Below, one piece after another: positions 1 to 64,000 of a stretch of DNA of 64,000 nt. The stretch comes from a virus. The stretch is taken from the IMG/VR virus record IMGVR_UViG_3300045004_000088, positions 128,001 through 192,000 of that record. One strand, written 5' to 3'. The position numbers and the translations under genes are program-made. A model generated the notes under the pieces. It was not told the DNA's origin and did not search any database. It saw nothing but the letters and a program-made list of their open reading frames with translations. Positions within the stretch are counted from its first letter, which is position 1. The number at the start of each line of letters is the position of its first letter.

Positions 1-882
1 TTTCTTACTGGCGCAACGGGTTTCATCGGAAGTCACACAGCAAAGAAATTGGTGGATGCTGGTCATGTGGTGACTGGCACCGGGGTTTCCACCGAAAGAC
101 CCTCGCATTGTACCAGACTACTCACGCCGAGTTTGGTCGGAATCAACTGGCCCGCCATCGGCAACATCGACGCCGTAATTCACTTGGCCGCGAACAACGA
201 CACGCTCTGCGATGACGAAGAAGAAATCATGCTGGCGAACTTCTACTCGTCCACGATGCTGTTCAAGCACTGCGTGAGCATGGGTTGCCGGAAGTTCGTT
301 TTCGCAAGCTCGGCGGCTGTTTACGGCAACGCCCCACCCCCACAAACCGAAGACGAAGAGTGCGTACCTCTTAACCCATACGGCAGATCCAAGCTGCGGT
401 TCGAGAAGTTCGCCAAGTCTTTTGCCGAAGACAACGGCGTCTCCGTCGTCGGCTTGCGTTACTTTAACGTATACGGACCCGGAGAGCAACACAAAGGACG
501 CCGGGCCAGCATGGTTTATCAGATCGTTCGCGCCGTACAAGAGGGCCGTCCGGTCAAGCTGTTCAAGCACGGCGAGCAGGCACGCGACTGGATTCACGTT
601 TCAGACGTTGTGGACCGGACGATAGGTGCCGTGGATCTTGATGGGTTTCACATCGTGAACGTCGGAACCGGAACGCCGCGTTCGTTCAACGACATCGTCG
701 CGGCGGCGGGTGGCAAGGTTGACGAGTACATTGACTGCCCGTTTTCAGGGGCATATCAGTCGCAAACGTGTGCGTCTACGAAAAAAGCCGAGGGCTTGTT
801 TGGCCCTCGGCAATTTGTTACTCTCGAACAGGGTGTTCGGACGATCACAGAAGACTGTTGTGGAGACGCGCGAGCTTCTTGA
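1..882 (+). CDS. NAD-dependent epimerase/dehydratase (SDR family, HldD/GalE-like), 5'-partial
   Basis: Frame open from nt 1. N-term TGATGFIGS Rossmann GxxGxxG; catalytic YGRSK motif; 277-aa ORF 49..882 in the same frame. Confidence 0.7.
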   Translation, partial: FLTGATGFIGSHTAKKLVDAGHVVTGTGVSTERPSHCTRLLTPSLVGINWPAIGNIDAVIHLAANNDTLCDDEEEIMLANFYSSTMLFKHCVSMGCRKFVFASSAAVYGNAPPPQTEDEECVPLNPYGRSKLRFEKFAKSFAEDNGVSVVGLRYFNVYGPGEQHKGRRASMVYQIVRAVQEGRPVKLFKHGEQARDWIHVSDVVDRTIGAVDLDGFHIVNVGTGTPRSFNDIVAAAGGKVDEYIDCPFSGAYQSQTCASTKKAEGLFGPRQFVTLEQGVRTITEDCCGDARAS

Positions 883-1687
883 TGAGCTTCTCTTGCAGCT
901 TCGGGCCGGCGTTGCCGCAAGCCTCTTCGATCACCTTGAACGCTTCGCCGAGCGAGACGTTGCTGTTAAAGCCGACATCCAGCCGCTGATTCGGGGCGAA
1001 GCCCGGTTCACCCGGCTTCGGTTCTTCGGTCGCGGGGGCGGGGATCAAAGCGTCTTCTTGGTATTCGCTCCAACCGTCCTTGTATTTGGCTTCCTTCTTG
1101 GGACCGAGCATCTCGCGGACTGAGTTCATCCACGATTCCTCATCCGCCATTTCCCAACGAGAGGATTCCTTTTGCATCTTCTTCTCGCTCTTTTTGCCGG
1201 ATTTCTTGGCAGACTTCTTTGCCGATTTCTTGCCGGACTTCTTCTTGGAGAACATGGGGGCTTCGGCTTCTTCGCCGCCCTTTTCCTTCTCCTCCCAGTC
1301 GCCGTCGCCTTCTTCTTCGCCGCCCTCGTCGCCGCCCTTCTCCTTCTCTTCGCCATCGCCCTCGTCGCCCTCATCATCGTGGTCGTCGTGGTCCTCCCCG
1401 TCGTCGTCATCGAAATCGCCGCCCATGTCACTGTGCATGTTCTTGGCAGACTTCTTCGCGAATTTCTTGGATGACTTCGCGCCGCAGCCGCAGCCCTCAC
1501 CGGCTTCGATCTCTTCGCCGTCTACTTCAACGTCGTGATCGTCGTCCTTCTTCTTGCCCTCGGCGACATCGGACACGGAACCGAATTGGCCCATGTTGAG
1601 GCCGAGGTTCTGTGGTTGGCTAAGACCCAAATTGAAACCTGGGCCGAAAGACTCATTGAGTTCTTTCCACTTTTTGTACGAGTTCAT
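845..1687 (-). CDS. acidic low-complexity protein (KKSAKKS repeats, D/E/G-rich core, GCGCG motif)
   Basis: 280-aa ORF; AAGGAG RBS 6 nt upstream of the ATG at 1687; overlaps the convergent epimerase 3' end. Confidence 0.55.
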   Translation of the reverse strand: MNSYKKWKELNESFGPGFNLGLSQPQNLGLNMGQFGSVSDVAEGKKKDDDHDVEVDGEEIEAGEGCGCGAKSSKKFAKKSAKNMHSDMGGDFDDDDGEDHDDHDDEGDEGDGEEKEKGGDEGGEEEGDGDWEEKEKGGEEAEAPMFSKKKSGKKSAKKSAKKSGKKSEKKMQKESSRWEMADEESWMNSVREMLGPKKEAKYKDGWSEYQEDALIPAPATEEPKPGEPGFAPNQRLDVGFNSNVSLGEAFKVIEEACGNAGPKLQEKLIKKLARLHNSLL

Positions 1688-1700
1688 AATGCTCCTTGAG

Positions 1701-1955
1701 TTATCGTCCCAGTTTGTTTCTGAGAATATCCCGTCTCTTCTTCTCTGCGGCCCTTCGTTCCGCAGTCATACCGGCTTGGCTACGAGCGGGGGTAGCGGCC
1801 GGTGCCATCCCTACGGCCGGTGCCACAGGAGCAGCCGCCATAGAAGACACACGTCTGGGGGCAATACTCTGCCCGGTGAGCGCAGCGACCCTCGTGGCCG
1901 ACTGGAACCTCTGTGGAGATCGGGGATTCTTTTTCTTTCCGCAAGCGCAGGCCAT
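1701..1955 (-). CDS. small hypothetical protein (N-term MACACGKKK)
   Basis: Internal Met 14 of ORF 1701..1994, preceded by a strong GAGGAG RBS; sits 8 nt after the stop of the upstream minus gene. Confidence 0.45.
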   Translation of the reverse strand: MACACGKKKNPRSPQRFQSATRVAALTGQSIAPRRVSSMAAAPVAPAVGMAPAATPARSQAGMTAERRAAEKKRRDILRNKLGR

Positions 1956-1965
1956 AGCTCCTCGA

Positions 1966-2154
1966 TTAAACGCCGATTTTTCGTCTGGCCCCAACTGGTC
2001 TGCTCTTGACGATCTTCTTCTGGTGTGTGCCGTCAGAAAACTTCTGGAGAACGTGCAGTTCGTTGCCTTTGACCGAAATCTCTTCCGAAATCATCGTTTT
2101 TTGAACCGTAGGGGTGCTGGCAGCGGCCTGATCGCGTTTACATCCGCATCCCAT
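1966..2154 (-). CDS. small hypothetical protein (N-term MGCGCKRD)
   Basis: Met 75 of ORF 1966..2376, preceded by GGAGGG RBS; GTATATAC motif about 25 nt upstream. Confidence 0.4.
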   Translation of the reverse strand: MGCGCKRDQAAASTPTVQKTMISEEISVKGNELHVLQKFSDGTHQKKIVKSRPVGARRKIGV

Positions 2155-2177
2155 GTGTCCCTCCAAATGGTTCAGGG

Positions 2178-2185
2178 GTATATAC
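2178..2185. promoter_or_regulatory. palindromic GTATATAC motif (candidate phage promoter element)
   Basis: Exact palindrome between the divergent minus operon (start 2154) and the plus gene at 2248; recurs elsewhere in the window. Confidence 0.3.
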
Positions 2186-2247
2186 GTTCCCGGCTCATTA
2201 TCTATCAAGGCCGCTTGAGTTTTGGCCCGACTTACTATGGGTAAGTC

Positions 2248-3744
2248 ATGGACCAAATCGAACAAGCAAAAGAAATGATCAAGGCCGGAATCAAGCAGGC
2301 CACTCGCCTCTTTCACGAGGGCAACCTGCCCGGCTGCCTGATGCTGATCGGTCATATCCTCCAAATGGACCCTCACAACGACGACGCCCTACAAATCGCC
2401 GGGCTACTCAAACTGCGGGTCGAAGAAAAAGAAGAGGCGACCCGTCTGCTGACGCTGGCACGTCAGATCAATCCGGCCAACCCGGATCATCACAACAATC
2501 TCGCCGTGGCGTACTCCCGCGCCGGCAAATACGACGAATCGATTGCGTGCGTGCGTGACGCAATCGCTATCGCTCCGGGCAGACCCGTCTTCTGGACCAA
2601 TCTGGGAGTACAACTCAAAGGCAAAGCGGCCGGTAAAACCGGGGCGGAACGCGAATCCTTGCTTAACGAGTCTGAAGCCGCCTTCAACAAGGCGATGGAA
2701 CTCGATCCGAATGCCGCGACCGCGTTCGCAAACCTCGGCAGTCTCTCGGCCGAGCGACACCAAATGGGACGAGCCGCCGAGTTGATGGAAAAAGCTCTGG
2801 AGATCGATCCCAAACTTTCTGGCGTACACGTCGATCTGAGCTACGTCTACTTCCTGACCGGACAGTTCAAAAAGGGATGGCCTCACTACGAACACAGAAT
2901 GACACACTACCCGCAAGCCTCGCGGTGGGAGAAGGTGTTCCCAAGCAGCAAAAGATGGGACGGCCGCACCTCATTAGAAGGTAAAACCGTGGGCATCTTC
3001 TGCGAACAAGGGTGTGGTGACGCAATCCACTTTGCCAGATACATCCCGCTGATCAAGAAAATGGCGGGCGAAGTGTGGTTGTGTTGTCACGATCCTCTGA
3101 AGGGATTGATGTCGCAGTTCTGCGAAACGATCCCGATGTCTCAAAAGCCCCCCTATTACGACGTGTCGATCCCGATCATGTCGTTGCCTTACCTGTTAGG
3201 CGACCCGGAAACGCCCAACGTCTACATCGACACAAAGCCGGCAGACTTGTCCGTCTACGGCGGATTCAAGGTGGGGATCTGTTGGGCGGGGAACCCACAA
3301 CACCCCGGCGACCGATTCCGTTCGGTCCACCTGCGCGAGTTTTCGCCGTTGGCATTTGAAGGGGTGAAACTGTTCTCGCTTCAAAAAGACTACCGGCCCA
3401 GGAAGTACCACGATTCTGAGGATGTCATTGATTTGTGCAGTGACGGCCCGGCCGTGGTGGACCTCTCTCCGATGTTGAACAACTTCGATGACACCGCATC
3501 GTTCGTGGCGGGAATGGATCTGGTAATTTCGGTGGACACGGCGGTGATGCACTTGTCGGCGGCTATGGGTAAAGAGACGTGGGGTCTGATTCCGTACAAC
3601 CCCGATTGGCGATGGGGGTTGTACGGAAGCGATACGCCGCTTTACTCGAACTTGAAGTTGTTCCGCCAGACACAGAAGAACGATTGGCGGTCGGTGATGG
3701 GGGCGGTGGGAGCCAAGCTGCGAGAAAAGTTAAGCCCGCGATGA
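2248..3744 (+). CDS. TPR-repeat protein fused to a GT9-like (heptosyltransferase-family) glycosyltransferase domain
   Basis: 498-aa ORF. N-term TPR-like helices; C-term FCEQGCGDAIHFARYIPLI and GICWAGNPQHP motifs typical of TPR-GT9 proteins. Confidence 0.7.
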   Translation: MDQIEQAKEMIKAGIKQATRLFHEGNLPGCLMLIGHILQMDPHNDDALQIAGLLKLRVEEKEEATRLLTLARQINPANPDHHNNLAVAYSRAGKYDESIACVRDAIAIAPGRPVFWTNLGVQLKGKAAGKTGAERESLLNESEAAFNKAMELDPNAATAFANLGSLSAERHQMGRAAELMEKALEIDPKLSGVHVDLSYVYFLTGQFKKGWPHYEHRMTHYPQASRWEKVFPSSKRWDGRTSLEGKTVGIFCEQGCGDAIHFARYIPLIKKMAGEVWLCCHDPLKGLMSQFCETIPMSQKPPYYDVSIPIMSLPYLLGDPETPNVYIDTKPADLSVYGGFKVGICWAGNPQHPGDRFRSVHLREFSPLAFEGVKLFSLQKDYRPRKYHDSEDVIDLCSDGPAVVDLSPMLNNFDDTASFVAGMDLVISVDTAVMHLSAAMGKETWGLIPYNPDWRWGLYGSDTPLYSNLKLFRQTQKNDWRSVMGAVGAKLREKLSPR

Positions 3745-3754
3745 TCGCGGGCTT
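3732..3754. terminator. palindromic hairpin spanning the stop codon (possible bidirectional terminator)
   Basis: AAGCCCGCGA / TCGCGGGCTT inverted repeat between convergent genes; no clear U-tract. Confidence 0.35.
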
Positions 3755-3759
3755 GGGGG

Positions 3760-4053
3760 TCAGTTCGAGGTCGCGGGAGCAGTGGTCTTCGGCGTGGCCT
3801 TCTTCTTGGCCGCAACCCGGCGTTGTGCGGCCGAGTCGTCGTAGTTGACTTCCAGCCCGTATGCGTCGGCGACCCGCCGCGCCACCGACTTGAGGGCCGA
3901 CAGCGTCTCGAACTTGGTGACGCCTTCCTTGTTGGCGAGCTTCGACTTGGTGGTGTACGGGGCGGTCAAACTGCCCTCGAAGCTCAGGGTTCCGGTCGTC
4001 TTGTCCTCGGAGGCAGTCACCTTGACCTCCAGAGTTGCCTTCTTCTTGCTCAT
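3760..4053 (-). CDS. lysine-rich small protein, possibly DNA-binding
   Basis: Met 12 of ORF 3760..4086 with AGGAAA RBS; Lys-rich termini. Confidence 0.5.
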   Translation of the reverse strand: MSKKKATLEVKVTASEDKTTGTLSFEGSLTAPYTTKSKLANKEGVTKFETLSALKSVARRVADAYGLEVNYDDSAAQRRVAAKKKATPKTTAPATSN

Positions 4054-4090
4054 CTTCGTTTCCTTTCGTGTGCGTGGTACTGCCACTGGG

Positions 4091-4753
4091 TTATCGCGGT
4101 CGAATCGTCATGTTGCTTCGGACAAAGTCTCTATGCTTCTCCCAGTTCTGGCCTTTGGGGTCGGGAACCCCGCAGTCCCTCAACGTCGGTATGACGAACC
4201 GTCTCGTCTTACTGGGTTTGAAGTTTTCAATCGCCGAGCAATACTTTGACTCGAACTTTGAACATTGTATGTCACCGAACAACGTCGTCAAAGACAAAAC
4301 CTTCACAATTGACGAAACTGTTTCCATGACTTCGCTCGACTTCAACCAGTGTCGGTGACCGCCGACGCGGGCGTAATCGATGTACCACATCATGGTGTCG
4401 GGGTCATACGAGAAAAGCGGGTTGGCGTTGCCGACCTCAAAGTGGAGTTCGATCAGATCTTCGATCTCGGAGAAATGCACCTGTTGTTGGGGTAGATACA
4501 ACTCGTAGTAGAGGTAGGCGAACACGGCTCGAAAACTGATTCCGAGGACCGACTTGCGTTTGTAAAACTTGGTCCGCAGGCAGTACGAGCAGAAGAAGTT
4601 GTTGTCCCCGGAAAGGCGTTCGAGGATCTCGGACCCTTTGGACGCAACGAGTTTGCCGCAGAAGTCACAGAGGCGGCACGATTCCTTTGGGAAGTTTGTG
4701 GAAACGGCCGGATGAATGTCGGCTTCGGTACGAAAAACGGGCATAGCAGGCAT
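4091..4753 (-). CDS. hypothetical Cys-rich protein
   Basis: Met 20 of ORF 4091..4810 preceded by GGGAG RBS; CRLCDFC...CSYC cysteine pairs. Confidence 0.55.
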   Translation of the reverse strand: MPAMPVFRTEADIHPAVSTNFPKESCRLCDFCGKLVASKGSEILERLSGDNNFFCSYCLRTKFYKRKSVLGISFRAVFAYLYYELYLPQQQVHFSEIEDLIELHFEVGNANPLFSYDPDTMMWYIDYARVGGHRHWLKSSEVMETVSSIVKVLSLTTLFGDIQCSKFESKYCSAIENFKPSKTRRFVIPTLRDCGVPDPKGQNWEKHRDFVRSNMTIRPR

Positions 4754-4791
4754 ATCTACTCCCAGGCTCCCGATTAACAGAATGAGGACCA

Positions 4792-5007
4792 ATGAAGACC
4801 ATGAAGACATTTTTGCAGTGGGCCGAGTCGAACAAGCTCGAACTGCCGCCGGTCAGCGAGAACGCAACGAAGCGTGGCGGTATCGCGACTTGGGCGTACC
4901 CGGACGCATACGTCCGCTCGCAGTATCCGAGCTTGTCCTTCGCGCCGACCGCCGCCGACCACGCCTTCAAGTTGAAGGGGTCGAAGAAGAACGAATCCAA
5001 GTCCTAA
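4792..5007 (+). CDS. small hypothetical protein, paralog A of a tandem pair (alt start 4801)
   Basis: 71-aa ORF; GAGGA upstream; clear similarity to the next gene (MKTFLxWA..KLELPP..TKRxGIAxWAYPD). Confidence 0.5.
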   Translation: MKTMKTFLQWAESNKLELPPVSENATKRGGIATWAYPDAYVRSQYPSLSFAPTAADHAFKLKGSKKNESKS

Positions 5008-5023
5008 CCAACAAGGACATCGA

Positions 5024-5320
5024 GTGAAAACATTCCTTGACTGGGCCGGCGAACACAAACTGGAACTGCCGCCTCTAGCCGAAGGTGCGACCAAGCGAGC
5101 GGGTATCGCTGCTTGGGCGTACCCGGACGGTTACATCCGCTCGCACTACCCGGACCTGTGGTTCACTCCGTCCGCTGCTGATGCGATCCAGAAGATGCAG
5201 CCCGGCCCGCCGTTCACACCGAAGAAACACAAGGTCAGTCACGAGACACCACCGGACTCCGCAATCGGGCCGGACGGCAAAGTTCGCGGCGAGAGGGAAG
5301 TCGATTACGAGGACTCTTGA
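5024..5320 (+). CDS. small hypothetical protein, paralog B of a tandem pair
   Basis: GTG start with AAGGA RBS 6 nt upstream; paralogous to 4792..5007. Confidence 0.55.
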   Translation: MKTFLDWAGEHKLELPPLAEGATKRAGIAAWAYPDGYIRSHYPDLWFTPSAADAIQKMQPGPPFTPKKHKVSHETPPDSAIGPDGKVRGEREVDYEDS

Positions 5321-5358
5321 AACAAGAAACCCGGCTTGCAAGCCGGGTTTCTTGTTTT
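5320..5358. terminator. perfect hairpin, bidirectional terminator
   Basis: AAACAAGAAACCCGGCTTGCAAGCCGGGTTTCTTGTTT between convergent genes ending 5320 (+) and 5357 (-). Confidence 0.6.
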
Positions 5359-5692
5359 ACAGGCAGATGCCGGCTTTCTTGAGTCGTTCCTCGTGATCGA
5401 GGTCGATGATGCTTTTCACTTCCTTCGGGATCAGGGACGGCTCCTTCTCGTAGACCCGTTCCCAGTAGCCCCACTGGTCTTCGCTGGCCGGGTTCTGGAT
5501 CACCATGCCGAGCTTCCAGTATTTGTAGAGGATCTGCTCGACCCGCTCTTTGGTCAGTCCGGCCTCTTTGGAGAGTGCGGAGACGCTCCTCCAAGCCCAC
5601 TTCTGGTGCCGCGAGAGGACCATGAAGAGAGCTTGTTCTTCATCGCCCTCTTTGGTGCCGTGCGGGTACACTTCCGACCACTGCTTTGGCAT
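5357..5692 (-). CDS. hypothetical protein
   Basis: 111-aa ORF; AAGGTGA RBS upstream of the ATG. Confidence 0.55.
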   Translation of the reverse strand: MPKQWSEVYPHGTKEGDEEQALFMVLSRHQKWAWRSVSALSKEAGLTKERVEQILYKYWKLGMVIQNPASEDQWGYWERVYEKEPSLIPKEVKSIIDLDHEERLKKAGICL

Positions 5693-5839
5693 AACTCACC
5701 TTTTGTAAGACGTTTTTGCGTGCAGGATAATAAATACCCAGGCAACGACCGCAGGAACGACGCCCGCGAGACTCTGTTGATATAGTAGCACGCCAGAGCC
5801 AACAAATGCTCTGCTTCTTCAAACAGGAACGGTGAATGA

Positions 5840-6523
5840 ATGGGAAACAAGTACAACAGGTACGAGAGAAAGCAACTCCAACAAGAAAAACTAGCTGCAT
5901 CTCTGGCCGGAACCGGACTCTACGTCTACCGGAATCCGAGCAGGACGGGAACCCTTACCCTGCCGAAGCCCAACGCCAACGGTGAACGAATCGTAGGTCC
6001 GGGCAAGGAATTTCAAGGCGACAGTTATTTCATGTCGCTCGTACAGACGGGGGATCTGATCAAGGTCCGTACCCTCAAGTCGCCGGCCCAAGAACAAGCA
6101 GAAAGAGCGGAGCAGCAAGCCAAGCTCGCACTGGCAGCGGCACCCGCACCGGCACCTGTCCCGGTGAAGATCGAAAAGAACGGCAACGTCTTTTCGGTCG
6201 ATCTGGACAACTTGTCACGCGAAGAATCCGAAGCACTGATCGCCAAGATCAAAGCAAAGTTCCACAGCCAGCACTCCGACGATGTGCTGACCGAAGCGGT
6301 GGACGCAAACCCCAAAGCCCGCCAAACCAAAAAGGCCGAGAGCATGAAACCGAACCAAAAGAAGTTGGTCCTCGACCAACCCGACCGCATCACGACCGAA
6401 GGCAAAGTGGAAAGCGTCGTCCGCGACGACGTTCCGGTGAAGCCGCTTCACGACCACGACGCCAAGAATCAGAAGGACGTTCTGCTCAACGAAGTCCCGG
6501 ACGGCGAAATCATCATCGACTGA
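5840..6523 (+). CDS. hypothetical protein (Ala/Pro-rich linker)
   Basis: 227-aa ORF with AGGAACGG RBS. Confidence 0.55.
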   Translation: MGNKYNRYERKQLQQEKLAASLAGTGLYVYRNPSRTGTLTLPKPNANGERIVGPGKEFQGDSYFMSLVQTGDLIKVRTLKSPAQEQAERAEQQAKLALAAAPAPAPVPVKIEKNGNVFSVDLDNLSREESEALIAKIKAKFHSQHSDDVLTEAVDANPKARQTKKAESMKPNQKKLVLDQPDRITTEGKVESVVRDDVPVKPLHDHDAKNQKDVLLNEVPDGEIIID

Positions 6524-6641
6524 CCGAAGAAGTGCTTTACAACCCGATTCCCGCGACCTATAGTGGGAATCGGGAAATCCTGCAATCGAATTCAAGGGGG
6601 CCAATCGGCCCCGTCGTAGCTTTCCCAACCGGGGATCAGCC

Positions 6642-6875
6642 GTGAACTCTCCAGTCGCCACACTTTCAAGTGAAGAGATCGCAGCCTCAGTGAAGTCATT
6701 CGCCGAGGCAGTGGGGTACGTCGAAACCGACCTCCACGACTTGTTCCAGAGGGTCAATAACGTCCCGGTGGAACAACTGAATCCCGAACAAAAGGCCAAG
6801 TTCGACAAGGCGCGGCAGAAGTACCTGCGGTGTCTTCAAGAGTTCGGATTACAAGAAATTCCGTCCGACCAGTAA
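6642..6875 (+). CDS. small hypothetical protein
   Basis: 77-aa ORF; possible GTG alternative start at 6639. Confidence 0.45.
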   Translation: MNSPVATLSSEEIAASVKSFAEAVGYVETDLHDLFQRVNNVPVEQLNPEQKAKFDKARQKYLRCLQEFGLQEIPSDQ

Positions 6876-6893
6876 ACCAGACGAGGACTCAAG

Positions 6894-8108
6894 ATGAGTA
6901 GCCTGATCGTTCAAGTGTGCCGAGTCGATAAAGTCGAAGAACATCCCAACGCAGAAAAACTTGCCCTTGCAACAATCAAGGGCTGGAAAACCTGTATTCG
7001 TAAAGACGAAACCGGCACCCAGTTCAAAGAAGGCGATCTCTGCGTCTTCTTCCCGCCCGACGCCGTTCTCCCCAAAGAACTGTCGGATCGGCTCGGCGTC
7101 ACCAAGTACCTCAAGATGTTGGGCAAAGGCACGGACGGCAAGACCCCCGAAGGGGGCCGTGTGGCCGTTTCGCGTCTGCGCGGGCATCCGAGCTACGGGT
7201 TGATCTCCAAACTCGACATCCTGCCAGTCAAGATGAATCCCGACTTCTCAATGGCTTGGAAGCCGGGCGATGACGTGGCGTCCACTCTGGGCATTACCAA
7301 GTGGGAGCCGCCGATGACCTGTACGGACGGGGACGCAGAAAAGCCGCACCCGGCGTTCCACCGCTACTTCACACTCGAAAACTACCGCAACTTCCCCGAC
7401 TTGATTCCCAAAGGCAAGCGGGTCGTTTTCACCGAAAAGATCCACGGGAAGAACTGCCGCGTCGGACTGATCAAGGACACTGGCCCGGACGGTGAAATGG
7501 TCTGGACGTGGATGGCCGGTTCCCACGACGTTCGCCGCAAAGAGTTCGTCACCCGCAAGCGGAAGATCCACGACCGCGAAACGGGCGAAACAAAAACCGA
7601 AGAATACCAAGACAAGTCGCAGTTTTGGCAGGCTCTGGACCGGCCGGGCGTGCGCGACATGATCGACACCATCAGCGGCGGAAAGACGAGCGGTGGCTGC
7701 GTCGATAACGTCGTCGTCTTCGGCGAGATCTTCGGCAGCGGCGTTCAGGACATGGCCTACGGGATGGCGAACGGGAACTGGGACTTCCGCGTGTTCGACA
7801 TCACCGTCAACGGCAAGTACATGAGCTTCGCCGAGAAGATGAACTGGTGCCACATCCACGATGTCAAGATGGTGCCGATCCTGTACGAAGGCCCGTTCAG
7901 CGAGGAAGAGGTCGAGAAGTTCGTGGGCGGCAACACTACCGTCTGCTCATCGGAAGAGAACGGCAAGTTCAAGGGCCGCGAAGGGATCGTGATCACCAGC
8001 GAAATCGAAACTCAAGCCGTCACCCCGGAAAAGGTGTTCGACCGGATGGCACTCAAGGCCATCAACTTCGAGTACCTCGAACGCGCCGGCGGCACGGAAC
8101 ATCACTAA
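6894..8108 (+). CDS. RNA ligase (Rnl2-like nucleotidyltransferase) with N-terminal tRNA-binding OB-fold (Myf/Trbp111-like) domain
   Basis: N-term VEEHPNAEKLALATIKGW matches the tRNA-binding domain. KIHGKN matches Rnl2 motif I (KIHGTN); EGIV motif IV; LKAI motif V. Confidence 0.7.
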   Translation: MSSLIVQVCRVDKVEEHPNAEKLALATIKGWKTCIRKDETGTQFKEGDLCVFFPPDAVLPKELSDRLGVTKYLKMLGKGTDGKTPEGGRVAVSRLRGHPSYGLISKLDILPVKMNPDFSMAWKPGDDVASTLGITKWEPPMTCTDGDAEKPHPAFHRYFTLENYRNFPDLIPKGKRVVFTEKIHGKNCRVGLIKDTGPDGEMVWTWMAGSHDVRRKEFVTRKRKIHDRETGETKTEEYQDKSQFWQALDRPGVRDMIDTISGGKTSGGCVDNVVVFGEIFGSGVQDMAYGMANGNWDFRVFDITVNGKYMSFAEKMNWCHIHDVKMVPILYEGPFSEEEVEKFVGGNTTVCSSEENGKFKGREGIVITSEIETQAVTPEKVFDRMALKAINFEYLERAGGTEHH

Positions 8109-8542
8109 TGTCCCTCAACGATTGGATCGAGTTCGACACGCCACCCTACGTCGCCTATTGCCCTCGATGTGGCGATCCGGGTTTGATTCCAAGTCACCGC
8201 GACTACATGAACGGCACTCTCTGCGAGTCCACGGACGAGTGCCGTCGTTGTGGTTACTACTGCGAATTCTCTTACGGAAGCACGAACGAAGGCGACAATT
8301 CGACCGAGGAGAACGCGCGTATGATCGGCATGCACGACGAACACAACGCCGACGACCCCTTCAAGCTCGAACTGAGCATCACCGCGCTCGTTCAGGCCAC
8401 CCGCCGTATGAAATACGGCGAACACCGCTTCCTGTCGGAACTGGTACGTCAGCGGAAGAAAGATCCCCTCTACAAGTCTTCCACCGAGTTCAAAAACCAC
8501 ACCGACATGCTGGAAGAACTACTCGAAGCCGGATTTTTCTGA
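8108..8542 (+). CDS. Cys-rich zinc-ribbon-like hypothetical protein
   Basis: ATG overlaps the upstream stop (TAATG); CPRCG...CRRCGYYC motifs. Confidence 0.5.
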   Translation: MSLNDWIEFDTPPYVAYCPRCGDPGLIPSHRDYMNGTLCESTDECRRCGYYCEFSYGSTNEGDNSTEENARMIGMHDEHNADDPFKLELSITALVQATRRMKYGEHRFLSELVRQRKKDPLYKSSTEFKNHTDMLEELLEAGFF

Positions 8543-8604
8543 CGCAATTTCGGAGACATCGGCGGCGAGTGCTTTTACCCACTGTCTCGATTCCAAAGGA
8601 AAAC

Positions 8605-8931
8605 ATGAAAACCTACACTGTCGTCGTCGTTGACGAAACCAAACTCGGCATGGTGCAAGAAGAGATCGGCAACATGGCCGGCGTGGGCAACATCACCCAC
8701 GGCAACCTGAACATCCTGATCGTGGAGTCCAGCCAGCCGCTGAATCTGGCGGCGGTTCACGGCGTAGAACGCTATGATGAAATCGGCGCGACGGCCGACT
8801 TCGTTGAAGGTCTTCGCGTTCGCGGCGAGGTCGTGCCGGAAAGCGAGTTGAAAGATCACCCCGCAGACGGCGTCACCCACGTCGAAACCCCCGAAGGGGA
8901 AATCAAACGGGTCGCTTTCTCGGCGGTGTAA
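8605..8931 (+). CDS. hypothetical protein
   Basis: Met 162 of ORF 8122..8931 with AAGGAAA RBS. Confidence 0.5.
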   Translation: MKTYTVVVVDETKLGMVQEEIGNMAGVGNITHGNLNILIVESSQPLNLAAVHGVERYDEIGATADFVEGLRVRGEVVPESELKDHPADGVTHVETPEGEIKRVAFSAV

Positions 8932-9291
8932 ATGAAGCACGAAACGACAATCGAATACTGCGACGGCAACTTGAAGCACCTCGCCGTCGATATTGCCAAC
9001 CTGCAATACGACGCACTGCAAGACTTTTTGCTGTCGCTCGCGGAAAAACTTGAGAAAGACGCCGAGGCCGACCGAACCAGAAATCGGCCTATACTGTCCT
9101 CTCGATTGGAAGCGGCGGCGAGAAACATCGAAGACGCAGCCAGGGCGATTGCTCTGGCTTGGAAAATCTGCAAGCCTCATGTGGAGAACCAAGATGGAAA
9201 GCGATGCTCTGGGCGACCGGATGAAGATGTACGAGCGTGCGGGAACTGCGGAACGGTTCATGCCGCTTCTGCCAGTGATGGCACGAATTGA
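8932..9291 (+). CDS. hypothetical protein (uncertain; 3' end overlaps the Thg1-like gene)
   Basis: 119-aa ORF, ATG overlapping the upstream stop (TAAATG); the last ~100 nt overlap the 9194 start. Confidence 0.3.
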   Translation: MKHETTIEYCDGNLKHLAVDIANLQYDALQDFLLSLAEKLEKDAEADRTRNRPILSSRLEAAARNIEDAARAIALAWKICKPHVENQDGKRCSGRPDEDVRACGNCGTVHAASASDGTN

Positions 9292-10015
9292 CGGTCGCGC
9301 CTTCCACAGCTTCGTTCGCGGTCTGGAACGCCCCTACGATCAGCGCCTGAGTCAGATGATGATCGACACCACCAAGTACCTCGTCAAAGAGACTGCGGCG
9401 GTGATGGGCTACTGCCAGAGCGACGAGATCGGCCTGTGCTGGTACAGCGGCAACCCGGAAACCCAGATCTACTTCGACGGCCGCGTGGCGAAGATGATCA
9501 GTCAACTGGCCGCACAGACCAGCGTGTACTTCTACCGCCTGTGCGTGGACCGCCTGCCACCGGAGTACGCCGCGAAGATGCCGACCTTCGACTGTCGGTG
9601 CTGGACCGTGCCGAACTTCAACGAAGCCGCGAACACCTTCCTCTGGAGGGAGTTGGACGCGAGCAAGAACTCGATCTCGATGGCGGCGCGGAGCGTGTAC
9701 TCGCACAAGGCGTTGGAGAACAAGAACGGGTCGGAGATGCAGGAGATGCTCTGGCAGAAGGGCGTCAACTGGAACGACTACCCCCGGTTCTTCAAGCGGG
9801 GAACCTTCATCCAGCGGCAGATCGTGACCCGGAAGTTCACCACCGACGAACTCGACAAGTTGCCGCCGCAGCACGAGGCCCGGCACAACCCGGAACTGAC
9901 CTACGAGCGGTCGGACTACGTCGAACTGGACATGCCGCCCTTCAACAAGGTGGCGAACCGAGCGGCGGTCATCTTCGAGGGTGCCAAGCCGCAACTCTAC
10001 TCGTGTGCCGGGTGA
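9194..10015 (+). CDS. Thg1-like protein (tRNA-His guanylyltransferase family 3'-5' nucleotidyltransferase)
   Basis: GGAG RBS. VMARIDGRAFHSF matches the Thg1 VVVRLDGRNFHRF motif; GYCQSDE matches the GxSDE metal site. Confidence 0.7.
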   Translation: MESDALGDRMKMYERAGTAERFMPLLPVMARIDGRAFHSFVRGLERPYDQRLSQMMIDTTKYLVKETAAVMGYCQSDEIGLCWYSGNPETQIYFDGRVAKMISQLAAQTSVYFYRLCVDRLPPEYAAKMPTFDCRCWTVPNFNEAANTFLWRELDASKNSISMAARSVYSHKALENKNGSEMQEMLWQKGVNWNDYPRFFKRGTFIQRQIVTRKFTTDELDKLPPQHEARHNPELTYERSDYVELDMPPFNKVANRAAVIFEGAKPQLYSCAG

Positions 10016-10018
10016 ACC

Positions 10019-10219
10019 ATGAACCTCTGGTGTCGTCTGTTCCACCGCTGGAAGTACCACACCTACTTCGGCCCGACGTGTACGGAAACGACCGTCCACG
10101 CGGCTTGCGAAAAGTGCAAAAAGGTGTACGTCAGGATCTCTCGCGACTGTGCGCCGAGCGACGTGTTCTTCCAGAAAACCGGCATCGACTACAACTCGGT
10201 CGCAACCAAGTTCAACTAA
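10019..10219 (+). CDS. small Cys-containing hypothetical protein
   Basis: 66-aa ORF starting 4 nt after the Thg1-like stop. Confidence 0.4.
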   Translation: MNLWCRLFHRWKYHTYFGPTCTETTVHAACEKCKKVYVRISRDCAPSDVFFQKTGIDYNSVATKFN

Positions 10220-10258
10220 AGCAGCAAAGGCTACCAATTTGGTAGCCTTTGCTGCTTT
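10218..10258 (+). terminator. perfect hairpin terminator
   Basis: AAAGCAGCAAAGGCTACCAAA/TTTGGTAGCCTTTGCTGCTTT inverted repeat right after the stop at 10219. Confidence 0.6.
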
Positions 10259-10286
10259 AGTTGGTACAATCGAGTCGGAGGAACAC

Positions 10287-10403
10287 ATGCCGACCCCCCT
10301 CGAAATGATCGACGCGAAAGTCAAGAACTGCAAGCGTTGCGGTCTGTGCGACGGTCGCAAGAACACGGTTTTCGGCGAGGGCAATCCTTCCTTCTCTAAC
10401 TAA
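10287..10403 (+). pseudogene. N-terminal 38-aa fragment of a family-4 uracil-DNA glycosylase, truncated
   Basis: CKRCGLCDGRKNTVFGEGNPSF matches the UDG4 CxRCxLxxxRxxxVxGEGN motif. A stop follows; the rest of the domain is absent and a low-GC insert comes next. Confidence 0.5.
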
Positions 10404-10431
10404 CCATCTGTGCTGGTGATGGGTACAAAAA

Positions 10432-10482
10432 CACCGAGACGATATTGGATCACTCAAGTCCCGAACACCGTCTCGGTATTTA
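10432..10482 (-). terminator. hairpin with U-tract downstream of the minus gene ending 10524
   Basis: ACCGAGACG/CGTCTCGGT 9-bp stem with a large loop, followed by TTTTTG on the minus strand. Confidence 0.3.
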
Positions 10483-10523
10483 CTGTCTTCGGAGTTTATC
10501 TTTTACTTCCTGTAAGTCGCCGT

Positions 10524-11009
10524 TTATCTTTTCTTCATGCGTTTTGGACTGTTTGTAATACGAATGATCCTATCAACTTCTGATTCTTCTGGTTGAGACA
10601 TCCGACGCTCAACCTCTGCATCTGCTTGTTTTTGAAGTCGTGTATCTCGCTCATCATCTGTTTCCCAATTATCCATTTCTCCAGGCTTGATAAGCCCAAA
10701 GTGCTTATACGCTGGCCCAAATTTTTCCATTTCCTTTGGCGTACTGTTACGAATTAGTGGGTTGGGATGAGATTTATACTTCTCATAATGCTGCATGGCT
10801 TGTTGCATATATTGGTCATCTGGACTCAATTGTTGGGCTATAGGAGCCTGAACTGCCCCGCCAGCACCTAACATAGTTCCAGCAACAAGTGCTGGAGCAA
10901 GGGCTTTCTTTCCTAACCATCGCCCAGCACTACGCAATTGATGCCCACCCCAAATTTCATTATACATTTGCTGATCTCGTACAGCAAGCCATTCGTGAAA
11001 TGTATTCAT
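10524..11009 (-). CDS. hypothetical protein in a lower-GC inserted block
   Basis: Met 168 of ORF 10524..11510; starts 4 nt after the stop of 11014..11955; local composition is AT-richer. Confidence 0.45.
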   Translation of the reverse strand: MNTFHEWLAVRDQQMYNEIWGGHQLRSAGRWLGKKALAPALVAGTMLGAGGAVQAPIAQQLSPDDQYMQQAMQHYEKYKSHPNPLIRNSTPKEMEKFGPAYKHFGLIKPGEMDNWETDDERDTRLQKQADAEVERRMSQPEESEVDRIIRITNSPKRMKKR

Positions 11010-11013
11010 ACAG

Positions 11014-11955
11014 CTATTTAGTAGATGGACTTGATTTTTGCAAAAACTGACCTCTCTCATCACGCTCCATAACCCTCTTCTTCTGACTTTCAGAGAGTTT
11101 CTTACGGCTCTCGTCACTCCACACCTTGCCCAAATGGGCCGTGCGGCGTCCGTTGTGCTTCTCGGCAAGAGCCTGACACTCATCAACCTCAAGCACCTGG
11201 GTCGGGATGAATGGATTGACCGAGTTGATCTCGGCACGGCACAGTTTACAGCCGTTGTCGTTTCGGCTGGTGTCGAAGTACAGGACGATCTCCTTGAGAT
11301 GTGGCCGCAGCAGTACCGCCTTGTTCTCACCTTCTGCTTGCACCACGTCGCCACAAAGGGTCTGGATAGTTGTTGCCGCTTCCAGAAGATGTTGCTTGGA
11401 CTGCCGGTACTCAGAAACCAGGGAATGCAGACCAACCTCCAGTTGTTCGATCTCCACCTGTTTGTCCTTGATAAACTGTTTGATGTCAGGATCGTCGCCC
11501 ATGTCAGCAAACTTCAAGATCAACTTCTGCTTCTCGGCTTTCAAAGAAACGACCTTACCACGCACAGACTGGTGAACTTCATCAAAGATTTCTTGGTACG
11601 TCAATTCCAAATAGTCGGCGTCATTGTCTGGAGTCGCCATGTACTTCCACGCACGCTTCTTGAAGTTCTTGGCCTTCTCATCCTCCGTATCGCCAGGGAG
11701 GTTAGCGAAGATGAACTTATACATCTTCTGAGCGACTTCACCGCAAGCGGCGATGGCATTGTCTGTCCGCTTGTTTGTTGGGTCCAGCATCTCTCCGATC
11801 AGTTCGTTGACGATGCCGTTGGAGGACTTGACCTTTTCACAGAGCGTAAGGTAGCTCTTTTCGAGCCAACGCAGCCAGTTGTCAATGATTTCGTGGATCA
11901 CGTCGATCTTGACTGCCCCACACTTCTCACAGCGATAGTTTTTCGACGGCTTCAT
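11014..11955 (-). CDS. NUMOD3-motif protein, putative homing-endonuclease-like or DNA-binding
   Basis: 313-aa ORF; C-term GRRTAHLGKVWSDESRKKLSESQKKR resembles NUMOD3; N-term CEKCG; lies inside the UDG-disrupting insert. Confidence 0.5.
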   Translation of the reverse strand: MKPSKNYRCEKCGAVKIDVIHEIIDNWLRWLEKSYLTLCEKVKSSNGIVNELIGEMLDPTNKRTDNAIAACGEVAQKMYKFIFANLPGDTEDEKAKNFKKRAWKYMATPDNDADYLELTYQEIFDEVHQSVRGKVVSLKAEKQKLILKFADMGDDPDIKQFIKDKQVEIEQLEVGLHSLVSEYRQSKQHLLEAATTIQTLCGDVVQAEGENKAVLLRPHLKEIVLYFDTSRNDNGCKLCRAEINSVNPFIPTQVLEVDECQALAEKHNGRRTAHLGKVWSDESRKKLSESQKKRVMERDERGQFLQKSSPSTK

Positions 11956-12043
11956 CCCATCGACGGCAGCGCGTTCGACTGCGACATCCTCGACATGATC
12001 GCCGCGTTGAAGAAGAAATACGCCGACAAGCCATAATTACAGC

Positions 12044-12409
12044 ATGTTCAAAAAATGGCTCGTCTTACGCGAAAACGATGAATCAGCCTTCATTCAGGCC
12101 ATCAAAGCGAACCCGACAGACCGCACGCTCTGGCTGGTCTACGCCGACTGGCTAGATGAACACGACCGCCCCGAAGAGGCGGCGGCAATCCGCAAGGCTA
12201 AAGCCGCCCCTCCTCCGAAAAGCCGACAAGTCAACAGCATGGGCGAACGCGAGTACCAGAGCTTCGGTACTTGGCGGAAAGCGATCATGACCGAGTTCCC
12301 CGGAGCCACATTTGACGGCAACAAGGACATTGCACAAGCATTGTTCTACGGTACGGGTGTCGGCGAATGGGACGGGGAACGCGGGGTCATCTACGCCAGG
12401 AACAGTTAA
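12044..12409 (+). CDS. TIGR02996-like (repeat-companion domain) protein
   Basis: ANPTDRTLWLVYADWLDEHDRPEEAAAIR matches a motif that is expanded in Planctomycetes and Myxococcota. Confidence 0.55.
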   Translation: MFKKWLVLRENDESAFIQAIKANPTDRTLWLVYADWLDEHDRPEEAAAIRKAKAAPPPKSRQVNSMGEREYQSFGTWRKAIMTEFPGATFDGNKDIAQALFYGTGVGEWDGERGVIYARNS

Positions 12410-12864
12410 GACTTGCCTTTGCCGTAGTGTCTAGCAATGGCGCGAGCTACGTCCGGCCAGATCCTGCGAACACCGGGGTGCAGGTTCTTTGACGTGATGT
12501 GTGACAGCGGCACCCATTCGTAATCGCTGCTCTCGTCACTCAACTTGACGTTGTACGGCTTCTCAATGGTCATCAGATACGTCTTGAAGACGTGGTGGCC
12601 GTCCTGATCGGTGAAGTCATCGATCCGCGTCATCGACGGCAGATTGCCACTCTCTTCTTTGGCCTCACGGTGGGCCGCGCCGATGTCCGATTCGCCCGAC
12701 TTCACTTTGCCGCCAGGAATGGCCCAGGTGTTGGGTTGGTCGCACGGCGGCTTCCGCTTCAGCAAAAGAACCACATCACCGTCCGTCATGAACAGACCGG
12801 CTCCACGTTTGCCGTACCGCTTCTTGCCGCCGGCACCGATTCGCGAAAACCCGGATTTACTCAC
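12406..12864 (-). CDS. Nudix hydrolase
   Basis: Nudix box GGKVKSGESDIGAAHREAKEESG (GX5EX7REUXEEXGU). Confidence 0.7.
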   Translation of the reverse strand: MSKSGFSRIGAGGKKRYGKRGAGLFMTDGDVVLLLKRKPPCDQPNTWAIPGGKVKSGESDIGAAHREAKEESGNLPSMTRIDDFTDQDGHHVFKTYLMTIEKPYNVKLSDESSDYEWVPLSHITSKNLHPGVRRIWPDVARAIARHYGKGKS

Positions 12865-13436
12865 TTCGGACCCCTCTTCAAAGGAACCGCTTTCAGCTTC
12901 TCAAGGTGCTTGTCGGGAACGCCCTTGAGGTGGTGCATCATGTTCTTCAACTTGTTGGCGATCTGGTTGGCACCAGTGCCGTCAACGACTTTGGAACTGT
13001 TGACTGAAACGGTCTTGCGGTCGCGATTGTAGAACCCGCGAGACATCACAAACGAGTGATGTTGTGGATTGAAACTGACGAGTCCGACCCATTCGCCGTC
13101 GTCCCAGTTGCGGCTGGAAACGAGAATGCGAAGCGGTTTCTCGTCAAACACCAACTTGACGTGGTATCCGTTGTTCTTCAGAGCCGCGCTGACGTAGCCC
13201 AGACAAATCTTGGCGAACGCTTCTTCGGCGTCTTTCAGGCTTGTGCGGTAATTGACTTCGACGCTGTAACGGGTAGATTCAGCCCCTTCGAGCAACATCT
13301 CATCGGGTTCGTCTTTGCAGGCTTCGGTGAAGAAAGCGACGGCCGTTCGTGCGAGCGCGGGGACGCTCACTTCGACAAAATGCTTGCCGACGATTTCGTT
13401 GACCAGTTTCTTTCGGTAGTCTTTCCAAGAACGCAT
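12861..13436 (-). CDS. hypothetical protein
   Basis: 191-aa ORF, 4-nt overlap with the downstream Nudix gene (operon-like). Confidence 0.55.
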   Translation of the reverse strand: MRSWKDYRKKLVNEIVGKHFVEVSVPALARTAVAFFTEACKDEPDEMLLEGAESTRYSVEVNYRTSLKDAEEAFAKICLGYVSAALKNNGYHVKLVFDEKPLRILVSSRNWDDGEWVGLVSFNPQHHSFVMSRGFYNRDRKTVSVNSSKVVDGTGANQIANKLKNMMHHLKGVPDKHLEKLKAVPLKRGPK

Positions 13437-13437
13437 G

Positions 13438-14073
13438 TCACCCCATGATGATGCCGTGGGCCTTCAACCACTCGGCGAATGCCACTTTGTCGTATTTACT
13501 CCTCTTGGAAGTATTCTGCCTGCCGGATAGTGGCTGAAGATTTTCCAGGCAGTTAATCAGCTTCGGGTCAGTGATGCCATTCTCGATAAAGGCATTGATC
13601 GGGAAAATGTGATCGAGGTGCCAAGAGCCGCCACAAACTTTGGCATAGTTCGGATGCGACAAGACGTAAGTCTGAAGTTCCTTTGGGGTGTATCCCAAAA
13701 TCTCGTGAGTACGGCGAGCCTTTGTAGTCTTTCCGGCTTTCAAACTCGATGACAAAGCTTTGTAAATCTTCTTGCGGAAGAGTTCATTCTCTCTGGCCTT
13801 CTGGCGGTCGGCGATCCACTGATAGTTGTTGGCTCCACTGACCTTCTTTATCCATTCTCGATTGTTTGACCGCTTCTCTTGAATCTTCTTCAAGCCGCAC
13901 TCATAACAGTTCTGTTTTTGATGAACGAAAGCGCCAAGTGTGACAGCAGACATGTTGCCACACTTGCAACGATAAGCCACTGGCGTAACACTGTTCTTGT
14001 AAACAGTGTCAAGCAATTCGCATCCGCGATCAGCAAACATCTGGCGCACTTGTTCTATGGTGAATTTTCTCAT
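13438..14073 (-). CDS. HNH homing endonuclease
   Basis: WHLDHIFPI...NLQPL...N HNH motif; lower-GC island; Met 23 of ORF 13438..14139 (longer alt start at 14139). Confidence 0.65.
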   Translation of the reverse strand: MRKFTIEQVRQMFADRGCELLDTVYKNSVTPVAYRCKCGNMSAVTLGAFVHQKQNCYECGLKKIQEKRSNNREWIKKVSGANNYQWIADRQKARENELFRKKIYKALSSSLKAGKTTKARRTHEILGYTPKELQTYVLSHPNYAKVCGGSWHLDHIFPINAFIENGITDPKLINCLENLQPLSGRQNTSKRSKYDKVAFAEWLKAHGIIMG

Positions 14074-14107
14074 GCCATATTGTAGTGCATTATAATTGGA
14101 AAATGTC

Positions 14108-15010
14108 TTATCCCATGACGATGGGCAACTGCCCATCACCGAATCTGGTGATCAGTCTCTCTTCCCATTCCTTCTTTTCCTCGCGGCCCTCTTGCAACAG
14201 AGTGTCGCCGTCGAGTTGTACGCCGCCGTTCGGCCCAGGCGGGTTTTTGATCTTGCTCCTGATTCGGCCGAGCATGATCTTGGCGAAACACAACGCCCCT
14301 TCTTTCATGGCGTGAGCCACACGGCCCCAGTCCTTGTGCTTCTGAATGTAGTGGACGGCCACCTTGTGTACCCGGTACGGGATCGGGTAGATCTTGATGT
14401 GTTGGAAGTCGCCCAACCACTCCCACCCGCCCAGGTTAGAAGCGATTCGGGAGTACATTTGTTCGTACTGCTTGTACAGAACCCACTCGCCCATCCTGCC
14501 CCAGATCGGCTGGATCGGGTCGATCATGCCGCCCTGAATGCTGGCATAGGCACCGCCCGGATAGAAATACTCGACCGGCAGCGAACCGCCCAGGTCGGAC
14601 GCGGCGAACGCGAACGAGCCAGTTTCCTTGTACCGCACCTCTCGGATGTAACCGATTTCCGGCGGAAGTTTGTAAACGCTTTGGCCCGGCGTTGTGTTAA
14701 ATACGAACCACTCGAAGTATTCGCGTGGGGCGTACTCCTCGAATACTGCGAGTGCTTCGTCCACCGCGATGTCGAGTTGTTGATCGTTGAGTTCGATCAC
14801 GACTTCCGGCGCACCTAACATGGCGAGAACGTAGTCTTTGATCTGGTCTATTACCTTTGATCGGTCGCGTCTCGGACCCAGTTGTTTGATGTCCAACGGA
14901 TCGGCTACACCGAGGCCGTTGCCGCCGCCACAGCCACTTGCACAAACACCGCCGCCCTGCGTGTAAGAAGGGCGGGGCAAGACGATTTGATTGCTACCAC
15001 AATTTCCCAT
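14108..15010 (-). CDS. hypothetical protein (MGNCGS, Gly/Cys-rich N-terminus); possible virion component
   Basis: 300-aa ORF at the head of a minus-strand cluster; function not recognisable. Confidence 0.55.
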   Translation of the reverse strand: MGNCGSNQIVLPRPSYTQGGGVCASGCGGGNGLGVADPLDIKQLGPRRDRSKVIDQIKDYVLAMLGAPEVVIELNDQQLDIAVDEALAVFEEYAPREYFEWFVFNTTPGQSVYKLPPEIGYIREVRYKETGSFAFAASDLGGSLPVEYFYPGGAYASIQGGMIDPIQPIWGRMGEWVLYKQYEQMYSRIASNLGGWEWLGDFQHIKIYPIPYRVHKVAVHYIQKHKDWGRVAHAMKEGALCFAKIMLGRIRSKIKNPPGPNGGVQLDGDTLLQEGREEKKEWEERLITRFGDGQLPIVMG

Positions 15011-15017
15011 TGTGAGG

Positions 15018-15025
15018 TATATAGA
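15018..15025. promoter_or_regulatory. GTATATAG motif in a divergent intergenic region
   Basis: Lies between the minus gene start 15010 and the plus gene start 15056; same element as at 27424 and 18700. Confidence 0.3.
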
Positions 15026-15055
15026 TTAGCAACAGGAAGGTTTCAGAGATTGGTA

Positions 15056-17755
15056 ATGAGCAAGACTTTCTCAAGCTTCTTCAACGAACTGTACTACACT
15101 AAGGACCACGCTTATAGACGGCTCCGTCTGTTCAGCGAGATGGCGAAGCCCTTCCACATCTACAAGAAACCCATCGTGTTCGACAACACCGACGCGAAGT
15201 TCCTGTACCAGTTCCCTCGTAAGTTCTGGCTCCAGGCGATGGTGATGAGGTATCGCACCGACCTGTTCAAAGCGCTCAAGGGTCGTCACGACAACCGTCA
15301 AAAGCTGTTCGACCGGAAATACGAAGAGGTTCTGCCAGAGATTCAGAAGCGGTTCGCCAAGAAGAAAAACGGCGACAAGCTCGCTCGTCGGCAGGCAATT
15401 TTGGTGGCCGAAGAGTACGCCGCCAAGCACGACATGGGCAAGCTCGAATTCCCGAAAGAGAAGACGTACACGTTCAAGCCCGCCGGCAAAGCCAAGCCGG
15501 TCCAAATCAACGCCAAGACGTACATGGACCAACTGGTTCACAAACTAGAGGGCGAGTACGGCGACCCGAACGGTTTCGACTTGGAACACCCGCGTCGTGG
15601 TCACGACGGCCGTCACATGTCAACTCGCGGCTTCAACTTCCCCACCGTTGACACGATCCGCGAGATGATGAGCGAATGGTTGAACTACATCGGTCACCAC
15701 ATGCTCGGAGAACTGCCCGGCGAAGGCGACGGCATTCACTGGCGGGCCGACCACGCGGGCGGTTCTGGGAAGACCCGGTTCGATGACACGTTCACCGTAA
15801 ACCGCATCAAAGAGGAGAGGTTCAAATACTGGTACGACCGGCTCCCGACCGAAGAGAACCCACTCCGACTCTGGCAGGAAGTCATGCCGGAAGACAAGAA
15901 GGGTGCCAGCACCCAAGAGATCAGGAACAACAACAGCAAACGAGAAAAGCTCGCCCGCGCTTTGGCCGAACGTGACGTTCGTCAAATGGCAGCGGACGGC
16001 AAGATACGCACACCGCCGACTCCGCAACACCCGGAAGGGCGGGTCGTTGACGTTGACGACCAGGGCGACATCAAACACCCGTCACTGCACATCCCTCACA
16101 AGAAGGTGAGCATCCGATATTTGAACTCGGACGGCGAAGAAGAGACGGCTGAAGAAGAGGTGCCGTACCTGCTTCCGGGCGGATTTTTGCGCAAGCTGTC
16201 GCCGGCCGAGAGCGACAGCATGGACGACGGAATCAAGACCGGCAAGCACTGGAACCCCGACAGCAAGCGGTTCGAGTCCCAGTATGTCTCGGTAACCGAT
16301 CACCCGGCCGCAGGCATGCAGGGTACGGATCACATCCGCGCCGGCGCTCTCAACCCGAACAACAACTCGACGGGCCGCAAGTTCCTCGATCCGAGCGATC
16401 CGAGCTACGACGAGCGTCTGGACCGGCTGAACGAAGAGATCGGTCTGAGGAACGACGGACAGTCGGCAGAAATCTACGATGCTATCGAAGCGGCTTTGAA
16501 GGCCGGCGGCACCGGCGGCATGGGAAACCACGAACGCCAAGTCCTGATGATGATGAAAAGGGATCTTCACAACTTGGCCTACATGATGTTGGTCGAGAAC
16601 TTGGACGAATCGGACAGCCGAATCTTCAACCCTGAGTGGCGGAAAAGGAAGATCCGCGACATGGTTGCGAAGTACGGCCAGCAAGACTGGGGTCGTGGCA
16701 GCCGGCGTCTTCGCGGATCAAAAGAAACTGACAGTCTGGATTCGGAAGTCGAAGAGGACGGTGAAGAAATGACACTAGCCGACAAGCTCCGCCAGCAGTT
16801 GACCAAAGCGAAGCAACAGGCTCTGGCTCTGAGAGGCAGCGGCAAGTGCAAGGTGGGGTCGGGGGAAAAGAGGTTGAACACGGGGGAGTGCCAGTTCGAG
16901 TACGACCTCAGACAACTTCACGCCATGCTCGACTCGGCCGACACCGAGGCCGCGAGTGCCGACGCCGACATCAAACGGGGTGAAGACGCGATTGACGGCG
17001 ACACGATGGGCGCGGGGGTTCAGGGCAAGCTCGACGCGACCTTCCGTGCTTTCACGGTGTTGAAGGCGCAGTTCGTCAACATGGGGCAGCAAGAGAAAGA
17101 GGCAGAAGAGTCGGCGATGGCGGCTTTGAAGGAGATCCTTCAGGACGACCCGCCCGCCAAGAGCATCATTTCTCGCGTGAGATACCGCATCAACAAGTTG
17201 GCCTCGAAAGCCGGCGAAGATGTGGAGAAGGCGAAGCTACAGCCAGTTGACCACGCTGCGGGTGCGGAACAAAACGAAGAGGAGATCCGAGACGCGGCGA
17301 CGAAACTGGGGGTGGTGGAAAAGACGCTCACGGGATTCCTTGAAGCCGGCAAGATCGAGCAGTATCTGTCGCGTGTCGAAACGCCGCACTTTGACGAAAC
17401 CATCAAGCAACTGATGGAGAAGTACCCGACTTTGAAGCCGCGTTATGACATGCTGTTGAAGCAGATAGCCGACGTGAAGAAGCAGAGGGAAATGGTGATC
17501 GGGAAGGCTCCGAACCTCCCGCAGACCAGAGAATCGAATCGGTTTAACTTGATTAGCTTGCTTCAAGACAACCGGCTCGACTTGATCCCGTTCAACACCC
17601 AGTTCAGAAGAATGGTCGGCGAGGGCAAGATCTTGTTGAAAAAAGTTCAAGAGATGCTGGAAGAGTTGAAGTGGCGGCAGGGAACGCTTTTGGCCCACCC
17701 CGATGACAAGGAAGCTATTGAGGCTTTCGAGGAGATCATCGGAGGCAAGAAGTGA
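15056..17755 (+). CDS. large hypothetical protein (~899 aa) with a coiled-coil-rich C-terminus; possible virion or assembly protein
   Basis: Met 59 of ORF 14882..17755 with RBS-like AGGAAGG upstream; no recognisable catalytic motifs. Confidence 0.6.
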   Translation: MSKTFSSFFNELYYTKDHAYRRLRLFSEMAKPFHIYKKPIVFDNTDAKFLYQFPRKFWLQAMVMRYRTDLFKALKGRHDNRQKLFDRKYEEVLPEIQKRFAKKKNGDKLARRQAILVAEEYAAKHDMGKLEFPKEKTYTFKPAGKAKPVQINAKTYMDQLVHKLEGEYGDPNGFDLEHPRRGHDGRHMSTRGFNFPTVDTIREMMSEWLNYIGHHMLGELPGEGDGIHWRADHAGGSGKTRFDDTFTVNRIKEERFKYWYDRLPTEENPLRLWQEVMPEDKKGASTQEIRNNNSKREKLARALAERDVRQMAADGKIRTPPTPQHPEGRVVDVDDQGDIKHPSLHIPHKKVSIRYLNSDGEEETAEEEVPYLLPGGFLRKLSPAESDSMDDGIKTGKHWNPDSKRFESQYVSVTDHPAAGMQGTDHIRAGALNPNNNSTGRKFLDPSDPSYDERLDRLNEEIGLRNDGQSAEIYDAIEAALKAGGTGGMGNHERQVLMMMKRDLHNLAYMMLVENLDESDSRIFNPEWRKRKIRDMVAKYGQQDWGRGSRRLRGSKETDSLDSEVEEDGEEMTLADKLRQQLTKAKQQALALRGSGKCKVGSGEKRLNTGECQFEYDLRQLHAMLDSADTEAASADADIKRGEDAIDGDTMGAGVQGKLDATFRAFTVLKAQFVNMGQQEKEAEESAMAALKEILQDDPPAKSIISRVRYRINKLASKAGEDVEKAKLQPVDHAAGAEQNEEEIRDAATKLGVVEKTLTGFLEAGKIEQYLSRVETPHFDETIKQLMEKYPTLKPRYDMLLKQIADVKKQREMVIGKAPNLPQTRESNRFNLISLLQDNRLDLIPFNTQFRRMVGEGKILLKKVQEMLEELKWRQGTLLAHPDDKEAIEAFEEIIGGKK

Positions 17756-17824
17756 CATCCTTCAGTGAATGGCTGGTCCAGAGACAGTGGCCCCCGCTTA
17801 TTACCTTCGGCAACTGGAGCGACG

Positions 17825-18112
17825 ATGAACGCGATGAACTGGATGGACCTTCTGTCGAACCCCAGAGGGGCGGCGGTAAAGAACTACATGCTGCAACTGC
17901 TCGGCGCGGAAAAGTACCAAAAACACCAGTCGTTCATCGAACGACTGGCGGTGAACCTTCAGACACAAAGTGATCTGGAGGACTTCGCGAACATCATGGT
18001 TTCGATATTCGAGAGCGGGTACTTCAAGGCGTTGAACGACTACAAAGACAAGTTCGAGAAGTTGGGTTACAACATCACGGTGTCGCGCGAAACCGTGGCT
18101 GAAAATCGCTGA
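17825..18112 (+). CDS. hypothetical protein
   Basis: Internal ATG of ORF 17765..18112 preceded by GGAG RBS. Confidence 0.45.
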   Translation: MNAMNWMDLLSNPRGAAVKNYMLQLLGAEKYQKHQSFIERLAVNLQTQSDLEDFANIMVSIFESGYFKALNDYKDKFEKLGYNITVSRETVAENR

Positions 18113-18671
18113 TGCCCATTTCGAGCATCCAGCCATCGGTGTTCGGCTTGACCGAGGACACACGCCACCACCGCTTATCCCCGTTTTGTGGATAGAGTAC
18201 AGATCCGACTGTGACTTGATCGGTGGGACACCAGATGGTGAGCGAGATGTCGTCGCCCAAAAGGATGATCCCTTCAAACGTGAACGGTTCGCCGGTGTAG
18301 TCGATTTTTGTTTTCATGTCTCCGTAAAGCTCGTCTTTCACTTTCTTAACAACGCCGGGCAAGCAATAGATAACGACCTTGTTTGGCGAGTGTTTGAGTA
18401 CGGATGTGACTTTGGGCGGGGGCGTCTCAACTTTGACGCTCTCGACCGGGGGCAGATCTTTGGTGATGTCTTGAACGGCCTCGGCCAACTCATCCACAAA
18501 ACTGACTTGCTCCAGGGATCGGTAGTCTGTCTGGCCCGTGTCGGGAACGACCAATTCTTTGAATTTGAAGTTGTGGAGTGTGAAATCACCATTCCAGATT
18601 TCCTGATTCATCATGAAAGGATTGGTTCTGTTCAGTCGGTACGGCGTTCCGTCAGATTTTCTGAGCGTCAT
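18075..18671 (-). CDS. hypothetical protein (N-term MTLRKSDGTPYRL)
   Basis: Met 53 of ORF 18075..18827 with AGAGGA RBS; N-term DGTPY motif shared with the gene at 20479. Confidence 0.5.
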   Translation of the reverse strand: MTLRKSDGTPYRLNRTNPFMMNQEIWNGDFTLHNFKFKELVVPDTGQTDYRSLEQVSFVDELAEAVQDITKDLPPVESVKVETPPPKVTSVLKHSPNKVVIYCLPGVVKKVKDELYGDMKTKIDYTGEPFTFEGIILLGDDISLTIWCPTDQVTVGSVLYPQNGDKRWWRVSSVKPNTDGWMLEMGISDFQPRFRATP

Positions 18672-18699
18672 GGAAGTCCTCTTTATTTTTAGGCACGCA

Positions 18700-18707
18700 C
18701 TATATAC
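18700..18707. promoter_or_regulatory. GTATATAG motif (minus orientation) in a divergent intergenic region
   Basis: About 30 nt upstream of the minus gene start 18671 and 47 nt upstream of the plus gene 18754. Confidence 0.3.
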
Positions 18708-18753
18708 AAGAGCTTGCCGCTTCGCTAATACAGTTCGCAAGAACGGGAGACAA

Positions 18754-19152
18754 ATGTCACTAACAGTACCCCTGACCTCGCAGATCGTTCTGCTCCAGTA
18801 TTTGATGGGGCTGACCGCGCCGGGCAATAAGATTCTTCACCTGTACAAAAACGACCCGTCGATTTCGACAGCAACGACGCTTGGCAGCTTGACCGAATCG
18901 ACCGAAGCCGGGTACGCCCCGGTCACCCTGTACTCGATCAGTTGGACCATCTCGCAGGACATGGCGAGCGTCACGACGGCGATCTACAGTGAAATGCCGT
19001 TCGACTTCACGACCGGAGCGACGGTGTACGGATACTACGTCACGAGTGCGGCGGGAAGCCTGCTGTGGGTCGAGCGGTTCGGTGGCGCTCCGTATCAGCT
19101 TCCGGTCAATGGTGGCCAGATCGCTGTTTCGGCCAGAGCGACCCTCGACTAA
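18754..19152 (+). CDS. hypothetical protein
   Basis: Met 48 of ORF 18613..19152 with GGGAGA RBS. Confidence 0.5.
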   Translation: MSLTVPLTSQIVLLQYLMGLTAPGNKILHLYKNDPSISTATTLGSLTESTEAGYAPVTLYSISWTISQDMASVTTAIYSEMPFDFTTGATVYGYYVTSAAGSLLWVERFGGAPYQLPVNGGQIAVSARATLD

Positions 19153-19172
19153 CCGTTTCCAACCCAGAGAAG

Positions 19173-19180
19173 GTATATAA
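19173..19180 (+). promoter_or_regulatory. GTATATAA motif immediately upstream of the 19184 start
   Basis: Motif ends 3 nt before the ATG (possible short-leader or leaderless transcript). Confidence 0.25.
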
Positions 19181-19183
19181 GGC

Positions 19184-20479
19184 ATGGTCACATTCATCGA
19201 ATGGGTTAGAGGCATTGAACTCGTCCGGCCGTTCATCGAGAGCTTGCTTTCGGAGTCGCGTCGTGGCGAGCCTGTTGACTTCACCGACTTGGCGAAACGA
19301 TTCGTACAGGCGGCTCAACACATTATCAAACAAAGCAATCTACCCGATGGAGTGAAAACTGCGGCACTTACCATCGACAAAACACCGCAGTTGCAACCGC
19401 ACGTTTTGGGCGGGAAGCTGCGTGGGGCATTGTCGAAGATCCCTGACGGCAGCACGCAAGAAGACATGATCAGCGACACCTTCTTGAGAATGGTCCAGAA
19501 GATGCCTGACATATTGGCGAAACAATACGCGGACTCGTCCAACCCGCCGACCGCCCAACAACTGGGCGATTATTTGGGTACTCTCTTCCAGTACGACGTG
19601 TCACAGTTCAGCGTCAAGCAAATGTGGCGCAAGGCTGCGAAGGCACCGAAGAACCTGAGTGACATCCAGAACGACGACGGGACAGAGATCGAACCGGGCT
19701 ACGAGCCGGCCGATCCTTACGCCGCACCGAGTCGCCCGAAGATGTCTCGCCAGCGGTGGAACGACGCCATCAAGGTGGTGATGGGAGTTCAAAAGAGCAT
19801 CCACGACGACATCGACCGGATCAACAGCGACAGTAGGAGCCGCGAGAGAACCGGCAAGAAGCAGGAACACGCCGACAAGCTGAACGTGACACTGGCACTG
19901 ATGCGCAACATGCCGATGGAAGTGGCCCGTCAGATCGGTGCCGAAGGCGACGGTATGAGTATGGACGACGGAAAGGTCTACTCAAGACTGAAGAAGATGA
20001 TCAAGGACGGTGAGTCGGACATGGACGGCGGCGACCGCTCACTGCTCATGCAGTGGGCCGGCAAAGACGGTGGTGACGACCACGAACACCGCGACATCAT
20101 CGCGGCGGCTATCTGGATCGCGAACGGCATGAAGGAAAGCGAAAAGCCCCAGAGAGTGGCGAACGTCGAAGGACGCAACGCTTGGTTCCTGAAGTATGCC
20201 GAGATCCCAGATGAGGAAGAGGCAACGCAAGACGAGGAGCCGCTTCAGTACACGTCACCGAAGAACGACAAGCCGGACGAACCCGACGAACCCGACGAAC
20301 CGACCGACGACTACAGTGGTGCCAACCTGTTCGCAACGGACAACAAAGACGAACCGGAACCGGAGCCAGAACCGGAACCGACGCCGACGCGGTTCTCGCC
20401 GAACGTAGAACGCAAACGCAAGAAGAAGAAAAAGAACAGGGACAACCCGCAGCAGCGGAGCTTGTTCGATGATTTCTAA
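19184..20479 (+). CDS. hypothetical protein with acidic PEPEPE repeats and a KRKKKKK basic tail
   Basis: 431-aa ORF; C-term ...QQRSLFDDF; possibly scaffold or internal-protein-like. Identity is speculative. Confidence 0.6.
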   Translation: MVTFIEWVRGIELVRPFIESLLSESRRGEPVDFTDLAKRFVQAAQHIIKQSNLPDGVKTAALTIDKTPQLQPHVLGGKLRGALSKIPDGSTQEDMISDTFLRMVQKMPDILAKQYADSSNPPTAQQLGDYLGTLFQYDVSQFSVKQMWRKAAKAPKNLSDIQNDDGTEIEPGYEPADPYAAPSRPKMSRQRWNDAIKVVMGVQKSIHDDIDRINSDSRSRERTGKKQEHADKLNVTLALMRNMPMEVARQIGAEGDGMSMDDGKVYSRLKKMIKDGESDMDGGDRSLLMQWAGKDGGDDHEHRDIIAAAIWIANGMKESEKPQRVANVEGRNAWFLKYAEIPDEEEATQDEEPLQYTSPKNDKPDEPDEPDEPTDDYSGANLFATDNKDEPEPEPEPEPTPTRFSPNVERKRKKKKKNRDNPQQRSLFDDF

Positions 20480-21027
20480 TGAGTAGGAGGCTCGTGCTTT
20501 ACAACAGAGACGGAACGCCGTACAAGCTCGCCGGGACGCGGCAGCAGTTCAACGACCGGAGTGCGGACCTGAAGTTGTTCGACGTGTGGGATCAGGAGGC
20601 GATCAGGATCGGCGGGAGTCCGCTGTACTACCAAGAGGTATTCATCCCAGAGCAGACAACGGACCCGATTTACCTTGAGAACCGTCGCAAGTTCTGGAGT
20701 ACGGTGCCGGTGGAGTTGTGGTGTGTGTACGATCCGATTGCGGCGACCAACACGCAAACCGCGTTCGGGATCGACTCGCCCGACGAGATGAAGTTCGAGG
20801 TGAACTATCGCGCGATGTTGGACGCGATTGGTCACAAGCCGAAGATCGGCAGCATTTTGAAGACCCCGTTTTTGAACGAGGTGTGGGAACTGGTTCAGAT
20901 GAACCTGAACGAGTTCAAGATGTACAAGGCTCTGAGGGCCGACCTTCTGTGCAAGAGATTCCAAGACGACGCCGTGGGTGGTCCGAGTATCTCGTCTCAG
21001 AAAGACACCAATTACAAGATCGTGTGA
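20479..21027 (+). CDS. hypothetical protein (N-term MSRRLVLYNRDGTPYKL)
   Basis: 182-aa ORF, start overlapping the upstream stop; AGGAGG nearby. Confidence 0.55.
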   Translation: MSRRLVLYNRDGTPYKLAGTRQQFNDRSADLKLFDVWDQEAIRIGGSPLYYQEVFIPEQTTDPIYLENRRKFWSTVPVELWCVYDPIAATNTQTAFGIDSPDEMKFEVNYRAMLDAIGHKPKIGSILKTPFLNEVWELVQMNLNEFKMYKALRADLLCKRFQDDAVGGPSISSQKDTNYKIV

Positions 21028-21033
21028 GGACCA

Positions 21034-21522
21034 ATGAAGAGTTTCTACGAATTCGCCGAGAGAGCGAAACGTCACAGGCTGATGAGGGAAGTCGGTGAGG
21101 CGGAACCGGCGGCTGCGCAAAACAACATGGCCGCACAGAACGCACAGAAAATGGCTACACCGCCGTCGAACAAGAACGCGACGAACCCGCCAGAAGGCAA
21201 CGACTCGGACCTGTTCGCGGCTTTGGCTAAGAACTGGAAAAACTTCTACGCGGCCAACGACAACAAGGCGGCATTCGCCAGACTACAAGCGACCGACTTC
21301 CAGCAGACGCCCGGTGTGAAGGAAATCAACCAGACACTCGGCAACCTATCGACCCAGTTGGACAAGCTCGCGGCATCACTCGCCAAGCCGCAACAAAAGC
21401 CGGCTAATAACGCCGCTGCGACGGCCAACAACGCGGGCAGCAACACGGCCGGCGCGAGTGCCGGTGCTAAACCTGCGGCGGGGGCGGCACCTCAACAGGC
21501 GGCTGGTGGGATGGGTCAGTAA
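21034..21522 (+). CDS. Ala/Asn-rich low-complexity protein
   Basis: 162-aa ORF with GAGGA RBS. Confidence 0.5.
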   Translation: MKSFYEFAERAKRHRLMREVGEAEPAAAQNNMAAQNAQKMATPPSNKNATNPPEGNDSDLFAALAKNWKNFYAANDNKAAFARLQATDFQQTPGVKEINQTLGNLSTQLDKLAASLAKPQQKPANNAAATANNAGSNTAGASAGAKPAAGAAPQQAAGGMGQ

Positions 21523-21624
21523 TTCGCATCACCGCCTGCTTCGGACGAGGCACGGGGTGGATGGAAGTTATTAGCCTCATGGGTATATGGGGTCGTAGTT
21601 TCGGCGAGATTATCGTCATCAAGT

Positions 21625-21652
21625 GGACCGGAGTCATCCGGTCCTTTTTTTT
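21625..21652 (+). terminator. rho-independent terminator
   Basis: GGACCGG-AGTCAT-CCGGTCC followed by TTTTTTTT. Confidence 0.6.
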
Positions 21653-21731
21653 GATCTTGAAGCCTTTCATGTTTCGCCTTTTCACCGGAGGGACTCATTT
21701 ATTGAACAAACGGCAATCTGGAGGATAGATA

Positions 21732-22721
21732 TTGCTTATGAACGGTCCCGATCCGAACCACCACGAGCAGAGTCTGACCCCTTGCAACGATAAGGGACTG
21801 ACGAACGACGAAAATCGTGATCCGCCGGAAGGGTATTGTGAAGGTCGGCCCTCGCTGCGACACGTTCCAGAGACGCAGGAGAGTTGGCTCGATGACGCGA
21901 TGACCAAGAAGCTCGGTCTTGGTTTCAACAAGCTCTGCGACCCGGTCCAAACGGGTCAGATTATCAACGACAACGAGAAGACGAACCCCAACGTCTTGTA
22001 CCGCTACTCGAAGGCCATCCGCTCGTGCGACGAGGCGGTAATGGACCTGTTCCGCAACTTGGTGATCATTGACGAAGACGGTGTGGCAAAGGCGGTTCCG
22101 ATCATCTGGGCGACTCAGGAACGGGCGGTGGCTCACGCCATCCAAGAGAACGTCAGTAAAGACGTTAACAATGTCGTCAACCGCATCAAGTTGCCGATGT
22201 TGGCGATCTCTTCGACGGACTTCAGTTTCAACCAAGACAGGTACACCTATCACCGCGCCATCGACTGGCTGAGGCAGAACGGACGGCCGGGGTTCGAGTC
22301 GCGGGAGAAGTACGATCACGGCACGGTGATGGGGGTGTCGCGCGGCATCCCCGTTGACGTGGGCTACACGCTGATTGCGTGGACCATGTACGTCGAGGAC
22401 ATGAATCAAATACTCGAACAGGTGATGACAAAATTCTCTCCGGTAGCATACATAAGCGTGCGTGGTGTGAGATGGGAAACCATTGTCAAACTCACCGGCA
22501 TTGCGAACAACTTGGAGACAGAGCCTGGGGATAATCAGTTGCGGGTGGTTAAGTTCCAATTCAATTTGAGTGCGGAAACGTATATACCCCAACCGATCAG
22601 TCGCGAAAAAACGGTGTTGAAGATCAAGACCGACTTCGTGGACGGGGTGAGCAAAGACAGCATCACCAGAGTCATTGATAGGCTGGAGACTGCCGTGAAC
22701 GAATTGGAATGTGACGGCTAA
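21732..22721 (+). CDS. hypothetical protein directly upstream of the sheath gene (possible tail-associated)
   Basis: 329-aa ORF; GGAGGA RBS; TTG start at 21732 or ATG at 21738. Confidence 0.6.
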   Translation: MLMNGPDPNHHEQSLTPCNDKGLTNDENRDPPEGYCEGRPSLRHVPETQESWLDDAMTKKLGLGFNKLCDPVQTGQIINDNEKTNPNVLYRYSKAIRSCDEAVMDLFRNLVIIDEDGVAKAVPIIWATQERAVAHAIQENVSKDVNNVVNRIKLPMLAISSTDFSFNQDRYTYHRAIDWLRQNGRPGFESREKYDHGTVMGVSRGIPVDVGYTLIAWTMYVEDMNQILEQVMTKFSPVAYISVRGVRWETIVKLTGIANNLETEPGDNQLRVVKFQFNLSAETYIPQPISREKTVLKIKTDFVDGVSKDSITRVIDRLETAVNELECDG

Positions 22722-22735
22722 TACCAGAGGAAACG

Positions 22736-22960
22736 ATGATTGAGATCACCAACAGAAAAAAGTTCCCCATCCAAGTGATGGTGAAGTCGCGGGCGAAACC
22801 GAAGTCCTTCACGACCAAGATCATTGCCGGCAAAGGCGCGGGAATGAACGTGTGGCTGTGTGAGGACGAGAGGACCACGGCACAAATTGAACGCCTTGAA
22901 GCAGCCGGTTTGATCAGCACAAGGCACATTCCGAACATCACGATGCAAAAGGGAGAATAA
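22736..22960 (+). CDS. small hypothetical protein
   Basis: 74-aa ORF with GAGGAAACG RBS. Confidence 0.5.
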   Translation: MIEITNRKKFPIQVMVKSRAKPKSFTTKIIAGKGAGMNVWLCEDERTTAQIERLEAAGLISTRHIPNITMQKGE

Positions 22961-22962
22961 GC

Positions 22963-25338
22963 ATGGCCATCCTACAAGGTTTTCCGCCGTCAAACACCAT
23001 CAGCCCATCGGTTCGTATTCAAGAGAACGACCTAAGCTTCATCGCTCCAGAGCAGTCGTTCCACCGGGCGGGCTTGGTCGGGTTTGCCAGCAAGGGACCG
23101 ATCAACAGCCCGACGCTGATTGCGACACAACGTCAACTGAACACGGTGTTCGGCTACCCGCACCCAGACGTGGGCGACCCGTATTTGATCTATGCGGCTT
23201 CGCAGTACCTGTTGGTAGCGAACGAACTTTACGTTTGCCGCGTGGCCGACGTTGACCCGGTTTCGGACGAACAAGCGACGACCGCCTCTGCCAACATGTT
23301 GGCGGCTGGTTCGATCATCGACATTTTCTCCTCGACCACCGGCCCGTACAGCTTCTCGCACGACAGCTTCTTCCGTTGGAGGCTGAACGGCCAGTTGAGC
23401 AACAAGACACTGACGATCCCGGCCGATGTGAACCGCGACTCGCCGGACGACGGCGACCCGTGGTCTGTGGCCGACTTGGTCGAATGGCTGAACCTGCAAA
23501 TTGACGCCGAGAACGACGGCGTGGAGTTCTACGTCCACGGCAGCGGCGGCAGCGCGACCATCGGTTTCCGCTCGGTGTGGGCATACGGCCCGCAGTCGGA
23601 ACTCGAACTGGTTTCGGTTCAGGACGACGCATACGGCGTGATGGGCATCGGCACGGGTCTGACCCCGGCCGAACTGACCGGCTCGGCCGACCGCTACCCG
23701 AACAACGGCTACACCTCGGCCGGCACCTTCAACTTCACGGGTCTGACGAACGTCTACCTCAACGTCGTGATCGACGGTACGGACAACGTGCTGATCGATG
23801 ACGTTTTGCAGACGATTGACCTGACCAACCTCGAAGGTTCCACTTGGACCACTTCGCAGGTTGTGGACGAGATCAACATTCAGTTGACGGGTCTGCCGGG
23901 TGGGTTCGTGGCCGAAGCAGTTGGCAACAACGTCCAGCTTCAAACTTTGGCTCGCGGTCGCGACTCCCGCCTGTTGGTGAAGTCCGACTCGACGGCCGCT
24001 TCGATCTTCGGATTGGCAAGCACCACGGCGGCTGGCGACAGCCCGATTGGTGTGACTGGTGACGCCGGCATCTACACCTTCGGCCGTGTCGAAGGCGAAG
24101 ACAACCTAACGGGTCAGATCTCGATGACGGTTACGGCCGAATCGACTGGCATCGAGGGCAACAACACGCGGGTCCAGATTGTCAACGACACCGCTCAGGG
24201 TACGTTCAAGATCGCGGTGTTCAACAACGGCGTGCAGTTGGAAAGTTGGGGCAACCTGACGAAGAACCAGTCTTCTTCCTTCTACGTCGAAACCTACATC
24301 GCTCTGGTGAGTGACTTCATCAGAGTCATCGACAACCCGGACATTGGCGCACCGCCGGCCGATACGAGCATTGCGGGTGTGGCACTGACGGGCGGTTCGG
24401 ACGGAATTCCGAGCGATCCTGACAAACAGGATGAAATTCTTGTCGGCTCCTTACTCAGTTATACAGGTATCTACACCTTCTCCGAGCCTGAGCAGATCGA
24501 CATCGACCTGATAGCGGTTCCGGGTCACGCAAGCACCACCGTGGTGATGAGCCTGTTGAGCTTGTGCCAGAGCTACCGTCAGGACTGCCTCGCGATCATC
24601 GACCCGCCGTTCGGCTTGACCGCCACGGAAGTCGTGTCGTGGCAGAACGGTAGCCACCCGCTGAACCTTACGCGGTTTGACTCCGACTTCGGCGCACTGT
24701 ACTGGCCGTGGGTGAAGATCTTCGACAGCTACAACGGCGTGTCCGTCTGGGTGCCGCCGTCAGGTTCGGTCATGGCGACCATCGCCAAGAGCGACTTCCT
24801 CACGGCCCCGTGGTTCGCACCGGCTGGTATCACCCGTGGTGTGGTTCCGGGCATCACCGACGTGTTCAACCGTCCGACATTGGGCGAGCGGGACACAATG
24901 TACGGCAACAGAAACTGCGTCAACCCGATTGTCCAGTTCGTGGACATCGACGGGTTCGTGATCTGGGGTCAGAAGACGCTCCAACGTCTGCCAACCGCTT
25001 TGGACCGCGTGAACGTTCGCCGGTTGCTGTTCGTGGTTGAGAAACAAATCAGGGCGGCTTCGAGAACGCTGTTGTTCGATCCGCACGACGATCAGTTCCG
25101 GTCGAGGTTCGTGAACCTCGCGACCAAGATCCTGACCGAGATTCAAGTCGGACGCGGTATCCACGCCTTCATCATCGATGCGGGTACTGACTTGAACAAC
25201 AGAGATGTAGTGGACCGCAACGAGTTCCGCGCTCAAATCGGTATCCAGCCGACCAGGGCTGCTGAGTTCATGTTCATCGAGTTCAGCGTCAACAGGACTG
25301 ACGACTTCTCGCAAACAACAGTGAACACCTCTAACTAA
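22963..25338 (+). CDS. contractile tail sheath protein
   Basis: 791 aa; N-term ...SVRIQENDLSFIAPEQSF...GFASKGPINSPTLIATQRQLNTVFG is typical of sheath N-termini; GGGAGA RBS. Confidence 0.8.
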   Translation: MAILQGFPPSNTISPSVRIQENDLSFIAPEQSFHRAGLVGFASKGPINSPTLIATQRQLNTVFGYPHPDVGDPYLIYAASQYLLVANELYVCRVADVDPVSDEQATTASANMLAAGSIIDIFSSTTGPYSFSHDSFFRWRLNGQLSNKTLTIPADVNRDSPDDGDPWSVADLVEWLNLQIDAENDGVEFYVHGSGGSATIGFRSVWAYGPQSELELVSVQDDAYGVMGIGTGLTPAELTGSADRYPNNGYTSAGTFNFTGLTNVYLNVVIDGTDNVLIDDVLQTIDLTNLEGSTWTTSQVVDEINIQLTGLPGGFVAEAVGNNVQLQTLARGRDSRLLVKSDSTAASIFGLASTTAAGDSPIGVTGDAGIYTFGRVEGEDNLTGQISMTVTAESTGIEGNNTRVQIVNDTAQGTFKIAVFNNGVQLESWGNLTKNQSSSFYVETYIALVSDFIRVIDNPDIGAPPADTSIAGVALTGGSDGIPSDPDKQDEILVGSLLSYTGIYTFSEPEQIDIDLIAVPGHASTTVVMSLLSLCQSYRQDCLAIIDPPFGLTATEVVSWQNGSHPLNLTRFDSDFGALYWPWVKIFDSYNGVSVWVPPSGSVMATIAKSDFLTAPWFAPAGITRGVVPGITDVFNRPTLGERDTMYGNRNCVNPIVQFVDIDGFVIWGQKTLQRLPTALDRVNVRRLLFVVEKQIRAASRTLLFDPHDDQFRSRFVNLATKILTEIQVGRGIHAFIIDAGTDLNNRDVVDRNEFRAQIGIQPTRAAEFMFIEFSVNRTDDFSQTTVNTSN

Positions 25339-25366
25339 GGGAAAGATACCATAAGGAGAAACGATC

Positions 25367-25987
25367 ATGGCGCAACTCAAAAATCAGCCGATGGGCATGG
25401 GACAACTTGGCAAGACCAACGTTGTCTTCAAGCGGAAGTTCCGCTGGACCTTTGAAGTCATTACGAACTGTCCGGTGATCCCGAACGTTCCAGAGCATTT
25501 CGTCAAACTCGCTGCTCGGCCGAACCTGAGCATCGAGGAAACCGAAATCAACTTCTTGAACGGCAAGATGTGGATTCCGGGTAAGGGTACTTGGGAAACG
25601 ATCTCGGTAACATACTACGACGTATCCGGCACTGACGGCGACATGTCGTATGTGTACTCGTGGATCGCCACCGTGTACAACTTCCTGAACCCGATCCTGT
25701 TGACCCAGTCCTCGTCTCAGGACGGTTACGGCGGGACGGCGTTCCTCAACCTGTACGACGGTTGCGGTACGGCGATGGAAACTTGGACCCTCGGCAACAT
25801 GTGGCCGCTGACGGTCAACTTCGGCGAACTGGATTACGCGGCGTCCGAAGAGTGTACCGTCGAATTGACCTTGCGGTACTCGGAAGTGGCGTACAAGGCA
25901 CAGAACTTGTGTATGCAGCAGCCGATTGCGGCCTGCTCTGGCTGTGGTCCGTGTGTGGAAGTCCCGGCCCTCGTCGCACAGGGCTGA
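25367..25987 (+). CDS. tail tube protein (T4 gp19-family), paralog 1, with Cys-rich C-terminal tail
   Basis: KRKFRWTFEV...LYDGCG...FGELDYAASE...TLRY motifs shared with the three paralogs. Confidence 0.7.
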   Translation: MAQLKNQPMGMGQLGKTNVVFKRKFRWTFEVITNCPVIPNVPEHFVKLAARPNLSIEETEINFLNGKMWIPGKGTWETISVTYYDVSGTDGDMSYVYSWIATVYNFLNPILLTQSSSQDGYGGTAFLNLYDGCGTAMETWTLGNMWPLTVNFGELDYAASEECTVELTLRYSEVAYKAQNLCMQQPIAACSGCGPCVEVPALVAQG

Positions 25988-26002
25988 TATTGACAATCAA
26001 AG

Positions 26003-26036
26003 AAAAAGCCGACCTGAAAGGGTCGGCTTTTTTCGT
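26003..26036 (+). terminator. rho-independent terminator
   Basis: AAAAAGCCGACC-tgaaag-GGTCGGCTTTTTT. Confidence 0.65.
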
Positions 26037-26066
26037 TTTGAGACTCATTTATACACGGAGGACCAA

Positions 26067-26597
26067 ATGGCACAATCAATGGGATTCGGCATCCTGGCTT
26101 CGCCAAATGCCGTCTACAAAAGGAAAAACCGCTGGCTCATGAAGATCGACGGCATCGCCGACGACGGGACCAGTGCGTTGCCGCCGGCCAAAGGAGCGAG
26201 GCCGAGCCTCACCTTCAAGGAAATGGAAGCCCAACACCTCAACGAGACGATCTACTACCCAAGCAAAACCGAATGGAAGCCGATCCAACTGACGCTTTAC
26301 GACCTCAACATCTCAAGCGGCGGTTGCACCAATAAGGGCAAAAAGGTGTTCGACTGGGTCAAGAAAGTCTACGACCCGGAAAACGGCGGTTGGGTCGCGC
26401 CGTGCGACGTAGAGTTTAAGAAAGACTGCCGGTTGGAAATGTACGACGGCTGCGGTGAGATCCTCGAAACTTGGATCTTCGAGAACGCTTGGCCGCAGGT
26501 CGTAGAATGGGGCGAATTGGACATGTCCGAAGGCAACATCGTAATGCTCGACATCACGCTCAGATACGACCGCGCCTACCTCGTCAACCAGAACTAA
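26067..26597 (+). CDS. tail tube family protein, paralog 2
   Basis: Met 48 of ORF 25926..26597 with GGAGGA RBS; YKRKNRW...MYDGCGEILETW...LRYDRAY. Confidence 0.7.
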   Translation: MAQSMGFGILASPNAVYKRKNRWLMKIDGIADDGTSALPPAKGARPSLTFKEMEAQHLNETIYYPSKTEWKPIQLTLYDLNISSGGCTNKGKKVFDWVKKVYDPENGGWVAPCDVEFKKDCRLEMYDGCGEILETWIFENAWPQVVEWGELDMSEGNIVMLDITLRYDRAYLVNQN

Positions 26598-26830
26598 TCG
26601 AACAGGTCAACGCCGAGAATCTCTCGCCATTCCTGAATCATCTGTTCTAGTTCTTTGGGTTTCTTACCGAGAACCCGACAGGCTCCCGATTTGTTCAGAC
26701 GGTGCTTCTTGGTGGTCCACTTGGTTTCGTTCGTCAAAAGCAGATGGATCTCTTTCTCGTAGCCGGAATCGATCAAAAGTTGAATTTGTTCAGCCCGCTC
26801 GATCTCGTTCACAAAATTCCCAGACATCAA
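26594..26830 (-). CDS. small hypothetical protein
   Basis: 78-aa ORF directly downstream of the sigma factor gene. Confidence 0.45.
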   Translation of the reverse strand: MMSGNFVNEIERAEQIQLLIDSGYEKEIHLLLTNETKWTTKKHRLNKSGACRVLGKKPKELEQMIQEWREILGVDLFD

Positions 26831-26835
26831 CCCCC

Positions 26836-27363
26836 TTAGCTTTGTAGTCTGTGCGACTGCCAGCGTGAAGCCGTCTTCCCGTGAGTGCCGCCCAGATAAA
26901 TCGAATCCATAGTGTCTTGGAGGAAATCATGGTACTTCCTCTTCAATTCATTGTAGTTCCGAATCGTCCGGTGATTTTGCTTTAGGTGATTGAAAATACA
27001 AGTCGTCATGTAATTGAACGCCTTGCCCTTAGACGGATCAAACCTGTCGATCTTCTCGAAACAAATCAGGACACCCTCCTGAATCGCGTCGTCCGGGTCG
27101 ATCAAGTAGAACTTGGCGTAACGAACGAGGTTCTCCGACAACAGGTAGAAGGCCGTCGCCAGTTCGGACTGAGCCACGGAGAACCGACCCTTCGCCTCCT
27201 CAAGATCGAAATTGTTCTTGTCCCGCTGCTTCCGGTTGCGCCGCTGATCACGGCACATGTTGTCCTCCGCAATCATTTCGCAACGAAGGCACTCGCGTTT
27301 CGCTTCTTGAAAGCGAGCGATGATACTTTCCAGATATGCGTTGTTGAGATACTCGTTCGCCAT
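26836..27363 (-). CDS. sigma-70 region-2-like small sigma factor (T4 gp55-like late sigma candidate)
   Basis: Met 15 of ORF 26836..27405 with AAGGAG RBS; DAIQEGVLICFEKIDRFDPSKGKAFNYMTTCIFN resembles sigma region 2.1-2.3; ~175 aa. Confidence 0.6.
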   Translation of the reverse strand: MANEYLNNAYLESIIARFQEAKRECLRCEMIAEDNMCRDQRRNRKQRDKNNFDLEEAKGRFSVAQSELATAFYLLSENLVRYAKFYLIDPDDAIQEGVLICFEKIDRFDPSKGKAFNYMTTCIFNHLKQNHRTIRNYNELKRKYHDFLQDTMDSIYLGGTHGKTASRWQSHRLQS

Positions 27364-27423
27364 CGAAGCTCCTTGAATGGGTGAAAACAAAGAAGCCCCG
27401 CGCATAGCGATATGACGGGGTAT

Positions 27424-27431
27424 CTATATAC
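27424..27431 (-). promoter_or_regulatory. GTATATAG motif upstream of the sigma factor gene
   Basis: About 60 nt upstream of the 27363 start on the minus strand. Confidence 0.3.
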
Positions 27432-27528
27432 TGACGACCGCTCAAATCTGTTGGATTTTTACGCGGAGGGCGTCAGGGCTTTCGATTCTTGCGAACAATT
27501 CGGTATGATGTGATTGGGAGGACGATCA

Positions 27529-27783
27529 TTGAGAGAGATCTACCAACGCCTGTTCGACATCATCGCGAATCCGAACGCGCCCAAGCCGTACCGCGACTTG
27601 CTGGTCTTCATGAAGACCAGCGGGCGGTCGGCCGAAGCAGCCGGGATCGCAACACTATTAAAGAACGTCTTCGATGAAAACGAAGAACCTGAGCCTGCAC
27701 TGTCTGAACGTCGGCGAACCGGAGCCGACAATCAAAACGCTATTGGAAGCGAGGCGGTACGCCGGCCCGATGACCGTGGGTGA
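27529..27783 (+). CDS. small hypothetical protein (TTG start; may be joined to the next ORF by a frameshift)
   Basis: GGGAGGA RBS 7 nt upstream of TTG; shares an EPEP junction with the +1-frame ORF at 27674. Confidence 0.4.
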   Translation: MREIYQRLFDIIANPNAPKPYRDLLVFMKTSGRSAEAAGIATLLKNVFDENEEPEPALSERRRTGADNQNAIGSEAVRRPDDRG

Positions 27784-28630
27784 CACGGTCGGGTCCGACA
27801 AGTTGAAGGCTTTTTGTTTCGAGAACGGAATCGCATACGTCAAATTGGGCCTGGGCGACAGTTTCGCGGACTGCCACAACCACCTTCTGAAACAATCCGA
27901 CACGCCCTGGCACATGCACCTCTATCCGGGCGAAACACTGGTAAATCCAGAAGAAATTCAAGGTTTGACGGCCGGCAGAGCCGTCGCGTACCGTCTGCCC
28001 TGTGTCCAGAGCGGGTGGTTAAACAAAGAGGTGAGACTGTACCACCGTGACCTGAAGTGTCGTTTCAGTCGCGCCGTTTTCGAGGCCGTGGAAGTGAAGG
28101 GGGAGTTCGCGGAACTGTACATCACCGGCGGGGTCGGAGGCGGGCCGATTGCGTCCGTAGCAGACAAGTGGGTGGAGAAAAATCCTCTGGCTTTGACCCC
28201 TCGCTACTACAAGGCCATCTCTTTGCTTCTGGAAGGAAAACAAGTCGAGTTCGTGGCGGCGGCAAAAGAGCAACTGTTCGCCGACAACAAGGCCACCATC
28301 GACAACATCATGTTGCGTTACTATCTGGCGTGTGCTTTGGCGGCGAACCCGGCCACACACAAAGAGTGCGGGCAACAGATCGTGGAGTGTCTTGCGGCAA
28401 ACGTGTTGATGGCCGAATTCTGGTGCTTGTTGGGCGACGTGTGTTTCGCCGAGGGCGGGTACGAGAGGGCCAAAGCTTTTTACCGCAACGCCGTGACTCT
28501 GGGTAGTCAGCGGCGGAAAGACGATGAGTGGCCCATGCACATCGCCAAATACAAGAAGCACCCGGATAAGATGATCGCGGCGTGTGACGAAACGGTCGCG
28601 GGTGCCAAGAACTTCAAGATAAAATGGTGA
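27770..28630 (+). CDS. hypothetical protein with TPR-like C-terminus (start uncertain)
   Basis: Met 33 of ORF 27674..28630; C-term helical repeats. Confidence 0.5.
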   Translation: MTVGDTVGSDKLKAFCFENGIAYVKLGLGDSFADCHNHLLKQSDTPWHMHLYPGETLVNPEEIQGLTAGRAVAYRLPCVQSGWLNKEVRLYHRDLKCRFSRAVFEAVEVKGEFAELYITGGVGGGPIASVADKWVEKNPLALTPRYYKAISLLLEGKQVEFVAAAKEQLFADNKATIDNIMLRYYLACALAANPATHKECGQQIVECLAANVLMAEFWCLLGDVCFAEGGYERAKAFYRNAVTLGSQRRKDDEWPMHIAKYKKHPDKMIAACDETVAGAKNFKIKW

Positions 28631-28973
28631 CGCCAATGGAATCTGGCAGTTCCGATTCCGCGCGGAGCCAGAACTCCATGTCGCGACCCAAAGGACTGCC
28701 GGCCGCTTCCCAGAGTTTTTCTGCCGCCTTACGGGTGGCCTCCCACCGGCACCCCGGCAACCTCATGTCGTCGTCCGGCTCGTAGGTGGCGTACACCTTG
28801 CTGTCCTCATCAATCACCCTCAGACGACAGACCACTCTCGCGAGGTTGGCATCGTGTTTCAGGGATTTGACTGCACGTTCGAGGTCGGGGAAAGGTTGTC
28901 TCCAGGCTTTGGAATCTTTCCACTCGGCGTTCGGGTCGTCCCGGCCCCACATGCTTTGAAGTCGGTATGTCAT
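28614..28973 (-). CDS. hypothetical protein
   Basis: 119-aa ORF in the antisense cassette between the tube genes. Confidence 0.5.
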   Translation of the reverse strand: MTYRLQSMWGRDDPNAEWKDSKAWRQPFPDLERAVKSLKHDANLARVVCRLRVIDEDSKVYATYEPDDDMRLPGCRWEATRKAAEKLWEAAGSPLGRDMEFWLRAESELPDSIGVTILS

Positions 28974-29359
28974 GGAGTGTACACCAAATCGAGTTCGTTC
29001 ACGATGACGACGACCTTGTCCTCGTACCGCGAACAGGTAATTTGCTTCCGCCCCGGTCCCAATCGGTTGAGATGGGCTTCTAAATCTTTGACGTGACAGT
29101 CGATCACCAAGAAACTGTTCTTCATGAGGAGTTTGTCTTCTTCTTCCGGGTCGGATACGGCGCGGTTGGGGAAGTAGCTCTGAAGTTGCGTCTTGGCGAT
29201 TTTGATGACGCGGCGGTAGATCGGCATGTTGCAGGCACAGCCGGGATTCTCAAGGTACTTCCTCACGTCCTCGTTGAGTTCGGCGGGAAGGGAGTTGCGG
29301 AACCGACTGTCCCTCATCGCCATCTTCACGTCGAGCAAAGTGATCGGTTTTTCACTCAT
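28970..29359 (-). CDS. hypothetical protein
   Basis: 129-aa ORF, 4-nt overlap with the downstream gene. Confidence 0.5.
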   Translation of the reverse strand: MSEKPITLLDVKMAMRDSRFRNSLPAELNEDVRKYLENPGCACNMPIYRRVIKIAKTQLQSYFPNRAVSDPEEEDKLLMKNSFLVIDCHVKDLEAHLNRLGPGRKQITCSRYEDKVVVIVNELDLVYTP

Positions 29360-29858
29360 CGAAGCTCCTGCCGGTGACCGTGTTCGGATCTGCCACTTTG
29401 CGGACGGTTACGACGCGACCGCACCGGGGGCATTTGAATTTCTTGCTGTTGTTCTTCGCGGGCGGCGTTCTGATCTCCCCGGTGAGCGGGTCGCGATAAG
29501 GCGACCCGCCCGGAATCGGCGACTGCTTGTAGGGGATCAGACCGGAAACGTCACTGCCGTCTGTCAGGCGTTTGAACCCGCACGGCTCGCAGTAGATGCT
29601 GTAGAGCTTCAACTGGTTGGACGGCTCGAAGTCGCGGACGGGCGGCGGGAGGGTGCCTTTGTTGATCATCTCGGCCGAGATGTGACTGCCCTCGGCCGAC
29701 TTCTGCAACTCCTCGGCGTGGGCCTTCACTTCGGCGATCTCGGCGGCACGGTCTTTGATGACGAACCGCGCCCCTTCCACCACCTGATCGTCTCTCTTGT
29801 TGAGGTCTGCGACCTTCTCGGCGACCGAGATCTTTTCGCCCGCGACTACTTCATCCAT
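29352..29858 (-). CDS. hypothetical zinc-ribbon protein
   Basis: 168-aa ORF; CEPCG...CPRCG. Confidence 0.5.
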   Translation of the reverse strand: MDEVVAGEKISVAEKVADLNKRDDQVVEGARFVIKDRAAEIAEVKAHAEELQKSAEGSHISAEMINKGTLPPPVRDFEPSNQLKLYSIYCEPCGFKRLTDGSDVSGLIPYKQSPIPGGSPYRDPLTGEIRTPPAKNNSKKFKCPRCGRVVTVRKVADPNTVTGRSFDE

Positions 29859-30202
29859 TACTGTTCCTTTGGCGTCTGTACTACCGACTGGGATTCAAAG
29901 TAGGTAAGCACTACAGCAGCCAAGTAGGACAGGAAACTGGCGGCGCACCCGCCCAACAAAACGACCACCGGGTGCCACGAGATGAGCCAGAAGGTCACGA
30001 AGAAGCCGACCCATGTGCCGCAACACTGGTAACACTCGATGATGCGGCTGAAGAATCCGGGGAGTTTGTTTTTGACCCAATCTCTGACGGGTTGAAAGAT
30101 GCTGCTGTCAACGATGATGTGTGTCATCCCGATGACGGCGAGTGCAAAGAACAACAGGACGGGTAGCGAGAGGGTGCTTTCCAAGTGTGGGAAAAATGTC
30201 AT
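29858..30202 (-). CDS. small membrane protein
   Basis: 114 aa with 3-4 hydrophobic helices. Confidence 0.5.
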   Translation of the reverse strand: MTFFPHLESTLSLPVLLFFALAVIGMTHIIVDSSIFQPVRDWVKNKLPGFFSRIIECYQCCGTWVGFFVTFWLISWHPVVVLLGGCAASFLSYLAAVVLTYFESQSVVQTPKEQ

Positions 30203-30203
30203 G

Positions 30204-30569
30204 TCATCTCCAAGCTGTTATACTGATGGTGTCGCCCTTGCGGTACACGACGACCTCGGCGTGTTCGCCCAGGCCGTCGAGACAATCGGTAGCGTTTTGA
30301 ATTTGGCACGTCCGGTTTGAAACGGCGTTCGGGTCAAAAGATCTGACCGAAACTTCCTGGCCGAGATACTCGCTTAGAACTGACAAATGCTCAGGTCGGA
30401 TCGCCTGTAGCAGTTCGATCTTGGTCCTAGCGGCCAAAGTTCTGAGAGCGGGAATGCTGTGTCCCGTGAACCATGTATCGAAGTAAGCTCTCAGGTCGGG
30501 GAGCTTGGCCCGGAGGACAGAGTCCTTCAGAACCAACGCCTCCACGTTCCCAAGATTTATTTCAATCAT
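30204..30569 (-). CDS. hypothetical protein
   Basis: C-terminal 121 aa of the long antisense ORF 30204..31622, taken from the internal Met (MIEINLG); the rest is antisense to 30657..31793. Confidence 0.45.
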   Translation of the reverse strand: MIEINLGNVEALVLKDSVLRAKLPDLRAYFDTWFTGHSIPALRTLAARTKIELLQAIRPEHLSVLSEYLGQEVSVRSFDPNAVSNRTCQIQNATDCLDGLGEHAEVVVYRKGDTISITAWR

Positions 30570-30656
30570 GATCAAGATCCGCAAAAAATTCCAAGTCGTT
30601 ACTCTCTGATTAGGGTAGTGAGCGACCAGAGCATTATAACGAAAACGGAGACAACC

Positions 30657-31793
30657 ATGTCCAATGACAACAACAAGATCTTCCGTCCCCGCAAAGCACA
30701 ACCCGGCGACGGCGATTCGCCGTTCAGCAACATCGACGCGGTGCGTGCGGCTGCGGCAGCGGACTCTGGGATGGAAGCCCCGCCGCTCATCGGCGAAAAC
30801 CCGGCGGTCAAGATTCAGGGTAACATGCCGCCACAATTCGTGCAAGCAATGAGCCAACAACGCAACTTGTCGCGAGAGGCCGCAGGCGAGGAAGTCGCCG
30901 ACGTGAAGTCGGGGTTCGGAAAGATGAAGAACCCGGAACAGGTCGCTCCCAAGAAGCCGCAGTTCAACAACGGCGACAAGCCGCTCACGTCGGGACTCAG
31001 CCCGCAAGCGAAGGCGTTGATCGACGGCCTCAAACCGAAGGCTGTTTATGACACCATCTGCCTGCCCTCGAAGGGCCGCTTCTACGACGGCCAGAACGGG
31101 CCATCGGACGGCATCCTCAACATCCGCCCGATGACCGGCGAAGAAGAACAAATCCTCGCGACACCGAGGTTCGTCCGCAAGGGGATGGCGGTCAACATGA
31201 TCTTCCAGCGGTGTATGCAGGAGCAGTTCCGCGCCGAAGACCTGTTGACCATCGACCGCACCTACCTGCTCATCTGGCTCCGGGGCATCAGCTACAGCCC
31301 GAACTACGACGTTGAGGTCAAGTGTCCGTTCACCGAGAAGAAGTTCACGGCGACGATCAACTTGAACGAACTGAACGTCGAAGAGTGTCCGGCAGACTTC
31401 GGCCCGGACCTTCAGGACGTTTTGCCGACGACCGGGTACAACTTCAACTACCGCCTCTCGACCGGCAAGGACGAGCAGGAGATCCAAGAACACCGCGACC
31501 GCCGCATGAAGATGTTCGGCGACAACGCGGGCGACGACACCCTGTTGCACCGCACGGCGATGTTGCTCAACGACATCGAGGGTGTGAACGACAAGAGGGA
31601 ACTCTTGACGCTGATCAAGCACCTGCCGATCAACGACGTGTCCTACATCCGCAACTGCATCAACGAACCGCCGTTCGGGGTTGACACGACCGTCACCCTT
31701 CTGTCTCCATACGCGAACGAAGAGTTCGAGACGGAGCTACCGCTCGACGCAAATTTTTTCTTCCCAAAGCGACGGCGGAAGGAGACGAACTAA
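30657..31793 (+). CDS. hypothetical tail-region protein (378 aa); candidate frameshift-extended tail assembly protein
   Basis: Met 67 of ORF 30459..31793 with GGAGACAACC RBS; ends 33 nt after a T_TTT_TTC slippery heptamer. Confidence 0.6.
   Translation: MSNDNNKIFRPRKAQPGDGDSPFSNIDAVRAAAAADSGMEAPPLIGENPAVKIQGNMPPQFVQAMSQQRNLSREAAGEEVADVKSGFGKMKNPEQVAPKKPQFNNGDKPLTSGLSPQAKALIDGLKPKAVYDTICLPSKGRFYDGQNGPSDGILNIRPMTGEEEQILATPRFVRKGMAVNMIFQRCMQEQFRAEDLLTIDRTYLLIWLRGISYSPNYDVEVKCPFTEKKFTATINLNELNVEECPADFGPDLQDVLPTTGYNFNYRLSTGKDEQEIQEHRDRRMKMFGDNAGDDTLLHRTAMLLNDIEGVNDKRELLTLIKHLPINDVSYIRNCINEPPFGVDTTVTLLSPYANEEFETELPLDANFFFPKRRRKETN
31754..31760 (+). promoter_or_regulatory. candidate -1 programmed ribosomal frameshift slippery site T_TTT_TTC
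   Basis: In the zero frame of the 30657 gene. The -1 frame stays open for 91 codons to TAA at 32033-32035. Confidence 0.3.
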
Positions 31794-32167
31794 GCGGGGA
31801 GCCGAACCCGGATGTCACGGACGAAGAACGTTCGAGTCTCGCACTCTGGAAAAACCTGATGGAAGAGATCTTCTTCTTCCAGTACCACATGCACCTCGAC
31901 ATGTTTACGGTCATGAAGTACGAAGTGCCGGAACGCAAGTGGCTTATCGACAGGTTCATCCAGCAGAAAAACAAGGAAAACGAGCAAATGGAAGCCGAAC
32001 GCCGGAAGGCGAAAGCTTCTGCAAAGAGGCGATAATGTTGGGTGACTCCAATGTCTGGATCGCGAAGCGTAAATACCGGAAACGCTGCGAGTGCGACTTT
32101 GAAGCAAAGTTGGCTCGCAGGGTCGCAGAATTGCGACGAAACCAGTTACGCCGCGTAGGAGCATCCA

Positions 32168-32884
32168 ATGGCGACCAAAGAAAGAAACCAGAACCCCGTT
32201 TGCAACGACACAGTCATTCTGCGTCTGTACCAGTTCAATGAGAACGCGCCGGCCGATGTCAACGAGGTTCAGAAGGTAGAGATCTACGTTCACGATCACA
32301 CCGTGGAAGGCGGCAGACGGCTGGTTCAGACGATTACCGACATCGCCCGGAGTGATGTCGGCCAGTACAGCGTGGTGGTGGACCTGACATCTCCGACCTA
32401 CACCATCGGCCAGTATTGCGACGTGTGGACGATCAGTTACGAGGCCGACGAATGTCCGGGGACGAGGACGTTCGAGTTCGAGATCAACGCAGACAAGTGG
32501 TACGGAAACAGCGACCAGTTCATTTGGGACTTCTACTTCGCGTTCAGACCCACCAGATTCCGAAAGAACGAAAGAAAGTACATCGTCGTTGAAGTGACGC
32601 CAAACGTGCCACACCTCAGTGACTTGGAACGGTACTACCAGACCCTACAGACTTACCCGGACCTGTTCATCACGATCCAGATGCGATGCGTGGAGTGCAT
32701 GCCGGCCGAGGAAGACCTACAAGTCGTCGTGGACCGCGCCAGAGTGTCACTGACCAGCAGCCGGCTCGGTCAATACTTCCTCGACACCACCGAACTGGCG
32801 TGCGGAATTTACGATGTCTGGTTTGATCTAGAAGTGGGCGGCAACACCTACATCTCGCCGAAGAACCAGATCCAAATCTTCTAA
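32168..32884 (+). CDS. hypothetical protein
   Basis: 238-aa ORF with GGAGCATCC RBS. Confidence 0.55.
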   Translation: MATKERNQNPVCNDTVILRLYQFNENAPADVNEVQKVEIYVHDHTVEGGRRLVQTITDIARSDVGQYSVVVDLTSPTYTIGQYCDVWTISYEADECPGTRTFEFEINADKWYGNSDQFIWDFYFAFRPTRFRKNERKYIVVEVTPNVPHLSDLERYYQTLQTYPDLFITIQMRCVECMPAEEDLQVVVDRARVSLTSSRLGQYFLDTTELACGIYDVWFDLEVGGNTYISPKNQIQIF

Positions 32885-32904
32885 ACACTCTTCACAGGAG
32901 AGAT

Positions 32905-33546
32905 ATGGGAAACCCATGTAACACTGGGTCTGGGAACCTTGCGCAATTTACGGAGTTCAACTGGATGAATGGGAAGGTGTTCGTCCCCAATCAAATGCCC
33001 GGTTTGACACACTTGAACCTGGGCAATCAGAAGAAAACGAACACCGGCCCCGGCCCGTCCGACGAAAAGCCCTTCAGCCACGAACTCGAAAAAATCACCG
33101 GCAAAAAGCCTGCCCCGCCCGGCGAAATGAACTGGGAAAGAACCACACCAATGGGCATGGGCCAACACCCGTTCGCCCTGCCGACCGCGATCATCCCCAG
33201 ACAATTCCGCTTCTTGGTGGGAACCGAACTCAGCAAGACGTTCCAGAACTACGTCAAGGACTTGGAGATCGACTGGATCGGCAAACGCATCAAGATCAAC
33301 TTGTACGAAACGATGGAGTTCGACACCGATCAGGTGCTGTGTGCTTTCTCCGACAAGAAGGCCAGCCGGCCGTTGCTGGTAACGCTGTTCGACGGCTGTG
33401 GAAACCCGATCATGGGCTACAGGTTCAACGGGGTGACTTTGAAGACGTATTCGACGCCGCTGAACTACGAGAGCAGCGACGTGTTAACGAACAAGGCGGT
33501 ACTGGCGTTCGCGTCGGTAGACAAGCTGAAGAAGCCCGCCAAATGA
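32905..33546 (+). CDS. tail tube family protein, paralog 3
   Basis: RQFRFLVGTE...LFDGCGNPIMGYRFNGVTL...LNYESSDVLTNKAVLAF; GGAGAGAT RBS. Confidence 0.65.
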   Translation: MGNPCNTGSGNLAQFTEFNWMNGKVFVPNQMPGLTHLNLGNQKKTNTGPGPSDEKPFSHELEKITGKKPAPPGEMNWERTTPMGMGQHPFALPTAIIPRQFRFLVGTELSKTFQNYVKDLEIDWIGKRIKINLYETMEFDTDQVLCAFSDKKASRPLLVTLFDGCGNPIMGYRFNGVTLKTYSTPLNYESSDVLTNKAVLAFASVDKLKKPAK

Positions 33547-33596
33547 CCCTCGCTCTGGGGCGGGGACAAGAAGTCCCCAATTTTCCAAAGGAACAC

Positions 33597-34159
33597 ATGC
33601 CACTACACATTCAGCCGAACACCGTATACAAACGCAAATTCCGATGGACCATCGAGGGCAAATTCCCCGGCGGCGAGATCGAACAACACTTCATCAAGGT
33701 CGCGGCGCGACCGGAACTAACAATTGAAGAAGTCGAACTGACCGGGATCAAATTCCCGGCGAGCCAAAAATGGCAATCGATTGCCGTCACGTCTTATGAC
33801 ACACCCAAGCAAATGTACTCAGCTTTAGCCGAGTCTTATTTCGAGACGCCAAATGAATGCCCGACCGAGAAAAAAGGCACAGTCACACTGAGACTGTACG
33901 ACGGCTGCGGTTGGCTTTTGGAATCTTGGGAACTCAACGGGCATACTTCTCGAAAGCTACGTTCACAGAGTACGACACTGAAGACGTGGAATTTACGATT
34001 CAGTACGATAGTGCCAAATACACCCCAAAAGAAAAACTCACATCGTTACCGCCTCACCTGAGTCCTCCACCACCCTCGCCGCCGAAGATCAAATGCCCTA
34101 ATTGTCAGCACGAATTTACACACGCCTTCGGATTGGGGATGTGTTCGACAATTTTTTGA
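33597..34159 (+). pseudogene. tail tube family paralog 4, interrupted by a 1-nt frameshift near 33939-33944
   Basis: YKRKFRWTIEG...LRLYDGCGWLLESWELNG runs in frame A to 33941. AYFSKATFTEYDTEDVEFTIQYDSAKY continues in frame B (ORF 33857..34159). A one-G shortfall in aacGGGcatac causes the shift. Confidence 0.5.
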
Positions 34160-34268
34160 CTTGATTTTGTATCAAGGATGATACAATAAAGCGTCCTCGG
34201 TGGCTGCTCACGCCGCCAAACAATGCCCGATTGAGGACTAAGGGTGTTCAAAAAAAAGGATGTGAGTC

Positions 34269-35168
34269 ATGGTCTACAGCAATCACTTCGTCATGTGCGT
34301 CATGGTGGACGGCAAGCCACTCAAGGAAAAAGCAGACGGAACCGTTCAGATTCCGATGAATTCCGAGTACGCAATCCGGTTCAAAAACAAGAATAGTCGG
34401 CGGGCGCTCGTCAAGTTCACCCTCGACGGTGAGGACGCGAGCGGCGGCGGCTACGTCATCGACGGACACAAGGACATCGAAATCAGGCGGTTCTCCGACC
34501 GCGATCAGACGTTCAAGTTCGTAGATCTGAACAGCGGAGAAGCACAACTCGAAGGCAAGAACGGCCCCAACACGGACGGCAGCAAGGGCGTCATCGAAGC
34601 GAAGTTCTACCTCGAAAAAGAATACGTCGCGCCGGCACCGCTCCCGGTTCCAGTGCCGATGCCGTATCCATATCCGGTGCCGATGCCGTACCCGGTTCCG
34701 CGTCCGTCTCCGTGGCGTCGTCCATACGAGCCGTACTACCTCAGCGACAACACCAGATCCCGCAAGGGGATGGTGGCAGAGCCGACGTGGTCAACCAACT
34801 CGACTCCGACACGCGAAGCGTGCGGCGGTGGCGGCACGATGTCCTCATGTAGTCTGGGCATGGCAGCATCCAGCCCGGAATGCACGAGCTACAACTGCTC
34901 CGACGCCGCTCCGACACCGACGTACTCGATGTCGCCGCCGGTGATCGAAGGGGTGACGGTCGGTGGTGGTGCTTCGGGTCAAACCTTCGTGTCCGTGTAC
35001 TTCAACGCGGAAACGGATCACGTCACACTGAGACTAATCCTGCGAGGGGTCAAGGAAGGCACGGTGGTGCAAGAGGCAGTCGAGGAATCGGAATACTGCC
35101 GCAACTGCGGAGCGAAGAAGCCCAGAAAGAACGACAAGTTCTGCGGCAAATGCGGAAGCAAGTTCTAA
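34269..35168 (+). CDS. hypothetical protein with PVPMPYPYPVPMPYP repeats and a C-terminal double zinc ribbon
   Basis: 299-aa ORF; C-term YCRNCGAKKPRKNDKFCGKCGSKF. Confidence 0.55.
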   Translation: MVYSNHFVMCVMVDGKPLKEKADGTVQIPMNSEYAIRFKNKNSRRALVKFTLDGEDASGGGYVIDGHKDIEIRRFSDRDQTFKFVDLNSGEAQLEGKNGPNTDGSKGVIEAKFYLEKEYVAPAPLPVPVPMPYPYPVPMPYPVPRPSPWRRPYEPYYLSDNTRSRKGMVAEPTWSTNSTPTREACGGGGTMSSCSLGMAASSPECTSYNCSDAAPTPTYSMSPPVIEGVTVGGGASGQTFVSVYFNAETDHVTLRLILRGVKEGTVVQEAVEESEYCRNCGAKKPRKNDKFCGKCGSKF

Positions 35169-35203
35169 ACGAAGAAGGCCGGGGAGATCTCCCCGGCCTT
35201 CTT

Positions 35204-35839
35204 TCATCTCGATCCCAAATAAGTGTCGGCATTGAGCATCGAATGGTGCAGAGCATGAGCGTTCCCAAGAACGTCGTGGAACTTGGGCTGCAAGAACTGT
35301 TTGTACGCTTCGAGCATCTGAACCGCGCAAACACGCGGCTCCATCGCTCCAATCGCGGTTCCGAGGCCCGGACACAGCATCGAGTCGATCTTGTGGGCTT
35401 TGGCCGCTCGTAGGGCCGCACGGAACGCCAAGAAAGCGTTAACGGTCTGCCCGACTTTCATCGGCACACGCATGGTCGGGGCCGAGATCAAGTAAGGCGT
35501 GCGGTTCACGCGGGCGTTGTGTTGAGGATGATGCGGCAGCGTCTCCCTCATGTCGATCACAGCCGCCTGTCCGACCAAAAGCTCGCCGTCGAACTCGGTC
35601 CAGATCTTGGCGCGAAGGTTGTCGCCGATGCCCCAACCGAAGTATTCGCTGTAGACGAAGTCGATCCCGCCGTCCATGTAGCCGAACGAGTTCGCGGGAC
35701 TGACGATGCTCATCACATCGAGGTGTTCGCCCTCTTGGAAGATGTCGCCACAAGAGGCTTTGATGTTGTTGTTTCCCGCGAAAACTTGTTGCCAAGCGCG
35801 GACGAGTTCTGGATTGCGGTCGCGAAGGAAGATTTTCAT
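35204..35839 (-). CDS. macro-domain protein (ADP-ribose binding/processing)
   Basis: Met 76 of ORF 35204..36064; VMSIVSPANSFGYMDGGIDF resembles the macro-domain NAAN...GGGV signature; weak RBS. Confidence 0.55.
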   Translation of the reverse strand: MKIFLRDRNPELVRAWQQVFAGNNNIKASCGDIFQEGEHLDVMSIVSPANSFGYMDGGIDFVYSEYFGWGIGDNLRAKIWTEFDGELLVGQAAVIDMRETLPHHPQHNARVNRTPYLISAPTMRVPMKVGQTVNAFLAFRAALRAAKAHKIDSMLCPGLGTAIGAMEPRVCAVQMLEAYKQFLQPKFHDVLGNAHALHHSMLNADTYLGSR

Positions 35840-35893
35840 GCAGTAACCAAATATTCGCGGCGAAAAATTAGCGCAAGTTACTTGTAATATATT

Positions 35894-36139
35894 ATGAGCG
35901 TAATTTACTTCCTGGGTCTTGAAGACCAAGCCGGACTCGACAACCTCCTCGCGATCCGCCAAGAGAACGAACGCAGGCAGGCTCTGACTTTCGATGACTA
36001 CCAACTGCCGGCCTTCTACGAAAACACAATGCCCGACATTCGTCGCGTAGACAAATGCGGGCATATCTTTGAGGCCGTGAAGGTCAACAACGACACGTTC
36101 GTGCTGACCGTTGGTGGCAACGCCTACGGAGCCAAGTGA
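35894..36139 (+). CDS. small hypothetical protein
   Basis: 81-aa ORF; no SD but an AT-rich TAATATATT stretch just upstream (possible leaderless transcript). Confidence 0.45.
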   Translation: MSVIYFLGLEDQAGLDNLLAIRQENERRQALTFDDYQLPAFYENTMPDIRRVDKCGHIFEAVKVNNDTFVLTVGGNAYGAK

Positions 36140-36598
36140 TCACAGGCCGATCTGACGCCGCATCGCGGTGATCTTTTCGAGCGGCATCCAGTCGGCGAAA
36201 TCGCCCGCGTCGTACAGTTCGGCGAGTTGATCGTAGCTGACCCAGTTCCAGCCTTCGCACTTGTGCGGCTCGGCGTTGACCGGCTCGCCCGCGACCCAGT
36301 CGGCCACCATGAAGATCGTGATGTAGTGCTTATCGTAGTTCTTCATCACGTCGTTGGTGACGAACACCGCGTTCTGCACGGGGAAGGTACGCACACGCAC
36401 CTTGAAGTTCGGCCCGCACTCTTCCCGCAGTTCGCGGAACAGGCACTCTTCCCACGTTTCGTTCCAGTCGAGATGCCCGCCCGGAAACGAGAGCAGACCG
36501 GCCGCGTGTGAGCCTTTCCGCCGGCCCACAAGAACCTTCCCGTCCTTGATGACCATCACGCCGATCCCGACACGCGGGTTCTTTTGAGGGGAATCCAT
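36140..36598 (-). CDS. Nudix hydrolase (second copy in the window)
   Basis: Nudix box GGHLDWNETWEECLFRELREECG. Confidence 0.7.
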   Translation of the reverse strand: MDSPQKNPRVGIGVMVIKDGKVLVGRRKGSHAAGLLSFPGGHLDWNETWEECLFRELREECGPNFKVRVRTFPVQNAVFVTNDVMKNYDKHYITIFMVADWVAGEPVNAEPHKCEGWNWVSYDQLAELYDAGDFADWMPLEKITAMRRQIGL

Positions 36599-36641
36599 GT
36601 TTTCCTCGTTTTCTTTGCATGGAAGACGCTTTTGGCGTCCC

Positions 36642-37079
36642 TTATAAGGATAGAGGCTCGTCTTCTTGTCTGGCGTACTCGGCGGCGACCGAATGCTTCT
36701 CTTCCAGTCGCCGCAGTTCGCTCTCGAACTGTTCGAGTCGGCTCGCGTCGGCGTGGTAAATCAGCGTGCCGCCGTCGCCTGAGTGTGAACCGTAGTAGTG
36801 TCCGGGCTGGCCGGGTACAGGAACCCCGTCTTGAATCAAGACGGCCTGTTCGGGGGTCAGCTTGACAATTTTTGGATAACCCTTTTCATCAAGCGGAGCC
36901 ACACCCGGATCGCCGTACTTCGCGATGTAGCCCGCCAGATCGCCGCCGCAACGAGCGATCCATTGTCGTTGTTCTCGCACCTTCTGCCGGGCGGCGAAAA
37001 TCAGCTTCAGCCCTTTCATGGGAGTCCTCAAGAAAACACGGGCGACTCTTGTTGCTTCGAGCCGTTCAGCTTCCGTCAT
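36642..37079 (-). CDS. hypothetical protein
   Basis: 145-aa ORF in a tightly overlapping minus operon. Confidence 0.5.
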   Translation of the reverse strand: MTEAERLEATRVARVFLRTPMKGLKLIFAARQKVREQRQWIARCGGDLAGYIAKYGDPGVAPLDEKGYPKIVKLTPEQAVLIQDGVPVPGQPGHYYGSHSGDGGTLIYHADASRLEQFESELRRLEEKHSVAAEYARQEDEPLSL

Positions 37080-37893
37080 CGGACACCATCGGGAGTGAAA
37101 TCCGGGTGCCTTCTTTCTTGGCCTTCGGCTTCTTGGGCTTCACCTTGACGGGAACGAAAACGTGTCCGTTGGGGAATGCCCTGTATTCCTTGCCGTCGAG
37201 GGTCGGGTCAGCACCCGACTTGAACGCCGACCCTTGTTTGTAGAAGAACACCACGCCGGCCTTGTCGCAACGGTCCTTGATGTCCCGCGCCCACTGGGGA
37301 TCGTGCTGGCGATAATCGGTTCCGCTTTCGCCGCCGAAGATGAGCCAGTGTAACCCGGACAGATCGAGCTTGTCCAGAGGGCCACAGGCGGGTTCGTAAG
37401 AAACGAACCGCACCACGGCCGGAACCGACCGCAGGTGATCGGCACGCGAGACGTAGTCGTTGTTCTCGATTGTCGATCCGATCCAGACGTTCGGGTAGCC
37501 CGCACCCCAGTCCGAAGGCAAGCTCTGGAGGATGCGTTCCGGCCGCTTGGTGAGCAACTGCCATGTCAGTTGCGGGGTGGCGCGGATCAACGGCCACAGT
37601 TTCTTGAGTTCCTCGATGACGGTCGGGTGATCCTCGAACACGTCACACATGCTGGAACAGAAGACGAGGTGACGGACGCCGTCTTTGGTCGCGACGTTGT
37701 TCCACTTCAGGGGTTCGCCCCAGTGGAGATCGCCGAAGACGCGGCGCGGTTTGGTCTTGCCCCAAACGTCAAACTTGTACCGCAACGCCCAAGTTTCGGC
37801 GTAGCAGTTTTTGCACGCGGGGCTGACCTTCTCGCACCCCCAGACGATGTTGAAGGTGCGGTTGGTCCAAGAAATGGTTGTGACTTCAGCCAT
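37066..37893 (-). CDS. phage Gp37/Gp68 family (DUF5131-like) protein
   Basis: N-term ISWTNRTFNIVWGCEKVSPACKNCYAE is characteristic of the family. Confidence 0.6.
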   Translation of the reverse strand: MAEVTTISWTNRTFNIVWGCEKVSPACKNCYAETWALRYKFDVWGKTKPRRVFGDLHWGEPLKWNNVATKDGVRHLVFCSSMCDVFEDHPTVIEELKKLWPLIRATPQLTWQLLTKRPERILQSLPSDWGAGYPNVWIGSTIENNDYVSRADHLRSVPAVVRFVSYEPACGPLDKLDLSGLHWLIFGGESGTDYRQHDPQWARDIKDRCDKAGVVFFYKQGSAFKSGADPTLDGKEYRAFPNGHVFVPVKVKPKKPKAKKEGTRISLPMVSDDGS

Positions 37894-38152
37894 TGACGGG
37901 TTCCTCCGTAATCTTGAAGACGCCGATCAGGTAGTCCACGAAACCGTCGTGGACGTAGTCGCGGGCGAACTCGTTCGAGCCTTCGGGAACGGTTCCCATC
38001 CGGTTGCTCAGTTTCTTGACTTGGGCTGCGAACGCTCGCGCGTCTTCGATCTTATCGAAATTCTTCTTGAAATCATAGCGACCGTTTTGCAAGCTGCCAC
38101 CGCCACAGTTGTACTGGTAGCAGACGAAACGGACCTGATAGAACGTTTTCAC
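37886..38152 (-). CDS. small hypothetical protein
   Basis: 88-aa ORF, 8-nt overlap with the downstream gene. Confidence 0.45.
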   Translation of the reverse strand: MKTFYQVRFVCYQYNCGGGSLQNGRYDFKKNFDKIEDARAFAAQVKKLSNRMGTVPEGSNEFARDYVHDGFVDYLIGVFKITEEPVNG

Positions 38153-38529
38153 TTCAGTTCTCCGTCAACTTTGAAGACTTCGCCTTTGACGACCACGGTG
38201 ACGGGCCACAACACCACCGTGTACGGGCCGCGTTCCTTGTCGTTCTTGCTGCGTGCCAATTCGGAGGCAATGTCCTTTTCAGCCTCTTCGCGAGTCTTGT
38301 AGCTCCGCGAGTAAACGACAACGTGGCCGTACTTGTCGTAGGCGGTGTACTCGTATCCGCCGAACCGCCCCACGTTCACAGTCTGGGTGTCGCGGATAGC
38401 CAACTGCTCCGGTTCGCGAGGTTCACCGCGCCAGCCACAGTTGTTGCAGCGTTGTTGCAGCGATGCCCACACCCAACAGTCTCTGAGGGGTTGGTCGCCG
38501 TTGCAGTTCGGGCAGTTGGAGTATTTCAT
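38149..38529 (-). CDS. zinc-ribbon hypothetical protein
   Basis: 126-aa ORF; CPNCNG...CNNCGW. Confidence 0.5.
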   Translation of the reverse strand: MKYSNCPNCNGDQPLRDCWVWASLQQRCNNCGWRGEPREPEQLAIRDTQTVNVGRFGGYEYTAYDKYGHVVVYSRSYKTREEAEKDIASELARSKNDKERGPYTVVLWPVTVVVKGEVFKVDGELK

Positions 38530-38667
38530 GGCACCACTATAGACCGGGGACGAGCGTTCGGTTCCGAAAACAGGGAAGCATTGTAAAGGATTTCGGGTTT
38601 ACAAACAACCCGATTCGTCTATAGTGGCAGTGCGACCAATTCCACATCCTACCGGGAGACACTTCCT

Positions 38668-39780
38668 ATGGCCGAGAAGAACAACACTCGTGACGGTGGT
38701 TTGAACCGGGGCGGCATGGTCGGCCGCGTCAGCATCGGTGAACTCTATCACCGCATGAGGGACGTTCACACGGATCGTGAGGGCCAGAAGGAAGAAACCG
38801 CTTCGCCGGCAGCAATCACAGTCATCCCAAGCGCGGCGGTGACAACCGAGGACGCGGCGGCGCGGTCCAAACAGCGGCGTCAAGAGATTTGGGAAGACGC
38901 AAAGGCGAACGCCGCCTACTACATCGACCAAGCCAAGAAGGACGGCAACAAGAAACCGTGGTTCCAGTACGTCAAGAAGACCTTCCAGTACGGCGAATTC
39001 GTCCTCCTTACCCCGGACATGGCCGAAGAACTCTTGCGGTTCAACCCCGACAACCGGCACATGAAGCCGTGGTTGACGGCCGCGTACCGTCGCGACATGG
39101 AGAACGACAACTGGATTCCCGGTCACGAGGGGTTGGGCATCAACCTGTCGGGTAACATGTTCGACGGTCAGCACCGGGCCGAGGGCGTGGTCGAAGCGGA
39201 CAAGGCAGTGCCGGTGTGGATCGTATTCAACGTACTGGACGAAGCCAAGTTCGTCACCGACAGCGGCGCGAAGCGGAACGTCAACGAGAAGTTGGCGATG
39301 GTGTGCAAAGTCACGTTGCACAACCGCACCGCCGGCATGCTCAAGGCGATGATGCGGGGCATCACCCCACGGAACAAGTTCTCCGAGGCGGAAATCGCCA
39401 CGTTCGCGGTGTCGTACCAGAACGTCATCGAGTGGATCAGCCAATACCTGCCGGTGGCACGCGCCGACGTTCAGGCGGCTCTCGGCAAGGCGTTCCTCTG
39501 GTACGGGCCGGACAAGCTCGCGCCGTTCTGCGACCGACTGCGGGAGCTACAGTTCATTGACGACGAAGACCCCGCCAAGACGCTCTACAAGTACACTCAG
39601 CAACTGCGGACGGGGCGGGTGAACAACCCGATCTCGACCTACAAGAAAACGCTGGCGGCGATTGACGCCGTGATCAACGGCAAGCCGTGCAGTCGCCTCT
39701 ACGAGAAGGCCGACGACCTGTTCGAGTGGGTCGTGGACGAGAGCGGTTCCTACAAGGTGCCGCCCAAGACGGTTTCGTGA
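38668..39780 (+). CDS. ParB/Srx-fold DGQHR-motif protein (DndB/DpdB-like nuclease or NTPase domain)
   Basis: GINLSGNMFDGQHRAEGV contains the DGQHR signature; GGGAGA RBS. Confidence 0.55.
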   Translation: MAEKNNTRDGGLNRGGMVGRVSIGELYHRMRDVHTDREGQKEETASPAAITVIPSAAVTTEDAAARSKQRRQEIWEDAKANAAYYIDQAKKDGNKKPWFQYVKKTFQYGEFVLLTPDMAEELLRFNPDNRHMKPWLTAAYRRDMENDNWIPGHEGLGINLSGNMFDGQHRAEGVVEADKAVPVWIVFNVLDEAKFVTDSGAKRNVNEKLAMVCKVTLHNRTAGMLKAMMRGITPRNKFSEAEIATFAVSYQNVIEWISQYLPVARADVQAALGKAFLWYGPDKLAPFCDRLRELQFIDDEDPAKTLYKYTQQLRTGRVNNPISTYKKTLAAIDAVINGKPCSRLYEKADDLFEWVVDESGSYKVPPKTVS

Positions 39781-39796
39781 AACAAGAACCCTCACA

Positions 39797-39826
39797 CAGC
39801 GGGCAAAACGGCCCGCTGTGTGGTTG
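39797..39826 (+). terminator. strong hairpin after the DGQHR gene (no U-tract)
   Basis: CACACAGCGGGC-caaaac-GCCCGCTGTGTG perfect 12-bp stem. Confidence 0.4.
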
Positions 39827-39912
39827 AATCGGAGAAATTCGGCGCAAAACCGGAGAGTCCGATTCGGGGTGCTTTTGGATAGTGAGACGACATCCTCAAC
39901 CCGGTGACGCAA

Positions 39913-41526
39913 ATGCGCGACGAAAAATTCGACTTTTGGTTGGCGAACGGTTTCAACCTCTGTCTGGTCGGACACCACGGCGTCGGCAAAACGGCGTTGG
40001 TGAAGTCCTGCTTCGAGCGGGCCGGTCTGGTCAAAGACAAAACCTACATGTACTTTTCGGCGTCCACACTCGATCCGTGGGTGGACTTCGTGGGCGTTCC
40101 GCGTGAACGGACCATCGACAAGATGCCGCCGGAATTCGGCATCATCCGCGAACTCGCGGTCGTGAACGAAGACCTCGCAGTCGAGTGGGTCATGTCCAAC
40201 TGGAAGCTCAAGGAAGCTTCCGCCAAGAAGACCGTGTCGCACGCGCTCGGTCGCAAAGAGGGCAAGACGTTCCTCGAACTCGTTCGCCCGGAAGCGTTCG
40301 CGAACGACGACCTCGAAGCGATCTTCATTGACGAGTTCAACCGCGCACCGAAGAAGGTGCGGAACGCCGTCATGGAACTGCTCCAATTCAAGAGCATCAA
40401 CGGCAAGCGGTTCCCGAAGCTCCGCGCGGTCTGGACGGCGATCAACCCCAACGACGACGAGCAGCAGAAGTACGACGTGGAAGAGATCGATCCGGCACAG
40501 ATGGACCGCTTCGTCGTGTCCATCAAGGTCAGCTACAAGCCGAGTCTCGACTGGTTCGTCAAGGAATTCGGCACGCAGGCCGGCAAAGCGGCGGTCCAAT
40601 GGTGGACCGACCTCCCGCCCGACGAACAGAAGAACGTCAGCCCGCGTCGGCTGGAGTACGCTCTGCGGATGTGGGAGGCTCGCGGCGACGTGCGGGACGT
40701 GCTTCCGGGTTCGTCGGGCGTCAAGAAGCTGCTCAGTGCGTTGGACACCGGCCCGATCTCCGAGCGGATCGAGGCGTTGTTCAACAGCGGCGACAAGACG
40801 GCCGCGAAGTTGTTCCTCACCAACGAGAACAACTACGATTCGGGCGTCAAGGTGATTGTCGAGAGCGAAGCGATGATGGAGTTCTTCCTCCCGCTCTTGA
40901 ACAAAGAGAAGATCGCGGTTCTGCTCTCGGACAACCAGCGGGCGCGGACGATGATCTGCTCGTCGTTCAAGGCCCACGACGTGTTCCAGCACGCGATGCG
41001 GGAGATCTTGGAAGCGAAGCAGAACAAGCCGCTCATGGCACAGATCCGCAAAGCTCTGAGCGAGAGTGTCGTCCAGAAGGCGGGGTTCGGTCCCGACTCG
41101 AAGGCGGGTGAGAAACCCGAACCGCCGCACTTCGTTCGCGGGGCCGACAAGATCGCGGCGTGGGGTGCCAAGATCGCGGAACTGAAGCAGTTGCCGGTGG
41201 ACGCCGCGCAACAGCGGACGGCGATCTACAACCAGATGGTCGCCCACATTCCCGAAAAGATGACGGGGGACGAAGCCCTCGGCACACTCGAACTGCTCAA
41301 CGGGCTGATGCAGCGGGCGTGGCAGACCGCCCTAACGTCCGACACCGCGACGGGCATGAAGCTGGTGGTCAACATGGCGAACCACGCCATCGCGCAACTG
41401 GCAATCAACAAATCGATGTCGTGGAGTGACATCCTCGACAACTACATGAAGAAGATGAACTACCTGTTGGACAAGGTCCGCACCGCCGGCCTCGCCAACA
41501 AGATCTTCACACCGGCGAAGGGCTGA
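39913..41526 (+). CDS. MoxR-like AAA+ ATPase
   Basis: Walker A LVGHHGVGKT; Walker B/sensor IFIDEFNRAPKKVRNAVMELL; ATG at 39913 with GGTGA RBS (a GTG at 39904 is also possible). Confidence 0.7.
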   Translation: MRDEKFDFWLANGFNLCLVGHHGVGKTALVKSCFERAGLVKDKTYMYFSASTLDPWVDFVGVPRERTIDKMPPEFGIIRELAVVNEDLAVEWVMSNWKLKEASAKKTVSHALGRKEGKTFLELVRPEAFANDDLEAIFIDEFNRAPKKVRNAVMELLQFKSINGKRFPKLRAVWTAINPNDDEQQKYDVEEIDPAQMDRFVVSIKVSYKPSLDWFVKEFGTQAGKAAVQWWTDLPPDEQKNVSPRRLEYALRMWEARGDVRDVLPGSSGVKKLLSALDTGPISERIEALFNSGDKTAAKLFLTNENNYDSGVKVIVESEAMMEFFLPLLNKEKIAVLLSDNQRARTMICSSFKAHDVFQHAMREILEAKQNKPLMAQIRKALSESVVQKAGFGPDSKAGEKPEPPHFVRGADKIAAWGAKIAELKQLPVDAAQQRTAIYNQMVAHIPEKMTGDEALGTLELLNGLMQRAWQTALTSDTATGMKLVVNMANHAIAQLAINKSMSWSDILDNYMKKMNYLLDKVRTAGLANKIFTPAKG

Positions 41527-41596
41527 AAACTTCGACGCAAAACCGGAGGGTACACGCAACCTGCGTGTACCCCTCGTAGCCAATACGGAGACTCAC

Positions 41597-43072
41597 ATGT
41601 CCGACGAAATCGCTCCCGAAGTTGAACCCGAAGTCGAAGTCGCACCGCAACCGGCCGAGCCGAAGCCCTTCAAGTTGACGGGCGACGAGTGGCGCGAAAT
41701 GCTGCTCTCCCTCGAAGAACACCACGGCGTGTTTTACAAGTTGTGGTCGATGGGCATGCCCATCTTCACCACCCAGATCGACACCGCCGCAGTCTCGTTC
41801 AGCAAGGGCGGCGACTTGGTGGCGTTCCTGTTCAACCCGCACTACTGGCAGAAGTGTACCCCCTACGAACGCAAATTCGTGATCTGTCACGAGGCGTTGC
41901 ACGTCATCCTGAATCACGGCGTCCGCATCAAGGACTCCGAAGATCGGGAGATGAGCAACATCGCGCTCGACGTGGTCGTCAACCACATGCTCACCCGGTG
42001 CTTCGCGTTCGACCGCGACCAGATCAGCAACTGGGAAAAGCTGTGTTGGGTGGACACCGTGTTCAAGCGGCCGGACGGCAAGATCCGCCACGACCCGCGT
42101 ACCTCGCGACCCATCGCGGAAGACGAGTCGTTCGAGTATTACCTGAACATGCTCGCCAAGCACGGCATGCCGAAGTGCGGCAAGGGCAAGCAGGGGCAGG
42201 GCAACCCGTGTCAGGGTCAACAGGGGCAGGGCGGCGGTCAGGGGAACCAGCAAGGTGACGGTCAGGGTCAGCAACCCGGCGACGGGCTGCAAACACTGGA
42301 CGATCACGAAGTGATGAGCGATCCCGACAACGATTGGGGCGCGGTCATCGACCGACTGGACGAGGAACTGTCGGACGACGAGAAAGAGACGATCAAGTCT
42401 CAAATCGAGAAGCACTTTCAGCCGTCGCCGTCGCAACGTGCTGGTACGCATCCGGGCGGGCAGTGGCACATCGCGAACGTGAAGAAGGTGCCGAAGAAGA
42501 AGAAGTGGGAATCGGTCATCAAGAAGTGGGTCCAGACCAAGATTCAGGAAAAGGACAGCGACGAAGAACAGTGGTCGCGGCTGAACCGCCGGATGGTGAT
42601 GCTCCCGCGCGACATGTTCCTGCCGTCGCAGATGGAAATCGAGGACCGCGTCAAGGACAAGAACCGCATCAAGGTGTTGTTCTTCCTCGACACGTCCGGC
42701 TCGTGCTGGCACCTGAAGGACCGCTTCTTCACGGCCGCGACGAGCATTCCCGAAGACCGATTCGACGTTCGCCTCTTCTGCTTCGACACGTCGGTCTACC
42801 CGACCGATCTGAAGGACAAGAAGATGCACGGCGGTGGGGGGACGTACTTCCACATCCTCGAACAGTACATCCAGAGGATGATGCAACAGGACGGCGACGG
42901 GCGGTATCCCGATGCCGTCTGGGTTCTCACTGACGGGTACGGCGACCGCGTCACACCGGCGATGCCCGACCGCTGGTACTGGTTCCTCGAAGGCAGTATG
43001 ACCGCGAAGTCACTGACTTCCAGCTACTGTCCCGAAGAATGTGCGGTTTTCAAGCTCACCGATTTCGAGTAA
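41597..43072 (+). CDS. VWA-domain protein with N-terminal HExxH putative metallopeptidase domain (DUF2201-like partner of MoxR ATPases)
   Basis: CHEALHVILNHG HExxH; LFFLDTSGSC MIDAS-like; GGAGAC RBS; directly downstream of the AAA+ gene. Confidence 0.65.
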   Translation: MSDEIAPEVEPEVEVAPQPAEPKPFKLTGDEWREMLLSLEEHHGVFYKLWSMGMPIFTTQIDTAAVSFSKGGDLVAFLFNPHYWQKCTPYERKFVICHEALHVILNHGVRIKDSEDREMSNIALDVVVNHMLTRCFAFDRDQISNWEKLCWVDTVFKRPDGKIRHDPRTSRPIAEDESFEYYLNMLAKHGMPKCGKGKQGQGNPCQGQQGQGGGQGNQQGDGQGQQPGDGLQTLDDHEVMSDPDNDWGAVIDRLDEELSDDEKETIKSQIEKHFQPSPSQRAGTHPGGQWHIANVKKVPKKKKWESVIKKWVQTKIQEKDSDEEQWSRLNRRMVMLPRDMFLPSQMEIEDRVKDKNRIKVLFFLDTSGSCWHLKDRFFTAATSIPEDRFDVRLFCFDTSVYPTDLKDKKMHGGGGTYFHILEQYIQRMMQQDGDGRYPDAVWVLTDGYGDRVTPAMPDRWYWFLEGSMTAKSLTSSYCPEECAVFKLTDFE

Positions 43073-43089
43073 TCCGGCCTATACTGACC

Positions 43090-43120
43090 TCGTGTAACTC
43101 ACGAGGTCAGTTTCTAGGAG
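43090..43120 (+). terminator. hairpin terminator
   Basis: CTGACCTCGTG-taact-CACGAGGTCAG followed by TTTCT. Confidence 0.5.
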
Positions 43121-43126
43121 ACGGAA

Positions 43127-43624
43127 ATGAATCAGCAGAACGAAGAAACCCCCGCACAGAAAGCGGCCGAAGCGGTCGGGTGTGGCATGATCGCGGCGGC
43201 GGTCGTAGCCCTCATCATCGTCATGTTCATGGCGCAAATCGATTCGGCCAAGAAAACGGCTACGGACTGGCTGGAACGGTCGAAAACGCCGGCCGGGTAC
43301 ATCACGGGCAAAGTTACCAACGTCAAAACGTGGCAAGAAGAAGACTTCAAACACAAAGAAGGCAACCTGACCCTGACGCTCCCCATCAGGGATCGTTGCG
43401 AGGTCACGTTCAGCGACGGCCGGACACGCAAGTTCGTCGGCATGCCGAAAGATACGGTTCCGACCGACAAGGAAATGACGTTCATCTGGGGCGGGTTTGA
43501 CATCCTGCTCGAAGTGGTGGACGCCGAGGAGTTCAAGAAGCGACCCCACAAACCCGGCGACCCGCCGCCACCTCCGAACAACATCGGCGCGGTAGTGGCA
43601 CCGCCACCGGAGAAAAAGACATGA
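43127..43624 (+). CDS. membrane-anchored protein with Pro-rich C-terminus
   Basis: 165 aa; one TM helix (GCGMIAAAVVALIIVMFMA); GGAGACGG RBS. Confidence 0.5.
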   Translation: MNQQNEETPAQKAAEAVGCGMIAAAVVALIIVMFMAQIDSAKKTATDWLERSKTPAGYITGKVTNVKTWQEEDFKHKEGNLTLTLPIRDRCEVTFSDGRTRKFVGMPKDTVPTDKEMTFIWGGFDILLEVVDAEEFKKRPHKPGDPPPPPNNIGAVVAPPPEKKT

Positions 43625-43944
43625 AGGTCCGATTCAACGAGCTACAACGCAAGGCGTGTATCAACGCCACACGTTGTCTGCAAGCGGTCGTGGTCGTGAC
43701 ACTCAACCGCGACCCTCTCGGCGAGACGTGGATCAATCGGGCGGCGCACTTGATGAAGTACATCGGCCCAGAAGCGATCAACCTTTCGGATGCGGACCTG
43801 ACGCCCGAAGAAGCCGTAACGCTTGCGAAAGCTCTGGACGTGATGCACTACGTCTGGACGTTCTCGAAGGAACTCCCTCTGTCGCGGGAAGAACGCAACA
43901 AGGTCTTGAACTCGGTTCGCCAGTGCAAGTCCGCAATCCAGTGA
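43621..43944 (+). CDS. hypothetical protein
   Basis: ATGA start/stop overlap with the upstream gene. Confidence 0.45.
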   Translation: MKVRFNELQRKACINATRCLQAVVVVTLNRDPLGETWINRAAHLMKYIGPEAINLSDADLTPEEAVTLAKALDVMHYVWTFSKELPLSREERNKVLNSVRQCKSAIQ

Positions 43945-43951
43945 GGCCAAG

Positions 43952-45118
43952 ATGGACTTCTCTCGTTTCGTGCCGCCGAAGATGATCCCGTCGCTCCACT
44001 GGTTGGGGCGGCGGGATTGGGTCGAGTACGGCGACATTCCAGACCGCCGACAGGTCTGGGGTCGGCCGAAAGAACTCGTCATCGCCGACAAGCCGGTCGA
44101 AAAGACCTTCTCGGCTATTGGACAATTGGACGACCCGAAGCAGCCGTGGCTGAACCGTCCCGGCAAGCTCTACGTTACCCCGCAAGAGTACAACTCGCGG
44201 CCCGTGGAGTTCTGGAACGAGACGCGGCGTATCTTGCAGTGGTTGGCCCACAATCCGATCAGTACCTTCTTCATGTACGGCATGAGCCGGTCGCTGGCCG
44301 ATGGCGCGAAGATCTTCAAGGCGACCACTCAGCAGTGCCTCGACCTCGCGAGCGACGAAGGCGAGATGACATGCGACTGGCCCTTCGAGGATCACAACCA
44401 GCCGTACCCGGTCTTCATTCTCGAACTGCCCTACGAGTACCAACAGCGGCTGAAGACGATCTTTAAGACGGAAACGGTGCCGTCGCACGTCTTCTGCCAG
44501 CACGAGAAGGACCGGATGATCACCGTCTCCGCGTTCTTCAATCGTGACAACGTGGTCACGCACCTGACGCCCAATCGCGCCGAGTACGCGACCCTCGAAG
44601 ACTCCATCGTCTCGAACCGCCGCCGCCGGTCGAACAGTAGCGACATCGCCGACCCGTCGATCCACCAAGAGAACGACTTCGACGTTGCCGAGTTGACGCA
44701 GCGGTTGGCGATCAACTTCGGAATGTGGATGAGCTTCATCGGCACACACGTCAAGGGTCCGCTTGAGCCGGAAGAGTACGCCCGACTGAAACACGAGGCT
44801 TCACTCACCAGCCACAAGAAGCAACGCCGCGCCCAGAGCGCCCGCGATCAGCTTCTGGGGAGTTTGCAGCAGATCGTATTCGATCAGGTTGTCGAGTTCC
44901 ACGACGAGATCATCGAGGTCGATCCGCGACCGGACGCGGCGGGCGGAACCCACCGCTCGCCCAAGCCGCACCGCCGTCGCGCCCACTGGCGCAAGCAGGT
45001 GTGCGGGCCGAACAACAGCGAGCGGAAGTGGATTCCGATCAAGTCGGTGATCGTGCGGAAGTCGGCCTTCGTTGGTGACATCTCGCAGATGACGACAACC
45101 TACGTCACAAAGAAGTGA
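43952..45118 (+). CDS. hypothetical protein
   Basis: 388-aa ORF. Confidence 0.55.
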   Translation: MDFSRFVPPKMIPSLHWLGRRDWVEYGDIPDRRQVWGRPKELVIADKPVEKTFSAIGQLDDPKQPWLNRPGKLYVTPQEYNSRPVEFWNETRRILQWLAHNPISTFFMYGMSRSLADGAKIFKATTQQCLDLASDEGEMTCDWPFEDHNQPYPVFILELPYEYQQRLKTIFKTETVPSHVFCQHEKDRMITVSAFFNRDNVVTHLTPNRAEYATLEDSIVSNRRRRSNSSDIADPSIHQENDFDVAELTQRLAINFGMWMSFIGTHVKGPLEPEEYARLKHEASLTSHKKQRRAQSARDQLLGSLQQIVFDQVVEFHDEIIEVDPRPDAAGGTHRSPKPHRRRAHWRKQVCGPNNSERKWIPIKSVIVRKSAFVGDISQMTTTYVTKK

Positions 45119-45158
45119 ATGGCCTCTAAATAGAGGCATAAAGACCTTCAAAGAATAC

Positions 45159-45377
45159 TTGGCCGAACAAGACACGAAAAAGGGCGGGGACACCGAAAAG
45201 CAAGACAAATGCCCTTACTGCGGTCGCGCCAAAGGACCGGGTATGTGCATGTTCTGCGACAACGGAATTGGCAAGACCACCGGCTCGATCAGTATGCCGA
45301 AGGTGACCAGCAAAGCCCCCGTTGACAAATTCGGGAAGCTCGACCGGAGCGTTCGCGGCCCGACCAGCATCAACTAA
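45159..45377 (+). CDS. small zinc-ribbon protein
   Basis: CPYCG...CMFCDNG. Confidence 0.4.
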   Translation: MAEQDTKKGGDTEKQDKCPYCGRAKGPGMCMFCDNGIGKTTGSISMPKVTSKAPVDKFGKLDRSVRGPTSIN

Positions 45378-45385
45378 GGTGCCAA

Positions 45386-45571
45386 ATGGAAGACGAATCC
45401 AAGAAGGAAGGCAAACTGCCCGAATGCCCAGAATGCTCCGGGCCTCGCGCCGTGTACTGTCGTCAACCCCACACGCTCCGAATCGAGTGTCCCGACTGCG
45501 GTCTGAAGACCGCCGAGTACGCCGAAGACGCGGGCGGCGTCATGTCTGTTCCGTGGGGACATTTGCTGTAA
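45386..45571 (+). CDS. small zinc-ribbon protein
   Basis: CPECSG...CPDCG. Confidence 0.4.
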   Translation: MEDESKKEGKLPECPECSGPRAVYCRQPHTLRIECPDCGLKTAEYAEDAGGVMSVPWGHLL

Positions 45572-45911
45572 GACCGAACGCCTGTCGAACGTAGTTCCAT
45601 CCGGGGAAGCCGCCGAGGTTGCGATCATCAATGTAGCAGTGGGCGTAAACCTTACGCCCACCGTCGTCGCGGAAGTCATCTTCTCGGCGGTTCTCGTTGA
45701 CGGAATGAACCTCGACGCCGTGTTTCTTGAGGAACCTGACGGCTTCGGTGAGGTACTGACGCTTGCGAGTGTCCTCGCGGCAGGTGTTGAGGACGATGGT
45801 GTGGCCGGCGACGATCAGGTCGCGGAGGGTTTGGATGCCCTCAAGCGGCTCGCCGATGTCCGGGTAGTCATGTTCCACAACAGTGCCGTCGAAGTCTACT
45901 GAAATGATCAT
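45540..45911 (-). CDS. HAD-superfamily phosphatase (possible nucleotide or polynucleotide 3'-phosphatase)
   Basis: Met 22 of ORF 45540..45974 with GGTGA RBS; motif I ISVDFDGTV (DxDGT). Confidence 0.5.
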   Translation of the reverse strand: MIISVDFDGTVVEHDYPDIGEPLEGIQTLRDLIVAGHTIVLNTCREDTRKRQYLTEAVRFLKKHGVEVHSVNENRREDDFRDDGGRKVYAHCYIDDRNLGGFPGWNYVRQAFGLTANVPTEQT

Positions 45912-45921
45912 GGAGTCACCA

Positions 45922-46164
45922 ATGGAAATGAAAGCCATGTGTCTCACGTTCGGGGAACTCAAACCCAGAGACACGTTCGTTACGGTAGGTGGTCACAGTC
46001 TACTGCAAAAAATCCATCCTGTCAAAAGCAAGAGGACGCCGGGCCTCCAGTACGTCGCACAGGACCATGTTTCCGGCGTGATCGTGCCTATGGAAGACTC
46101 AACCCTCGTTTACATCGTGGTAATCGGAGATTGGGCGAAACGAACGGATCTCAAGGACGACTGA
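45922..46164 (+). CDS. small hypothetical protein
   Basis: Internal Met of ORF 45883..46164 preceded by GGAG. Confidence 0.35.
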   Translation: MEMKAMCLTFGELKPRDTFVTVGGHSLLQKIHPVKSKRTPGLQYVAQDHVSGVIVPMEDSTLVYIVVIGDWAKRTDLKDD

Positions 46165-46800
46165 TCAATGATGCGGGAGAGGCCAGTTTGACTGATCTGG
46201 AATCGGCGGCTCGTCAATCTTGCCGGCATTCACTGCAACTTCACCGATGGCTTCCTCGGTGAAGAAGAAACCGTCTTCGAGTTCTAGCAAGTGTTCGAGA
46301 GCTACGGCGGTCCACTTGCCGTAGATGAACTTGAACTTGAAGTGACGCCCTTCGAGTTCATCGCTGTGGACGAAGGCCAGCCACGGGCGGCGGGTCTTCT
46401 TCCACAAGAGCATCGGTTTGCGTTCGGCGCGGGCAACGTCGTCGGTTACTTGTTTCAAGAAGGCGTTGAGCGTACCACTCTCTTTTAGCAGCACCAAATT
46501 CAAGTCGATGTCGTCGTAGCCATTCTTGGACTCCAACACCCACTTGAAACCTTTGGGGCAACACAGATCTCCCGTCAGCGTGTCCTTCGCGTGCTTGGGG
46601 AGGTTCTTGACCTGTCCCCAACGGTTGCCTGAACCGACAGAGCGACTGAAGCCGTCGCCGAATCTGGTGGTGAACAGTTTGACGAGATCGCGTTCGGCAC
46701 GTTTGCCCTTTTTGCCGCCATCGACCTTCTTCTTTTTCTTGCTCTTGAGTTCCAGAACGTCATCGACGCTCAGGCCGCTCAGGTCCAGTTTGGGTTTCAT
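46165..46800 (-). CDS. putative Holliday-junction resolvase / PD-(D/E)xK nuclease (Hjc-like)
   Basis: ERDLVKLF...GDL...VLESK resembles the Hjc E..D..ExK pattern; basic N-term. Confidence 0.45.
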   Translation of the reverse strand: MKPKLDLSGLSVDDVLELKSKKKKKVDGGKKGKRAERDLVKLFTTRFGDGFSRSVGSGNRWGQVKNLPKHAKDTLTGDLCCPKGFKWVLESKNGYDDIDLNLVLLKESGTLNAFLKQVTDDVARAERKPMLLWKKTRRPWLAFVHSDELEGRHFKFKFIYGKWTAVALEHLLELEDGFFFTEEAIGEVAVNAGKIDEPPIPDQSNWPLPHH

Positions 46801-47813
46801 ACGCTCTCCAGTTCGAGCCGCAGCCCGTCTATTTCTTCCGCCACGTTATGCACGAGGGTTGTCACCCCGGTGTGAACCGCCGGACTCAATGAGTTCTCAC
46901 GTTCGGTTCGCGCGTATGCCGTTTCCAACTCCGCGATCCTCTGTTTGAGGAGAGCGACCGACTGCAAGAATTCCGGGTTGTTAGGCCCGGTATTCTTCAT
47001 TTTAGTGTTGTAGCCAACCTCGAACTTTCTGAACTCTATGCCATCGATTTGTAGAGCGAACATCCACACTTCAGACGGAGACAGCGAATACAGTTTGTGC
47101 TTGGAGAAATTCGGCACCTGCCTCAGTTGCGGCATCGAGGCCACGACAGCACTCCAGATCTCTGCCGTAGAGCAGAACCAGATTTGTCCCAAGCTGTCTC
47201 TGGTGTCTGCGATCCACAAGGGACGGTGCTTGTTGCGAAACAGCCAGAGCCGCTTCTGCTTGTCGTTCTCGGCCACGGCCGTAGCCATGTGTCCCTGATT
47301 GATTAGCGAGAACACCTCTTTGATCCCGAACAGACGTTCGGCGATGGTCGGTTCTTCGTGCGGGAATCGCTTGACGGCGTCGTCGCGGTTGATGCCGAGG
47401 ATGATCCGCAGAATGATCTCGGAGTCGCAACCGGATTCAAGACGGTAGTTCTGTGCCAACATCCCGTACTCGTTTTCGGGAATGCGGCCGTTGTGGATCA
47501 ACGCCACCGTGCGATCTTGATTCAAGAACGGGTGGTTGTTGCGGTTGTCTTCTGGTCTGCCCTGGCTCGCGCCGCGAGCGTGCGCAACCAAAATCTGGCA
47601 GTTCTTCTCACGAAGCGACTGCCAGTTGTCGGTCTTGATGTATTGCGAAGACCGCAGCGGCTGCTTGTGGAAGTAAACGGCGTCACCTTCGACGCCGTAG
47701 TGTCCGGCCGCGTCGGTCCCGCGACTTTCGAGCTTGCGAAACAGGTTGGTCGCCAGTTTGAAGCTCAGGTCGGGGTACTGGGACTGGCCGATGTACCCTG
47801 ATATGCCACACAT
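46797..47813 (-). CDS. class II (Ntn) glutamine amidotransferase domain protein
   Basis: N-term MCGISGYIG with nucleophile Cys2; GATase-II fold motifs; no obvious synthetase partner domain. Confidence 0.65.
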   Translation of the reverse strand: MCGISGYIGQSQYPDLSFKLATNLFRKLESRGTDAAGHYGVEGDAVYFHKQPLRSSQYIKTDNWQSLREKNCQILVAHARGASQGRPEDNRNNHPFLNQDRTVALIHNGRIPENEYGMLAQNYRLESGCDSEIILRIILGINRDDAVKRFPHEEPTIAERLFGIKEVFSLINQGHMATAVAENDKQKRLWLFRNKHRPLWIADTRDSLGQIWFCSTAEIWSAVVASMPQLRQVPNFSKHKLYSLSPSEVWMFALQIDGIEFRKFEVGYNTKMKNTGPNNPEFLQSVALLKQRIAELETAYARTERENSLSPAVHTGVTTLVHNVAEEIDGLRLELESV

Positions 47814-47821
47814 TCAATACC

Positions 47822-48421
47822 TCACATTCCTACCGGCGCAGGCGGCGGGGATTGACCCATAGCCGCTCCGGGTGTCGCGCCGGCGTTGGGATCTAGCGGA
47901 TTGTCTTCCTGCGGTTGTTCCGCAGGCGGTTGCTGTTGTTGCTGATCGTCGGCGGGCGGTTGCTCTTGTTTCTTGTTGCCGCCGGTCGGAGAGTTTTGTT
48001 CTTTAGGACTGGTCGATTTGTCTTCGTCCGGGTCCGGGTCTTCCGAGGTGTTCGCGCCGATCTTGTTGATCGGAACGCCCATCTTGCCGATCACCTTTTC
48101 AAGCTCGTCCGCACTGCCGGCAACGATCTCTTCGAGTCCCTCTCGTTCCTCAATGGCCTTCATCATCGCCACCCCGATTTTCTGGAGCGGTCTGAGGAAC
48201 TTCATGTCGTCCTTCGGCCAGTGCGTGTGCAGCACCCGCCGAATCTGATTGACGATCTTCTCCGAGTACCTGACGAGGCTGCGGGTTCCCATGCTCTTGG
48301 CATCGTCCCGAAGCTCCTGAAGGGCGGTGAGAATGTCACCCATCTTGCCGCCGAGGTAGACACGGCTTTCGAGCAAGATGTAGTCCTTGAATCCGAATTC
48401 GTCCCAATTTGGTATTGCCAC
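47822..48421 (-). CDS. hypothetical protein with Gln/Pro-rich disordered C-terminus
   Basis: 199-aa ORF. Confidence 0.5.
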   Translation of the reverse strand: MAIPNWDEFGFKDYILLESRVYLGGKMGDILTALQELRDDAKSMGTRSLVRYSEKIVNQIRRVLHTHWPKDDMKFLRPLQKIGVAMMKAIEEREGLEEIVAGSADELEKVIGKMGVPINKIGANTSEDPDPDEDKSTSPKEQNSPTGGNKKQEQPPADDQQQQQPPAEQPQEDNPLDPNAGATPGAAMGQSPPPAPVGM

Positions 48422-48431
48422 TTTCCTCCGT

Positions 48432-50087
48432 TCACTCTTCCGAGTCTTTCTGTTCCACGCCCCGGTGGTTGAGATGGTTCAGTGCCGCTTCCACCAACCC
48501 GGCGAACAGCGGAGCAGGACTCATCAGTCGGCTTTTGAACTCAGGGTGAGCTTGTGTGCCGATGTAGAACGGGTGGATCGCACGATCCAACTCCATTACC
48601 TCCACCAGACCCGATTGTGGGTTTCTGCCGGTGACTTTGAAGCCTTTTGCCGACATCGCCTCTATGTACGCGGGATTCACCTCATATCGGTGTCGGTGCC
48701 TCTCACTCACCAACTTTTTTCTGTACAACGTGTACGCCAGAGAATCCTTCACCAACTCGCAGTCGTATGCACCGAGCCTCATGTTCGCCGACTTGCCGGT
48801 CAACTCCGCTTGCCCCGCGACAAAGTGTACGACCGGGTTGGGAGTATTAGAGTCGAACTCAATTGAGTTCGACTCTAAACCGAGAGCGTGGCGAGTGAAT
48901 TCGATCACCGCACACTGAAGTCCCAGACAGATGCCGAGGAACGGCAGCTTGTGTTCCCTCGCCCATCTCGCGCCGCGAATCTTGCCCTCGACGCCGCGAC
49001 AGTCGAAGCCACCGGGGACGATAAGACCCTGTAAACCCTCGAAAAACCTGCCGTGGTTTCGCTTCGAGTTCTCCACGTCCTCTGCCGAGATCCACCTGAT
49101 CTTGACCTTCGCGTTGACGGCCGCAGCCGAATGAACCAACGCCTCCTTCAAAGACAAATAAGCCTCGTCCGCGTTCTCGATGTACTTGGCGAGAACGCCG
49201 ATCTCCACGGTCGGCAGATCGGGGGAAACCATCTTCTCGACCAATTCTTTGTGCTTCTTGATTCCGATACCGTTGCGGCCGAAACGGAACCGATCAACGA
49301 TCAGGTCGTCCACGTCACGGTTGTAGAACTCCAACGGAACGTGATAAACGGTCTGAACGTCGGGGGCAGTGAAAACGGCCTTCCGGCGAACGCCGGTCAA
49401 GCTCGCGATCTTGTCGAGAAGTTTAGTCGGAAGCTCGCGGTCGCTCGGCGTGCGACACAGGAGAATGTCGGGAGTGATGCCGAACGATTGAAGGGTCTTG
49501 ATGGACTGTTGAAGGGGCTTGGTCTTAAACTCTTTGATCGTCGGAATCCAAAGAATCGGCGCGACGTGGACGATGATCACGTCCTCGAAGTTGTCCTGCT
49601 TGAATTGACGAACGGCTTCGAGGAACGGCCCGCTCTCGATGTCGCCGACCGTTCCTCCGATCTCAACGATCACACAGTCGTTGTTTTCGCCGAGTGCCTT
49701 GAGTCTAGATTGGATTTTGTCGGTGACGTGGGGAATGCACTGAACGGTCTGGCCGAGGTACTTGCCCCCTTTTTGTTCGGCGAGAAGTTCGTCGTAGACC
49801 TGACCGCTGGTGAGGATGTTCTTGCTAGAAACCTCGACACCCATGATGCGTTCGTAGGTGCCGAGATCGAGGTCTGTTTCGGAGCCGTCATCACACAAGA
49901 AAACCTCGCCGTGTTCTCGCGGCGATAGGATTCCGGCGTTGACGTTCAGATAAGGGTCGAATTTGACTGGCGTGACTTTCAAATCACGCATCTTCAGTAG
50001 TAATCCCAAGCTCGCGGTACTGACGCCTTTGCCCGACCCCGAATAAACGCCGCCCACCACGATGATGTATTTGCTTTGCATGCTCAC
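48432..50087 (-). CDS. pyrG: CTP synthase
   Basis: N-term KYIIVVGGVYSGSGKGVSTASLG; C-term class-I GATase domain (GICLGLQ); 551 aa. Confidence 0.8.
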   Translation of the reverse strand: MSMQSKYIIVVGGVYSGSGKGVSTASLGLLLKMRDLKVTPVKFDPYLNVNAGILSPREHGEVFLCDDGSETDLDLGTYERIMGVEVSSKNILTSGQVYDELLAEQKGGKYLGQTVQCIPHVTDKIQSRLKALGENNDCVIVEIGGTVGDIESGPFLEAVRQFKQDNFEDVIIVHVAPILWIPTIKEFKTKPLQQSIKTLQSFGITPDILLCRTPSDRELPTKLLDKIASLTGVRRKAVFTAPDVQTVYHVPLEFYNRDVDDLIVDRFRFGRNGIGIKKHKELVEKMVSPDLPTVEIGVLAKYIENADEAYLSLKEALVHSAAAVNAKVKIRWISAEDVENSKRNHGRFFEGLQGLIVPGGFDCRGVEGKIRGARWAREHKLPFLGICLGLQCAVIEFTRHALGLESNSIEFDSNTPNPVVHFVAGQAELTGKSANMRLGAYDCELVKDSLAYTLYRKKLVSERHRHRYEVNPAYIEAMSAKGFKVTGRNPQSGLVEVMELDRAIHPFYIGTQAHPEFKSRLMSPAPLFAGLVEAALNHLNHRGVEQKDSEE

Positions 50088-50100
50088 ATTGTATGTAAGC

Positions 50101-50307
50101 TCAATCTAGCGGAACCCCGGCGACATTTTCGGTCGTCGGGAGTTCCTTTTCGTAGCTCGGTTTGCCGAACATGAAACCTAAACAGTTGACGTGGCAGTCG
50201 CACAGAAAAGATTCGCTGCCGTCAGAAAAAACGGTCCTGTAACCGAGTCGAGCGTTGCACTCGGTACAGTGATACACTTCGTAAACTTTGACGATAGTTT
50301 TCGCCAC
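50101..50307 (-). CDS. small Cys4 zinc-ribbon protein (GTG start)
   Basis: CTECN...CDCHVNC; GAGGTGGA upstream; sits between nrdB and pyrG. Confidence 0.3.
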   Translation of the reverse strand: MAKTIVKVYEVYHCTECNARLGYRTVFSDGSESFLCDCHVNCLGFMFGKPSYEKELPTTENVAGVPLD

Positions 50308-50315
50308 GTTCCACC

Positions 50316-51386
50316 TCAAAGGGTGATGTTGTCGAGATCCGAATCGTTGAGCGCGGTGTTGGCGGAACCAACCAAGTACGACTCCAGTTCGCTCTCTTGC
50401 GGGGCCACCTGCACCGAAGTGCTGTCGAAGTACCGGGTTGACCAGCCGGAAACCGGGTTGGTCTTCTGGTTGAAGATCCGCTTGTAGCCCATAGCTTGGA
50501 GCCGGGTGTTGGCGAGCCACTCGACGTAGCCGTGGAGGACTTCCGTGTTCAGGCCCAACAGCGAGCCGCGTGAGAACAGGTAGTCGGCCCACGCCTTCTC
50601 GTTCTTGACGGCCAGCCGATACAGTTCGTACACCTTCTCTTCATTGTCGGCCAGAACCTTCTGGAACCCTTCCTCTTCGTGGTTCTTCCAGTTCTTGATG
50701 ATATTCTGGGTGATCGCGACGTGCAAGTTCTCGTCGCGGGCGATCTCGCCGATGATCTTGGCACTGCCTTCCATCAGCCCCTTATAGCCGAAAAAGAACG
50801 AGCAGACGAACGAAGTGTAGAAGGCCACACCTTCGGTGATGTTGGTGCAGATCACCGAGTTGAAGATGCGTTGCTTCAGGTCCGTCTCGTCGTTCAGCAA
50901 CTCGTCGTATGCCTTCGAGATCGCGTTGGCGCGGCCGACGATCTCCTTGTCGTCCAAGATGCTGTCGAAGAACGCGGTGGCGTTCTTGGTCACGTTCTTG
51001 AAGATGTGGGTGTAGCTGAACGAGTGCATCTGCTCCATCGACGCCCACGTCCCCATGCACAGTTCCAACTCCGGGTTGGTCACATACTCACTCATCTTGT
51101 GGATGCTGCGACTCAACATGGAGTCGGTCATCGTCTGCCAGCGGATGTTGCTCTCGAAAACGAACCGCTCGGACTCCGAGAGCTTCTCGAAGTCAACGCG
51201 GTCTTTCGACAGGTCGATCCGCTGCGGACGCCAGCGGTAGTTCTCCTGCTGCTCCCAGAGGCTGAAAAACTTCGGGTACTTGAACTGGTCGTACCGTTGC
51301 AGGCTCAGGTCTTCGCCGAGGAACATGATGCGGTCGTTGACCGGGACGTTCTTCTTGTTCAAAACGGTCTTCATATTGGTTCTCAC
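50316..51386 (-). CDS. nrdB: ribonucleotide reductase class Ia small subunit
   Basis: Ferritin-like motifs EGVAFYTSF and ARDENLH; E. coli NrdB-like throughout; alt start Met 5 (51374). Confidence 0.8.
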   Translation of the reverse strand: MRTNMKTVLNKKNVPVNDRIMFLGEDLSLQRYDQFKYPKFFSLWEQQENYRWRPQRIDLSKDRVDFEKLSESERFVFESNIRWQTMTDSMLSRSIHKMSEYVTNPELELCMGTWASMEQMHSFSYTHIFKNVTKNATAFFDSILDDKEIVGRANAISKAYDELLNDETDLKQRIFNSVICTNITEGVAFYTSFVCSFFFGYKGLMEGSAKIIGEIARDENLHVAITQNIIKNWKNHEEEGFQKVLADNEEKVYELYRLAVKNEKAWADYLFSRGSLLGLNTEVLHGYVEWLANTRLQAMGYKRIFNQKTNPVSGWSTRYFDSTSVQVAPQESELESYLVGSANTALNDSDLDNITL

Positions 51387-51395
51387 TTTTGGCTG

Positions 51396-53648
51396 TTACA
51401 GGGTGCAGGCACCGGAAGCACATCCGTCCTTCTCTTTGGCGAAGTGCTTGTTGCCGTCTTCGGTGTTGAGGTAGTAGAGCGACTTGCCGCCCGACTTGTA
51501 GAAGTGGATCATCTCCTTGATGATCTGCATGTACGGGATCTTCTTGTCCTCGTAGTTGGACGGGTTGAAATACTGGTTGCAACTCATCGCCATGTCCATC
51601 CACTTCTGGATGACGGCGCAGACGTTGAGGTAGCCGATGTTGTCGGGCATATCGAACGCCAACTGGTAGTGTTCGGCCGACTTGACGTTCGGAACCAAGA
51701 ACGGCAGGCTCGACTTCTTGGAACTCTTGAACGCCAAGATCGACCGCACGGGTTCGACGCCGTTGGTGACGTTCTGCGAAGCCGCCGACGACTCGCACGG
51801 CATCTGGCACGTCAGCGTGGTGTGCCGCATGCCGTGTTCCTTCAACTCGGCGCGTAGCGACTCCCAGTCCATGCCCGCCGGACGGTTGGTCGGAAGGTCT
51901 TTGAACTTCTTGTCAACAGGCAGCCAGCCGTTGGAATACTTGGACGACGCGAACTTGTCGCACACGCCCTTCTCTTTCGCCAAGTTGATCGACGCTTTGA
52001 TGAGGTAATACTGCTGCTTCTCCATCCACTCGTCCACCAGATCTAGTGCGGCCGGGTCGCCGTACTTCACCTTGTTCGACGCGAGGAACGCGGCGAGGTT
52101 GGTGATGCCGATGCCGAGAGATCGCTTGCCCGTGCAGAAGTTGCGGGCCGCGAGATCGAAGTAGTCTTGGATGTCGATCAACTCGTCCAGCATACGCACG
52201 ACGCAGTCGCAAACCCGCGCGAAGTCCTCGTCGGAAGTGATCTCCAACCAGTTGATGGCCGACAGCACGCACACGCCGATTTCTGACAGCGGGTCGTTGA
52301 TGGCGCGGAGCGGCTCGACGGCTTGTGTGACCTCCGTGCAGAGGTTGGTCATGTTGACCTTTTCGTTCCACGACCCGTAGGTGTTGACGTTGTCCACGTT
52401 GAAGATGTAGATGCGGCCGGACTCCAACCGCTCTTTCACGAGCAGCGAGAACAGGTCGCGGGCCGGCACGGAGTGGCGGCTCTTGATCGACTCGTCCTTC
52501 TCGTACTTCTGGTACAACTCATCGAACTCGTCGGTGCCGAAGGCGTCGTACAAGCCGGGGACTTCGTGCGGCGAAAACAGGGTGATGTTCTCTTTCTTCA
52601 GGAACCGCTCGTAGAACAACCGGGACAGACCGATGGCGTAGTCCAAGTTGAAGACGCGGTTGTCGTGGGTGCCGGTGGTCGCGTTCTTCAACTGGATGAT
52701 GTTCTCGATCTCGTAGTGCCAGATCGGGAAGTTGATGGTGGACGAGCCGCCGCGCACGCCGTTCTTCTGCCACGCCTTCGTGTTGGCCTCGGTGATCTTC
52801 AAAAACGGAATGACGCCGGGGTGCAGAATCGTACCGTTCTTGACGGGCGTGTTGATGGCCCGCATGCGCCCGTAGTTGACGCCGATGCCGTACCCCTTGC
52901 ACGTCGCTTCCGCGACCGCGTTGTTGGTGGCGTTGATCGAGTCGCAGGTGTCGAGCATCTCGATGAGGCAGCACGACGCGAACGAGTTGTTGTTCGTACC
53001 CAAACCGGCCAACTGCGGGGTGGCGAGGTTGATCTTGAACTTGCTGAAATAGTTGTAGGCCCGCTTCACCATCGGCAGCCGCTTCGCCGCCGGGTAGCGG
53101 TGGAAGATGGTCATCGCAGCGACGATGTAACGGAACTGCGGAGTCTCGTGAAGTTCCTTCGTGTGCTGGTTCTTAACGAGGTACTTGTCGCACAACTGCT
53201 TGGTAGAGCAGAACGTGTACGTCAGGTCGCGGTCGTGAACGATGAACTCATCGATCTTGTTGATCTCTACGTCGGTGTACCACTCCATCAGGTCTTTGGT
53301 GTAGTACCCATTTTTGATGTTCTGGCGGATCAAATCGATCAGCTTCGGCGGGTTCTTACCGCCCCACACGTTCTTGCGGATCTGGTAGTTCAGAAGCCGA
53401 CCCGCGACGTACTGGTAGTCCGGGTTTTGCTCGCTGATGAGGTTCGTCGCCGAGTCGATCAGAACGGAGTGGATCTGTTCCGTCGTGATGCCATCGACCA
53501 CATTGAGCTTCATGTTGATCTCAATGTCGGAAACGCTGACGTTCGACAGCCCCTCGATTGCCCACGAAACCACTCGACTGATCTTCTCGATCTCGAAGTT
53601 CTCCCGCGACCCGTTTTTCTTCACCACACTGATCTTATTTACAGACAT
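51396..53648 (-). CDS. nrdA: ribonucleotide reductase class Ia large subunit
   Basis: 750 aa; N-term ATP-cone; catalytic core; C-term ...GCASGACTL; AGGAGA RBS. Confidence 0.85.
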   Translation of the reverse strand: MSVNKISVVKKNGSRENFEIEKISRVVSWAIEGLSNVSVSDIEINMKLNVVDGITTEQIHSVLIDSATNLISEQNPDYQYVAGRLLNYQIRKNVWGGKNPPKLIDLIRQNIKNGYYTKDLMEWYTDVEINKIDEFIVHDRDLTYTFCSTKQLCDKYLVKNQHTKELHETPQFRYIVAAMTIFHRYPAAKRLPMVKRAYNYFSKFKINLATPQLAGLGTNNNSFASCCLIEMLDTCDSINATNNAVAEATCKGYGIGVNYGRMRAINTPVKNGTILHPGVIPFLKITEANTKAWQKNGVRGGSSTINFPIWHYEIENIIQLKNATTGTHDNRVFNLDYAIGLSRLFYERFLKKENITLFSPHEVPGLYDAFGTDEFDELYQKYEKDESIKSRHSVPARDLFSLLVKERLESGRIYIFNVDNVNTYGSWNEKVNMTNLCTEVTQAVEPLRAINDPLSEIGVCVLSAINWLEITSDEDFARVCDCVVRMLDELIDIQDYFDLAARNFCTGKRSLGIGITNLAAFLASNKVKYGDPAALDLVDEWMEKQQYYLIKASINLAKEKGVCDKFASSKYSNGWLPVDKKFKDLPTNRPAGMDWESLRAELKEHGMRHTTLTCQMPCESSAASQNVTNGVEPVRSILAFKSSKKSSLPFLVPNVKSAEHYQLAFDMPDNIGYLNVCAVIQKWMDMAMSCNQYFNPSNYEDKKIPYMQIIKEMIHFYKSGGKSLYYLNTEDGNKHFAKEKDGCASGACTL

Positions 53649-53755
53649 GTCATTCTCCTGATCTCAAATACCCAAAGGGAGGGTATCTAAGACACCCGTC
53701 GTTTTTTCTAGTTGGTATTAGTTCGTGAAGCCGGTCGCCTTGCGCGAACGCGGCG

Positions 53756-55777
53756 TTAAGAGTCGGCCAGCTTGGAAGTTCCGTCTTTCATTTCGATCCA
53801 GATCGTGTCGCAGCCGTTGAGCAGCGACAAGAGTCCCTGATCGTGCGTGGTGACAAAGACTTGCATCTCTTTGGACATCTCGCAAATCATGTTGTAAATG
53901 CCCTGAACACCGATTGGGTCGATGTTGGTGGTGACTTCGTCCAGAAACACAACGGACGGGCTGGACCCGAAGTTGCAGATCTGGATGTACCGGAACGCCT
54001 GAGACACCGACAGGTTGAGCCGCCGCCGCTGGCCGTTCGACATAATGTGGTACAGGAACTGCGTCCCGTCCGGCGGGTTGCGCTCGATCTTGATTTCCAA
54101 CTCGTCGTCAAACGTCAGCGTCAGCTTGTTGTCGATCAGGTACTGCAACCAGTACGAGATCTTGGAGTTCAGTGCCGGGATGATGCCCGACATGACGTAC
54201 TTGCGAATGCCGGTGTCGCCGAACGCCTTGATCCAGTAGTCGAAGTAGGGCTGGTCCTCTTCGCACTGCTTGATTTCCTTCTCTTTGGACTCGCACGCGA
54301 CCTTCTTGTCGGACAAGTCCTGCATCGTGTCTTCGAGAACCTGCTCGTAGGGGTTTGGACCTTCGAGTTCGTCCCGACGCTGTTTCGCGAGCGTGTGACA
54401 CTGCTCCATCTTCTGTTGGAGCAACGCGATTTTCTTGTCAATGTCGGGCTTCGGTACGGCTTCCAGACGGCGCACAGTCGCCTTCAGTTGGTTGAGCTTG
54501 TCGTGGCCGTTATCGACCCGAATCTTGGCGTCGTTCAGGTTCTGACGCATGACCTGAACTTGATTCTGTTTGCCCTTGTGCCGCTCAACTAGGGTGATCC
54601 GTTCAGCCTCGGCAGTGTCGGCCGCTTCGGTGAACTCACGGATGGCGGTTTCGAGCGCTTCCAGAACGTGGGTGCAGTTGGACTCATCGACGGTGCCGTA
54701 GCACGCCGGGCATTGGGTGCCGGACTTGTCCTTGAGTTCCTTGAGTTCGCCCCCCTTCTCGGCCGCACAGTTGCGGTTGTACGAGATGATCTGGTTCGCC
54801 TGCTTGATGGCGACGGCGAGCGTACCCTCGTCTTCGAGCAGTTTGTGATACTGCTCGGTTGCGTTGTCGATGAGGGTTTGGATCTTGGTCAGCTTGTCCT
54901 GTTGCTTCTGCAAATCCGATTCGGCTGCCGGCAACTGGTCCTGAGCCTCTTGGTATTCGAGAGCGGCCTTGCCCGCGTCGGACGCCGCGATCTCGTTCCT
55001 GATCTTGTTGGCGAGGGCGTCGTAGCCCTTGATCTCTTCGAGCTTCTTGGCCTTCCAGTTCTGAACCTGTGCGCGGATCTCCCCGACCCGCTTGTCCATG
55101 AGTTCGCGGTCGTGAACGAGGATCTCGTACTCGCGGGTGAAGTTCTTCAGGTTGTCTTTGTTGATCTTGGCGAGATCCTTCGCGTTCTGCGAGTACGTCT
55201 GGTACTTTTCGAGCGACAGCAGGTTCTCCACGATCTGCCGCTTGGCGGGAACGTCGCATTCGAGGAAGGCGTTCGTGTTATCGTCGGTGAAGACGACGAC
55301 GTTGACGAACGTCTCGTAGGACATGCCGACGATGTCTTCGATGGCCTTCTGGGTCGCGGGCATGCCGCCCAACGTGATCTCGGTCGTCTCGTTCCAAACG
55401 CCCTCCGCACTCTTCCAGAGCCGCAGTGATTCGGGCTTGCGGCACCGGACGACGCGGTAGTCGTCCCACTGAACTTCGACGTAGAGCTTCTTGCCCGTCT
55501 TGTTGTGGATCACGTCGTTGTGGCCGATCTTCTTCGGCCGCTTGATCGTCTTGCCGTAGAGTCCGTAGACGATCAGTTCGGGGACGGAGCTTTTGCCCGC
55601 GCCGTTGCTCGACTCCTTAGCCTCTTCGGAGTCGTCGTCCTGACTGCAAGAAACGTCGAGGTTGCGACCCCTAATGAGGACGATGTTCCCCAGATTCTGA
55701 AAGTTGATTTCGATACCTTCTTCGCCGAAGCAAAGGAAGTTCTTGGCTTTCACGAACTTGAAAACGTGGCGTTTCAT
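53756..55777 (-). CDS. SbcC/Rad50-like recombination ATPase (T4 gp46-like)
   Basis: Walker A NGAGKSS; long coiled coil with CPAC zinc hook; signature SNGQRRRLNLS; Walker B VVFLDEV; H-loop TTHD; Met 13 with AAGGA RBS. Confidence 0.75.
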   Translation of the reverse strand: MKRHVFKFVKAKNFLCFGEEGIEINFQNLGNIVLIRGRNLDVSCSQDDDSEEAKESSNGAGKSSVPELIVYGLYGKTIKRPKKIGHNDVIHNKTGKKLYVEVQWDDYRVVRCRKPESLRLWKSAEGVWNETTEITLGGMPATQKAIEDIVGMSYETFVNVVVFTDDNTNAFLECDVPAKRQIVENLLSLEKYQTYSQNAKDLAKINKDNLKNFTREYEILVHDRELMDKRVGEIRAQVQNWKAKKLEEIKGYDALANKIRNEIAASDAGKAALEYQEAQDQLPAAESDLQKQQDKLTKIQTLIDNATEQYHKLLEDEGTLAVAIKQANQIISYNRNCAAEKGGELKELKDKSGTQCPACYGTVDESNCTHVLEALETAIREFTEAADTAEAERITLVERHKGKQNQVQVMRQNLNDAKIRVDNGHDKLNQLKATVRRLEAVPKPDIDKKIALLQQKMEQCHTLAKQRRDELEGPNPYEQVLEDTMQDLSDKKVACESKEKEIKQCEEDQPYFDYWIKAFGDTGIRKYVMSGIIPALNSKISYWLQYLIDNKLTLTFDDELEIKIERNPPDGTQFLYHIMSNGQRRRLNLSVSQAFRYIQICNFGSSPSVVFLDEVTTNIDPIGVQGIYNMICEMSKEMQVFVTTHDQGLLSLLNGCDTIWIEMKDGTSKLADS

Positions 55778-55844
55778 CAGGAGTCCTTTGGCAAGTCGGC
55801 TGACATCTTCCACGGTCGGGCCGAAGATGTCAATCCGACTTTGT

Positions 55845-56423
55845 TCAATTTGAAGTAGCGAGCGCCACGGCGATCAGGGGGTCGCCGCCCGGTGATGAAT
55901 AGTAGTCGTCAACAAGGTCCGCATCGTACTGGTGGGCGAACCCCGCCGGCAATACGCTGGCGAACCAGGGGAAGAACTCCACGAAGTAGCCGACGTAGTT
56001 CGCGTCGAAGTGCGGCGGGGACGAACCTGTGCCGAACGACATCTCGATCACGCGGGCCAGCATGTCCAAAAGGTCGGACGGAGCGGCCCAGAAGTCCTCG
56101 TGAACGAGACGACTGCCGTGGAACGGGCGTCGGACACATGAAGACTCGCGGCCGAAGGCGACGACCTTGTCTGCGGCGAGTTCAAAAATCTCCTCCACGG
56201 ATTTTTGAACTCGGACGTTCGGCCCGGCGAACAAGAAGACGCCGTCCCTTTTGGCGAGGGCCGCGATCAATCCCGCCTGTGTGCCGTCGTACAACTCGAA
56301 GCCGTCGCCGGCCGTGTTGAAAACAAGAACGGCCGTGCCGAGCTTTTTGACCGCCGCGAGCCAATCCTTCCCGTGTGTGTCCCAAGATTCGGGGGTGAAA
56401 GCCCCCACGATGTACTTCTTCAA
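55845..56423 (-). CDS. hypothetical protein between the SbcC- and Mre11-like genes
   Basis: 192-aa ORF; 4-nt overlap with the upstream gene. Confidence 0.5.
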   Translation of the reverse strand: MKKYIVGAFTPESWDTHGKDWLAAVKKLGTAVLVFNTAGDGFELYDGTQAGLIAALAKRDGVFLFAGPNVRVQKSVEEIFELAADKVVAFGRESSCVRRPFHGSRLVHEDFWAAPSDLLDMLARVIEMSFGTGSSPPHFDANYVGYFVEFFPWFASVLPAGFAHQYDADLVDDYYSSPGGDPLIAVALATSN

Positions 56424-57487
56424 GCTGCCTCTTCGTGCTGGATAATGCGTTTGCCGAAATCGATCAGACGCGGCTTCGGCAAGCCGTTGCAGCCGACATC
56501 ATCGACATAGCGTTCTAGCATTTTGTCTTCGGCTTGCAGGATCGCGAGTGCGTCCTGAATTACATGAGTTTCCTCTTCCGTCTTCTTGCGGAACTGGCGC
56601 ACATTTACCGTCGCGGCCCCCTTGCTCGACAGAAGCTCTCGCCGAATCTTCGCCACGTCAATGGCCGACAGATCCTCCGTCATCAGCGTAACGAACGCCC
56701 CCTTCAAATCGTACAGATTGAGTTGGTCCGGCTTCAAGTAGTAGTGCCTCGGACTGAACTCGTTGAGGATGTACTCCCGGTTCCCGCTCTCGCAGTCGAG
56801 CAGGATCAGGTGTTTGTCTTGGAACGCCTCGCCGAAGCTCAACTGGAGCGGGCTGCCGATGTACTCGACCTTGTCGGCCAGCACTTGGGTGGCGTGGTAG
56901 TGGCCGAGGAACGTCCGCTCGTACCGCTCGAACAGGTTGGCCGAGACTGGCACCATTTCGCCGTCGTGTTCGATGACCACGTCGGAGACGGTGCCGGAAC
57001 TGTTCAGCTTCGCGCCGTCAATGGCGATGTGGCCGAGGCAGTATTTCGCCGGCTCGTCGTAATCGCCGAGCATTTCCACGGCACTGACCGGATCGTGGGT
57101 GAAAGGGATGAAATCCCACTTCGCGCCGCCGATGGTCCGTCGCTCGACAGAACTGATGACCGTGACGCCGGGCAACGCTTGGAACGGGTAGACTCCGCTG
57201 ATCGAGGTGTCGTCGTTGAACCACAGGTCGTGGTTTCCGAGCAGCAGCCAGAGGCGGAACTTGCCGTTGCAGTATTTCTTGAGGATCTCGTAGACGCGGG
57301 TGTACGTCAGTACGTCGATCTTGGATCGGTCGTGTAGCAAGTCGCCGCCGAACAGGATGTCTTCGACGTGACGGGCCTTCGCGGTCTGGAACACCCATTC
57401 GAGTGCCTTCAGACAGTCTTCGAGTCTTTCCGCACGGCGTTTGTGGGGGTGGACGTGACAGTCGGCGAAGAGTAAAACATGGCTCAT
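56420..57487 (-). CDS. Mre11/SbcD-like nuclease (T4 gp47-like)
   Basis: Calcineurin-like phosphoesterase motifs DCHVHPH, GGDLLHD, GNHD; Met 27 with AGGAGTGG RBS. Confidence 0.75.
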   Translation of the reverse strand: MSHVLLFADCHVHPHKRRAERLEDCLKALEWVFQTAKARHVEDILFGGDLLHDRSKIDVLTYTRVYEILKKYCNGKFRLWLLLGNHDLWFNDDTSISGVYPFQALPGVTVISSVERRTIGGAKWDFIPFTHDPVSAVEMLGDYDEPAKYCLGHIAIDGAKLNSSGTVSDVVIEHDGEMVPVSANLFERYERTFLGHYHATQVLADKVEYIGSPLQLSFGEAFQDKHLILLDCESGNREYILNEFSPRHYYLKPDQLNLYDLKGAFVTLMTEDLSAIDVAKIRRELLSSKGAATVNVRQFRKKTEEETHVIQDALAILQAEDKMLERYVDDVGCNGLPKPRLIDFGKRIIQHEEAA

Positions 57488-57561
57488 CACCACTCCTGAA
57501 ATGAAAGAAGACGCACAGTCAACCCGTGCGCCTTCTAGTCTTAATGAAAAAACCCCTTCAG

Positions 57562-57855
57562 TCAAGACGAGGTTTTATTTTGTTGTTGTTGGCCGTGGCT
57601 CAGGTACTTCTCCAAAACGTCCCAGACGTTCGTGGACTTCAGCTTGGTCGGTGCTTGGTTGCCAGCACCCGGTGCGCCACCGCCCGGCCCGCCCATAGGA
57701 GGAGGTCCACCCGGAGGCAAACCGCCGCCACCCATAGGTGGAGGACCGCCCATCGGAGGACCACCCGGCGGTGCGCCACCGCCCGGAGGACCGCCCGCCG
57801 GTGGTGGCGGTGCCGCGTCTTCGATAAGATTCAAGAACTGGGTGAATGTCTTCAT
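57562..57855 (-). CDS. Gly/Pro-rich low-complexity small protein (uncertain; the opposite strand also carries an ORF)
   Basis: Met 66 of ORF 57562..58050. GTATATAC lies 6 nt upstream. A hairpin plus U-tract terminator overlaps the stop. Confidence 0.3.
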   Translation of the reverse strand: MKTFTQFLNLIEDAAPPPPAGGPPGGGAPPGGPPMGGPPPMGGGGLPPGGPPPMGGPGGGAPGAGNQAPTKLKSTNVWDVLEKYLSHGQQQQNKTSS

Positions 57856-57860
57856 CGCAG

Positions 57861-57868
57861 GTATATAC
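57861..57868. promoter_or_regulatory. palindromic GTATATAC motif
   Basis: Identical to the flank GGTATATACG at 2178. Sits between the minus start 57855 and the plus ORF 57895. Confidence 0.3.
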
Positions 57869-58114
57869 GATCCGGGTAAGAAGAAAGGGGCGTCATGGCT
57901 TGGAACTTTTGTGGCGGGTGCAGGCGGGCTTTTGAAAGCTGGATTCACTGTCAGGGCTTCAGGTGCCACGACTGCCCTCGTCAGATTCCCTCGATACTCG
58001 ATGTGATGAGCAGAGCCGATTTGGAAGAAAATCCAAAATCGCGCGAACAAAACCCGTCGAGCGGCGTCTACTATTGTGAGCGGCCCGCGAAGCCGAAAAA
58101 AATTCGCGAACGGG

Positions 58115-58343
58115 TTGACGAGAAAAAGAAGTCAGCCTACTATGTAACGACAGAGCGGCAAAAGCCCTCTGCAAACACACGAAGAAAAATGAACACGTTC
58201 TCCCTTAGTCTGTTTAGCTCGCTGTCGTCCTTGTATCACAAGAGACGAGACGCAGGCTCTACGGGCTGAGTGAGGTACACCAGAACCTCTCAGACGAACA
58301 CCCGAAGACCCGCGTCTCCCAAGACGCGGGTCTTCTTGTTTTT
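58115..58343 (+). ncRNA. candidate small RNA transcription unit (sigma70-like promoter to rho-independent terminator)
   Basis: TTGACG-17nt-TACTAT at 58115-58143. About 190 nt of AT-rich sequence with no convincing ORF. Strong terminator at 58304-58343. Confidence 0.3.
58304..58343 (+). terminator. rho-independent terminator
   Basis: GAAGACCCGCGTCT-ccca-AGACGCGGGTCTTC followed by TTGTTTTT. Confidence 0.65.
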
Positions 58344-58352
58344 CTGGAGGCT

Positions 58353-58724
58353 GTGATGGAATTCAAACGTGACGTGATGAGGTTGTTGGTTCCGGGCGTC
58401 AAGTACGTCGGCCCCGGTTTGGACTACGAAAAACTGCCGCCGCAAACGGAAGCGGCGGTCAAGATGGTGTGCAAGAAGTTCGGGATCAGCTACAGCCACG
58501 CGGAAGAGATTGTCGGGGACATCGACAAGTACCAGTGGCACATCGAGCGGATCAGGTTCATGGACGACAAGGTGAGAGAGTTCCTTCGGGAACACGACGT
58601 GGTCGGCGCGGTCAAGGCGATCAAGGCGGTTCGACCGGACTGGGGCTTGCTGAACTGCAAGCTGTACATGGAAGACGTGCGTGACGGGAAGAAACCGTGG
58701 CCGGCAGTGAAGGCGGTCAAATGA
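58353..58724 (+). CDS. hypothetical protein
   Basis: GGAGG RBS; GTG at 58353 or ATG at 58356. Confidence 0.55.
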   Translation: MMEFKRDVMRLLVPGVKYVGPGLDYEKLPPQTEAAVKMVCKKFGISYSHAEEIVGDIDKYQWHIERIRFMDDKVREFLREHDVVGAVKAIKAVRPDWGLLNCKLYMEDVRDGKKPWPAVKAVK

Positions 58725-58891
58725 AAAAGGCCGTCAACGAAGAAGAGAAACAGTGGATGAAAAACCGCGACAAGAAGTTGCGGCCGAAGCCCGGACTGTT
58801 TTGGTGCGACTGTGATCGCAACCACGTTTCCGCGTGGCAAAAATGCGAGGTATGTAACAGTCGGACTGGCAAGCGGTGCTTTAAGAAGTGA
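58721..58891 (+). CDS. small zinc-finger protein
   Basis: ATGA overlap with the upstream gene; CDCD...CEVCNSRTGKRC. Confidence 0.4.
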   Translation: MKKAVNEEEKQWMKNRDKKLRPKPGLFWCDCDRNHVSAWQKCEVCNSRTGKRCFKK

Positions 58892-58893
58892 AT

Positions 58894-58921
58894 GCGGTTG
58901 TGGCGAAACTGGTAGACGCGC
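58894..58921 (+). repeat. 28-nt duplicate of the 5' end of tRNA-Leu(CAG) (acceptor plus D-arm)
   Basis: gcggttgtggcgaaa[c/t]tggtagacgcgc matches 59459-59486 with one mismatch; diverges after the D-arm; no T-arm or 3' acceptor. Confidence 0.5.
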
Positions 58922-58969
58922 AAGATGGCAAATTCTGAGGTGTGATACTCTGCTAAGTGCGGAGGAAAC

Positions 58970-59458
58970 ATGCCAAAGAAAAGAAACTGGACCGACGAGC
59001 AATTGAAGGAAGCTGTTGCTACTTCGTTCTCGTACTCAGAAGTGTTGAGAAAACTGAAGTTGAAGTTCGCTGGCGGAACTCACGCGGCGATCAAGCAAAA
59101 AGTGAAGTGGTTGAAACTCAATGTTTCGCATTTCACAGGCAGTAGTTGGTGTCGAGGTGAGAAGTACCGACAAACGCTACTGAAAAGGAACACCCGAACA
59201 CTGGAAGAGATCTTGGTAAAAGACTCGACCTATCAATCGGGGGCGAAGCTGAAAAAGAGGCTGGTGACGGCGGGAATTTTGAAAGACATCTGCTGCCAGT
59301 GTGGGAATGAAGGTGTGTGGTGCGGTCAAGCTCTGACGTTACAGCTTGATCACAAGAATGGCGACCGGACTGATCACAGGTTAGAAAACCTCCGAGTGAT
59401 ATGTCCAAACTGTCATTCGCAGACACCTAACTTTGCTGGACGTAACGCGAAGAAGTAA
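58970..59458 (+). CDS. HNH homing endonuclease
   Basis: LQLDHKNGDRTDHRLENLRVICPNCH; GGAGGAAAC RBS; stop abuts the tRNA-Leu start. Confidence 0.65.
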   Translation: MPKKRNWTDEQLKEAVATSFSYSEVLRKLKLKFAGGTHAAIKQKVKWLKLNVSHFTGSSWCRGEKYRQTLLKRNTRTLEEILVKDSTYQSGAKLKKRLVTAGILKDICCQCGNEGVWCGQALTLQLDHKNGDRTDHRLENLRVICPNCHSQTPNFAGRNAKK

Positions 59459-59540
59459 GCGGTTGTGGCGAAATTGGTAGACGCGCGGTCTTCAGATGGC
59501 CGTCCCGCAAGGGGTGTGGGTTCGACTCCCACCAACCGCA
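59459..59540 (+). tRNA. tRNA-Leu(CAG), type II
   Basis: Acceptor GCGGTTG/CAACCGC. Anticodon stem CGGTC/GGCCG with loop TTCAGAT. Long variable arm. T-arm GTGGG-TTCGACT-CCCAC. No encoded CCA. Confidence 0.7.
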
Positions 59541-59607
59541 CTGTAAGACCCGGCAACGGGTGTTCTTTGACAACTGGGCGAGACAACAAGCGGTTCTCGG
59601 AGCAGCT

Positions 59608-59862
59608 ATGAAAAACGTTTGGTTGGAATTTTTGCAGTTGAAGACCGATTTCCCGCTCGGATCGTGGGTACAAATGACACTCGATCCTTTGGACGATTAC
59701 TTTGAATCGATCTGGGCTTCTGATATGATGGGGGTAGTGACGGGGTACAACATCATGCAGTCACTGGTGGTGGTGTACTTCGACAACAACGTCACGATGC
59801 AGTGCGGCCCGAAACTACTGAAGGTCGTTGAAAGCCCTTTGGTCCATGACTGGGACATGTGA
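59608..59862 (+). CDS. small hypothetical protein
   Basis: Met 17 of ORF 59560..59862 with GGAGCAGC RBS. Confidence 0.45.
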   Translation: MKNVWLEFLQLKTDFPLGSWVQMTLDPLDDYFESIWASDMMGVVTGYNIMQSLVVVYFDNNVTMQCGPKLLKVVESPLVHDWDM

Positions 59863-60092
59863 AAATGACGGACAAAGAAGAGATCGAGATCCTTCAGGCT
59901 CGTATCGATGAGTTGAAGGGGGTAAAGAGCGGCCCGCCGAAGTGTTTCCACTGTGGCGGGAGCGGCGAGGTCGCGTGGGAAGGAACCTGCTACTACTGCG
60001 TGGGGAGCGGTTACTGCTACCCACCGAACGATCCCAACCATTGGAGCAACAAGAAAGAAGAAAACGGACCTTATTACGATCAGGTCTGGTGA
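59859..60092 (+). CDS. small Cys-rich protein
   Basis: CFHCGGSG...CYYCVGSGYC; start overlaps the upstream stop. Confidence 0.45.
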   Translation: MKMTDKEEIEILQARIDELKGVKSGPPKCFHCGGSGEVAWEGTCYYCVGSGYCYPPNDPNHWSNKKEENGPYYDQVW

Positions 60093-60097
60093 GATAA

Positions 60098-60179
60098 GCC
60101 AAAGTGACGGAAATGGCAGACGTACTCCGCTCAAAACGGAGCGCCGCAAGGCGTGTGGGTTCGATTCCCACCTTTGGCA
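60098..60179 (+). tRNA. tRNA-Leu(CAA), type II
   Basis: Acceptor GCCAAAG/CTTTGGC. Anticodon stem CTCCG/CGGAG with loop CTCAAAA. Variable arm CGCCGCAAGGCGTGT. T-arm GTGGG-TTCGATT-CCCAC. Confidence 0.7.
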
Positions 60180-60185
60180 CTAACT

Positions 60186-60266
60186 GTACCGGCTGAACAT
60201 GGGCGAGTTCCCCTGGCTGTAACCCAGGTGCCTTCGGCTGTAGAGGTTCGACTCCTCTCCGGTACA
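60186..60266 (+). tRNA. tRNA-Tyr(GTA), type II
   Basis: Acceptor GTACCGG/CCGGTAC. D-stem GAA/TTC. Anticodon stem CCTGG/CCAGG with loop CTGTAAC. Variable arm contains a GCC-TTCG-GC tetraloop hairpin. T-arm AGAGG-TTCGACT-CCTCT. Confidence 0.65.
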
Positions 60267-60268
60267 CT

Positions 60269-60486
60269 GCATCCGCAACGGAATAGCCTTGATCGGTCTT
60301 GGGATAATTAACAAGGTGCTGCTCGATAAGTAGCGAAAGCTACCGCTTGCGGGCGTAAGGTCGGGGTGCAAGTATCGACCTCAAGACGGCGGATGCAATC
60401 GGGTGTCGATCCACACGGCAGACTGTAAATCTGCTGCCATTATCCTGTGTGGCGGTCGGCGATGGGTTCAACTCCTACGGCACCCA
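60269..60486 (+). ncRNA. unresolved structured RNA: 128-nt helix-closed domain with GNRA tetraloops plus a tRNA-like 3' part
   Basis: GCATCCGC (60269-76) pairs with GCGGATGC (60389-96) around GTAGC-GAAA-GCTAC and C-GTAA-G. The 3' part has GGGTGTC/GGCACCC acceptor-like ends and GCAGA-CTGTAAA-TCTGC, but no room for a D-arm. Confidence 0.3.
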
Positions 60487-60499
60487 CTGGAGACTCGCG

Positions 60500-61018
60500 A
60501 TGAGCGACATGATGGAACTTCTGGCGAAACGGTACGCCGAACCCGATCTGAACCCGTATCTTTTCGAGATCGGACAAAAGGTGAGGCTCCGCAAGGGCCG
60601 CTCGAACGACGGGCAGACGCCTCAACATTGGGACGGGGCAGTCGCAACAGTCGAAAGTCGATACTGCACCGGACTCCACAAGGAACACTGGTACAAGTTG
60701 AGACACTCGAACGGCCAACTGGCAGAGTTCTGCGAAGACGAGATCGACGCACGCTACGCGCGGCGGCGAGTCAACTTCAAAGAAGTTCTGGCCGAGGAGA
60801 ACCCGAAAGCCATCGTGTTTGACGGACTCGAAGAAGCCATGATCGGCGTCGGCGGTCAAACGACGCAGAGGCTCGCGGTCTACAGTGTCCGAAAGATCAT
60901 GGAACTGCTCAGGCAGAAACACGGCGACGAACAAGCGGCCCAAGAGTGGTTCGACTTCAACATCGCGACCCTCTGGGCCGGCGAGAATACTCCGATCTTG
61001 GTGTACGATGAAGTCTGA
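60500..61018 (+). CDS. hypothetical protein
   Basis: Met 18 of ORF 60449..61018 with GGAGACTCGCG RBS. Confidence 0.5.
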   Translation: MSDMMELLAKRYAEPDLNPYLFEIGQKVRLRKGRSNDGQTPQHWDGAVATVESRYCTGLHKEHWYKLRHSNGQLAEFCEDEIDARYARRRVNFKEVLAEENPKAIVFDGLEEAMIGVGGQTTQRLAVYSVRKIMELLRQKHGDEQAAQEWFDFNIATLWAGENTPILVYDEV

Positions 61019-61280
61019 AGACAATCTGCGGGTGGCTCCTCACGAGGAAACACCCAGGCAGAAGTATCTGTGTGACAACGCGAGACACCTGATCTGCGTG
61101 CCGTATTCCATTGATAATCTGCACAAGATGGCGGCAGATTTGGGAATCAAGAAGTGCTGGTTCCACAAGGACCATTACGACATTCCGAAGCGACGGATCG
61201 CCGAGATCACCGCGAAGTGCGAGGTCGTGGACAGCCGAGAAATCGTCAAGATCGTGAGGCCGAAGAACTCTGCGAAGTGA
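61008..61280 (+). CDS. hypothetical protein
   Basis: Met 42 of ORF 60885..61280; overlaps the upstream gene end by 11 nt. Confidence 0.45.
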   Translation: MKSEDNLRVAPHEETPRQKYLCDNARHLICVPYSIDNLHKMAADLGIKKCWFHKDHYDIPKRRIAEITAKCEVVDSREIVKIVRPKNSAK

Positions 61281-61289
61281 TAGAAATTT

Positions 61290-61371
61290 GGGTCTGCTAA
61301 CGCTGTGGGAAGCTACGTTGACTGTAAATCAGCCGCCTTCGGGATAAGAGGTTCGATTCCTCACAGACCCA
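61290..61371 (+). tRNA. tRNA-Tyr(GTA), second copy, slightly non-canonical D region
   Basis: Acceptor GGGTCTG/CAGACCC. Anticodon stem GTTGA/TCAGC with loop CTGTAAA. Variable arm has a CC-TTCG-GG hairpin. T-arm GAGG-TTCGATT-CCTC. Confidence 0.5.
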
Positions 61372-61377
61372 CTGAAT

Positions 61378-61452
61378 GCCTACCAAATGCTAATCTAGTG
61401 AAAGCTTAGGTTTGAAAAACCTAGTAGCCCGGAGCGTAACCGGGGGTAGGCA
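61378..61452 (+). tRNA. tRNA-like, possibly tRNA-Phe(GAA) with non-canonical T-loop
   Basis: Acceptor GCCTACC/GGTAGGC. D-stem GCT/AGC. Anticodon stem TAGGT/ACCTA with loop TTGAAAA. T-arm CCCGG-AGCGTAA-CCGGG lacks TTC. One to two extra nt at positions 8-10. Confidence 0.3.
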
Positions 61453-61471
61453 CTAGCCAGTATGCTCGTTC

Positions 61472-61542
61472 GGGATTACATGACAATTGGTTAAGTCGGG
61501 GAACTCAAATTCCCTATAGCTGGTTCAAATCCAGCGTATATC
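61472..61542 (+). tRNA. tRNA-like fragment or pseudo-tRNA (anticodon-like loop ACTCAAA, intact T-arm, no pairing acceptor)
   Basis: GGGGA-ACTCAAA-TTCCC hairpin plus canonical T-arm GCTGG-TTCAAAT-CCAGC. The 3' flank GTATATC does not complement the 5' GGGATTA. Confidence 0.25.
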
Positions 61543-61566
61543 TCGTGCAAATTTTGACTGGCAACT

Positions 61567-61639
61567 GCCGCGCAGGTGTAAAGGGTAGACACGCTTCCCT
61601 GAAAAGGAAGAGGACTCGGTTCGACTCCGAGGGGCGGCA
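61567..61639 (+). tRNA. tRNA-Phe(GAA)
   Basis: Acceptor GCCGCGC/GGGCGGC (one G-G mismatch). D-stem GTGT/ACAC. Anticodon stem CTTCC/GGAAG with loop CTGAAAA. T-arm CTCGG-TTCGACT-CCGAG. Confidence 0.65.
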
Positions 61640-61740
61640 CTTGAATAGTTTCGGCCTATGGCTGAAGAACGCCAAACCGTTGTCAGATAGACGCCAGAGG
61701 TGACTAGATTTTAGTAGGTGGTCCCTACTAGGAGTCAGTC

Positions 61741-61947
61741 ATGAACATCGACAACGTGAAGAGTGGCGTGAGCAAAGAGGAAGTCATGAGGCTGCTGCGT
61801 GCGGCCGGCATGCTCCAAGACTCGACGCCGGTGAAGCTGCAACAGATGCGGGCGGTTCGCGTGTCGCGGCCGGAACCCCGGCCCGAACACGAAGAACTCG
61901 GCATGAGCCACAGCGAGTGGTTCCGCCGCTACGTCAGCGACTGGTAA
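61741..61947 (+). CDS. small hypothetical protein
   Basis: GGAG RBS downstream of a TAGTAGG/CCTACTA hairpin. Confidence 0.45.
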   Translation: MNIDNVKSGVSKEEVMRLLRAAGMLQDSTPVKLQQMRAVRVSRPEPRPEHEELGMSHSEWFRRYVSDW

Positions 61948-62178
61948 TCACTTCCCGGCAACGAGCTTGCGGAGGTCGCTGGACGACTTAGACGGGTTAC
62001 GGATGATTTCTTTCACCAGTTCCTCGCCTTTGGAACTGGTGATCTTCGACCAGACCTTTTCGAGCGTGGTGCGGTTGTACTTCTTGACCAGCTTCTTCAG
62101 CCCGTCGATAAAGTCCTCGACGGCTTCGATGTCGCTGCTGCCCGTACCCGACTCGACAAATTGACGAAACGATTGCAT
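61948..62178 (-). CDS. small hypothetical protein
   Basis: 76-aa ORF with GGAGGG RBS; convergent with 61741..61947. Confidence 0.5.
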   Translation of the reverse strand: MQSFRQFVESGTGSSDIEAVEDFIDGLKKLVKKYNRTTLEKVWSKITSSKGEELVKEIIRNPSKSSSDLRKLVAGK

Positions 62179-62193
62179 AGACCCTCCAGTCTA

Positions 62194-62237
62194 TGTATCG
62201 ACTCGGAAGGAAAATATGTATCGACTCGGAAGGAAAA
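62194..62237 (+). repeat. tandem direct repeat 2 x tgtatcgactcggaaggaaaa (period 23); second copy forms the 5' end of tRNA-Ser(GGA)
   Basis: Exact duplication, visible in the sequence. Confidence 0.5.
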
Positions 62238-62313
62238 CCGGATGGGTGTCCGGCATCGCCTGGAAAGTGATTGGTGCCTTAAACGGCATGGGGATCGATA
62301 CCTCTTCCTTCCG
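62228..62313 (+). tRNA. tRNA-Ser(GGA), type II, non-canonical (T-loop ATCGATA, 4-bp T-stem)
   Basis: Acceptor GGAAGGA/TCCTTCC (7/7). D-arm CCGG-ATGGGTGT-CCGG. Anticodon stem ATCGC/GTGAT with loop CTGGAAA. Variable hairpin GTGCC-TTAAAC-GGCAT. T-arm GGGG-ATCGATA-CCTC. Confidence 0.5.
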
Positions 62314-62416
62314 CTATGTGTGACTGCAAAATGTGTCGGGCGCGGAAACGCAAAAAGCTCATCGACACGCTCCATTCAAAAGGCGTCATCCTCGTACACA
62401 GGGGCGAAGACTTTCT

Positions 62417-62728
62417 ATGCCAAACAAGTTCGAGGGCCGCTGGCGTTGGTGCAACCACTGCCAGTGCGCGAGAATCCGATGCTTCAAGTGCGGCAACATC
62501 TCGTGTAGCGGCGGCGGATGCGTCGAGTGCCACGACGAATTCACCGAAGCGATCAGAATGAGCGGCACGGGCGAACACCCTAGCAAAGAAGAACTCCTCG
62601 CCGACACCGAAGGCATTAGAATTGATGCCGAGTGGGGCGAAAAGGTATGGGACGCATGGTCGAGTACACAATCAAAAAAGGCAGCAAGCACCAGAACAGA
62701 CGGTGCGGCTACTGCGACGGGCGAATGA
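62417..62728 (+). CDS. Cys-rich small protein (uncertain; overlapping alternative ORFs)
   Basis: Met 29 of ORF 62333..62728; CNHCQCARIRCFKCGNISCSGGGCVEC; tail low-complexity. Confidence 0.35.
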   Translation: MPNKFEGRWRWCNHCQCARIRCFKCGNISCSGGGCVECHDEFTEAIRMSGTGEHPSKEELLADTEGIRIDAEWGEKVWDAWSSTQSKKAASTRTDGAATATGE

Positions 62729-62871
62729 CGCCCGGCCGCAAGTTCGTACTCGACCCGGAACGGTACGAAAACCAACTGCCAATGATCTTCCACCCGCAGT
62801 GCCGCGAAGCGTGGGTGAAGCGTGGCAAACAACCGCTGTGCCGAGGTAACTGTGACACTGTACATGCTTGA
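62656..62871 (+). CDS. small Cys-containing hypothetical protein
   Basis: Internal Met of ORF 62632..62871; CGYCDG...CREAW...CRGNC. Confidence 0.4.
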   Translation: MVEYTIKKGSKHQNRRCGYCDGRMTPGRKFVLDPERYENQLPMIFHPQCREAWVKRGKQPLCRGNCDTVHA

Positions 62872-63052
62872 GTGGTACAACGGCCTCGAATACGCAGACG
62901 CCGAGACGACACTGTTGGGCGTTTATCGAAGTGAAGAAACGCGATCCGAGGCCGAACAACGGTATCGCGAGTCGGAGGAACGTTGGCCCTTCACTAGCAA
63001 GGAAGGGAAGTTCGTGAAGTGGGAGATCCAGTTGGACAAGGATCTGGTGTGA
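62864..63052 (+). CDS. small hypothetical protein
   Basis: Met 15 of ORF 62822..63052; ATGCTTGA overlap with the upstream stop. Confidence 0.4.
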   Translation: MLEWYNGLEYADAETTLLGVYRSEETRSEAEQRYRESEERWPFTSKEGKFVKWEIQLDKDLV

Positions 63053-63055
63053 TAC

Positions 63056-63140
63056 GGAAGGGACTGTGAGTGGCTACACGACTTTGTTTGCTAAACAAAG
63101 ATACGGCAACGTATTGCGGGTTCGACGCCCGCTCCTTCCG
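63056..63140 (+). tRNA. tRNA-Ser(GCT), type II, with extended 6-bp anticodon stem
   Basis: Acceptor GGAAGGG/TCCTTCC. D-stem TGTG/CACG. Anticodon stem CTTTGT/ACAAAG with loop TTGCTAA. Variable hairpin ATACG-GCAA-CGTAT. T-arm GCGGG-TTCGACG-CCCGC. Confidence 0.6.
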
Positions 63141-63143
63141 CTC

Positions 63144-63233
63144 GGCTCTGTGCGCTAAATGGTAAAGCGGCAAGTTTCAAAAACTTGTGTCTCCCCGCGT
63201 GGGAAATTATCGGTTCGAGTCCGATCAGAGCCA
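63144..63233 (+). tRNA. tRNA-Leu(CAA), second copy, type II
   Basis: Acceptor GGCTCTG/CAGAGCC. D-stem CGC/GCG. Anticodon stem CAAGT/ACTTG with loop TTCAAAA. 21-nt variable arm. T-arm ATCGG-TTCGAGT-CCGAT. Confidence 0.65.
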
Positions 63234-63244
63234 CTTGAATCTTT

Positions 63245-63272
63245 TTGTCTTGTTCTGACAGTACACTAGAAT
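63245..63272 (+). promoter_or_regulatory. sigma70-like promoter candidate TTGTCT-16-TAGAAT
   Basis: Upstream of the HNH-AP2 gene, which has a GGAGG RBS. Confidence 0.3.
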
Positions 63273-63287
63273 GTAGTGGAGGTCATA

Positions 63288-63719
63288 ATGAACAAATACA
63301 GCAAAAAGAAATCCGATCAGCTAGGTGTCAACTTCAGTACGGCGTGCCACACTTTGAGGAAGTGTGTAATGTTCTCTCTGCTGAAAGAAGCCAAGAAAAA
63401 CGTTTGCTTCAGGTGCGGCAAGGCAATTCAGACTGCCGAAGAACTGAGTCTTGACCACAAAGAAGATTGGCTTGACAAGACCAACGCCAAAGAACTCTTC
63501 TTCGATTTGACCAACGTGGCCTACAGCCACCGCCGCTGCAATACTTTGGCGATGTTGGACAAACGCACACAGTTTCGCGGTGTGACCAAGATGGGTGGTA
63601 AAAAGAAACGTAAAAAGCCATATACGGCTCGCTGGTGGGATGGGACCAAGCAGGTGCATATCGGGTATTTCGCGACGGCCGAGGAAGCACAGAAAGCATT
63701 AGAAGAAAGGTCCAAATGA
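63288..63719 (+). CDS. HNH endonuclease with C-terminal AP2 DNA-binding domain
   Basis: LSLDHKEDW...NV..SHRRCN HNH; FRGVTKMGGKKKRKKPYTARWWDGTKQVHIGYFATAEEAQKA AP2-like; lower GC. Confidence 0.65.
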   Translation: MNKYSKKKSDQLGVNFSTACHTLRKCVMFSLLKEAKKNVCFRCGKAIQTAEELSLDHKEDWLDKTNAKELFFDLTNVAYSHRRCNTLAMLDKRTQFRGVTKMGGKKKRKKPYTARWWDGTKQVHIGYFATAEEAQKALEERSK

Positions 63720-63919
63720 ACGCACAATACGTTTGCAACAAGTGTGGGGAACCGGCAGAAATGGATACTCGCATGGGTGGTGGAGACGTGTACCTAACAT
63801 GCGGGTGCGACAGAAATGGGGAATGGGTCGATGACGGTCGCGGTGGGTATTACGACACCGACGCACAGCCAGTTCTCGTGCAAGAACCGAAAATGCAAAA
63901 ACCAAAAAAGGAAGATTAA
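63716..63919 (+). CDS. small zinc-ribbon protein
   Basis: ATGA overlap; AAAGG RBS; CNKCG...CGCDRNG. Confidence 0.45.
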   Translation: MNAQYVCNKCGEPAEMDTRMGGGDVYLTCGCDRNGEWVDDGRGGYYDTDAQPVLVQEPKMQKPKKED

Positions 63920-63994
63920 CCGGACGGGGTCCGGCACCGCCTCGAAAGCGGTTGGTGCCTTAACGGGCATGGGGATCGATACCTCAGTCTTCCG
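63910..63994 (+). tRNA. tRNA-Ser(CGA), type II, paralog of the 62228 tRNA with the same non-canonical T-loop
   Basis: Acceptor GGAAGAT/GTCTTCC. D-arm CCGG-ACGGGGT-CCGG. Anticodon stem ACCGC/GCGGT with loop CTCGAAA. Compensatory changes relative to the 62228 copy. T-arm GGGG-ATCGATA-CCTC. Confidence 0.5.
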
Positions 63995-64000
63995 CTCACG

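Follow-up and report, generated by a model that had tools for sequence, protein, structure and literature searches.

In very large phages, genes for Nudix, macro-domain and small HAD proteins have already been described as common. In a published survey of jumbo phages, a Macro domain was present in 56% and a Nudix domain in 45%; such proteins usually stand alone, and their genes are often found among those for morphogenesis (PMC9503650). Comparative genomics has already led to the proposal that phage Macro and Nudix proteins break down soluble derivatives of ADP-ribose (PMC9503650, PMC7824862). One phage macrodomain, AdfM, has been shown experimentally to be an anti-DarTG2 factor (PMC13309987). 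Macro2-type proteins form a different group, and the sole member studied is reported to be without de-MARylating activity (PMC6397177).

The characterised or structurally solved proteins closest to those considered here come from different organisms. YMR087W (Ymx7; PDB 1njr) is a yeast Macro2-type ADP-ribose-1''-monophosphatase whose context is tRNA splicing, together with Tpt1 and a cyclic phosphodiesterase. [quoted passage not shown] BT0820 of Bacteroides thetaiotaomicron (PDB 2obb) is a capless HAD protein for which a literature search found no published substrate, while published comparative genomics ties some standalone HADs to RNA repair. Sequence is a notoriously poor guide to the substrate specificity of Nudix and HAD enzymes.

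The DNA analysed here, referred to as the window, is a stretch of 64 kb from a T4-like myovirus that has not been cultured and is known from contigs of up to 476 kb. The features relevant to the argument are as follows.

6894..8108, plus strand: RNA ligase (RNA_ligase 79 bits, PHA02142 OB domain)
9278..10015, plus strand: Thg1-like 3'-5' polymerase (Thg1 84 bits; phrog_4717 4.3e-69)
12406..12864, minus strand: NudixA, 152 aa, GTG start; last in a string of gp13-like neck gene, g21 and Nudix gene
12861..13436, minus strand: g21, 191 aa; translationally coupled to NudixA with a 4-nt overlap
35204..35839, minus strand: standalone Macro2-type (YMR087W-like) macro-domain protein, 211 aa
35894..36139, plus strand: g49, a conserved 81-aa gene between the macro gene and NudixB, on the opposite strand to both
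36140..36598, minus strand: NudixB, 152 aa, a Nudix hydrolase of the MutT/NUDT15/NUDX1 group
37066..37893, minus strand: DUF5131 (Gp37/Gp68) protein, PF07505; in the same minus-strand cassette as NudixB
45540..45911, minus strand: capless HAD protein of the BT0820 family, 123 aa; last in a nucleotide-metabolism string
46165..53648, minus strand: PDDEXK_15 nuclease, class-II amidotransferase, an unknown 199-aa protein, CTP synthase, and small and large RNR subunits (Pfam); upstream of the HAD gene

The preliminary description of this DNA grouped the two Nudix genes, the macro gene and the HAD gene as one cluster of nucleotide- and ADP-ribose-handling enzymes. All four genes are present where it placed them, on the minus strand and with intact catalytic motifs, and its domain calls are all correct; a six-frame motif scan of the window returns exactly these four ORFs of the kind and no further ones. 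The cluster itself is not borne out. The genes are spread over 33.5 kb in three different gene blocks, with 22.3 kb and 26 genes between NudixA and the macro gene and 8.9 kb and 11 genes between NudixB and the HAD gene; of the four, only NudixB and the macro gene lie close together. The genes are indeed scattered, but not only among hypotheticals: those that intervene include a T4 gp13-like neck gene, tail sheath, gp19-like tube and T4 baseplate genes, an AAA/DUF2201 pair and a gene for an AcrVA2-like protein. Relatives on contigs of 51–587 kb keep all four genes at ~62–75% amino-acid identity, and GC3 is native (0.72–0.83, against 0.74 ± 0.065 for all genes). NudixA and NudixB are not paralogues of one another, and the likeness of each to T4 NudE stops at the Nudix box. 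We consider it probable (about 0.6) that the four genes encode separate accessory hydrolases of a T4-like phage of ~0.48 Mb, not one system. Given the frequencies of Macro and Nudix domains among jumbo phages, their presence in a phage of this size is expected.

The macro gene is taken to start at the ATG at 35839, and not to be the 286-aa ORF extending to 36064, because a public gene call (P0001) is 100% identical to the 211-aa product and homologues are ~200–215 aa long. Its product matches Pfam Macro_2 (35.5 bits, cut-off 27), Macro (24.5 bits, cut-off 22) and phrog_2613 (E 1.7e-48). The best PDB match is YMR087W by sequence (1e-6), family profile (6.8e-13) and fold (1.1e-10, from a model of pLDDT 94), with the next matches by fold at ~1e-5. 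The two proteins have the motifs SPxNSxGxxxGGxD and PGLxTG in common, at ~24% identity and a TM-score of 0.63. N50 and D60 of the phage protein align with N80 and D90 of YMR087W; among 24 homologues D60 is invariant and N50 nearly so. At the ADP-ribose site, the residues of the protein are those of an ADP-ribose-1''-phosphatase. It differs from the yeast protein in being shorter (211 against 284 aa), in lacking the N-terminal extension and in having a 14-residue insert of its own, PHHPQHNARVNRTP; moreover, none of the tRNA-splicing context of YMR087W is found around it within the window. With the AdfM and DarG2 macrodomains it shares the Macro fold and the conserved Asn of the ADP-ribose site, but DarG structures match it at a generic level only (~1e-5 by fold). 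A DarG-like identity was rejected on the profile value for DarG (E 0.049, against that for YMR087W) and on a PADLOC search, in which the protein had no DarG match. No chimallivirus AdfM is found among the 25 phage records that the protein matches, and across 80 viral loci of the macro family no neighbouring family recurs in more than five.

NudixB (Pfam NUDIX, 74.8 bits, E 8.7e-21) has its Nudix box, GHLDWNETWEECLFRELREECGP, at residues 41–63 and aligns over nearly its full length with PDB entry 4kyx, NUDT15 and NUDX1, each at ~1e-21. The family motifs VTND...KHY and EPxKCEGWxW are found in NudixB and in 39 homologues, and its relatives fall into 1707 clusters at 50% identity (E<=1e-10). All equivalog scores are below cut-off, the top NCBIfam model being MutT at 47 bits against 97.9. 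An assignment to the ADP-ribose-pyrophosphatase type was rejected, since the protein falls in the MutT/NUDT15/NUDX1 clade. This is the 'housekeeping' type that the preliminary description had itself set against an ADP-ribose role, and such a role is not upheld for NudixB. In the PDB, the depositors of 4kyx, the top match, label that entry 'ADP-ribose pyrophosphatase MutT'.

Unlike NUDT15, NUDX1 and E. coli MutT, NudixB is phage-encoded and lies in a cassette with the DUF5131 and macro genes. The DUF5131 gene (phrog_2045, 1.1e-67; PADLOC PDC-M41B and PDC-M30B, ~1e-57) is syntenic with both in relatives. The small gene g49 is called in all public contigs, has a GC3 of 0.70 and keeps the N-terminus MSxIxFLGxEDxxG in relatives. 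All relatives examined, with macro identities as low as 69%, keep the order NudixB, small gene, macro gene, which may therefore reflect a clade-specific functional pairing. The adjacency is confined to this phage clade: a Nudix box lies within 6 kb at 2 of the 80 macro-family loci, one of them in the same clade, and a Macro2 gene is found at none of 41 NudixB-like loci.

NudixA (Pfam NUDIX, 64.3 bits, E 1.5e-17; Nudix box GKVKSGESDIGAAHREAKEESGN, residues 52–74) is a member of a tiny family that is confined to this phage clade and weakly resembles RenU, with only 10 relatives in 5.8 billion proteins, all from huge-phage contigs. The GTG start is adopted because the N-terminal stretch GFSRxGxGGKxRYG is conserved. 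At the C-terminus the family conserves LHPGxKRIWP, and an LHPG...W element there is common to NudixA and RenU (6uuf). RenU is the best match by sequence (1.2e-6, 31.9 bits) and by fold (1.1e-9, from a model of pLDDT 73), ahead of other Nudix structures by an E-value margin of only about ten-fold. A proline 15–16 residues past the Nudix box is a marker of ADP-ribose pyrophosphatases; the NudixA sequence has none at that position. The coupled gene g21, which has no match in Pfam, PHROG or NCBIfam searches, lies with NudixA downstream of the T4 gp13-like neck gene. In the relative L178 the gene order and the 4-nt overlap are the same, with a 192-aa g21 homologue in the same place. Like the NudixA gene, T4 nudE is situated among late or structural genes.

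The HAD protein begins MIISVDFDGT in a public gene call (P0121), with VDFDGT as motif I, and motifs I–IV are invariant in 23 homologues. It matches the NCBIfam BT0820-family model NF046079 (E 1.4e-30, 106 bits; equivalog cut-off 165), phrog_1238 (3.6e-28) and 2obb (E 3.8e-19, or 3.3e-34 using the family profile). The match with BT0820 is full length; the two proteins agree in their capless size and in having all four HAD motifs. The source contig (L092) and two relatives (L093 and L094) agree in the order of the nucleotide-metabolism string, which the HAD gene closes; among 80 viral HAD loci, PDDEXK_15 is present in 8 and CTP synthase in 6.

It had been suggested that this phosphatase complements the RNA ligase. 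Extended to the other enzymes, the idea is that the ligase and the Thg1-like enzyme would form a tRNA-repair pathway in which the HAD would heal 3'- or 2'-phosphate ends. Transfer of a 2'-phosphate to NAD would yield ADP-ribose-1''-phosphate; the macro protein would take off its phosphate, and a Nudix enzyme would dispose of the ADP-ribose that this leaves. The window does encode six tRNAs as well as a Thg1-like enzyme and an RNA ligase that carries an OB domain at its N-terminus, and the closest characterised relative of the macro protein is linked to yeast tRNA splicing. NudixA is 4.3 kb from the ligase, and the pair of tRNA-repair genes recurs in L178 in the same Thg1, ligase and NudixA neighbourhood; however, NudixA is opposite in strand to the ligase block and coupled to neck genes. 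For the HAD the suggestion fails on scores, structures, neighbourhoods and distance. The protein shares with the T4 Pnkp phosphatase domain and the standalone HADs of RNA repair their superfamily, DxDGT motif and capless architecture, and weak PNKP-phosphatase matches occur in 5 of 23 family members, but it has no fused or adjacent kinase. A PNKP-type identity was rejected, as Pfam HAD_PNKP scores 15–16 bits against a cut-off of 27.6 and the family profile matches no PNKP structure at E<=1; the search returned no other HAD family tied to RNA repair. An RNA-ligase homologue lies within 6 kb at 0 of 80 viral HAD loci, and in the window the ligase is 37 kb from the HAD gene, which sits at the end of the nucleotide-metabolism string. 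Neither KptA/Tpt1, a 2H/LigT cyclic phosphodiesterase nor a polynucleotide kinase is recognised in the window, and the 80 macro loci have no recurrent RNA-repair neighbour. A shared role in tRNA repair is thus very unlikely.

A joint counter-defence role against Thoeris, DSR, RES or DarTG-like systems is also unlikely, though less so. In this reading, immune signals or toxins derived from NAD would be broken down by the set, or ADP-ribosylation by the host would be undone, the macro protein freeing ADP-ribose and the Nudix enzymes destroying it. The intact ADP-ribose site of the macro protein, the activities of RenU on ADP-ribose, FAD and NADH, the neighbouring positions of the macro gene and NudixB across the clade, the matching published predictions for jumbo-phage proteins and the precedent of AdfM all argue for it. 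Against it, the macro protein is of the Macro2 type, unlike DarG and AdfM, and that type's only studied member reportedly does not de-MARylate; the Nudix enzyme adjoining it is of the MutT/NUDT15 type, the adjacency is missing outside the clade, and nothing connects the HAD with ADP-ribose chemistry. The window has no recognised gene for an ADP-ribosyltransferase, NADAR, SLOG, a sirtuin or NAD salvage, although partners such as an ADP-ribosyltransferase, KptA or a kinase may be encoded in the rest of the ~476 kb genome. Of the NAD/ADP-ribose role first proposed, the parts that stand are the ADP-ribose-site residues of the macro protein and the match of NudixA to RenU, while the joint set, NudixB and the HAD fall away. 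What is left restates the published jumbo-phage predictions and plausibly fits only the macro protein and possibly NudixA. A role as virion cargo is distinctly improbable. In that reading NudixA and the products of the macro/NudixB cassette, which is placed between the baseplate genes and the structural-side block that follows, would be synthesised late or packaged and would be delivered along with the DNA, so as to act at the very start of infection. The coupling of NudixA to g21 past the neck gene, conserved in L178, is consistent with this, as is the position of the macro gene, 35 nt beyond a plus-strand block that starts with the T4 baseplate protein. Annotations of cultured phages often place relatives of the macro protein next to tail genes (Gifsy-1, SEN4/5, P106B, phrog_14717), and Iyer et al. 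infer packaging in virions for such proteins. Gene position alone, however, does not demonstrate packaging; no capsid-targeting motif is identified in the proteins, and in phiN3 and phiRSL1 the macro homologue lies among small early-type genes.

If the four enzymes are separate hydrolases, homologues and gene context suggest what each may do. The macro protein would bind the ADP-ribose moiety and most likely use the Asn50/Asp60 pair to remove the distal-ribose substituent of a small ADP-ribose derivative, releasing free ADP-ribose; candidate substrates are ADP-ribose-1''-phosphate and O-acetyl-ADP-ribose. NudixB is probably a pyrophosphohydrolase, most likely acting on (d)NTP-like substrates in nucleotide-pool sanitation or conversion. 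NudixA, divergent and RenU-like, would be made together with the late neck genes, and its most likely substrate is an NDP-X compound, for example ADP-ribose, FAD or NADH. The HAD is predicted to be a capless BT0820-type phosphomonoesterase, expressed as the final gene of the RNR, CTP synthase, amidotransferase and nuclease string and most likely acting on a nucleotide or sugar phosphate; its active site is open and would also admit macromolecules as substrates, for example nucleic-acid 3'-phosphates. The PHROG label of the HAD family, 'phosphoheptose isomerase', looks like a misnomer.

Two Nudix hydrolases, a macro-domain protein and an HAD phosphatase are encoded in the window at the positions which the preliminary description had given, all on the minus strand, and domain matches and motifs confirm each of them. 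A six-frame motif scan of the window returned exactly these four open reading frames and no further one:

12406–12864, minus strand, NudixA, Nudix hydrolase
35204–35839, minus strand, Macro, macro-domain protein
36140–36598, minus strand, NudixB, Nudix hydrolase
45540–45911, minus strand, HAD, phosphatase

The four had been read as one cluster of nucleotide- and ADP-ribose-handling enzymes; taken at face value, this would point to a counter-defence locus in which several enzymes act against NAD/ADP-ribose systems. The clustering does not hold. The genes span 33.5 kb and fall into three unrelated blocks, with 22.3 kb and 26 genes between NudixA and Macro and 8.9 kb and 11 genes between NudixB and HAD; they are not joined in one single-strand stretch or transcription unit, nor did the neighbourhood surveys described below show a co-occurrence conserved beyond close relatives. 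A recent horizontal gain of the four was also considered and set aside, the compositional sign of such a gain being absent. What the analysis brings out is four ordinary accessory genes, all belonging to populous families, and no four-gene system; all four are further members of kinds already catalogued in jumbo phages.

The window, which has a GC content of 56% and a mean GC3 of 0.74, encodes T4-like structural proteins—a tail sheath, a gp19-like tube, a T4 baseplate protein and a gp13-like neck protein—as well as a class I ribonucleotide reductase, a CTP synthase and an SbcCD-like pair. Megablast of 20 kb of the window against 50,697 phage records gave zero matches, and the tail sheath shares 26–36% identity with those of cultured phages, with about half of the sheath length aligned; thus no annotated close relative is usable for comparison. 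JGI metagenome contigs of up to 475,914 bp carry proteins identical to those of the window, and relatives of the phage are found on contigs of 51–587 kb. From its phage genes, the lack of a cultured match and the large metagenome contigs, the source is classed as an uncultured ‘huge’ T4-like myovirus.

Macro is taken to be the 211-residue gene starting at the ATG at 35839, which is identical to the public gene call P0001 and has homologues of about 200–215 residues; a 286-residue open reading frame extending to 36064 was dropped in its favour. The protein scores 35.5 bits against Pfam Macro_2 (cut-off 27) and matches phrog_2613 at 1.7e-48, and PF14519 is precomputed on P0001. By sequence, family profile and fold its top match is yeast Ymx7/YMR087W, an ADP-ribose-1''-monophosphatase (1njr). 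The predicted model, with a pLDDT of 94, matches this fold at E 1.1e-10, followed by MacroD2, Af1521, DarG and macroH2A at about 1e-5. Residues N50 and D60 align with N80 and D90 of YMR087W, reportedly its catalytic residues (Kumaran et al. 2005). Among 24 homologues D60 never varies and N50 hardly does, and GG57-58, APTMR and PGLGT are also conserved. A DarG- or AdfM-like identity was rejected: no PADLOC model, DarG included, matches Macro at E ≤ 0.01, the family profile reaches DarG (5m3i) at 0.049 as against 6.8e-13 for 1njr, and in fold DarG scores 1.2e-5 as against 1.1e-10. The catalytic lysine of the DarG type is K80 in Thermus aquaticus DarG. Since YMR087W is the best match, the Asn/Asp site residues and glycine-rich loops are conserved and no PADLOC model, DarG included, is hit, the phage protein is assigned to the Macro2 type by sequence, profile and fold, with a predicted ADP-ribose-1''-phosphate phosphatase activity. 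The only studied member of the Macro2 clade converts Appr-1''-p to ADP-ribose and is without de-MARylating activity (PMC6397177). The family has 7,447 relatives at E ≤ 1e-5, many on phage contigs, and is present in only 25 cultured-phage records. Macro2-type macrodomains are thus widespread, yet one member, from yeast, has been studied, which leaves the phage protein some modest residual value.

Macro and NudixB lie in a 3.3-kb minus-strand cassette (35204–38529) wedged between two plus-strand blocks. Along the minus strand its order is two small genes, a DUF5131 gene, a small gene, NudixB, an opposite-strand small gene (g49) and the Macro2 gene:

35894–36139, plus strand, g49, exactly between the NudixB stop codon and the Macro start, 81 residues in length
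37066–37893, minus strand, DUF5131 (Gp37/Gp68) protein, with matches of E about 1e-57 to PDC-M41B and PDC-M30B, candidate defence-system components in PADLOC

The cassette is kept in a clade of uncultured T4-like phages, on contigs of about 0.05–0.6 Mb, and the order NudixB, small gene, Macro is retained in relatives down to 69% macro identity. g49 is conserved in four lineages, at 81–99 residues and with the N-terminus MSxIxFLGxEDxxG, and the DUF5131 gene is syntenic with NudixB and Macro in relatives. A promoter and terminator scan of 34–39 kb was uninformative. Because synteny is expected among related phages anyway, adjacency was looked at outside the clade. A Nudix-box open reading frame was found within 6 kb in only 2 of 80 IMG/VR loci of this macro family, one of which (L012) is of the same clade, since the DUF5131 gene is also there. 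Shadow open reading frames aside, each neighbour family is shared by at most 5 of the 80 macro loci. From the side of NudixB, a survey built on a narrower alignment of NudixB-like sequences found a Macro2-family gene within 6 kb at none of 41 viral loci. On these two surveys a general Macro–Nudix partnership was rejected. In the cultured phages phiN3 and phiRSL1 the macro homologue sits among small hypothetical genes. Given this setting, the few Nudix neighbours outside the clade and the want of a recurrent neighbour, the Macro gene behaves like an accessory gene that stands by itself, in line with the account which Iyer et al. give of the Macro, NADAR and Nudix proteins of phages.

A more specific reading of the cassette would make it a dedicated two-step pathway for destroying a host immune signal or toxin derived from ADP-ribose. 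First the 1''/2'' substituent would be taken off by the Macro2 enzyme, with ADPr-1''P, ADPr>P and a Thoeris-type cyclic ADPR as examples of substrates; the ADP-ribose would next be cleaved by the MutT-like Nudix, which would have been recruited to a new substrate. If true, this would be the first biological role assigned to a phage Macro2-type enzyme; the reading is considered quite improbable. NudixB itself (Pfam PF00293, 74.8 bits against a cut-off of 21.1; strict Nudix box GX5EX7REUXEEXGU) aligns over residues 5–128 with the Rickettsia structure 4kyx, human NUDT15 and Arabidopsis NUDX1 at E about 1e-21. Its nearest NCBIfam model is MutT, at 47 bits and below the equivalog cut-off of 97.9, and an NCBIfam scan of 40 relatives gave no equivalog-level name. 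It has relatives in 1,707 clusters of 50% identity at E ≤ 1e-10, and its cultured-phage homologues are annotated as ‘MutT-like nucleotide pyrophosphohydrolase’. By these matches NudixB is probably of the MutT/NUDT15/NUDX1 or ‘housekeeping’ Nudix type, although ADP-ribose is mentioned in the label that the depositors gave 4kyx. Membership of the ADP-ribose pyrophosphatase subfamily (NudF / NadM-Nudix type) was rejected for both Nudix proteins, the NadM/ADPRase and NudE models scoring 16–44 bits against cut-offs of 169–449. The marker of ADPRases is reportedly (Dunn et al. 1999) a proline about 15–16 residues after the Nudix box; neither NudixA nor NudixB has a proline at +15 or +16, the prolines being at +2 in NudixA and +10 in NudixB. 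A T4 NudE-like identity was likewise discarded, with a BLASTP alignment of only 28 residues, inside the box, for NudixA and none for NudixB, and a comparison of the two with each other as paralogues was negative.

NudixA also has a strict Nudix box (PF00293, 64.3 bits against a cut-off of 21.1). It starts with GTG at 12864, and relatives retain the N-terminal GFSRxGxGGKxRYG in their protein sequences. The gene overlaps by 4 nt the stop of g21, a 191-residue gene that comes after the gp13-like neck gene; in the related locus L178, gp13, a gene of 192 residues and a Nudix gene stand in like order with the identical 4-nt overlap. A word-indexed search of 5.8 billion proteins found only ten relatives, all on contigs of this phage group, and tblastn against phage records gave an uncultured 595-kb phage as the best match, along with other jumbo phages. 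The best PDB match is RenU, at 1.2e-6 by sequence and 1.1e-9 by fold; it leads NudI, RppH and MutT by a factor of only about ten, and the model has a pLDDT of 73. RenU hydrolyses ADP-ribose, FAD and NADH (PMC4401782). Two further genes lie in or beside this block:

12044–12409, plus strand, 121-residue protein matching TIGR02996 (‘rpt_mate_G_obs’) at 60 bits against a cut-off of 29
13438–14139, minus strand, HNH/endonuclease VII-like gene (phrog_1035, phrog_5104), between the gp13 neck gene and g21/NudixA

The HNH gene, which is atypical in composition (GC 0.47 and GC3 0.57 against 0.56 and 0.74) and is missing from that position in L178, is probably a mobile homing endonuclease. TIGR02996 is named for Gemmata obscuriglobus and may hint at a planctomycete-like host.

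HAD is taken to start at the ATG at 45911 (123 residues, as in the public gene call P0121), starts giving 144 and 132 residues having been dropped. It carries a DFDGT motif and matches NCBIfam BT0820 (NF046079) at E 1.4e-30, under the equivalog cut-off of 165 bits; residues D6, D8, T10, T43, K87, D95 and D96, which make up motifs I–IV, are invariant in 23 homologues. These motifs and the likeness to BT0820 place it in the HAD superfamily. Against the PDB the family profile finds only 2obb (3.3e-34), the next entry, GmhB, being insignificant at E 0.2. A search of the literature on BT0820 and 2OBB found nothing. The family occurs in 176 cultured-phage records, Lak megaphages and Porphyromonas phages among them, and gives more than 544 matches in IMG/VR. 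Its homologues are mostly unannotated or are called ‘phosphoheptose isomerase’ by PHROG-derived annotation, which is probably a mislabel, since the only remote PDB neighbour, GmhB, is an HAD phosphatase and not an isomerase. Present on >540 viral contigs, the BT0820-type phage HAD has modest residual value as a candidate for substrate profiling.

HAD closes a minus-strand string of 12 kb made up of SbcCD-like genes, the ribonucleotide reductase (RNR), CTP synthase, a 199-residue unknown, a class-II amidotransferase, PDDEXK_15 and HAD; the downstream part of this order, from RNR to HAD, is kept in the relatives L093 and L094. Among 80 HAD loci PDDEXK_15 is a neighbour in 8 and CTP synthase in 6, only where other genes of the window's lineage are also present. 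The string and the plus-strand genes towards the cassette include:

39913–43072, plus strand, MoxR-like AAA ATPase (537 residues), then a DUF2201_N putative metallopeptidase (491 residues)
43952–45118, plus strand, AcrVA2-like (PF26125) protein of 388 residues, from public precomputed annotation
46165–50081, minus strand, CTP synthase, 199-residue unknown, class-II (GlmS/PurF-like) amidotransferase and PDDEXK_15 nuclease, downstream of RNR

With a standalone amidotransferase and the unknown next to CTP synthase, the 46165–50081 stretch could indicate an unusual chemistry of pyrimidines or of base modification. The AcrVA2-like gene, a possible anti-CRISPR-like gene, directly adjoins HAD on the opposite strand and is kept in L093 and L094. 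Every relative examined has the MoxR/DUF2201_N pair, which stands between the AcrVA2-like gene and the cassette of Macro and NudixB.

HAD had also been proposed to complement an RNA ligase in end-healing. An RNA ligase and a Thg1-like polymerase are indeed encoded in the window:

6894–8108, plus strand, RNA ligase (PF09414 with a PHA02142 N-terminal OB domain)
9278–10015, plus strand, Thg1-like 3'-5' polymerase (Pfam 84 bits; phrog_4717 4.3e-69), 1.2 kb downstream of the ligase

The pair is also found in L178, and Thg1 is only sporadic in jumbo phages (PMC7824862). Together they resemble a module for the repair of tRNA nicks and 5' ends, in which neither a kinase nor a phosphatase is recognisable. 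The proposed tie to HAD was not borne out, an RNA-ligase homologue being found within 6 kb in 0 of 80 viral loci of the HAD family. A PNKP-type HAD was rejected on the same ground and because its score is below cut-off and no kinase domain is recognised fused to it or beside it. Pfam gives HAD sub-threshold generic HAD matches only, with HAD_PNKP at 15.3–15.9 bits against 27.6; HAD_PNKP matches 5 of 23 family members (best E 0.0013), and the family profile finds no PNKP chain at E ≤ 1. Pfam has dedicated models for the ‘Swiss-army-knife’ family of RNA-repair HADs; on HAD it returned only generic HAD and HAD_PNKP, and ligase linkage was again lacking. For that standalone family PMC7824862 cites Burroughs and Aravind 2016. 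The family, motif and 80-locus results thus leave end-healing without positive support beyond the capless architecture. Neither a polynucleotide kinase nor KptA/Tpt1 nor a 2H phosphoesterase was recognised in the window, which counts against a link with RNA repair; these are the enzymes which would make ADP-ribose-1''-phosphate or need a 3'-phosphatase.

In the survey of Iyer et al., 56% of jumbo phages have a Macro domain and 45% a Nudix domain (PMC9503650); the two co-occur above chance, standalone and often among morphogenesis genes (PMC9503650, PMC7824862). As roles for such proteins they propose the breakdown of soluble derivatives of ADP-ribose or a part in RNA repair (PMC9503650, PMC7824862). 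The interpretation in the preliminary description is essentially this published generic prediction, the jumbo-phage occurrence and both the counter-defence and RNA-repair readings having already been catalogued (PMC9503650, PMC7824862). As to counter-defence, the proposal is compatible with Macro and perhaps with NudixA; it is unsupported for NudixB and for HAD, and the four genes form no one system.

The window also carries the following genes:

2248–3744, plus strand, TPR protein with a C-terminal glycosyltransferase-9 (heptosyltransferase-like) region
59459–63234, plus strand, six tRNA genes (Leu-CAG, Leu-CAA twice, Tyr, Phe and Ser-GCT), interspersed with small open reading frames

The tRNA region has a strongly positive GC skew. 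Just upstream of the window start, at 1303–3989 of locus L010, the contig that carries the window encodes a COOH-NH2 ligase, a Prim-Pol and an NAD-dependent epimerase.

Follow-up and report, generated by a model that had tools for sequence, protein, structure and literature searches.

A one-base frame break in a tail-tube-family gene of a huge phage, probably a recent null or leaky allele

Does the interval between positions 33597 and 34159 of the phage DNA considered here hold two small hypothetical open reading frames (ORFs), or a single gene that has slipped out of frame, and, in the latter case, does the slip lie in the data, in the genome, or in the way the message is decoded? The window to which all positions refer is the whole stretch of DNA that was analysed, 64,000 nucleotides of a virus (positions 128,001 to 192,000 of IMG/VR record IMGVR_UViG_3300045004_000088). 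A first-pass annotation had described the interval as a paralog of the tail-tube family that a frameshift of one nucleotide, in a G run, divides in two, a description with which the family profile, the predicted fold, the paralogs and the orthologs all agree, and it had left three causes open: a sequencing or assembly error, a recent pseudogenisation, or a +1/-1 recoding site.

The sequence and its translation bear out the proposed coordinates, the junction, and the direction of the shift, in which one extra G restores the frame. The gene lies on the plus strand, and its likely start is the ATG at 33597-33599, because the gene of the closest ortholog is called from the equivalent ATG (position 2791 of that contig) and because a Shine-Dalgarno-like AAGGA, read from the sequence at 33588-33592, points to the same place (the two together spanning 33588-33599). 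From this ATG, frame A (33597-33941, codons 1-115) opens with MPLHIQ and translates as MPLHIQPNTVYKRKFRWTIEG...LYDGCGWLLESWELNG, up to the AAC GGG at 33936-33941; the GGG run itself, the site of the missing G, occupies 33939-33941. An unshifted ribosome would then read 39 unrelated codons, HTSRKLRSQSTTLKTWNLRFSTIVPNTPQKKNSHRYRLT, and terminate at the TGA at 34059-34061 (out-of-frame tail, 33942-34061). Frame B, which is -1 relative to frame A, is open from 33857 to the TGA at 34157-34159 and reads AYFSKATFTEYDTEDVEFTIQYDSAKY...KIKCPNCQHEFTHAFGLGMCSTIF; from the last G of the run onward (33941-34159, codons 116-187 and the stop) it reads AYFSKATFTEYDTEDVEFTIQYDSAKYTPKEKLTSLPPHLSPPPPSPPKIKCPNCQHEFTHAFGLGMCSTIF and encodes the last core beta-strands and the C-terminal tail. 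Re-reading one G thus gives a fused protein of 187 amino acids with its junction at residues 115/116, for which the predicted tryptic peptides are LYDGCGWLLESWELNGAYFSK across the junction of the shifted product, LYDGCGWLLESWELNGHTSR for the unshifted product, and, for example, ATFTEYDTEDVEFTIQYDSAK within frame B. The existing JGI gene call (P0002, 172 amino acids) begins at ATG 33543, 54 nucleotides upstream of ATG 33597 and overlapping the stop of the preceding gene, and it ends in the out-of-frame tail, which has no counterpart in any homolog of our protein alignment (A2). The start of this call is probably wrong and its C-terminus is meaningless, and the interval 33597-34159 should be annotated as one frame-disrupted tube-family gene instead of two hypothetical ORFs.

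Judged from its sequence, the interval is one gene for a tail-tube paralog with the gp19/Hcp fold and a proline-rich Cys/His C-terminal tail. The fused protein matches the phrog_4542 "tail tube protein" profile with an E-value of 1.3e-8 over residues 11-146, that is, across the junction; no Pfam tube model matches it at an E-value of 0.1 or better, and two of its homologs (P0011 and P0014) carry PF06841. An AlphaFold model of the fused protein, built from 14 sequences, has a mean pLDDT of 72.6, with core blocks at 80-92, and places the junction within a beta-strand (residues 106-123) that is followed by the core strands 131-137 and 139-144. Foldseek relates this model to Afp, PVC, Hcp, and phage tube chains with a probability of 1.00, at E-values of 3.5e-4 and weaker and with modest TM-scores of 0.37-0.44.

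The frame-B end of the protein had been described as a proline-rich, zinc-ribbon-like tail, and the first half of that description stands: a proline-rich linker leads into a C-terminal Cys/His knuckle (34085-34156), KIKCPNCQHEFTHAFGLGMCSTIF, recognised in the A2 alignment and conserved in the subfamily, with knuckle residues C167, C170, H172, and C183, the first two of them nearly invariant in A2. As for the zinc ribbon, the only Pfam match is a sub-threshold one to Zn_ribbon_4 (E-value 0.018, 15.4 bits against a cut-off of 30.3), and model confidence at the knuckle is low (pLDDT 35-57). Within the subfamily (P0003-P0017) the tail follows the pattern MG[IL]GxLG, then KCPxCxHEF, then C(N/S)xI[FV] at the extreme end. 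This tail is similar to the arm with which ordinary tube paralogs begin, MGMGQLGKTNVVF|KRKF and MGFGILASPNAVY|KRK (25367-25420 and 26067-26120), and it looks as if that arm had been relocated to the C-terminus, behind a Cys/His knuckle; in two relatives (P0007 and P0016) the motif occurs at each end of the protein, and three others (P0080, P0102, and P0145) have MGIGxxG inserted in mid-protein.

The surroundings of the gene are, by sequence, a T4-like contractile-tail module of a huge phage. A gp15-like sheath stabiliser gene (21732-22721) and a T4 baseplate-hub protein gene (30459-31793) are recognised by family matches, and the sheath gene (22963-25338) by phrog_23 with an E-value of 8e-72. 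The size of the phage is indicated by contigs of the window strain of up to 476 kb and by the 595-kb LR756511, an uncultured phage that holds a relative of the gene; the six-tRNA cluster at 59459-63234 on the plus strand (Leu-CAG, Leu-CAA in two copies, Tyr-GTA, Phe-GAA, and Ser-GCT) fits a huge phage as well. Directly after the sheath gene, on the plus strand, lies an intact tube paralog (25367-25987; hhalign against the family alignment, E-value 1.1e-45), probably the major tube protein, to which the fused protein is 33% identical without interruption over residues 8-152 (BLASTP E-value 7e-24). A second intact paralog, likewise on the plus strand, occupies 26067-26597 (hhalign E-value 2.2e-30), its ATG at 26067 lying inside a listed TTG-initiated ORF (25926-26597) according to the translation. 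The split gene had been counted as the fourth paralog, a count that holds only approximately: these two are clear, ORF 32905-33546 shares with the family just a short LFDGCG stretch (hhalign probability 53%, BLASTP E-value 0.001), and ORF 32168-32884 shows no similarity to it. Since the split gene adjoins the baseplate-hub genes, we infer that it encodes a baseplate-proximal tube protein. The next gene downstream (34269-35168, plus strand) specifies 299 amino acids, proline-rich in the middle (PAPLPVPVPMPYPYPVPMPYPVPRPSPW) and ending in a zinc ribbon (Pfam Zn_ribbon_3, below threshold, E-value 2.5e-4), and was assigned to no family; just 3' of the tail genes stand a macro-domain gene (35204-36064) and a NUDIX-domain gene (36140-36598), both on the minus strand and known from Pfam marks on the identical JGI contig.

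What the ancestral gene looked like can be read from its relatives. The closest ortholog (P0001, with its DNA on contig L001) is intact, 187 amino acids long, and 88% identical to the fused protein at 100% coverage. In a DNA alignment of the window with this contig and two further contigs of the window strain (A1: window, L001, L002, and L003), the run is marked by a single gap column: the ortholog has GGGG (AAC GGG GCT TAC, within AACGGGGCT), and the other three have GGG (AAC GGG CAT AC). The proposal that one added G would restore a contiguous paralog is thereby confirmed, the closest ortholog carrying exactly one more G at that place. All 13 homologs in A2 run uninterrupted over the junction (LYDGCG..E.WEL.[GD]A[YF][IF]S...), most of them sharing the KCPxCxHEF...C(N/S)xIF tail, and so does the gene on a further contig (L004); LR756511 matches in a single tblastn piece (residues 11-142, 30% identity). 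A profile search of 1.84 billion representative proteins returned 2112 relatives; among the best 150, the match reaches at least profile position 148 in nearly every case, whereas the JGI call from the window strain ends at about 127. Because the homologs are uninterrupted over the junction, a single gene is the ancestral state, and the window lineage acquired the one-base deletion later. Beyond these relatives the searches returned little: blastn of 30000-36000 found no close DNA relatives among deposited phages, tblastn found a relative there only in LR756511, scans of IMG/VR and JGI metagenomes with the fused protein gave just distant relatives or an unrelated zinc-ribbon protein, and exact-pattern scans of GTDB genomes and IMG/VR, with either GGG or GGGG allowed, gave nothing.

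It is extremely improbable that the gene is genuinely split, such that the frame-A product and a frame-B product of 100 amino acids with its own start would together form one functional tube subunit. An ATG at 33857 does open frame B upstream of the junction, as such an arrangement would need, but no Shine-Dalgarno-like sequence precedes it, both products would carry 28-39 out-of-frame residues, and the division would fall inside a single beta-strand. Moreover, the orthologs show one gene at 33597-34159 and never two separate ones: none in A2 or among the best 150 relatives is divided in this manner, and the frame-B ORF was called by the gene caller of no assembly.

Besides the JGI call, a few of the best 150 relatives do end near the same profile position, and on inspection they proved heterogeneous. 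One (P0060, L009 834-1560; a 2-kb Logan contig from DRR333436) has a different one-base (-1) break, at TAT CAT|TG TGG CCG, which lies 3-4 codons beyond the equivalent site and outside any G run, after which the homology continues in the -1 frame as LWPQAANFGDLDYASSDEVVIELTLRY. Another (P0140, L011 1501-2110; a 279-kb huge-phage contig, JGI 3300041077) is a tube gene directly after a sheath gene that lacks about 30 codons, out of frame, between LDGCGEIE and IELTLRY at a short direct repeat, ATCGAATCGAAC; the gap is either a real deletion or a mis-assembly. In two more (P0094/L010, ENA ERZ4201038, at 1.09x coverage; P0115/L012, ENA ERZ19041759, a 547-bp scaffold) the homology stops right after LYDGC(G) and the sequence beyond is unrelated in all three frames, so these contigs may be chimeric joins at a motif common to the paralogs. 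The idea that a recurring break point might signal programmed recoding was rejected, the other cases being unrelated lesions or poor contigs; the clustering of end points is largely an ascertainment effect, since high-scoring truncated matches can only be truncated late in the protein.

Whether the GGG allele exists outside the assembly is a separate matter. The frame-A product is found on 6 contigs, namely one from JGI 3300044451, a Logan contig (SRR35359074) that occurs in 5 samples, and four contigs of 0.2-1 Mb; the two contigs fetched, L002 (compared over 6519 bases) and L003 (over 4659 bases), show 100% identity to the window and the same G-run length. The frame-disrupting indel relative to the intact ortholog thus recurs at the level of assemblies, and an exact look-up in a collection of 15 billion proteins found no intact allele of the window strain (the fused protein), nor any record of the frame-B ORF or of the 154-amino-acid frame-A product. 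Since the GGG genotype has been assembled in at least six data sets, on contigs of 30 kb to 476 kb, it is abundant, although a single site or time series may have supplied all six assemblies, which would then represent one clonal population.

These observations bear on the possibility that a G was lost from a short homopolymer through an error of sequencing or consensus calling, the true genome having GGGG and an intact gene, which we regard as distinctly unlikely. That possibility draws on the nature of the lesion, a single base in a homopolymer, on the perfect preservation of the remainder of the gene, and on a family that is otherwise always intact, both in A2 and among the best 150 relatives. 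It has to contend, however, with the recurrence of the allele on 6 contigs from two independent pipelines (JGI and Logan), one of which finds it in 5 samples, with the complete identity of the fetched contigs to the window, and with the absence of a GGGG allele of this strain from the record. Typical homopolymer errors occur in longer runs than one of 3-4 bases, and the length of the present run counts against an error accordingly. There are 277 G/C runs of at least 4 bases in the window, and yet its sheath, hub, and 957-amino-acid genes are intact; all four neighbouring genes, too, are intact in the window and in the ortholog's contig and match without frame breaks. (The run count was the only part of this survey used, since spurious antisense ORFs, at 56% GC, confounded a greedy ORF tiling of the window.) That the GGG reflects a random error of assembly or reads is very unlikely and a systematic error at a run of 3-4 bases is unlikely; of the causes first proposed, sequencing or assembly error therefore recedes, the 6 contigs having come through two assembly pipelines and those fetched being identical to the window.

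If the break is real, its age can be estimated from what has happened downstream of it. Compared with the ortholog, dN/dS is 0.085 upstream of the break (frame A) and 0.064 downstream (frame B), at a dS of about 0.8, and frame B has acquired no extra stops or indels; decay or relaxed selection 3' of the lesion was accordingly not found in this comparison. By a Poisson bound, neutral evolution of the 3' part amounts to no more than some 0.027 substitutions per site, or roughly 3% of the divergence. Because constraint downstream is as strong as upstream (0.064 against 0.085), the break must be very recent, or bypassed, or an error, and the undecayed frame B fits a pseudogene only if the lesion arose within at most about the last 3% of the divergence. 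The absence of downstream decay is equally expected under an error or under efficient bypass, and that an abundant genotype should lack a protein so strongly constrained in relatives (dN/dS about 0.08) is unexpected and counts against a null allele.

This leads to the question of whether the break is bypassed during translation. The full-length protein might still be made by -1 ribosomal frameshifting at AAC GGG C: once GGG had been decoded, a backward slip of one base would place the tRNA-Gly on CGG and make GCA the next codon, so that the product would run ...NGAYFS as in the ortholog. This could occur either as low-level spontaneous leakage sufficient for a low-copy baseplate protein or at a newly evolved programmed site. 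We consider this unlikely, notwithstanding several features that speak for it: frame B is without any decay (no additional stop or indel; dN/dS 0.064), several data sets contain the genotype in abundance, re-reading one G gives exactly the conserved NGAYFS, the window, unlike the ortholog, has a modest hairpin of -12.3 kcal/mol that begins 8 nucleotides after the GGG, and tail-tube genes with a programmed frameshift are known, SPP1 gp17.1* (PMC9022992) being one. Against them, the shift point CTC AAC GGG CAT contains no slippery heptamer of the form X XXY YYZ, and a tRNA-Gly that moved from GGG to CGG would be mispaired at the first codon position. Two z-scores were obtained for the downstream fold, -1.1 (the value for the hairpin, with 27 of 200 shuffles folding at least as well) and -1.5 (18 of 200); neither is significant, and the ortholog does not share the fold. 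The site is not conserved, the break being absent from the 88% identical ortholog, from 13 of 13 homologs, and from nearly all of the best 150 relatives, which are in frame; and known shifts in tube genes follow a complete tube domain, whereas the zero-frame product here is a truncated core.

An upstream alternative, a shift at the A6 run at 33869-33874 (GAG AAA AAA GGC, 33866-33877), was rejected as well, because the register of the run is wrong, the ortholog's contig does not conserve it, and it lies upstream of the invariant LYDGCG motif, which a shift there would destroy. Scans around the gene with Rfam and for promoters and terminators gave nothing relevant. The +1/-1 recoding site entertained by the first-pass annotation is thus unlikely, since slippery motif, significant structure, and ortholog conservation are all lacking and the break falls in mid-domain. 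The most specific form of the idea, that the GGG is a working non-canonical -1 recoding site at which the tRNA-Gly slip from GGG to CGG, perhaps aided by the hairpin, yields a small set amount of the full-length paralog, is a long shot; if true, it would explain how an abundant huge-phage genotype combines the break with an undecayed frame B, and a small set amount would suffice for a protein needed in few baseplate copies. Only if the frameshift proves to be decoded would the locus bear on a long-standing open question.

The explanation that we favour, and hold to be probable, is a genuine and very recent single-G deletion that has turned a conserved tube paralog into a null or very leaky allele; of the three causes originally left open, recent pseudogenisation, so understood, fits best, the lesion being young by dN/dS. 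In this explanation an ancestral GGGG would have lost one G, most likely by replication slippage, changing AAC GGG GCN to AAC GGG CAT. Normal translation would then depart from the conserved frame partway through a core beta-strand, add 39 unrelated residues, and stop at 34061, and the resulting product of 154 amino acids, without the last three beta-strands and the tail, would presumably be non-functional. The deletion would be present in the DNA of the phage population and evolutionarily very young, and the allele would be a natural null or a strongly hypomorphic one. The phage may tolerate it by relying on its two intact tube paralogs, or through a trace of spontaneous frameshifting that provides the small number of copies required. 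An abundant huge phage would then offer what may be a natural knockout of a tail-tube paralog under strong constraint, and the locus could show whether paralogs of this kind are dispensable.

Among known systems, the lambda G/GT-type -1 shift in the tail assembly chaperones is a familiar case of programmed frameshifting in a tail module. In SPP1, a programmed +1 shift converts gp17.1 into gp17.1* by adding an FN3 domain after the complete tube domain (PMC9022992). Our locus resembles both in being a tail-module gene in which conserved sequence continues in another frame; theirs, however, are slippery sites, conserved among relatives, which follow a complete domain and give two products that both fold, whereas the break in the window is strain-specific, is without a slippery site, and cuts a core beta-strand. 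By descent the gene sides with the T4 gp19-type tube, Hcp, and Afp1-Pvc1 family (PF06841, phrog_4542), with which it shares the profile match, the PF06841-bearing homologs, the predicted fold, and a place in a T4-like tail module with sheath, gp15-like, and baseplate-hub genes; it differs in having no Pfam tube match at an E-value of 0.1 or better, in being frame-broken in the window strain, and in its proline-rich linker and Cys/His knuckle, which are absent from the solved tube proteins matched. T4 gp48 and gp54 are baseplate-tube junction proteins, tube-fold paralogs encoded with hub genes, and the present gene is like them in adjoining baseplate-hub genes rather than the sheath, but it has no specific sequence or fold match to them, its best fold matches being generic tube proteins. 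Phase-variable homopolymer tracts are typically 7 or more bases long, and a contingency locus is not what we see here, because the tract has only 3 G, or 4 G in the ortholog, and the fetched contigs of the window strain all carry a tract of the same length. From ordinary frameshift pseudogenes the locus differs in that no secondary decay is visible and the genotype is abundant, the loss of function being presumed; it shares with them a G run one base shorter than that of the ortholog, a premature stop 40 codons later, and a lack of recoding signals. The single-G deletion is in this sense an ordinary kind of event, in an uncharacterised subfamily of tube proteins.

Follow-up and report, generated by a model that had tools for sequence, protein, structure and literature searches.

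A MoxR–VWA gene pair and a ParB/sulfiredoxin-fold gene probably share one backbone slot of huge phages as separate units

Three adjacent viral genes, here called A, B and C (Table 1), raise the question of whether they encode one cooperating system for anti-defence or DNA modification, as the first-pass annotation had suggested, or separate units that share a place in the genome. All three co-directional open reading frames were confirmed in the window (the whole stretch of DNA that was analysed, 64,000 nucleotides) at the positions and in the order claimed, namely a ParB-like gene with a DGQHR motif, a MoxR ATPase gene and the gene of its VWA/HExxH partner. The codon bias of each is of the coding type, and GC3 is 0.83–0.84 for A and C. 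The phages that carry the locus are a clade of huge myoviruses, in whose conserved backbone A, B and C share a single slot, with tail and baseplate genes upstream (tail sheath, a gp15-like gene, the baseplate hub) and a nucleotide-metabolism module downstream (PDDEXK_15, GATase, CTP synthase, RNR and SbcCD-like genes). A Macro/NUDIX block lies directly upstream. The genes are separated by 123 nt (A to B) and 70 nt (B to C) with no convincing terminator between them, and in this window they are probably co-transcribed.

Table 1. Positions in the window of the genes and promoter-region elements discussed in the text.
Feature	Coordinates	Strand	Description
Zinc-ribbon gene	38149–38529	-	Downstream of the left-arm -10-like element
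Left arm, inverted repeat	38534–38544	-	CCACTATAGAC; minus strand reads GTCTATAGTGG
Putative sigma-70-like promoter for A	38598–38627	+	TTTACA-N16-TATAGT; -10 inside right arm
Right arm, inverted repeat	38617–38627	+	GTCTATAGTGG
Gene A	38668–39780	+	370 aa; predicted ParB/sulfiredoxin fold, non-DndB
Gene B	39904–41526	+	540 aa from GTG start; divergent MoxR-like AAA+ ATPase
Gene C	41597–43072	+	491 aa; DUF2201_N zincin-like and VWA-like; partner of B
Gene F	43952–45118	+	388 aa; AcrVA2/FinQ-like, assigned via orthologues; facultative companion outside the A–C locus

The MoxR AAA+ assignment of B was supported by motifs, Pfam and a profile match. Its AAA+ core (residues 1–215) is followed by a conserved helical extension and has an intact Walker A (GHHGVGKT) and Walker B (IDEF); public gene callers start the protein at the ATG at 39913, which gives 537 aa. 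Invariant among the homologues are G23/G26/G28/K29, D143/E144, the sensor-1 asparagine N181 and D201/R202, R202 being the arginine of a DRF motif. In Pfam, B scored 22.4 bits for AAA_5 against a cutoff of 22 (a margin of only 0.4 bit) and 21.5 for AAA against 21.2, with AAA_3 under its cutoff; it also matched phrog_1297 ‘ATPase’ (E = 1.8e-14). A profile of 18 sequences found the MoxR protein 2r44 as its best PDB match (E = 6e-6), spanning Walker B to DRF. For C, the proposed DUF2201-type metallopeptidase and VWA domains were likewise borne out. The Pfam family DUF2201_N was matched at 40.3 bits (cutoff 23.2; E = 3.7e-10), and the N-terminal zincin-like domain contains H98-E99-x-x-H102 (HEALH) and H107. 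After a low-complexity G/Q linker in the middle, the C-terminal VWA-like domain carries a complete MIDAS (D365-x-S367-x-S369, DTSGS, with T416 and D446). The HExxH and MIDAS residues are invariant across 39 homologues. The VWA half gave no direct match to any Pfam VWA model, and we infer its identity from the MIDAS and from homology to vWFA-annotated N4 gp25-like proteins.

The annotation had called such a pair unusual in a phage, a view that the matches do not support. Pairs of this kind have been described before in N4-like and jumbo phages. More than 1000 matches were found, the majority from metagenomes and frequently on very large contigs; reference bacterial genomes contributed almost none. 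Only seven matches to this B–C clade were seen among 185,579 species genomes, each of them on a short MAG contig, and the clade is essentially viral. It differs in this from the cellular MoxR–VWA systems (RavA–ViaA, CbbQO, NorQD, CoxDE; COG0714 with DUF2201_N/DUF2201), which have MoxR-type AAA+ motifs like those of B and partners that combine a DUF2201_N domain with a MIDAS motif, as C does. Among Schitoviridae, the N4 AAA ATPase gp24 and vWFA protein gp25 are encoded in the same order as B and C, and the gp25-like gene of EE36phi1 also adjoins a gp24-like ATPase gene. Both N4 genes belong to the 14-gene core of N4-like phages, without known function (PMC4193335; PMC2784036). They are middle genes/transcripts amid nucleotide-metabolism and replication genes (PMC4193335), a poor fit to virion assembly. 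C and the EE36phi1 N4-gp25-like vWFA protein align over their full length, including HExxH and MIDAS (hhalign probability 98.4%, E = 4e-15, 334 columns), and both belong to phrog_1314 (E = 8.5e-41 for C); the amino-acid identity is confined to short segments, about 35–50% over 50–100 residues. With tblastn, C matched N4-like phages, phiRSL1 and BCSR5. Compared with N4 gp24 (398 aa), B (540 aa) carries a long extension at its C-terminus, and the two are related only as AAA+ proteins in general; their orthology was not demonstrated by hhalign (E = 0.0066, probability 6%). At the level of sequence, B–C is thus a gp24/gp25-type pair by homology for gp25 and only by analogy for gp24, and its hosts here are huge myoviruses whereas the N4-like hosts are 70-kb podoviruses. 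Judged by its described architecture, the pair of group 2.2 jumbo phages (ASV44729/ASV44728), a MoxR ATPase and a vWA protein that has a metallopeptidase domain at its N-terminus, is identical to B–C; a role in virion or tail assembly was proposed for it (Iyer et al. 2021; PMC7824862).

Linkage was counted over 80 C-anchored viral loci, 53 non-redundant C lineages and 32 A lineages. B adjoins C in 79 of the 80 loci and in all 53 C lineages, including divergent <B >C orders and contexts without any other gene common to the window. A lies beside B–C in only 13 of these lineages and is absent from the other 40; conversely, B–C is not beside A in 13 of the 32 A lineages, although in a few cases the locus stops right behind A. 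Either of them is found in the backbone slot with the other absent. Where relatives lack A, B–C is directly preceded by the baseplate-hub gene and a single unannotated gene, all in one orientation; in L140 and L141 the pair is inverted in place with its neighbours unchanged. The three genes are syntenic in relatives at 34–70% amino-acid identity, so their conservation as neighbours, which the first-pass annotation had named as a check, was found, and the order A–B–C(–F) is kept in 18–19 of the 32 A lineages, down to 34% identity. Because A and B–C are so often apart, we regard the trio as a clade-specific synteny and not as an obligate three-gene system; it does not hold as a unit. The order and strand kept over this range of identity, together with the probable co-transcription, mean that some functional interplay is possible.

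The ParB/Srx fold proposed for A agreed with its predicted structure (AF2, pLDDT 87), in which a disordered N-terminus and a long helix precede an Srx/ParB core (about residues 100–200) and a helical C-terminal domain (about 205–336), the latter as in ParB and KorB. This predicted fold is common to the ParB/Srx superfamily (ParB, PadC, KorB, Noc, sulfiredoxin, Osa, SbnI, SerK) and to phage ‘ParB-like nuclease domain / HTH DNA-binding’ proteins, which were matched in BFVD at E = 1e-13 to 1e-8; against the PDB, Foldseek placed ParB-CDP and Noc on top with weak E-values. Within the core lie NPDNR, an NPxxR box-I-like motif, and DGQHR (residues 166–170), equivalent to the GxxR phosphate loop of the superfamily. 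G167, H169 and R170 are invariant in the family, and D166 and Q168 nearly so (75 and 46 homologues). Unlike ParB, A has no parS and no ParA partner, and it matched no ParB model, including the ParB_N and ParBc HMMs, even at E ≤ 1–10. It has no Pfam, NCBIfam or PADLOC match either, and its phrog_5931 (E = 8e-25) is annotated as function unknown. By these profile comparisons, A is a member of a separate, very large phage family apart from the modelled ParB families, with more than 30,000 clusters at 50% identity and no Pfam or NCBIfam model. Its distant relatives lie in early/replication regions of small phages near methyltransferases, ParB_N, DnaB and ThyX, and MoxR/VWA genes were never beside them in the small-phage neighbourhoods examined. 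A is probably an NTP-binding and DNA-binding protein, with both activities predicted.

Further downstream, F was recognised through its orthologues in L002 (72% identity) and L004/L005 (39% identity), which carry the AcrVA2-like domain PF26125; a PF26125 gene in L003 matches F at only 27% identity. The C-terminal motif H340-x-R342-x-x-H345 is conserved and corresponds to the functionally important H286/R288/H291 of AcrVA2 (bioRxiv 10.1101/2022.11.29.518452), homologues of which were already reported on megaphages. There is no sign of Cas12a as its target, in contrast to AcrVA2, and only a minority of the related loci have the gene (8 of 53 C lineages). In L018, L029 and L043, F adjoins A without B–C. 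The position that directly follows C varies in content and is filled by accessory genes, among them AcrVA2-like and DUF5131 genes. This AcrVA2/FinQ-like neighbour and the Macro/NUDIX block are the only real hint of an anti-defence role.

The explanation we favour, moderately probable when taken as a whole, is that B–C is an obligate and independent pair acting in chaperoning and processing, and that A is a separate unit in the same backbone slot. B, as a putative ATP-driven ring, would remodel a client protein complex; C would dock to B and/or the client via its MIDAS site, and its putative metallopeptidase domain may cleave the client. The pair would thereby serve as a chaperone–cochaperone and processing device that matures a phage complex. 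Our leading guess for the client is tail or baseplate/virion assembly, because B–C comes directly after the baseplate-hub region in relatives without A and because of the precedent of p618/p892 in the archaeal virus ATV. An assembly role is shown for ATV only, whose p892 lacks a peptidase domain, unlike C, and is a proposal for phages.

If A, B, C and perhaps F instead formed a single anti-defence or DNA-modification operon, A might target or mark DNA with MoxR/VWA acting alongside. The shared strand, short gaps, single conserved upstream promoter, recurrent gene order, F and the adjacent Macro/NUDIX block would suit such an operon, which we nevertheless consider quite unlikely given how often A and B–C are apart, the scarcity of F and its pairing with A alone, the wider A family that never adjoins MoxR/VWA, and the lack of any DndB/DpdB HMM match, dnd/dpd partner or meaningful PADLOC match. 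The annotation had also given A a DndB/DpdB-type assignment, which would make it a regulator tied to phosphorothioate or 7-deazaguanine modification. A does share with the DndB/DGQHR domain the invariant pentapeptide, a similar protein length and one superfamily, and it weakly resembles a Marseillevirus ‘DNA-sulfur modification-associated protein’ (Foldseek E = 4e-3, TM about 0.2). However, the assignment fails since A matches neither TIGR03187 nor PF14072, even at E ≤ 1–10, nor any ParB model, failure at HMM thresholds being what the annotation itself had named as refuting it; one of 46 family members touched TIGR03187 (E = 0.0076). The DGQHR domain is defined by a QR pair and FxxxN (PMC4619093), neither of which is evident in A, which has N129-R130 and no FxxxN. 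DGQxR-type loops are a general feature of ParB/Srx NTP-binding domains, such as DGQQR in GmrS/DUF262, the nearest structural relatives of A are the phage ParB-like/HTH proteins and not DndB, and no dnd or dpd genes were seen in the A neighbourhoods examined. We therefore rejected the DndB/DpdB identity; as a regulator reading it is largely refuted already, and we give it hardly any credence.

Two other roles could be imagined for B–C alone by analogy. As a counter-defence or host-takeover device, an ATP-driven unfoldase with a VWA adaptor and a zincin protease would remove a host protein, by a logic like that of bacterial MoxR–vWA conflict systems. This is in keeping with the variable accessory slot after C, the invariant HExxH, the place of the pair upstream of the nucleotide-metabolism genes in N4-likes, the middle transcription of N4 gp24/gp25, and the use of MoxR–vWA modules in prokaryotic conflict systems (PMC7159879). 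We find this unlikely, as the pair belongs to the core of N4-like phages whose hosts differ widely, a distribution atypical of host-specific anti-defence genes, has no PADLOC or anti-defence family match, and follows baseplate genes in the huge-phage backbone. MoxR/VWA pairs typically mature metalloenzymes. This general picture, to which papers on RavA–ViaA and CoxD belong, would allow B–C to be a chaperone that inserts a metal cofactor into a neighbouring enzyme, such as ribonucleotide reductase, or acts as its activase (compare CbbQO, NorQD, CoxDE and the CobST and BchID chelatases). The pair does adjoin the conserved nucleotide-metabolism block with RNR, and among roseophage N4-likes its neighbours include dCMP deaminase, thymidylate synthase and related genes. 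An activase role is nonetheless very improbable: adjacency to the block is explained by backbone synteny, the in-place inversion in L140/L141 keeping the neighbours; several B–C contexts lack the window's backbone genes, with no RNR or nucleotide-metabolism homologue seen beside the pair there; and the described activases are not known to carry a zincin domain.

Upstream of A, the palindrome pair described as flanking the divergent region was recovered as an exact 11-bp inverted repeat whose arms lie 72 nt apart. Chance alone would give about 0.2 matches per window, and two matches were reached in 2 of 100 shuffles. The repeat is two outward-facing copies of one -10-like promoter element. The left arm contains such an element, TATAGT, which ends 5 nt before the start codon (ATG) of the zinc-ribbon gene on the minus strand; in L002 and L008 the equivalent element serves as the -10 in a leftward promoter, TTTACA-N17-TATACT, whereas here, read from the sequence, no good -35 was found at 16–18 nt, and only the rightward copy has a proper one. 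The rightward promoter scored 10/12 matches in a promoter scan, its pattern is found at just two places in the window (0 expected), and in L002 and L008 the A orthologues are preceded by the conserved motif in the form TTTACA-N17-TATACT. A would accordingly be expressed from its own sigma-70-like promoter.

The three co-directional ORFs that the first-pass annotation had placed at 38668-43072 of the window were confirmed. They comprise a ParB-like gene with a DGQHR pentapeptide (A), a MoxR-like AAA+ ATPase gene (B) and a gene for its DUF2201_N/VWA-like partner (C). The third-position GC bias was 0.83–0.84 in A and C, as in real genes of the window sequence. Public gene calls start B at an ATG at 39913, which gives a protein of 537 aa. 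The identical A protein was present on six public contigs, four of which were 0.2–1 Mb in size, and among 50,697 deposited phage genomes there was one DNA-level match to a known phage, 89 bp in the 595-kb uncultured phage LR756511.1. Together with the tail-sheath, gp15-like and baseplate-hub genes also located within the window, this indicates that the window derives from a huge myovirus.

Positions of the genes and sequence elements discussed, in the window or in related viral loci (L numbers)
Feature	Position	Strand	Description
TPR-repeat protein	2248-3744	+	family-9 glycosyltransferase C-terminus; elsewhere in the window
Promoter, first copy	6536-6564	+
RNA ligase	6894-8108	+	PHA02142 OB domain; elsewhere in the window
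Backbone zinc-ribbon gene	34269-35168
Macro-NUDIX-145 aa-DUF5131 block	35204-37893	-
Macro	35204-36064	-
NUDIX	36140-36598	-
DUF5131	37066-37893	-	unannotated 145-aa gene in same block
Zinc-ribbon gene upstream of A	38149-38529	-	CPNC...CNNC; one public gene call uses 38472 as an alternative start
Tandem duplication	38440-38461
Inverted repeat, left arm	38534-38544
Promoter, second copy	38598-38625	+
Inverted repeat, right arm	38617-38627
A	38668-39780	+	370 aa; DGQHR at residues 166-170
B	39904-41526	+	540 aa from GTG; GHHGVGKT and IDEF motifs
C	41597-43072	+	491 aa; HEALH and DTSGS motifs
Pro-rich ORF	43127-43624		165 aa, membrane-anchored
F	43952-45118	+	388 aa, AcrVA2/FinQ-like; two small ORFs downstream of C
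Nucleotide-metabolism/recombination module	46165-57565	-	conserved
A′	L001 9998-10429; L002 11941-12345; L003 15812-16246; many further loci
Stand-alone VWA gene	L002 9935-10417		DUF2201-like
N4 gp25-like vWFA gene	L006 4974-6143		phrog_1314
Divergent promoter pairs	L002 about 5430-5530; L008 about 8795-8950

Genes were called and clustered in two sets of 80 viral loci, one anchored on A and the other on C; for lineage counts, anchors were collapsed at 90% identity. B adjoined C in 79 of the 80 C-anchored loci and in all 53 non-redundant C lineages, and this adjacency held in divergent orientations and unrelated genomic contexts. A was found in only 13 of the 53 C lineages, and the AcrVA2/FinQ-like gene downstream of C (F) in 8. 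Among 32 A lineages, B(-C) was adjacent in 19 and not adjacent in 13 (a few of these 13 loci end just after A). Hence B-C is an obligate pair, and A and B-C are separately optional occupants of one slot. Where the two co-occurred, the A-B-C order was kept at 34–70% identity, which is what shared backbone ancestry predicts. The proposal that the trio is conserved thus held for its order in relatives that carry both parts, but not for the trio as one unit.

In the huge-phage clade, the backbone reads baseplate hub, gene 2, (gene 19), (A), (B, C), (F, others, A′), where A′ is a stand-alone paralog of the C-terminal helical half of A (residues ~220-367). In many relatives A′ sits at the opposite end of the variable B-C-F cassette from A, and the two thus bracket the variable slot; A′ is missing from the window. 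After the slot, PDDEXK_15, GATase_6, an unannotated gene, CTP synthase and the small and large RNR subunits follow on the opposite strand, and then SbcC-like and Mre11-like genes. The corresponding module of the window encodes a PDDEXK_15 endonuclease, a stand-alone class-II GATase, an unannotated 199-aa protein, CTP synthase, RNR small and large (ATP-cone) subunits, and SbcC/Rad50-like and Mre11-like proteins. As part of the shared backbone, 38 of the 53 C lineages carried PDDEXK_15, usually next to GATase_6. A functional link of B-C to these two genes was dropped, since the adjacency follows that backbone. The rearrangement in L140 and L141 was a simple in-place inversion of B-C.

B scored 22.4 bits against Pfam AAA_5 (cutoff 22) and 18.7 bits against AAA_3 (cutoff 27), and also matched Pfam AAA at threshold and phrog_1297 ("ATPase"). 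A profile of 18 B orthologs matched the MoxR structure 2r44 with E=6e-6 over just 74 residues, from Walker B to the DRF motif. The Walker A and B motifs, a sensor-1 residue and the DRF arginine were all present, and G23/G26/G28/K29, D143/E144, N181 and D201/R202 were invariant in the 18 orthologs; from the motifs, N181 is the putative sensor 1 and R202 the putative arginine finger. C matched DUF2201_N at 40.3 bits (cutoff 23.2), with no direct Pfam VWA or DUF2201 match, and belongs to phrog_1314 (E=8.5e-41). Both its zincin-like HExxH(x4)H motif (H98, E99, H102, H107) and its complete MIDAS set (D365, S367, S369, T416, D446) were invariant in 39 homologs. By hhalign, the C profile aligned with the N4 gp25-like vWFA protein of the roseophage EE36phi1 (gp20) with a probability of 98.4% and E=4e-15 over 334 columns, and the EE36phi1 gene adjoins an N4 gp24-like ATPase gene. 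PDB searches with the C sequence and profile returned nothing meaningful. PHROG and RefSeq label the N4 gp25-like vWFA proteins of phrog_1314 "HNH endonuclease"; C matched DUF2201_N and no HNH model in Pfam, and judging from these sequence matches the label appears to be a propagated misannotation. In L002, a 586-kb relative, C is followed by an extra stand-alone VWA gene with a weak DUF2201 match only, a duplicate of the C-terminal domain of C (40% identity to residues 344-464). At this position the window carries the membrane-anchored Pro-rich ORF.

The first-pass annotation had regarded a MoxR plus VWA/HExxH pair as unusual in a phage, and this view was not sustained. N4-like phages share 14 core genes, to which gp24 and gp25 of N4 belong as members without an assigned function (PMC4193335; PMC2784036), and exactly this pair, a MoxR ATPase and a vWA partner bearing a metallopeptidase at its N-terminus, has been described in jumbo phages, where a virion-assembly role was proposed by analogy with ATV (Iyer et al, 2021; PMC7824862). 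A search of the protein collection gave more than 1000 C homologs, of which many lay on 0.2–0.67 Mb contigs, and 185,579 reference species genomes gave 7 matches, each on a short MAG contig. B-C is of the same kind as the N4 gp24/gp25 type and the jumbo-phage MoxR-vWA pair. We do not claim B as an N4 gp24 ortholog, since hhalign of the B profile against a gp24-like protein was not significant. A literature search for functional work on N4 gp24/gp25 found none. MoxR plus VWA/zincin is among the most broadly conserved pairs of phage genes without known function; its invariant catalytic-type motifs make B-C directly testable. Overall, the first-pass interpretation was borne out in part. The locus holds no new kind of system: the MoxR-vWA pair, the ParB/Srx-like protein and the AcrVA2/FinQ-like neighbor are all of known kinds.

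For A, there was no Pfam match at E<=10, no NCBIfam match at E<=1 and no matching PADLOC model; the sole library match was phrog_5931 (function unassigned). The AlphaFold2 model, built on 75 homologs (pLDDT 87), predicts an α/β core with a ParB/sulfiredoxin fold (residues ~100-200) and, after it, a helical domain. ParB-CDP and Noc took the top Foldseek ranks with weak E-values, and the best predicted viral structures were phage "ParB-like nuclease domain" or "HTH DNA-binding" proteins (E=1e-13 to 1e-8, TM up to 0.8). The ParB_N/ParBc models in Pfam and NCBIfam did not match A, hhalign found no significant similarity between the A-family profile and a single bona fide ParB_N protein, and PDB sequence searches with A and its profile gave no match. 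R130 (within NPDNR, which resembles ParB box I), G167, H169 and R170 were invariant, D166 and Q168 were conserved in at least 90% of sequences, and a conserved D198-x-G200-x-x-R203 motif follows.

The DGQHR pentapeptide on which the DndB/DpdB assignment had been based is genuine and near-invariant across homologs. DGQxR loops are generic in the ParB/Srx superfamily, for example DGQQR in GmrS. HMM scans of A at permissive thresholds gave no DndB/DpdB match, an outcome on which the first-pass annotation had itself staked the assignment, and we rejected it. Among 46 sampled members of the wider family, one reached TIGR03187 (E=0.0076) and none reached PF14072; a DndB-like Marseillevirus protein matched A among predicted viral structures at just E=4e-3. 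[quoted passage not shown] Neither dndACDE nor dpd (DpdA/queuosine-type) genes were found among the Pfam-labeled genes of four related contigs or the scanned part of the window's ORFs. That A is a DndB/DpdB-type protein is thus extremely improbable.

An exhaustive profile search with the A family returned 30,769 clusters at 50% identity with E<=1e-3, and 12,825 with E<=1e-30. The proteins are mostly 270–330 aa; tandem-duplicated forms of 560–620 aa also occur. Pfam and NCBIfam covered essentially none of the 46 sampled members, and, given the cluster count, A belongs to a very large ParB/Srx-like family without a model in either database. A family of more than 30,000 clusters without a model leaves a clear gap in the annotation of phage early regions. 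Distant relatives of A lie in early/replication regions of small phages, beside repressors, DNA methyltransferases, ParB_N, DnaB, VapE and ThyX, with no MoxR or VWA genes in the neighborhoods examined; a GTDB genome scan found no A-type genes. As to nucleotide (CTP/ATP) and DNA binding, the features seen in A are just a conserved loop of GxxR type, DGQHR, together with NPxxR, and A is probably an independent ParB/Srx-type protein, a putative nucleotide and DNA binder.

F orthologs at 72% and 39% identity had precomputed PF26125 AcrVA2-like matches, and a PDB search with the F profile found no chains. In a Pfam copy that apparently lacks the PF26125 model, neither F nor 13 orthologs gave an AcrVA2-like match. 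In the HxRxxH motif of F, H340 was invariant and R342 and H345 were conserved in at least 90% of 14 orthologs. Their spacing equals that of the C-terminal H286/R288/H291 motif needed for AcrVA2 activity, and AcrVA2 homologs on huge phages have been noted before (bioRxiv 10.1101/2022.11.29.518452). F stood beside A without B-C in L018, L029 and L043. The Macro-NUDIX-145 aa-DUF5131 block, inserted between the backbone zinc-ribbon gene and A, was restricted to the closest relatives (L002, L008 and partly L009) and may counter ADP-ribose signaling. With F and this block, the slot is rich in accessory genes, which possibly serve counter-defense; this richness is the sole real support for the anti-defense idea of the first-pass annotation. 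PADLOC defense/anti-defense classification gave just a meaningless P-loop match.

On balance, we consider it reasonably probable that B-C is a chaperone with a VWA/zincin cochaperone and A an independent ParB/Srx-type protein. The MoxR-type chaperone and its cochaperone would mature or process a protein complex, and our leading guess for the client, by analogy, is tail or baseplate assembly. This guess stems from the ATV precedent and from relatives without A, in which B-C directly follows the baseplate hub and one unannotated gene in the same orientation. The N4 context speaks against it, as the N4 pair lies among middle genes, amid nucleotide-metabolism genes.

The accessory-rich setting would also suit a counter-defense protease machine made of B-C alone, which is unlikely. 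An integrated A-B-C(-F) operon for anti-defense or DNA modification has the kept gene order on its side and the separate optionality of A and B-C against it, and appears distinctly unlikely. We give only a slim chance to the slot being a modular counter-defense island of huge phages. A would then act, as an NTP-gated DNA-binding protein, on phage DNA that is entering or replicating. A host immunity or surveillance protein would be unfolded and cleaved by the MoxR-VWA-zincin machine, which would cooperate with the AcrVA2-like nascent-chain or mRNA silencer where the two are co-resident; if true, this would give the long-orphan N4 gp24/gp25 core pair a first function. That B-C serves the adjacent RNR block as a metalloenzyme activase is very improbable, the RNR genes being part of the backbone. 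What keeps the locus interesting is the role of this very widespread phage gene pair and how large the unannotated family of A is.

Upstream of A, the inverted repeat CCACTATAGAC / GTCTATAGTGG proved exact; chance alone would give ~0.2 matches per window. Within its right arm falls the −10 of a sigma-70-like promoter (TTTACA-N16-TATAGT) that precedes A by 41 nt. In L002 and L008 this intergenic region has a pair of divergent TTTACA-N17-TATACT promoters, and the inverted repeat is made up of their −10 regions. Given these full promoters in both directions, the repeat represents two divergent copies of one −10-like element, which explains it better than an operator or recombination site. The promoter class, TTTACAA..CCCGATTC..CTATAGTGG, is sigma-70-like with an N16-17 spacer; the pattern occurred twice in the window (0 expected), with the CCCGATTC spacer element common to both copies. 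In the window, 5 nt separate the left arm from the start codon (ATG) of the adjacent zinc-ribbon gene, and this arm has no good −35. Its role as a promoter there is uncertain, possibly serving a leaderless mRNA of that gene. The same gene contains an exact 11-nt tandem duplication, two copies of GTTGTTGCAGC.
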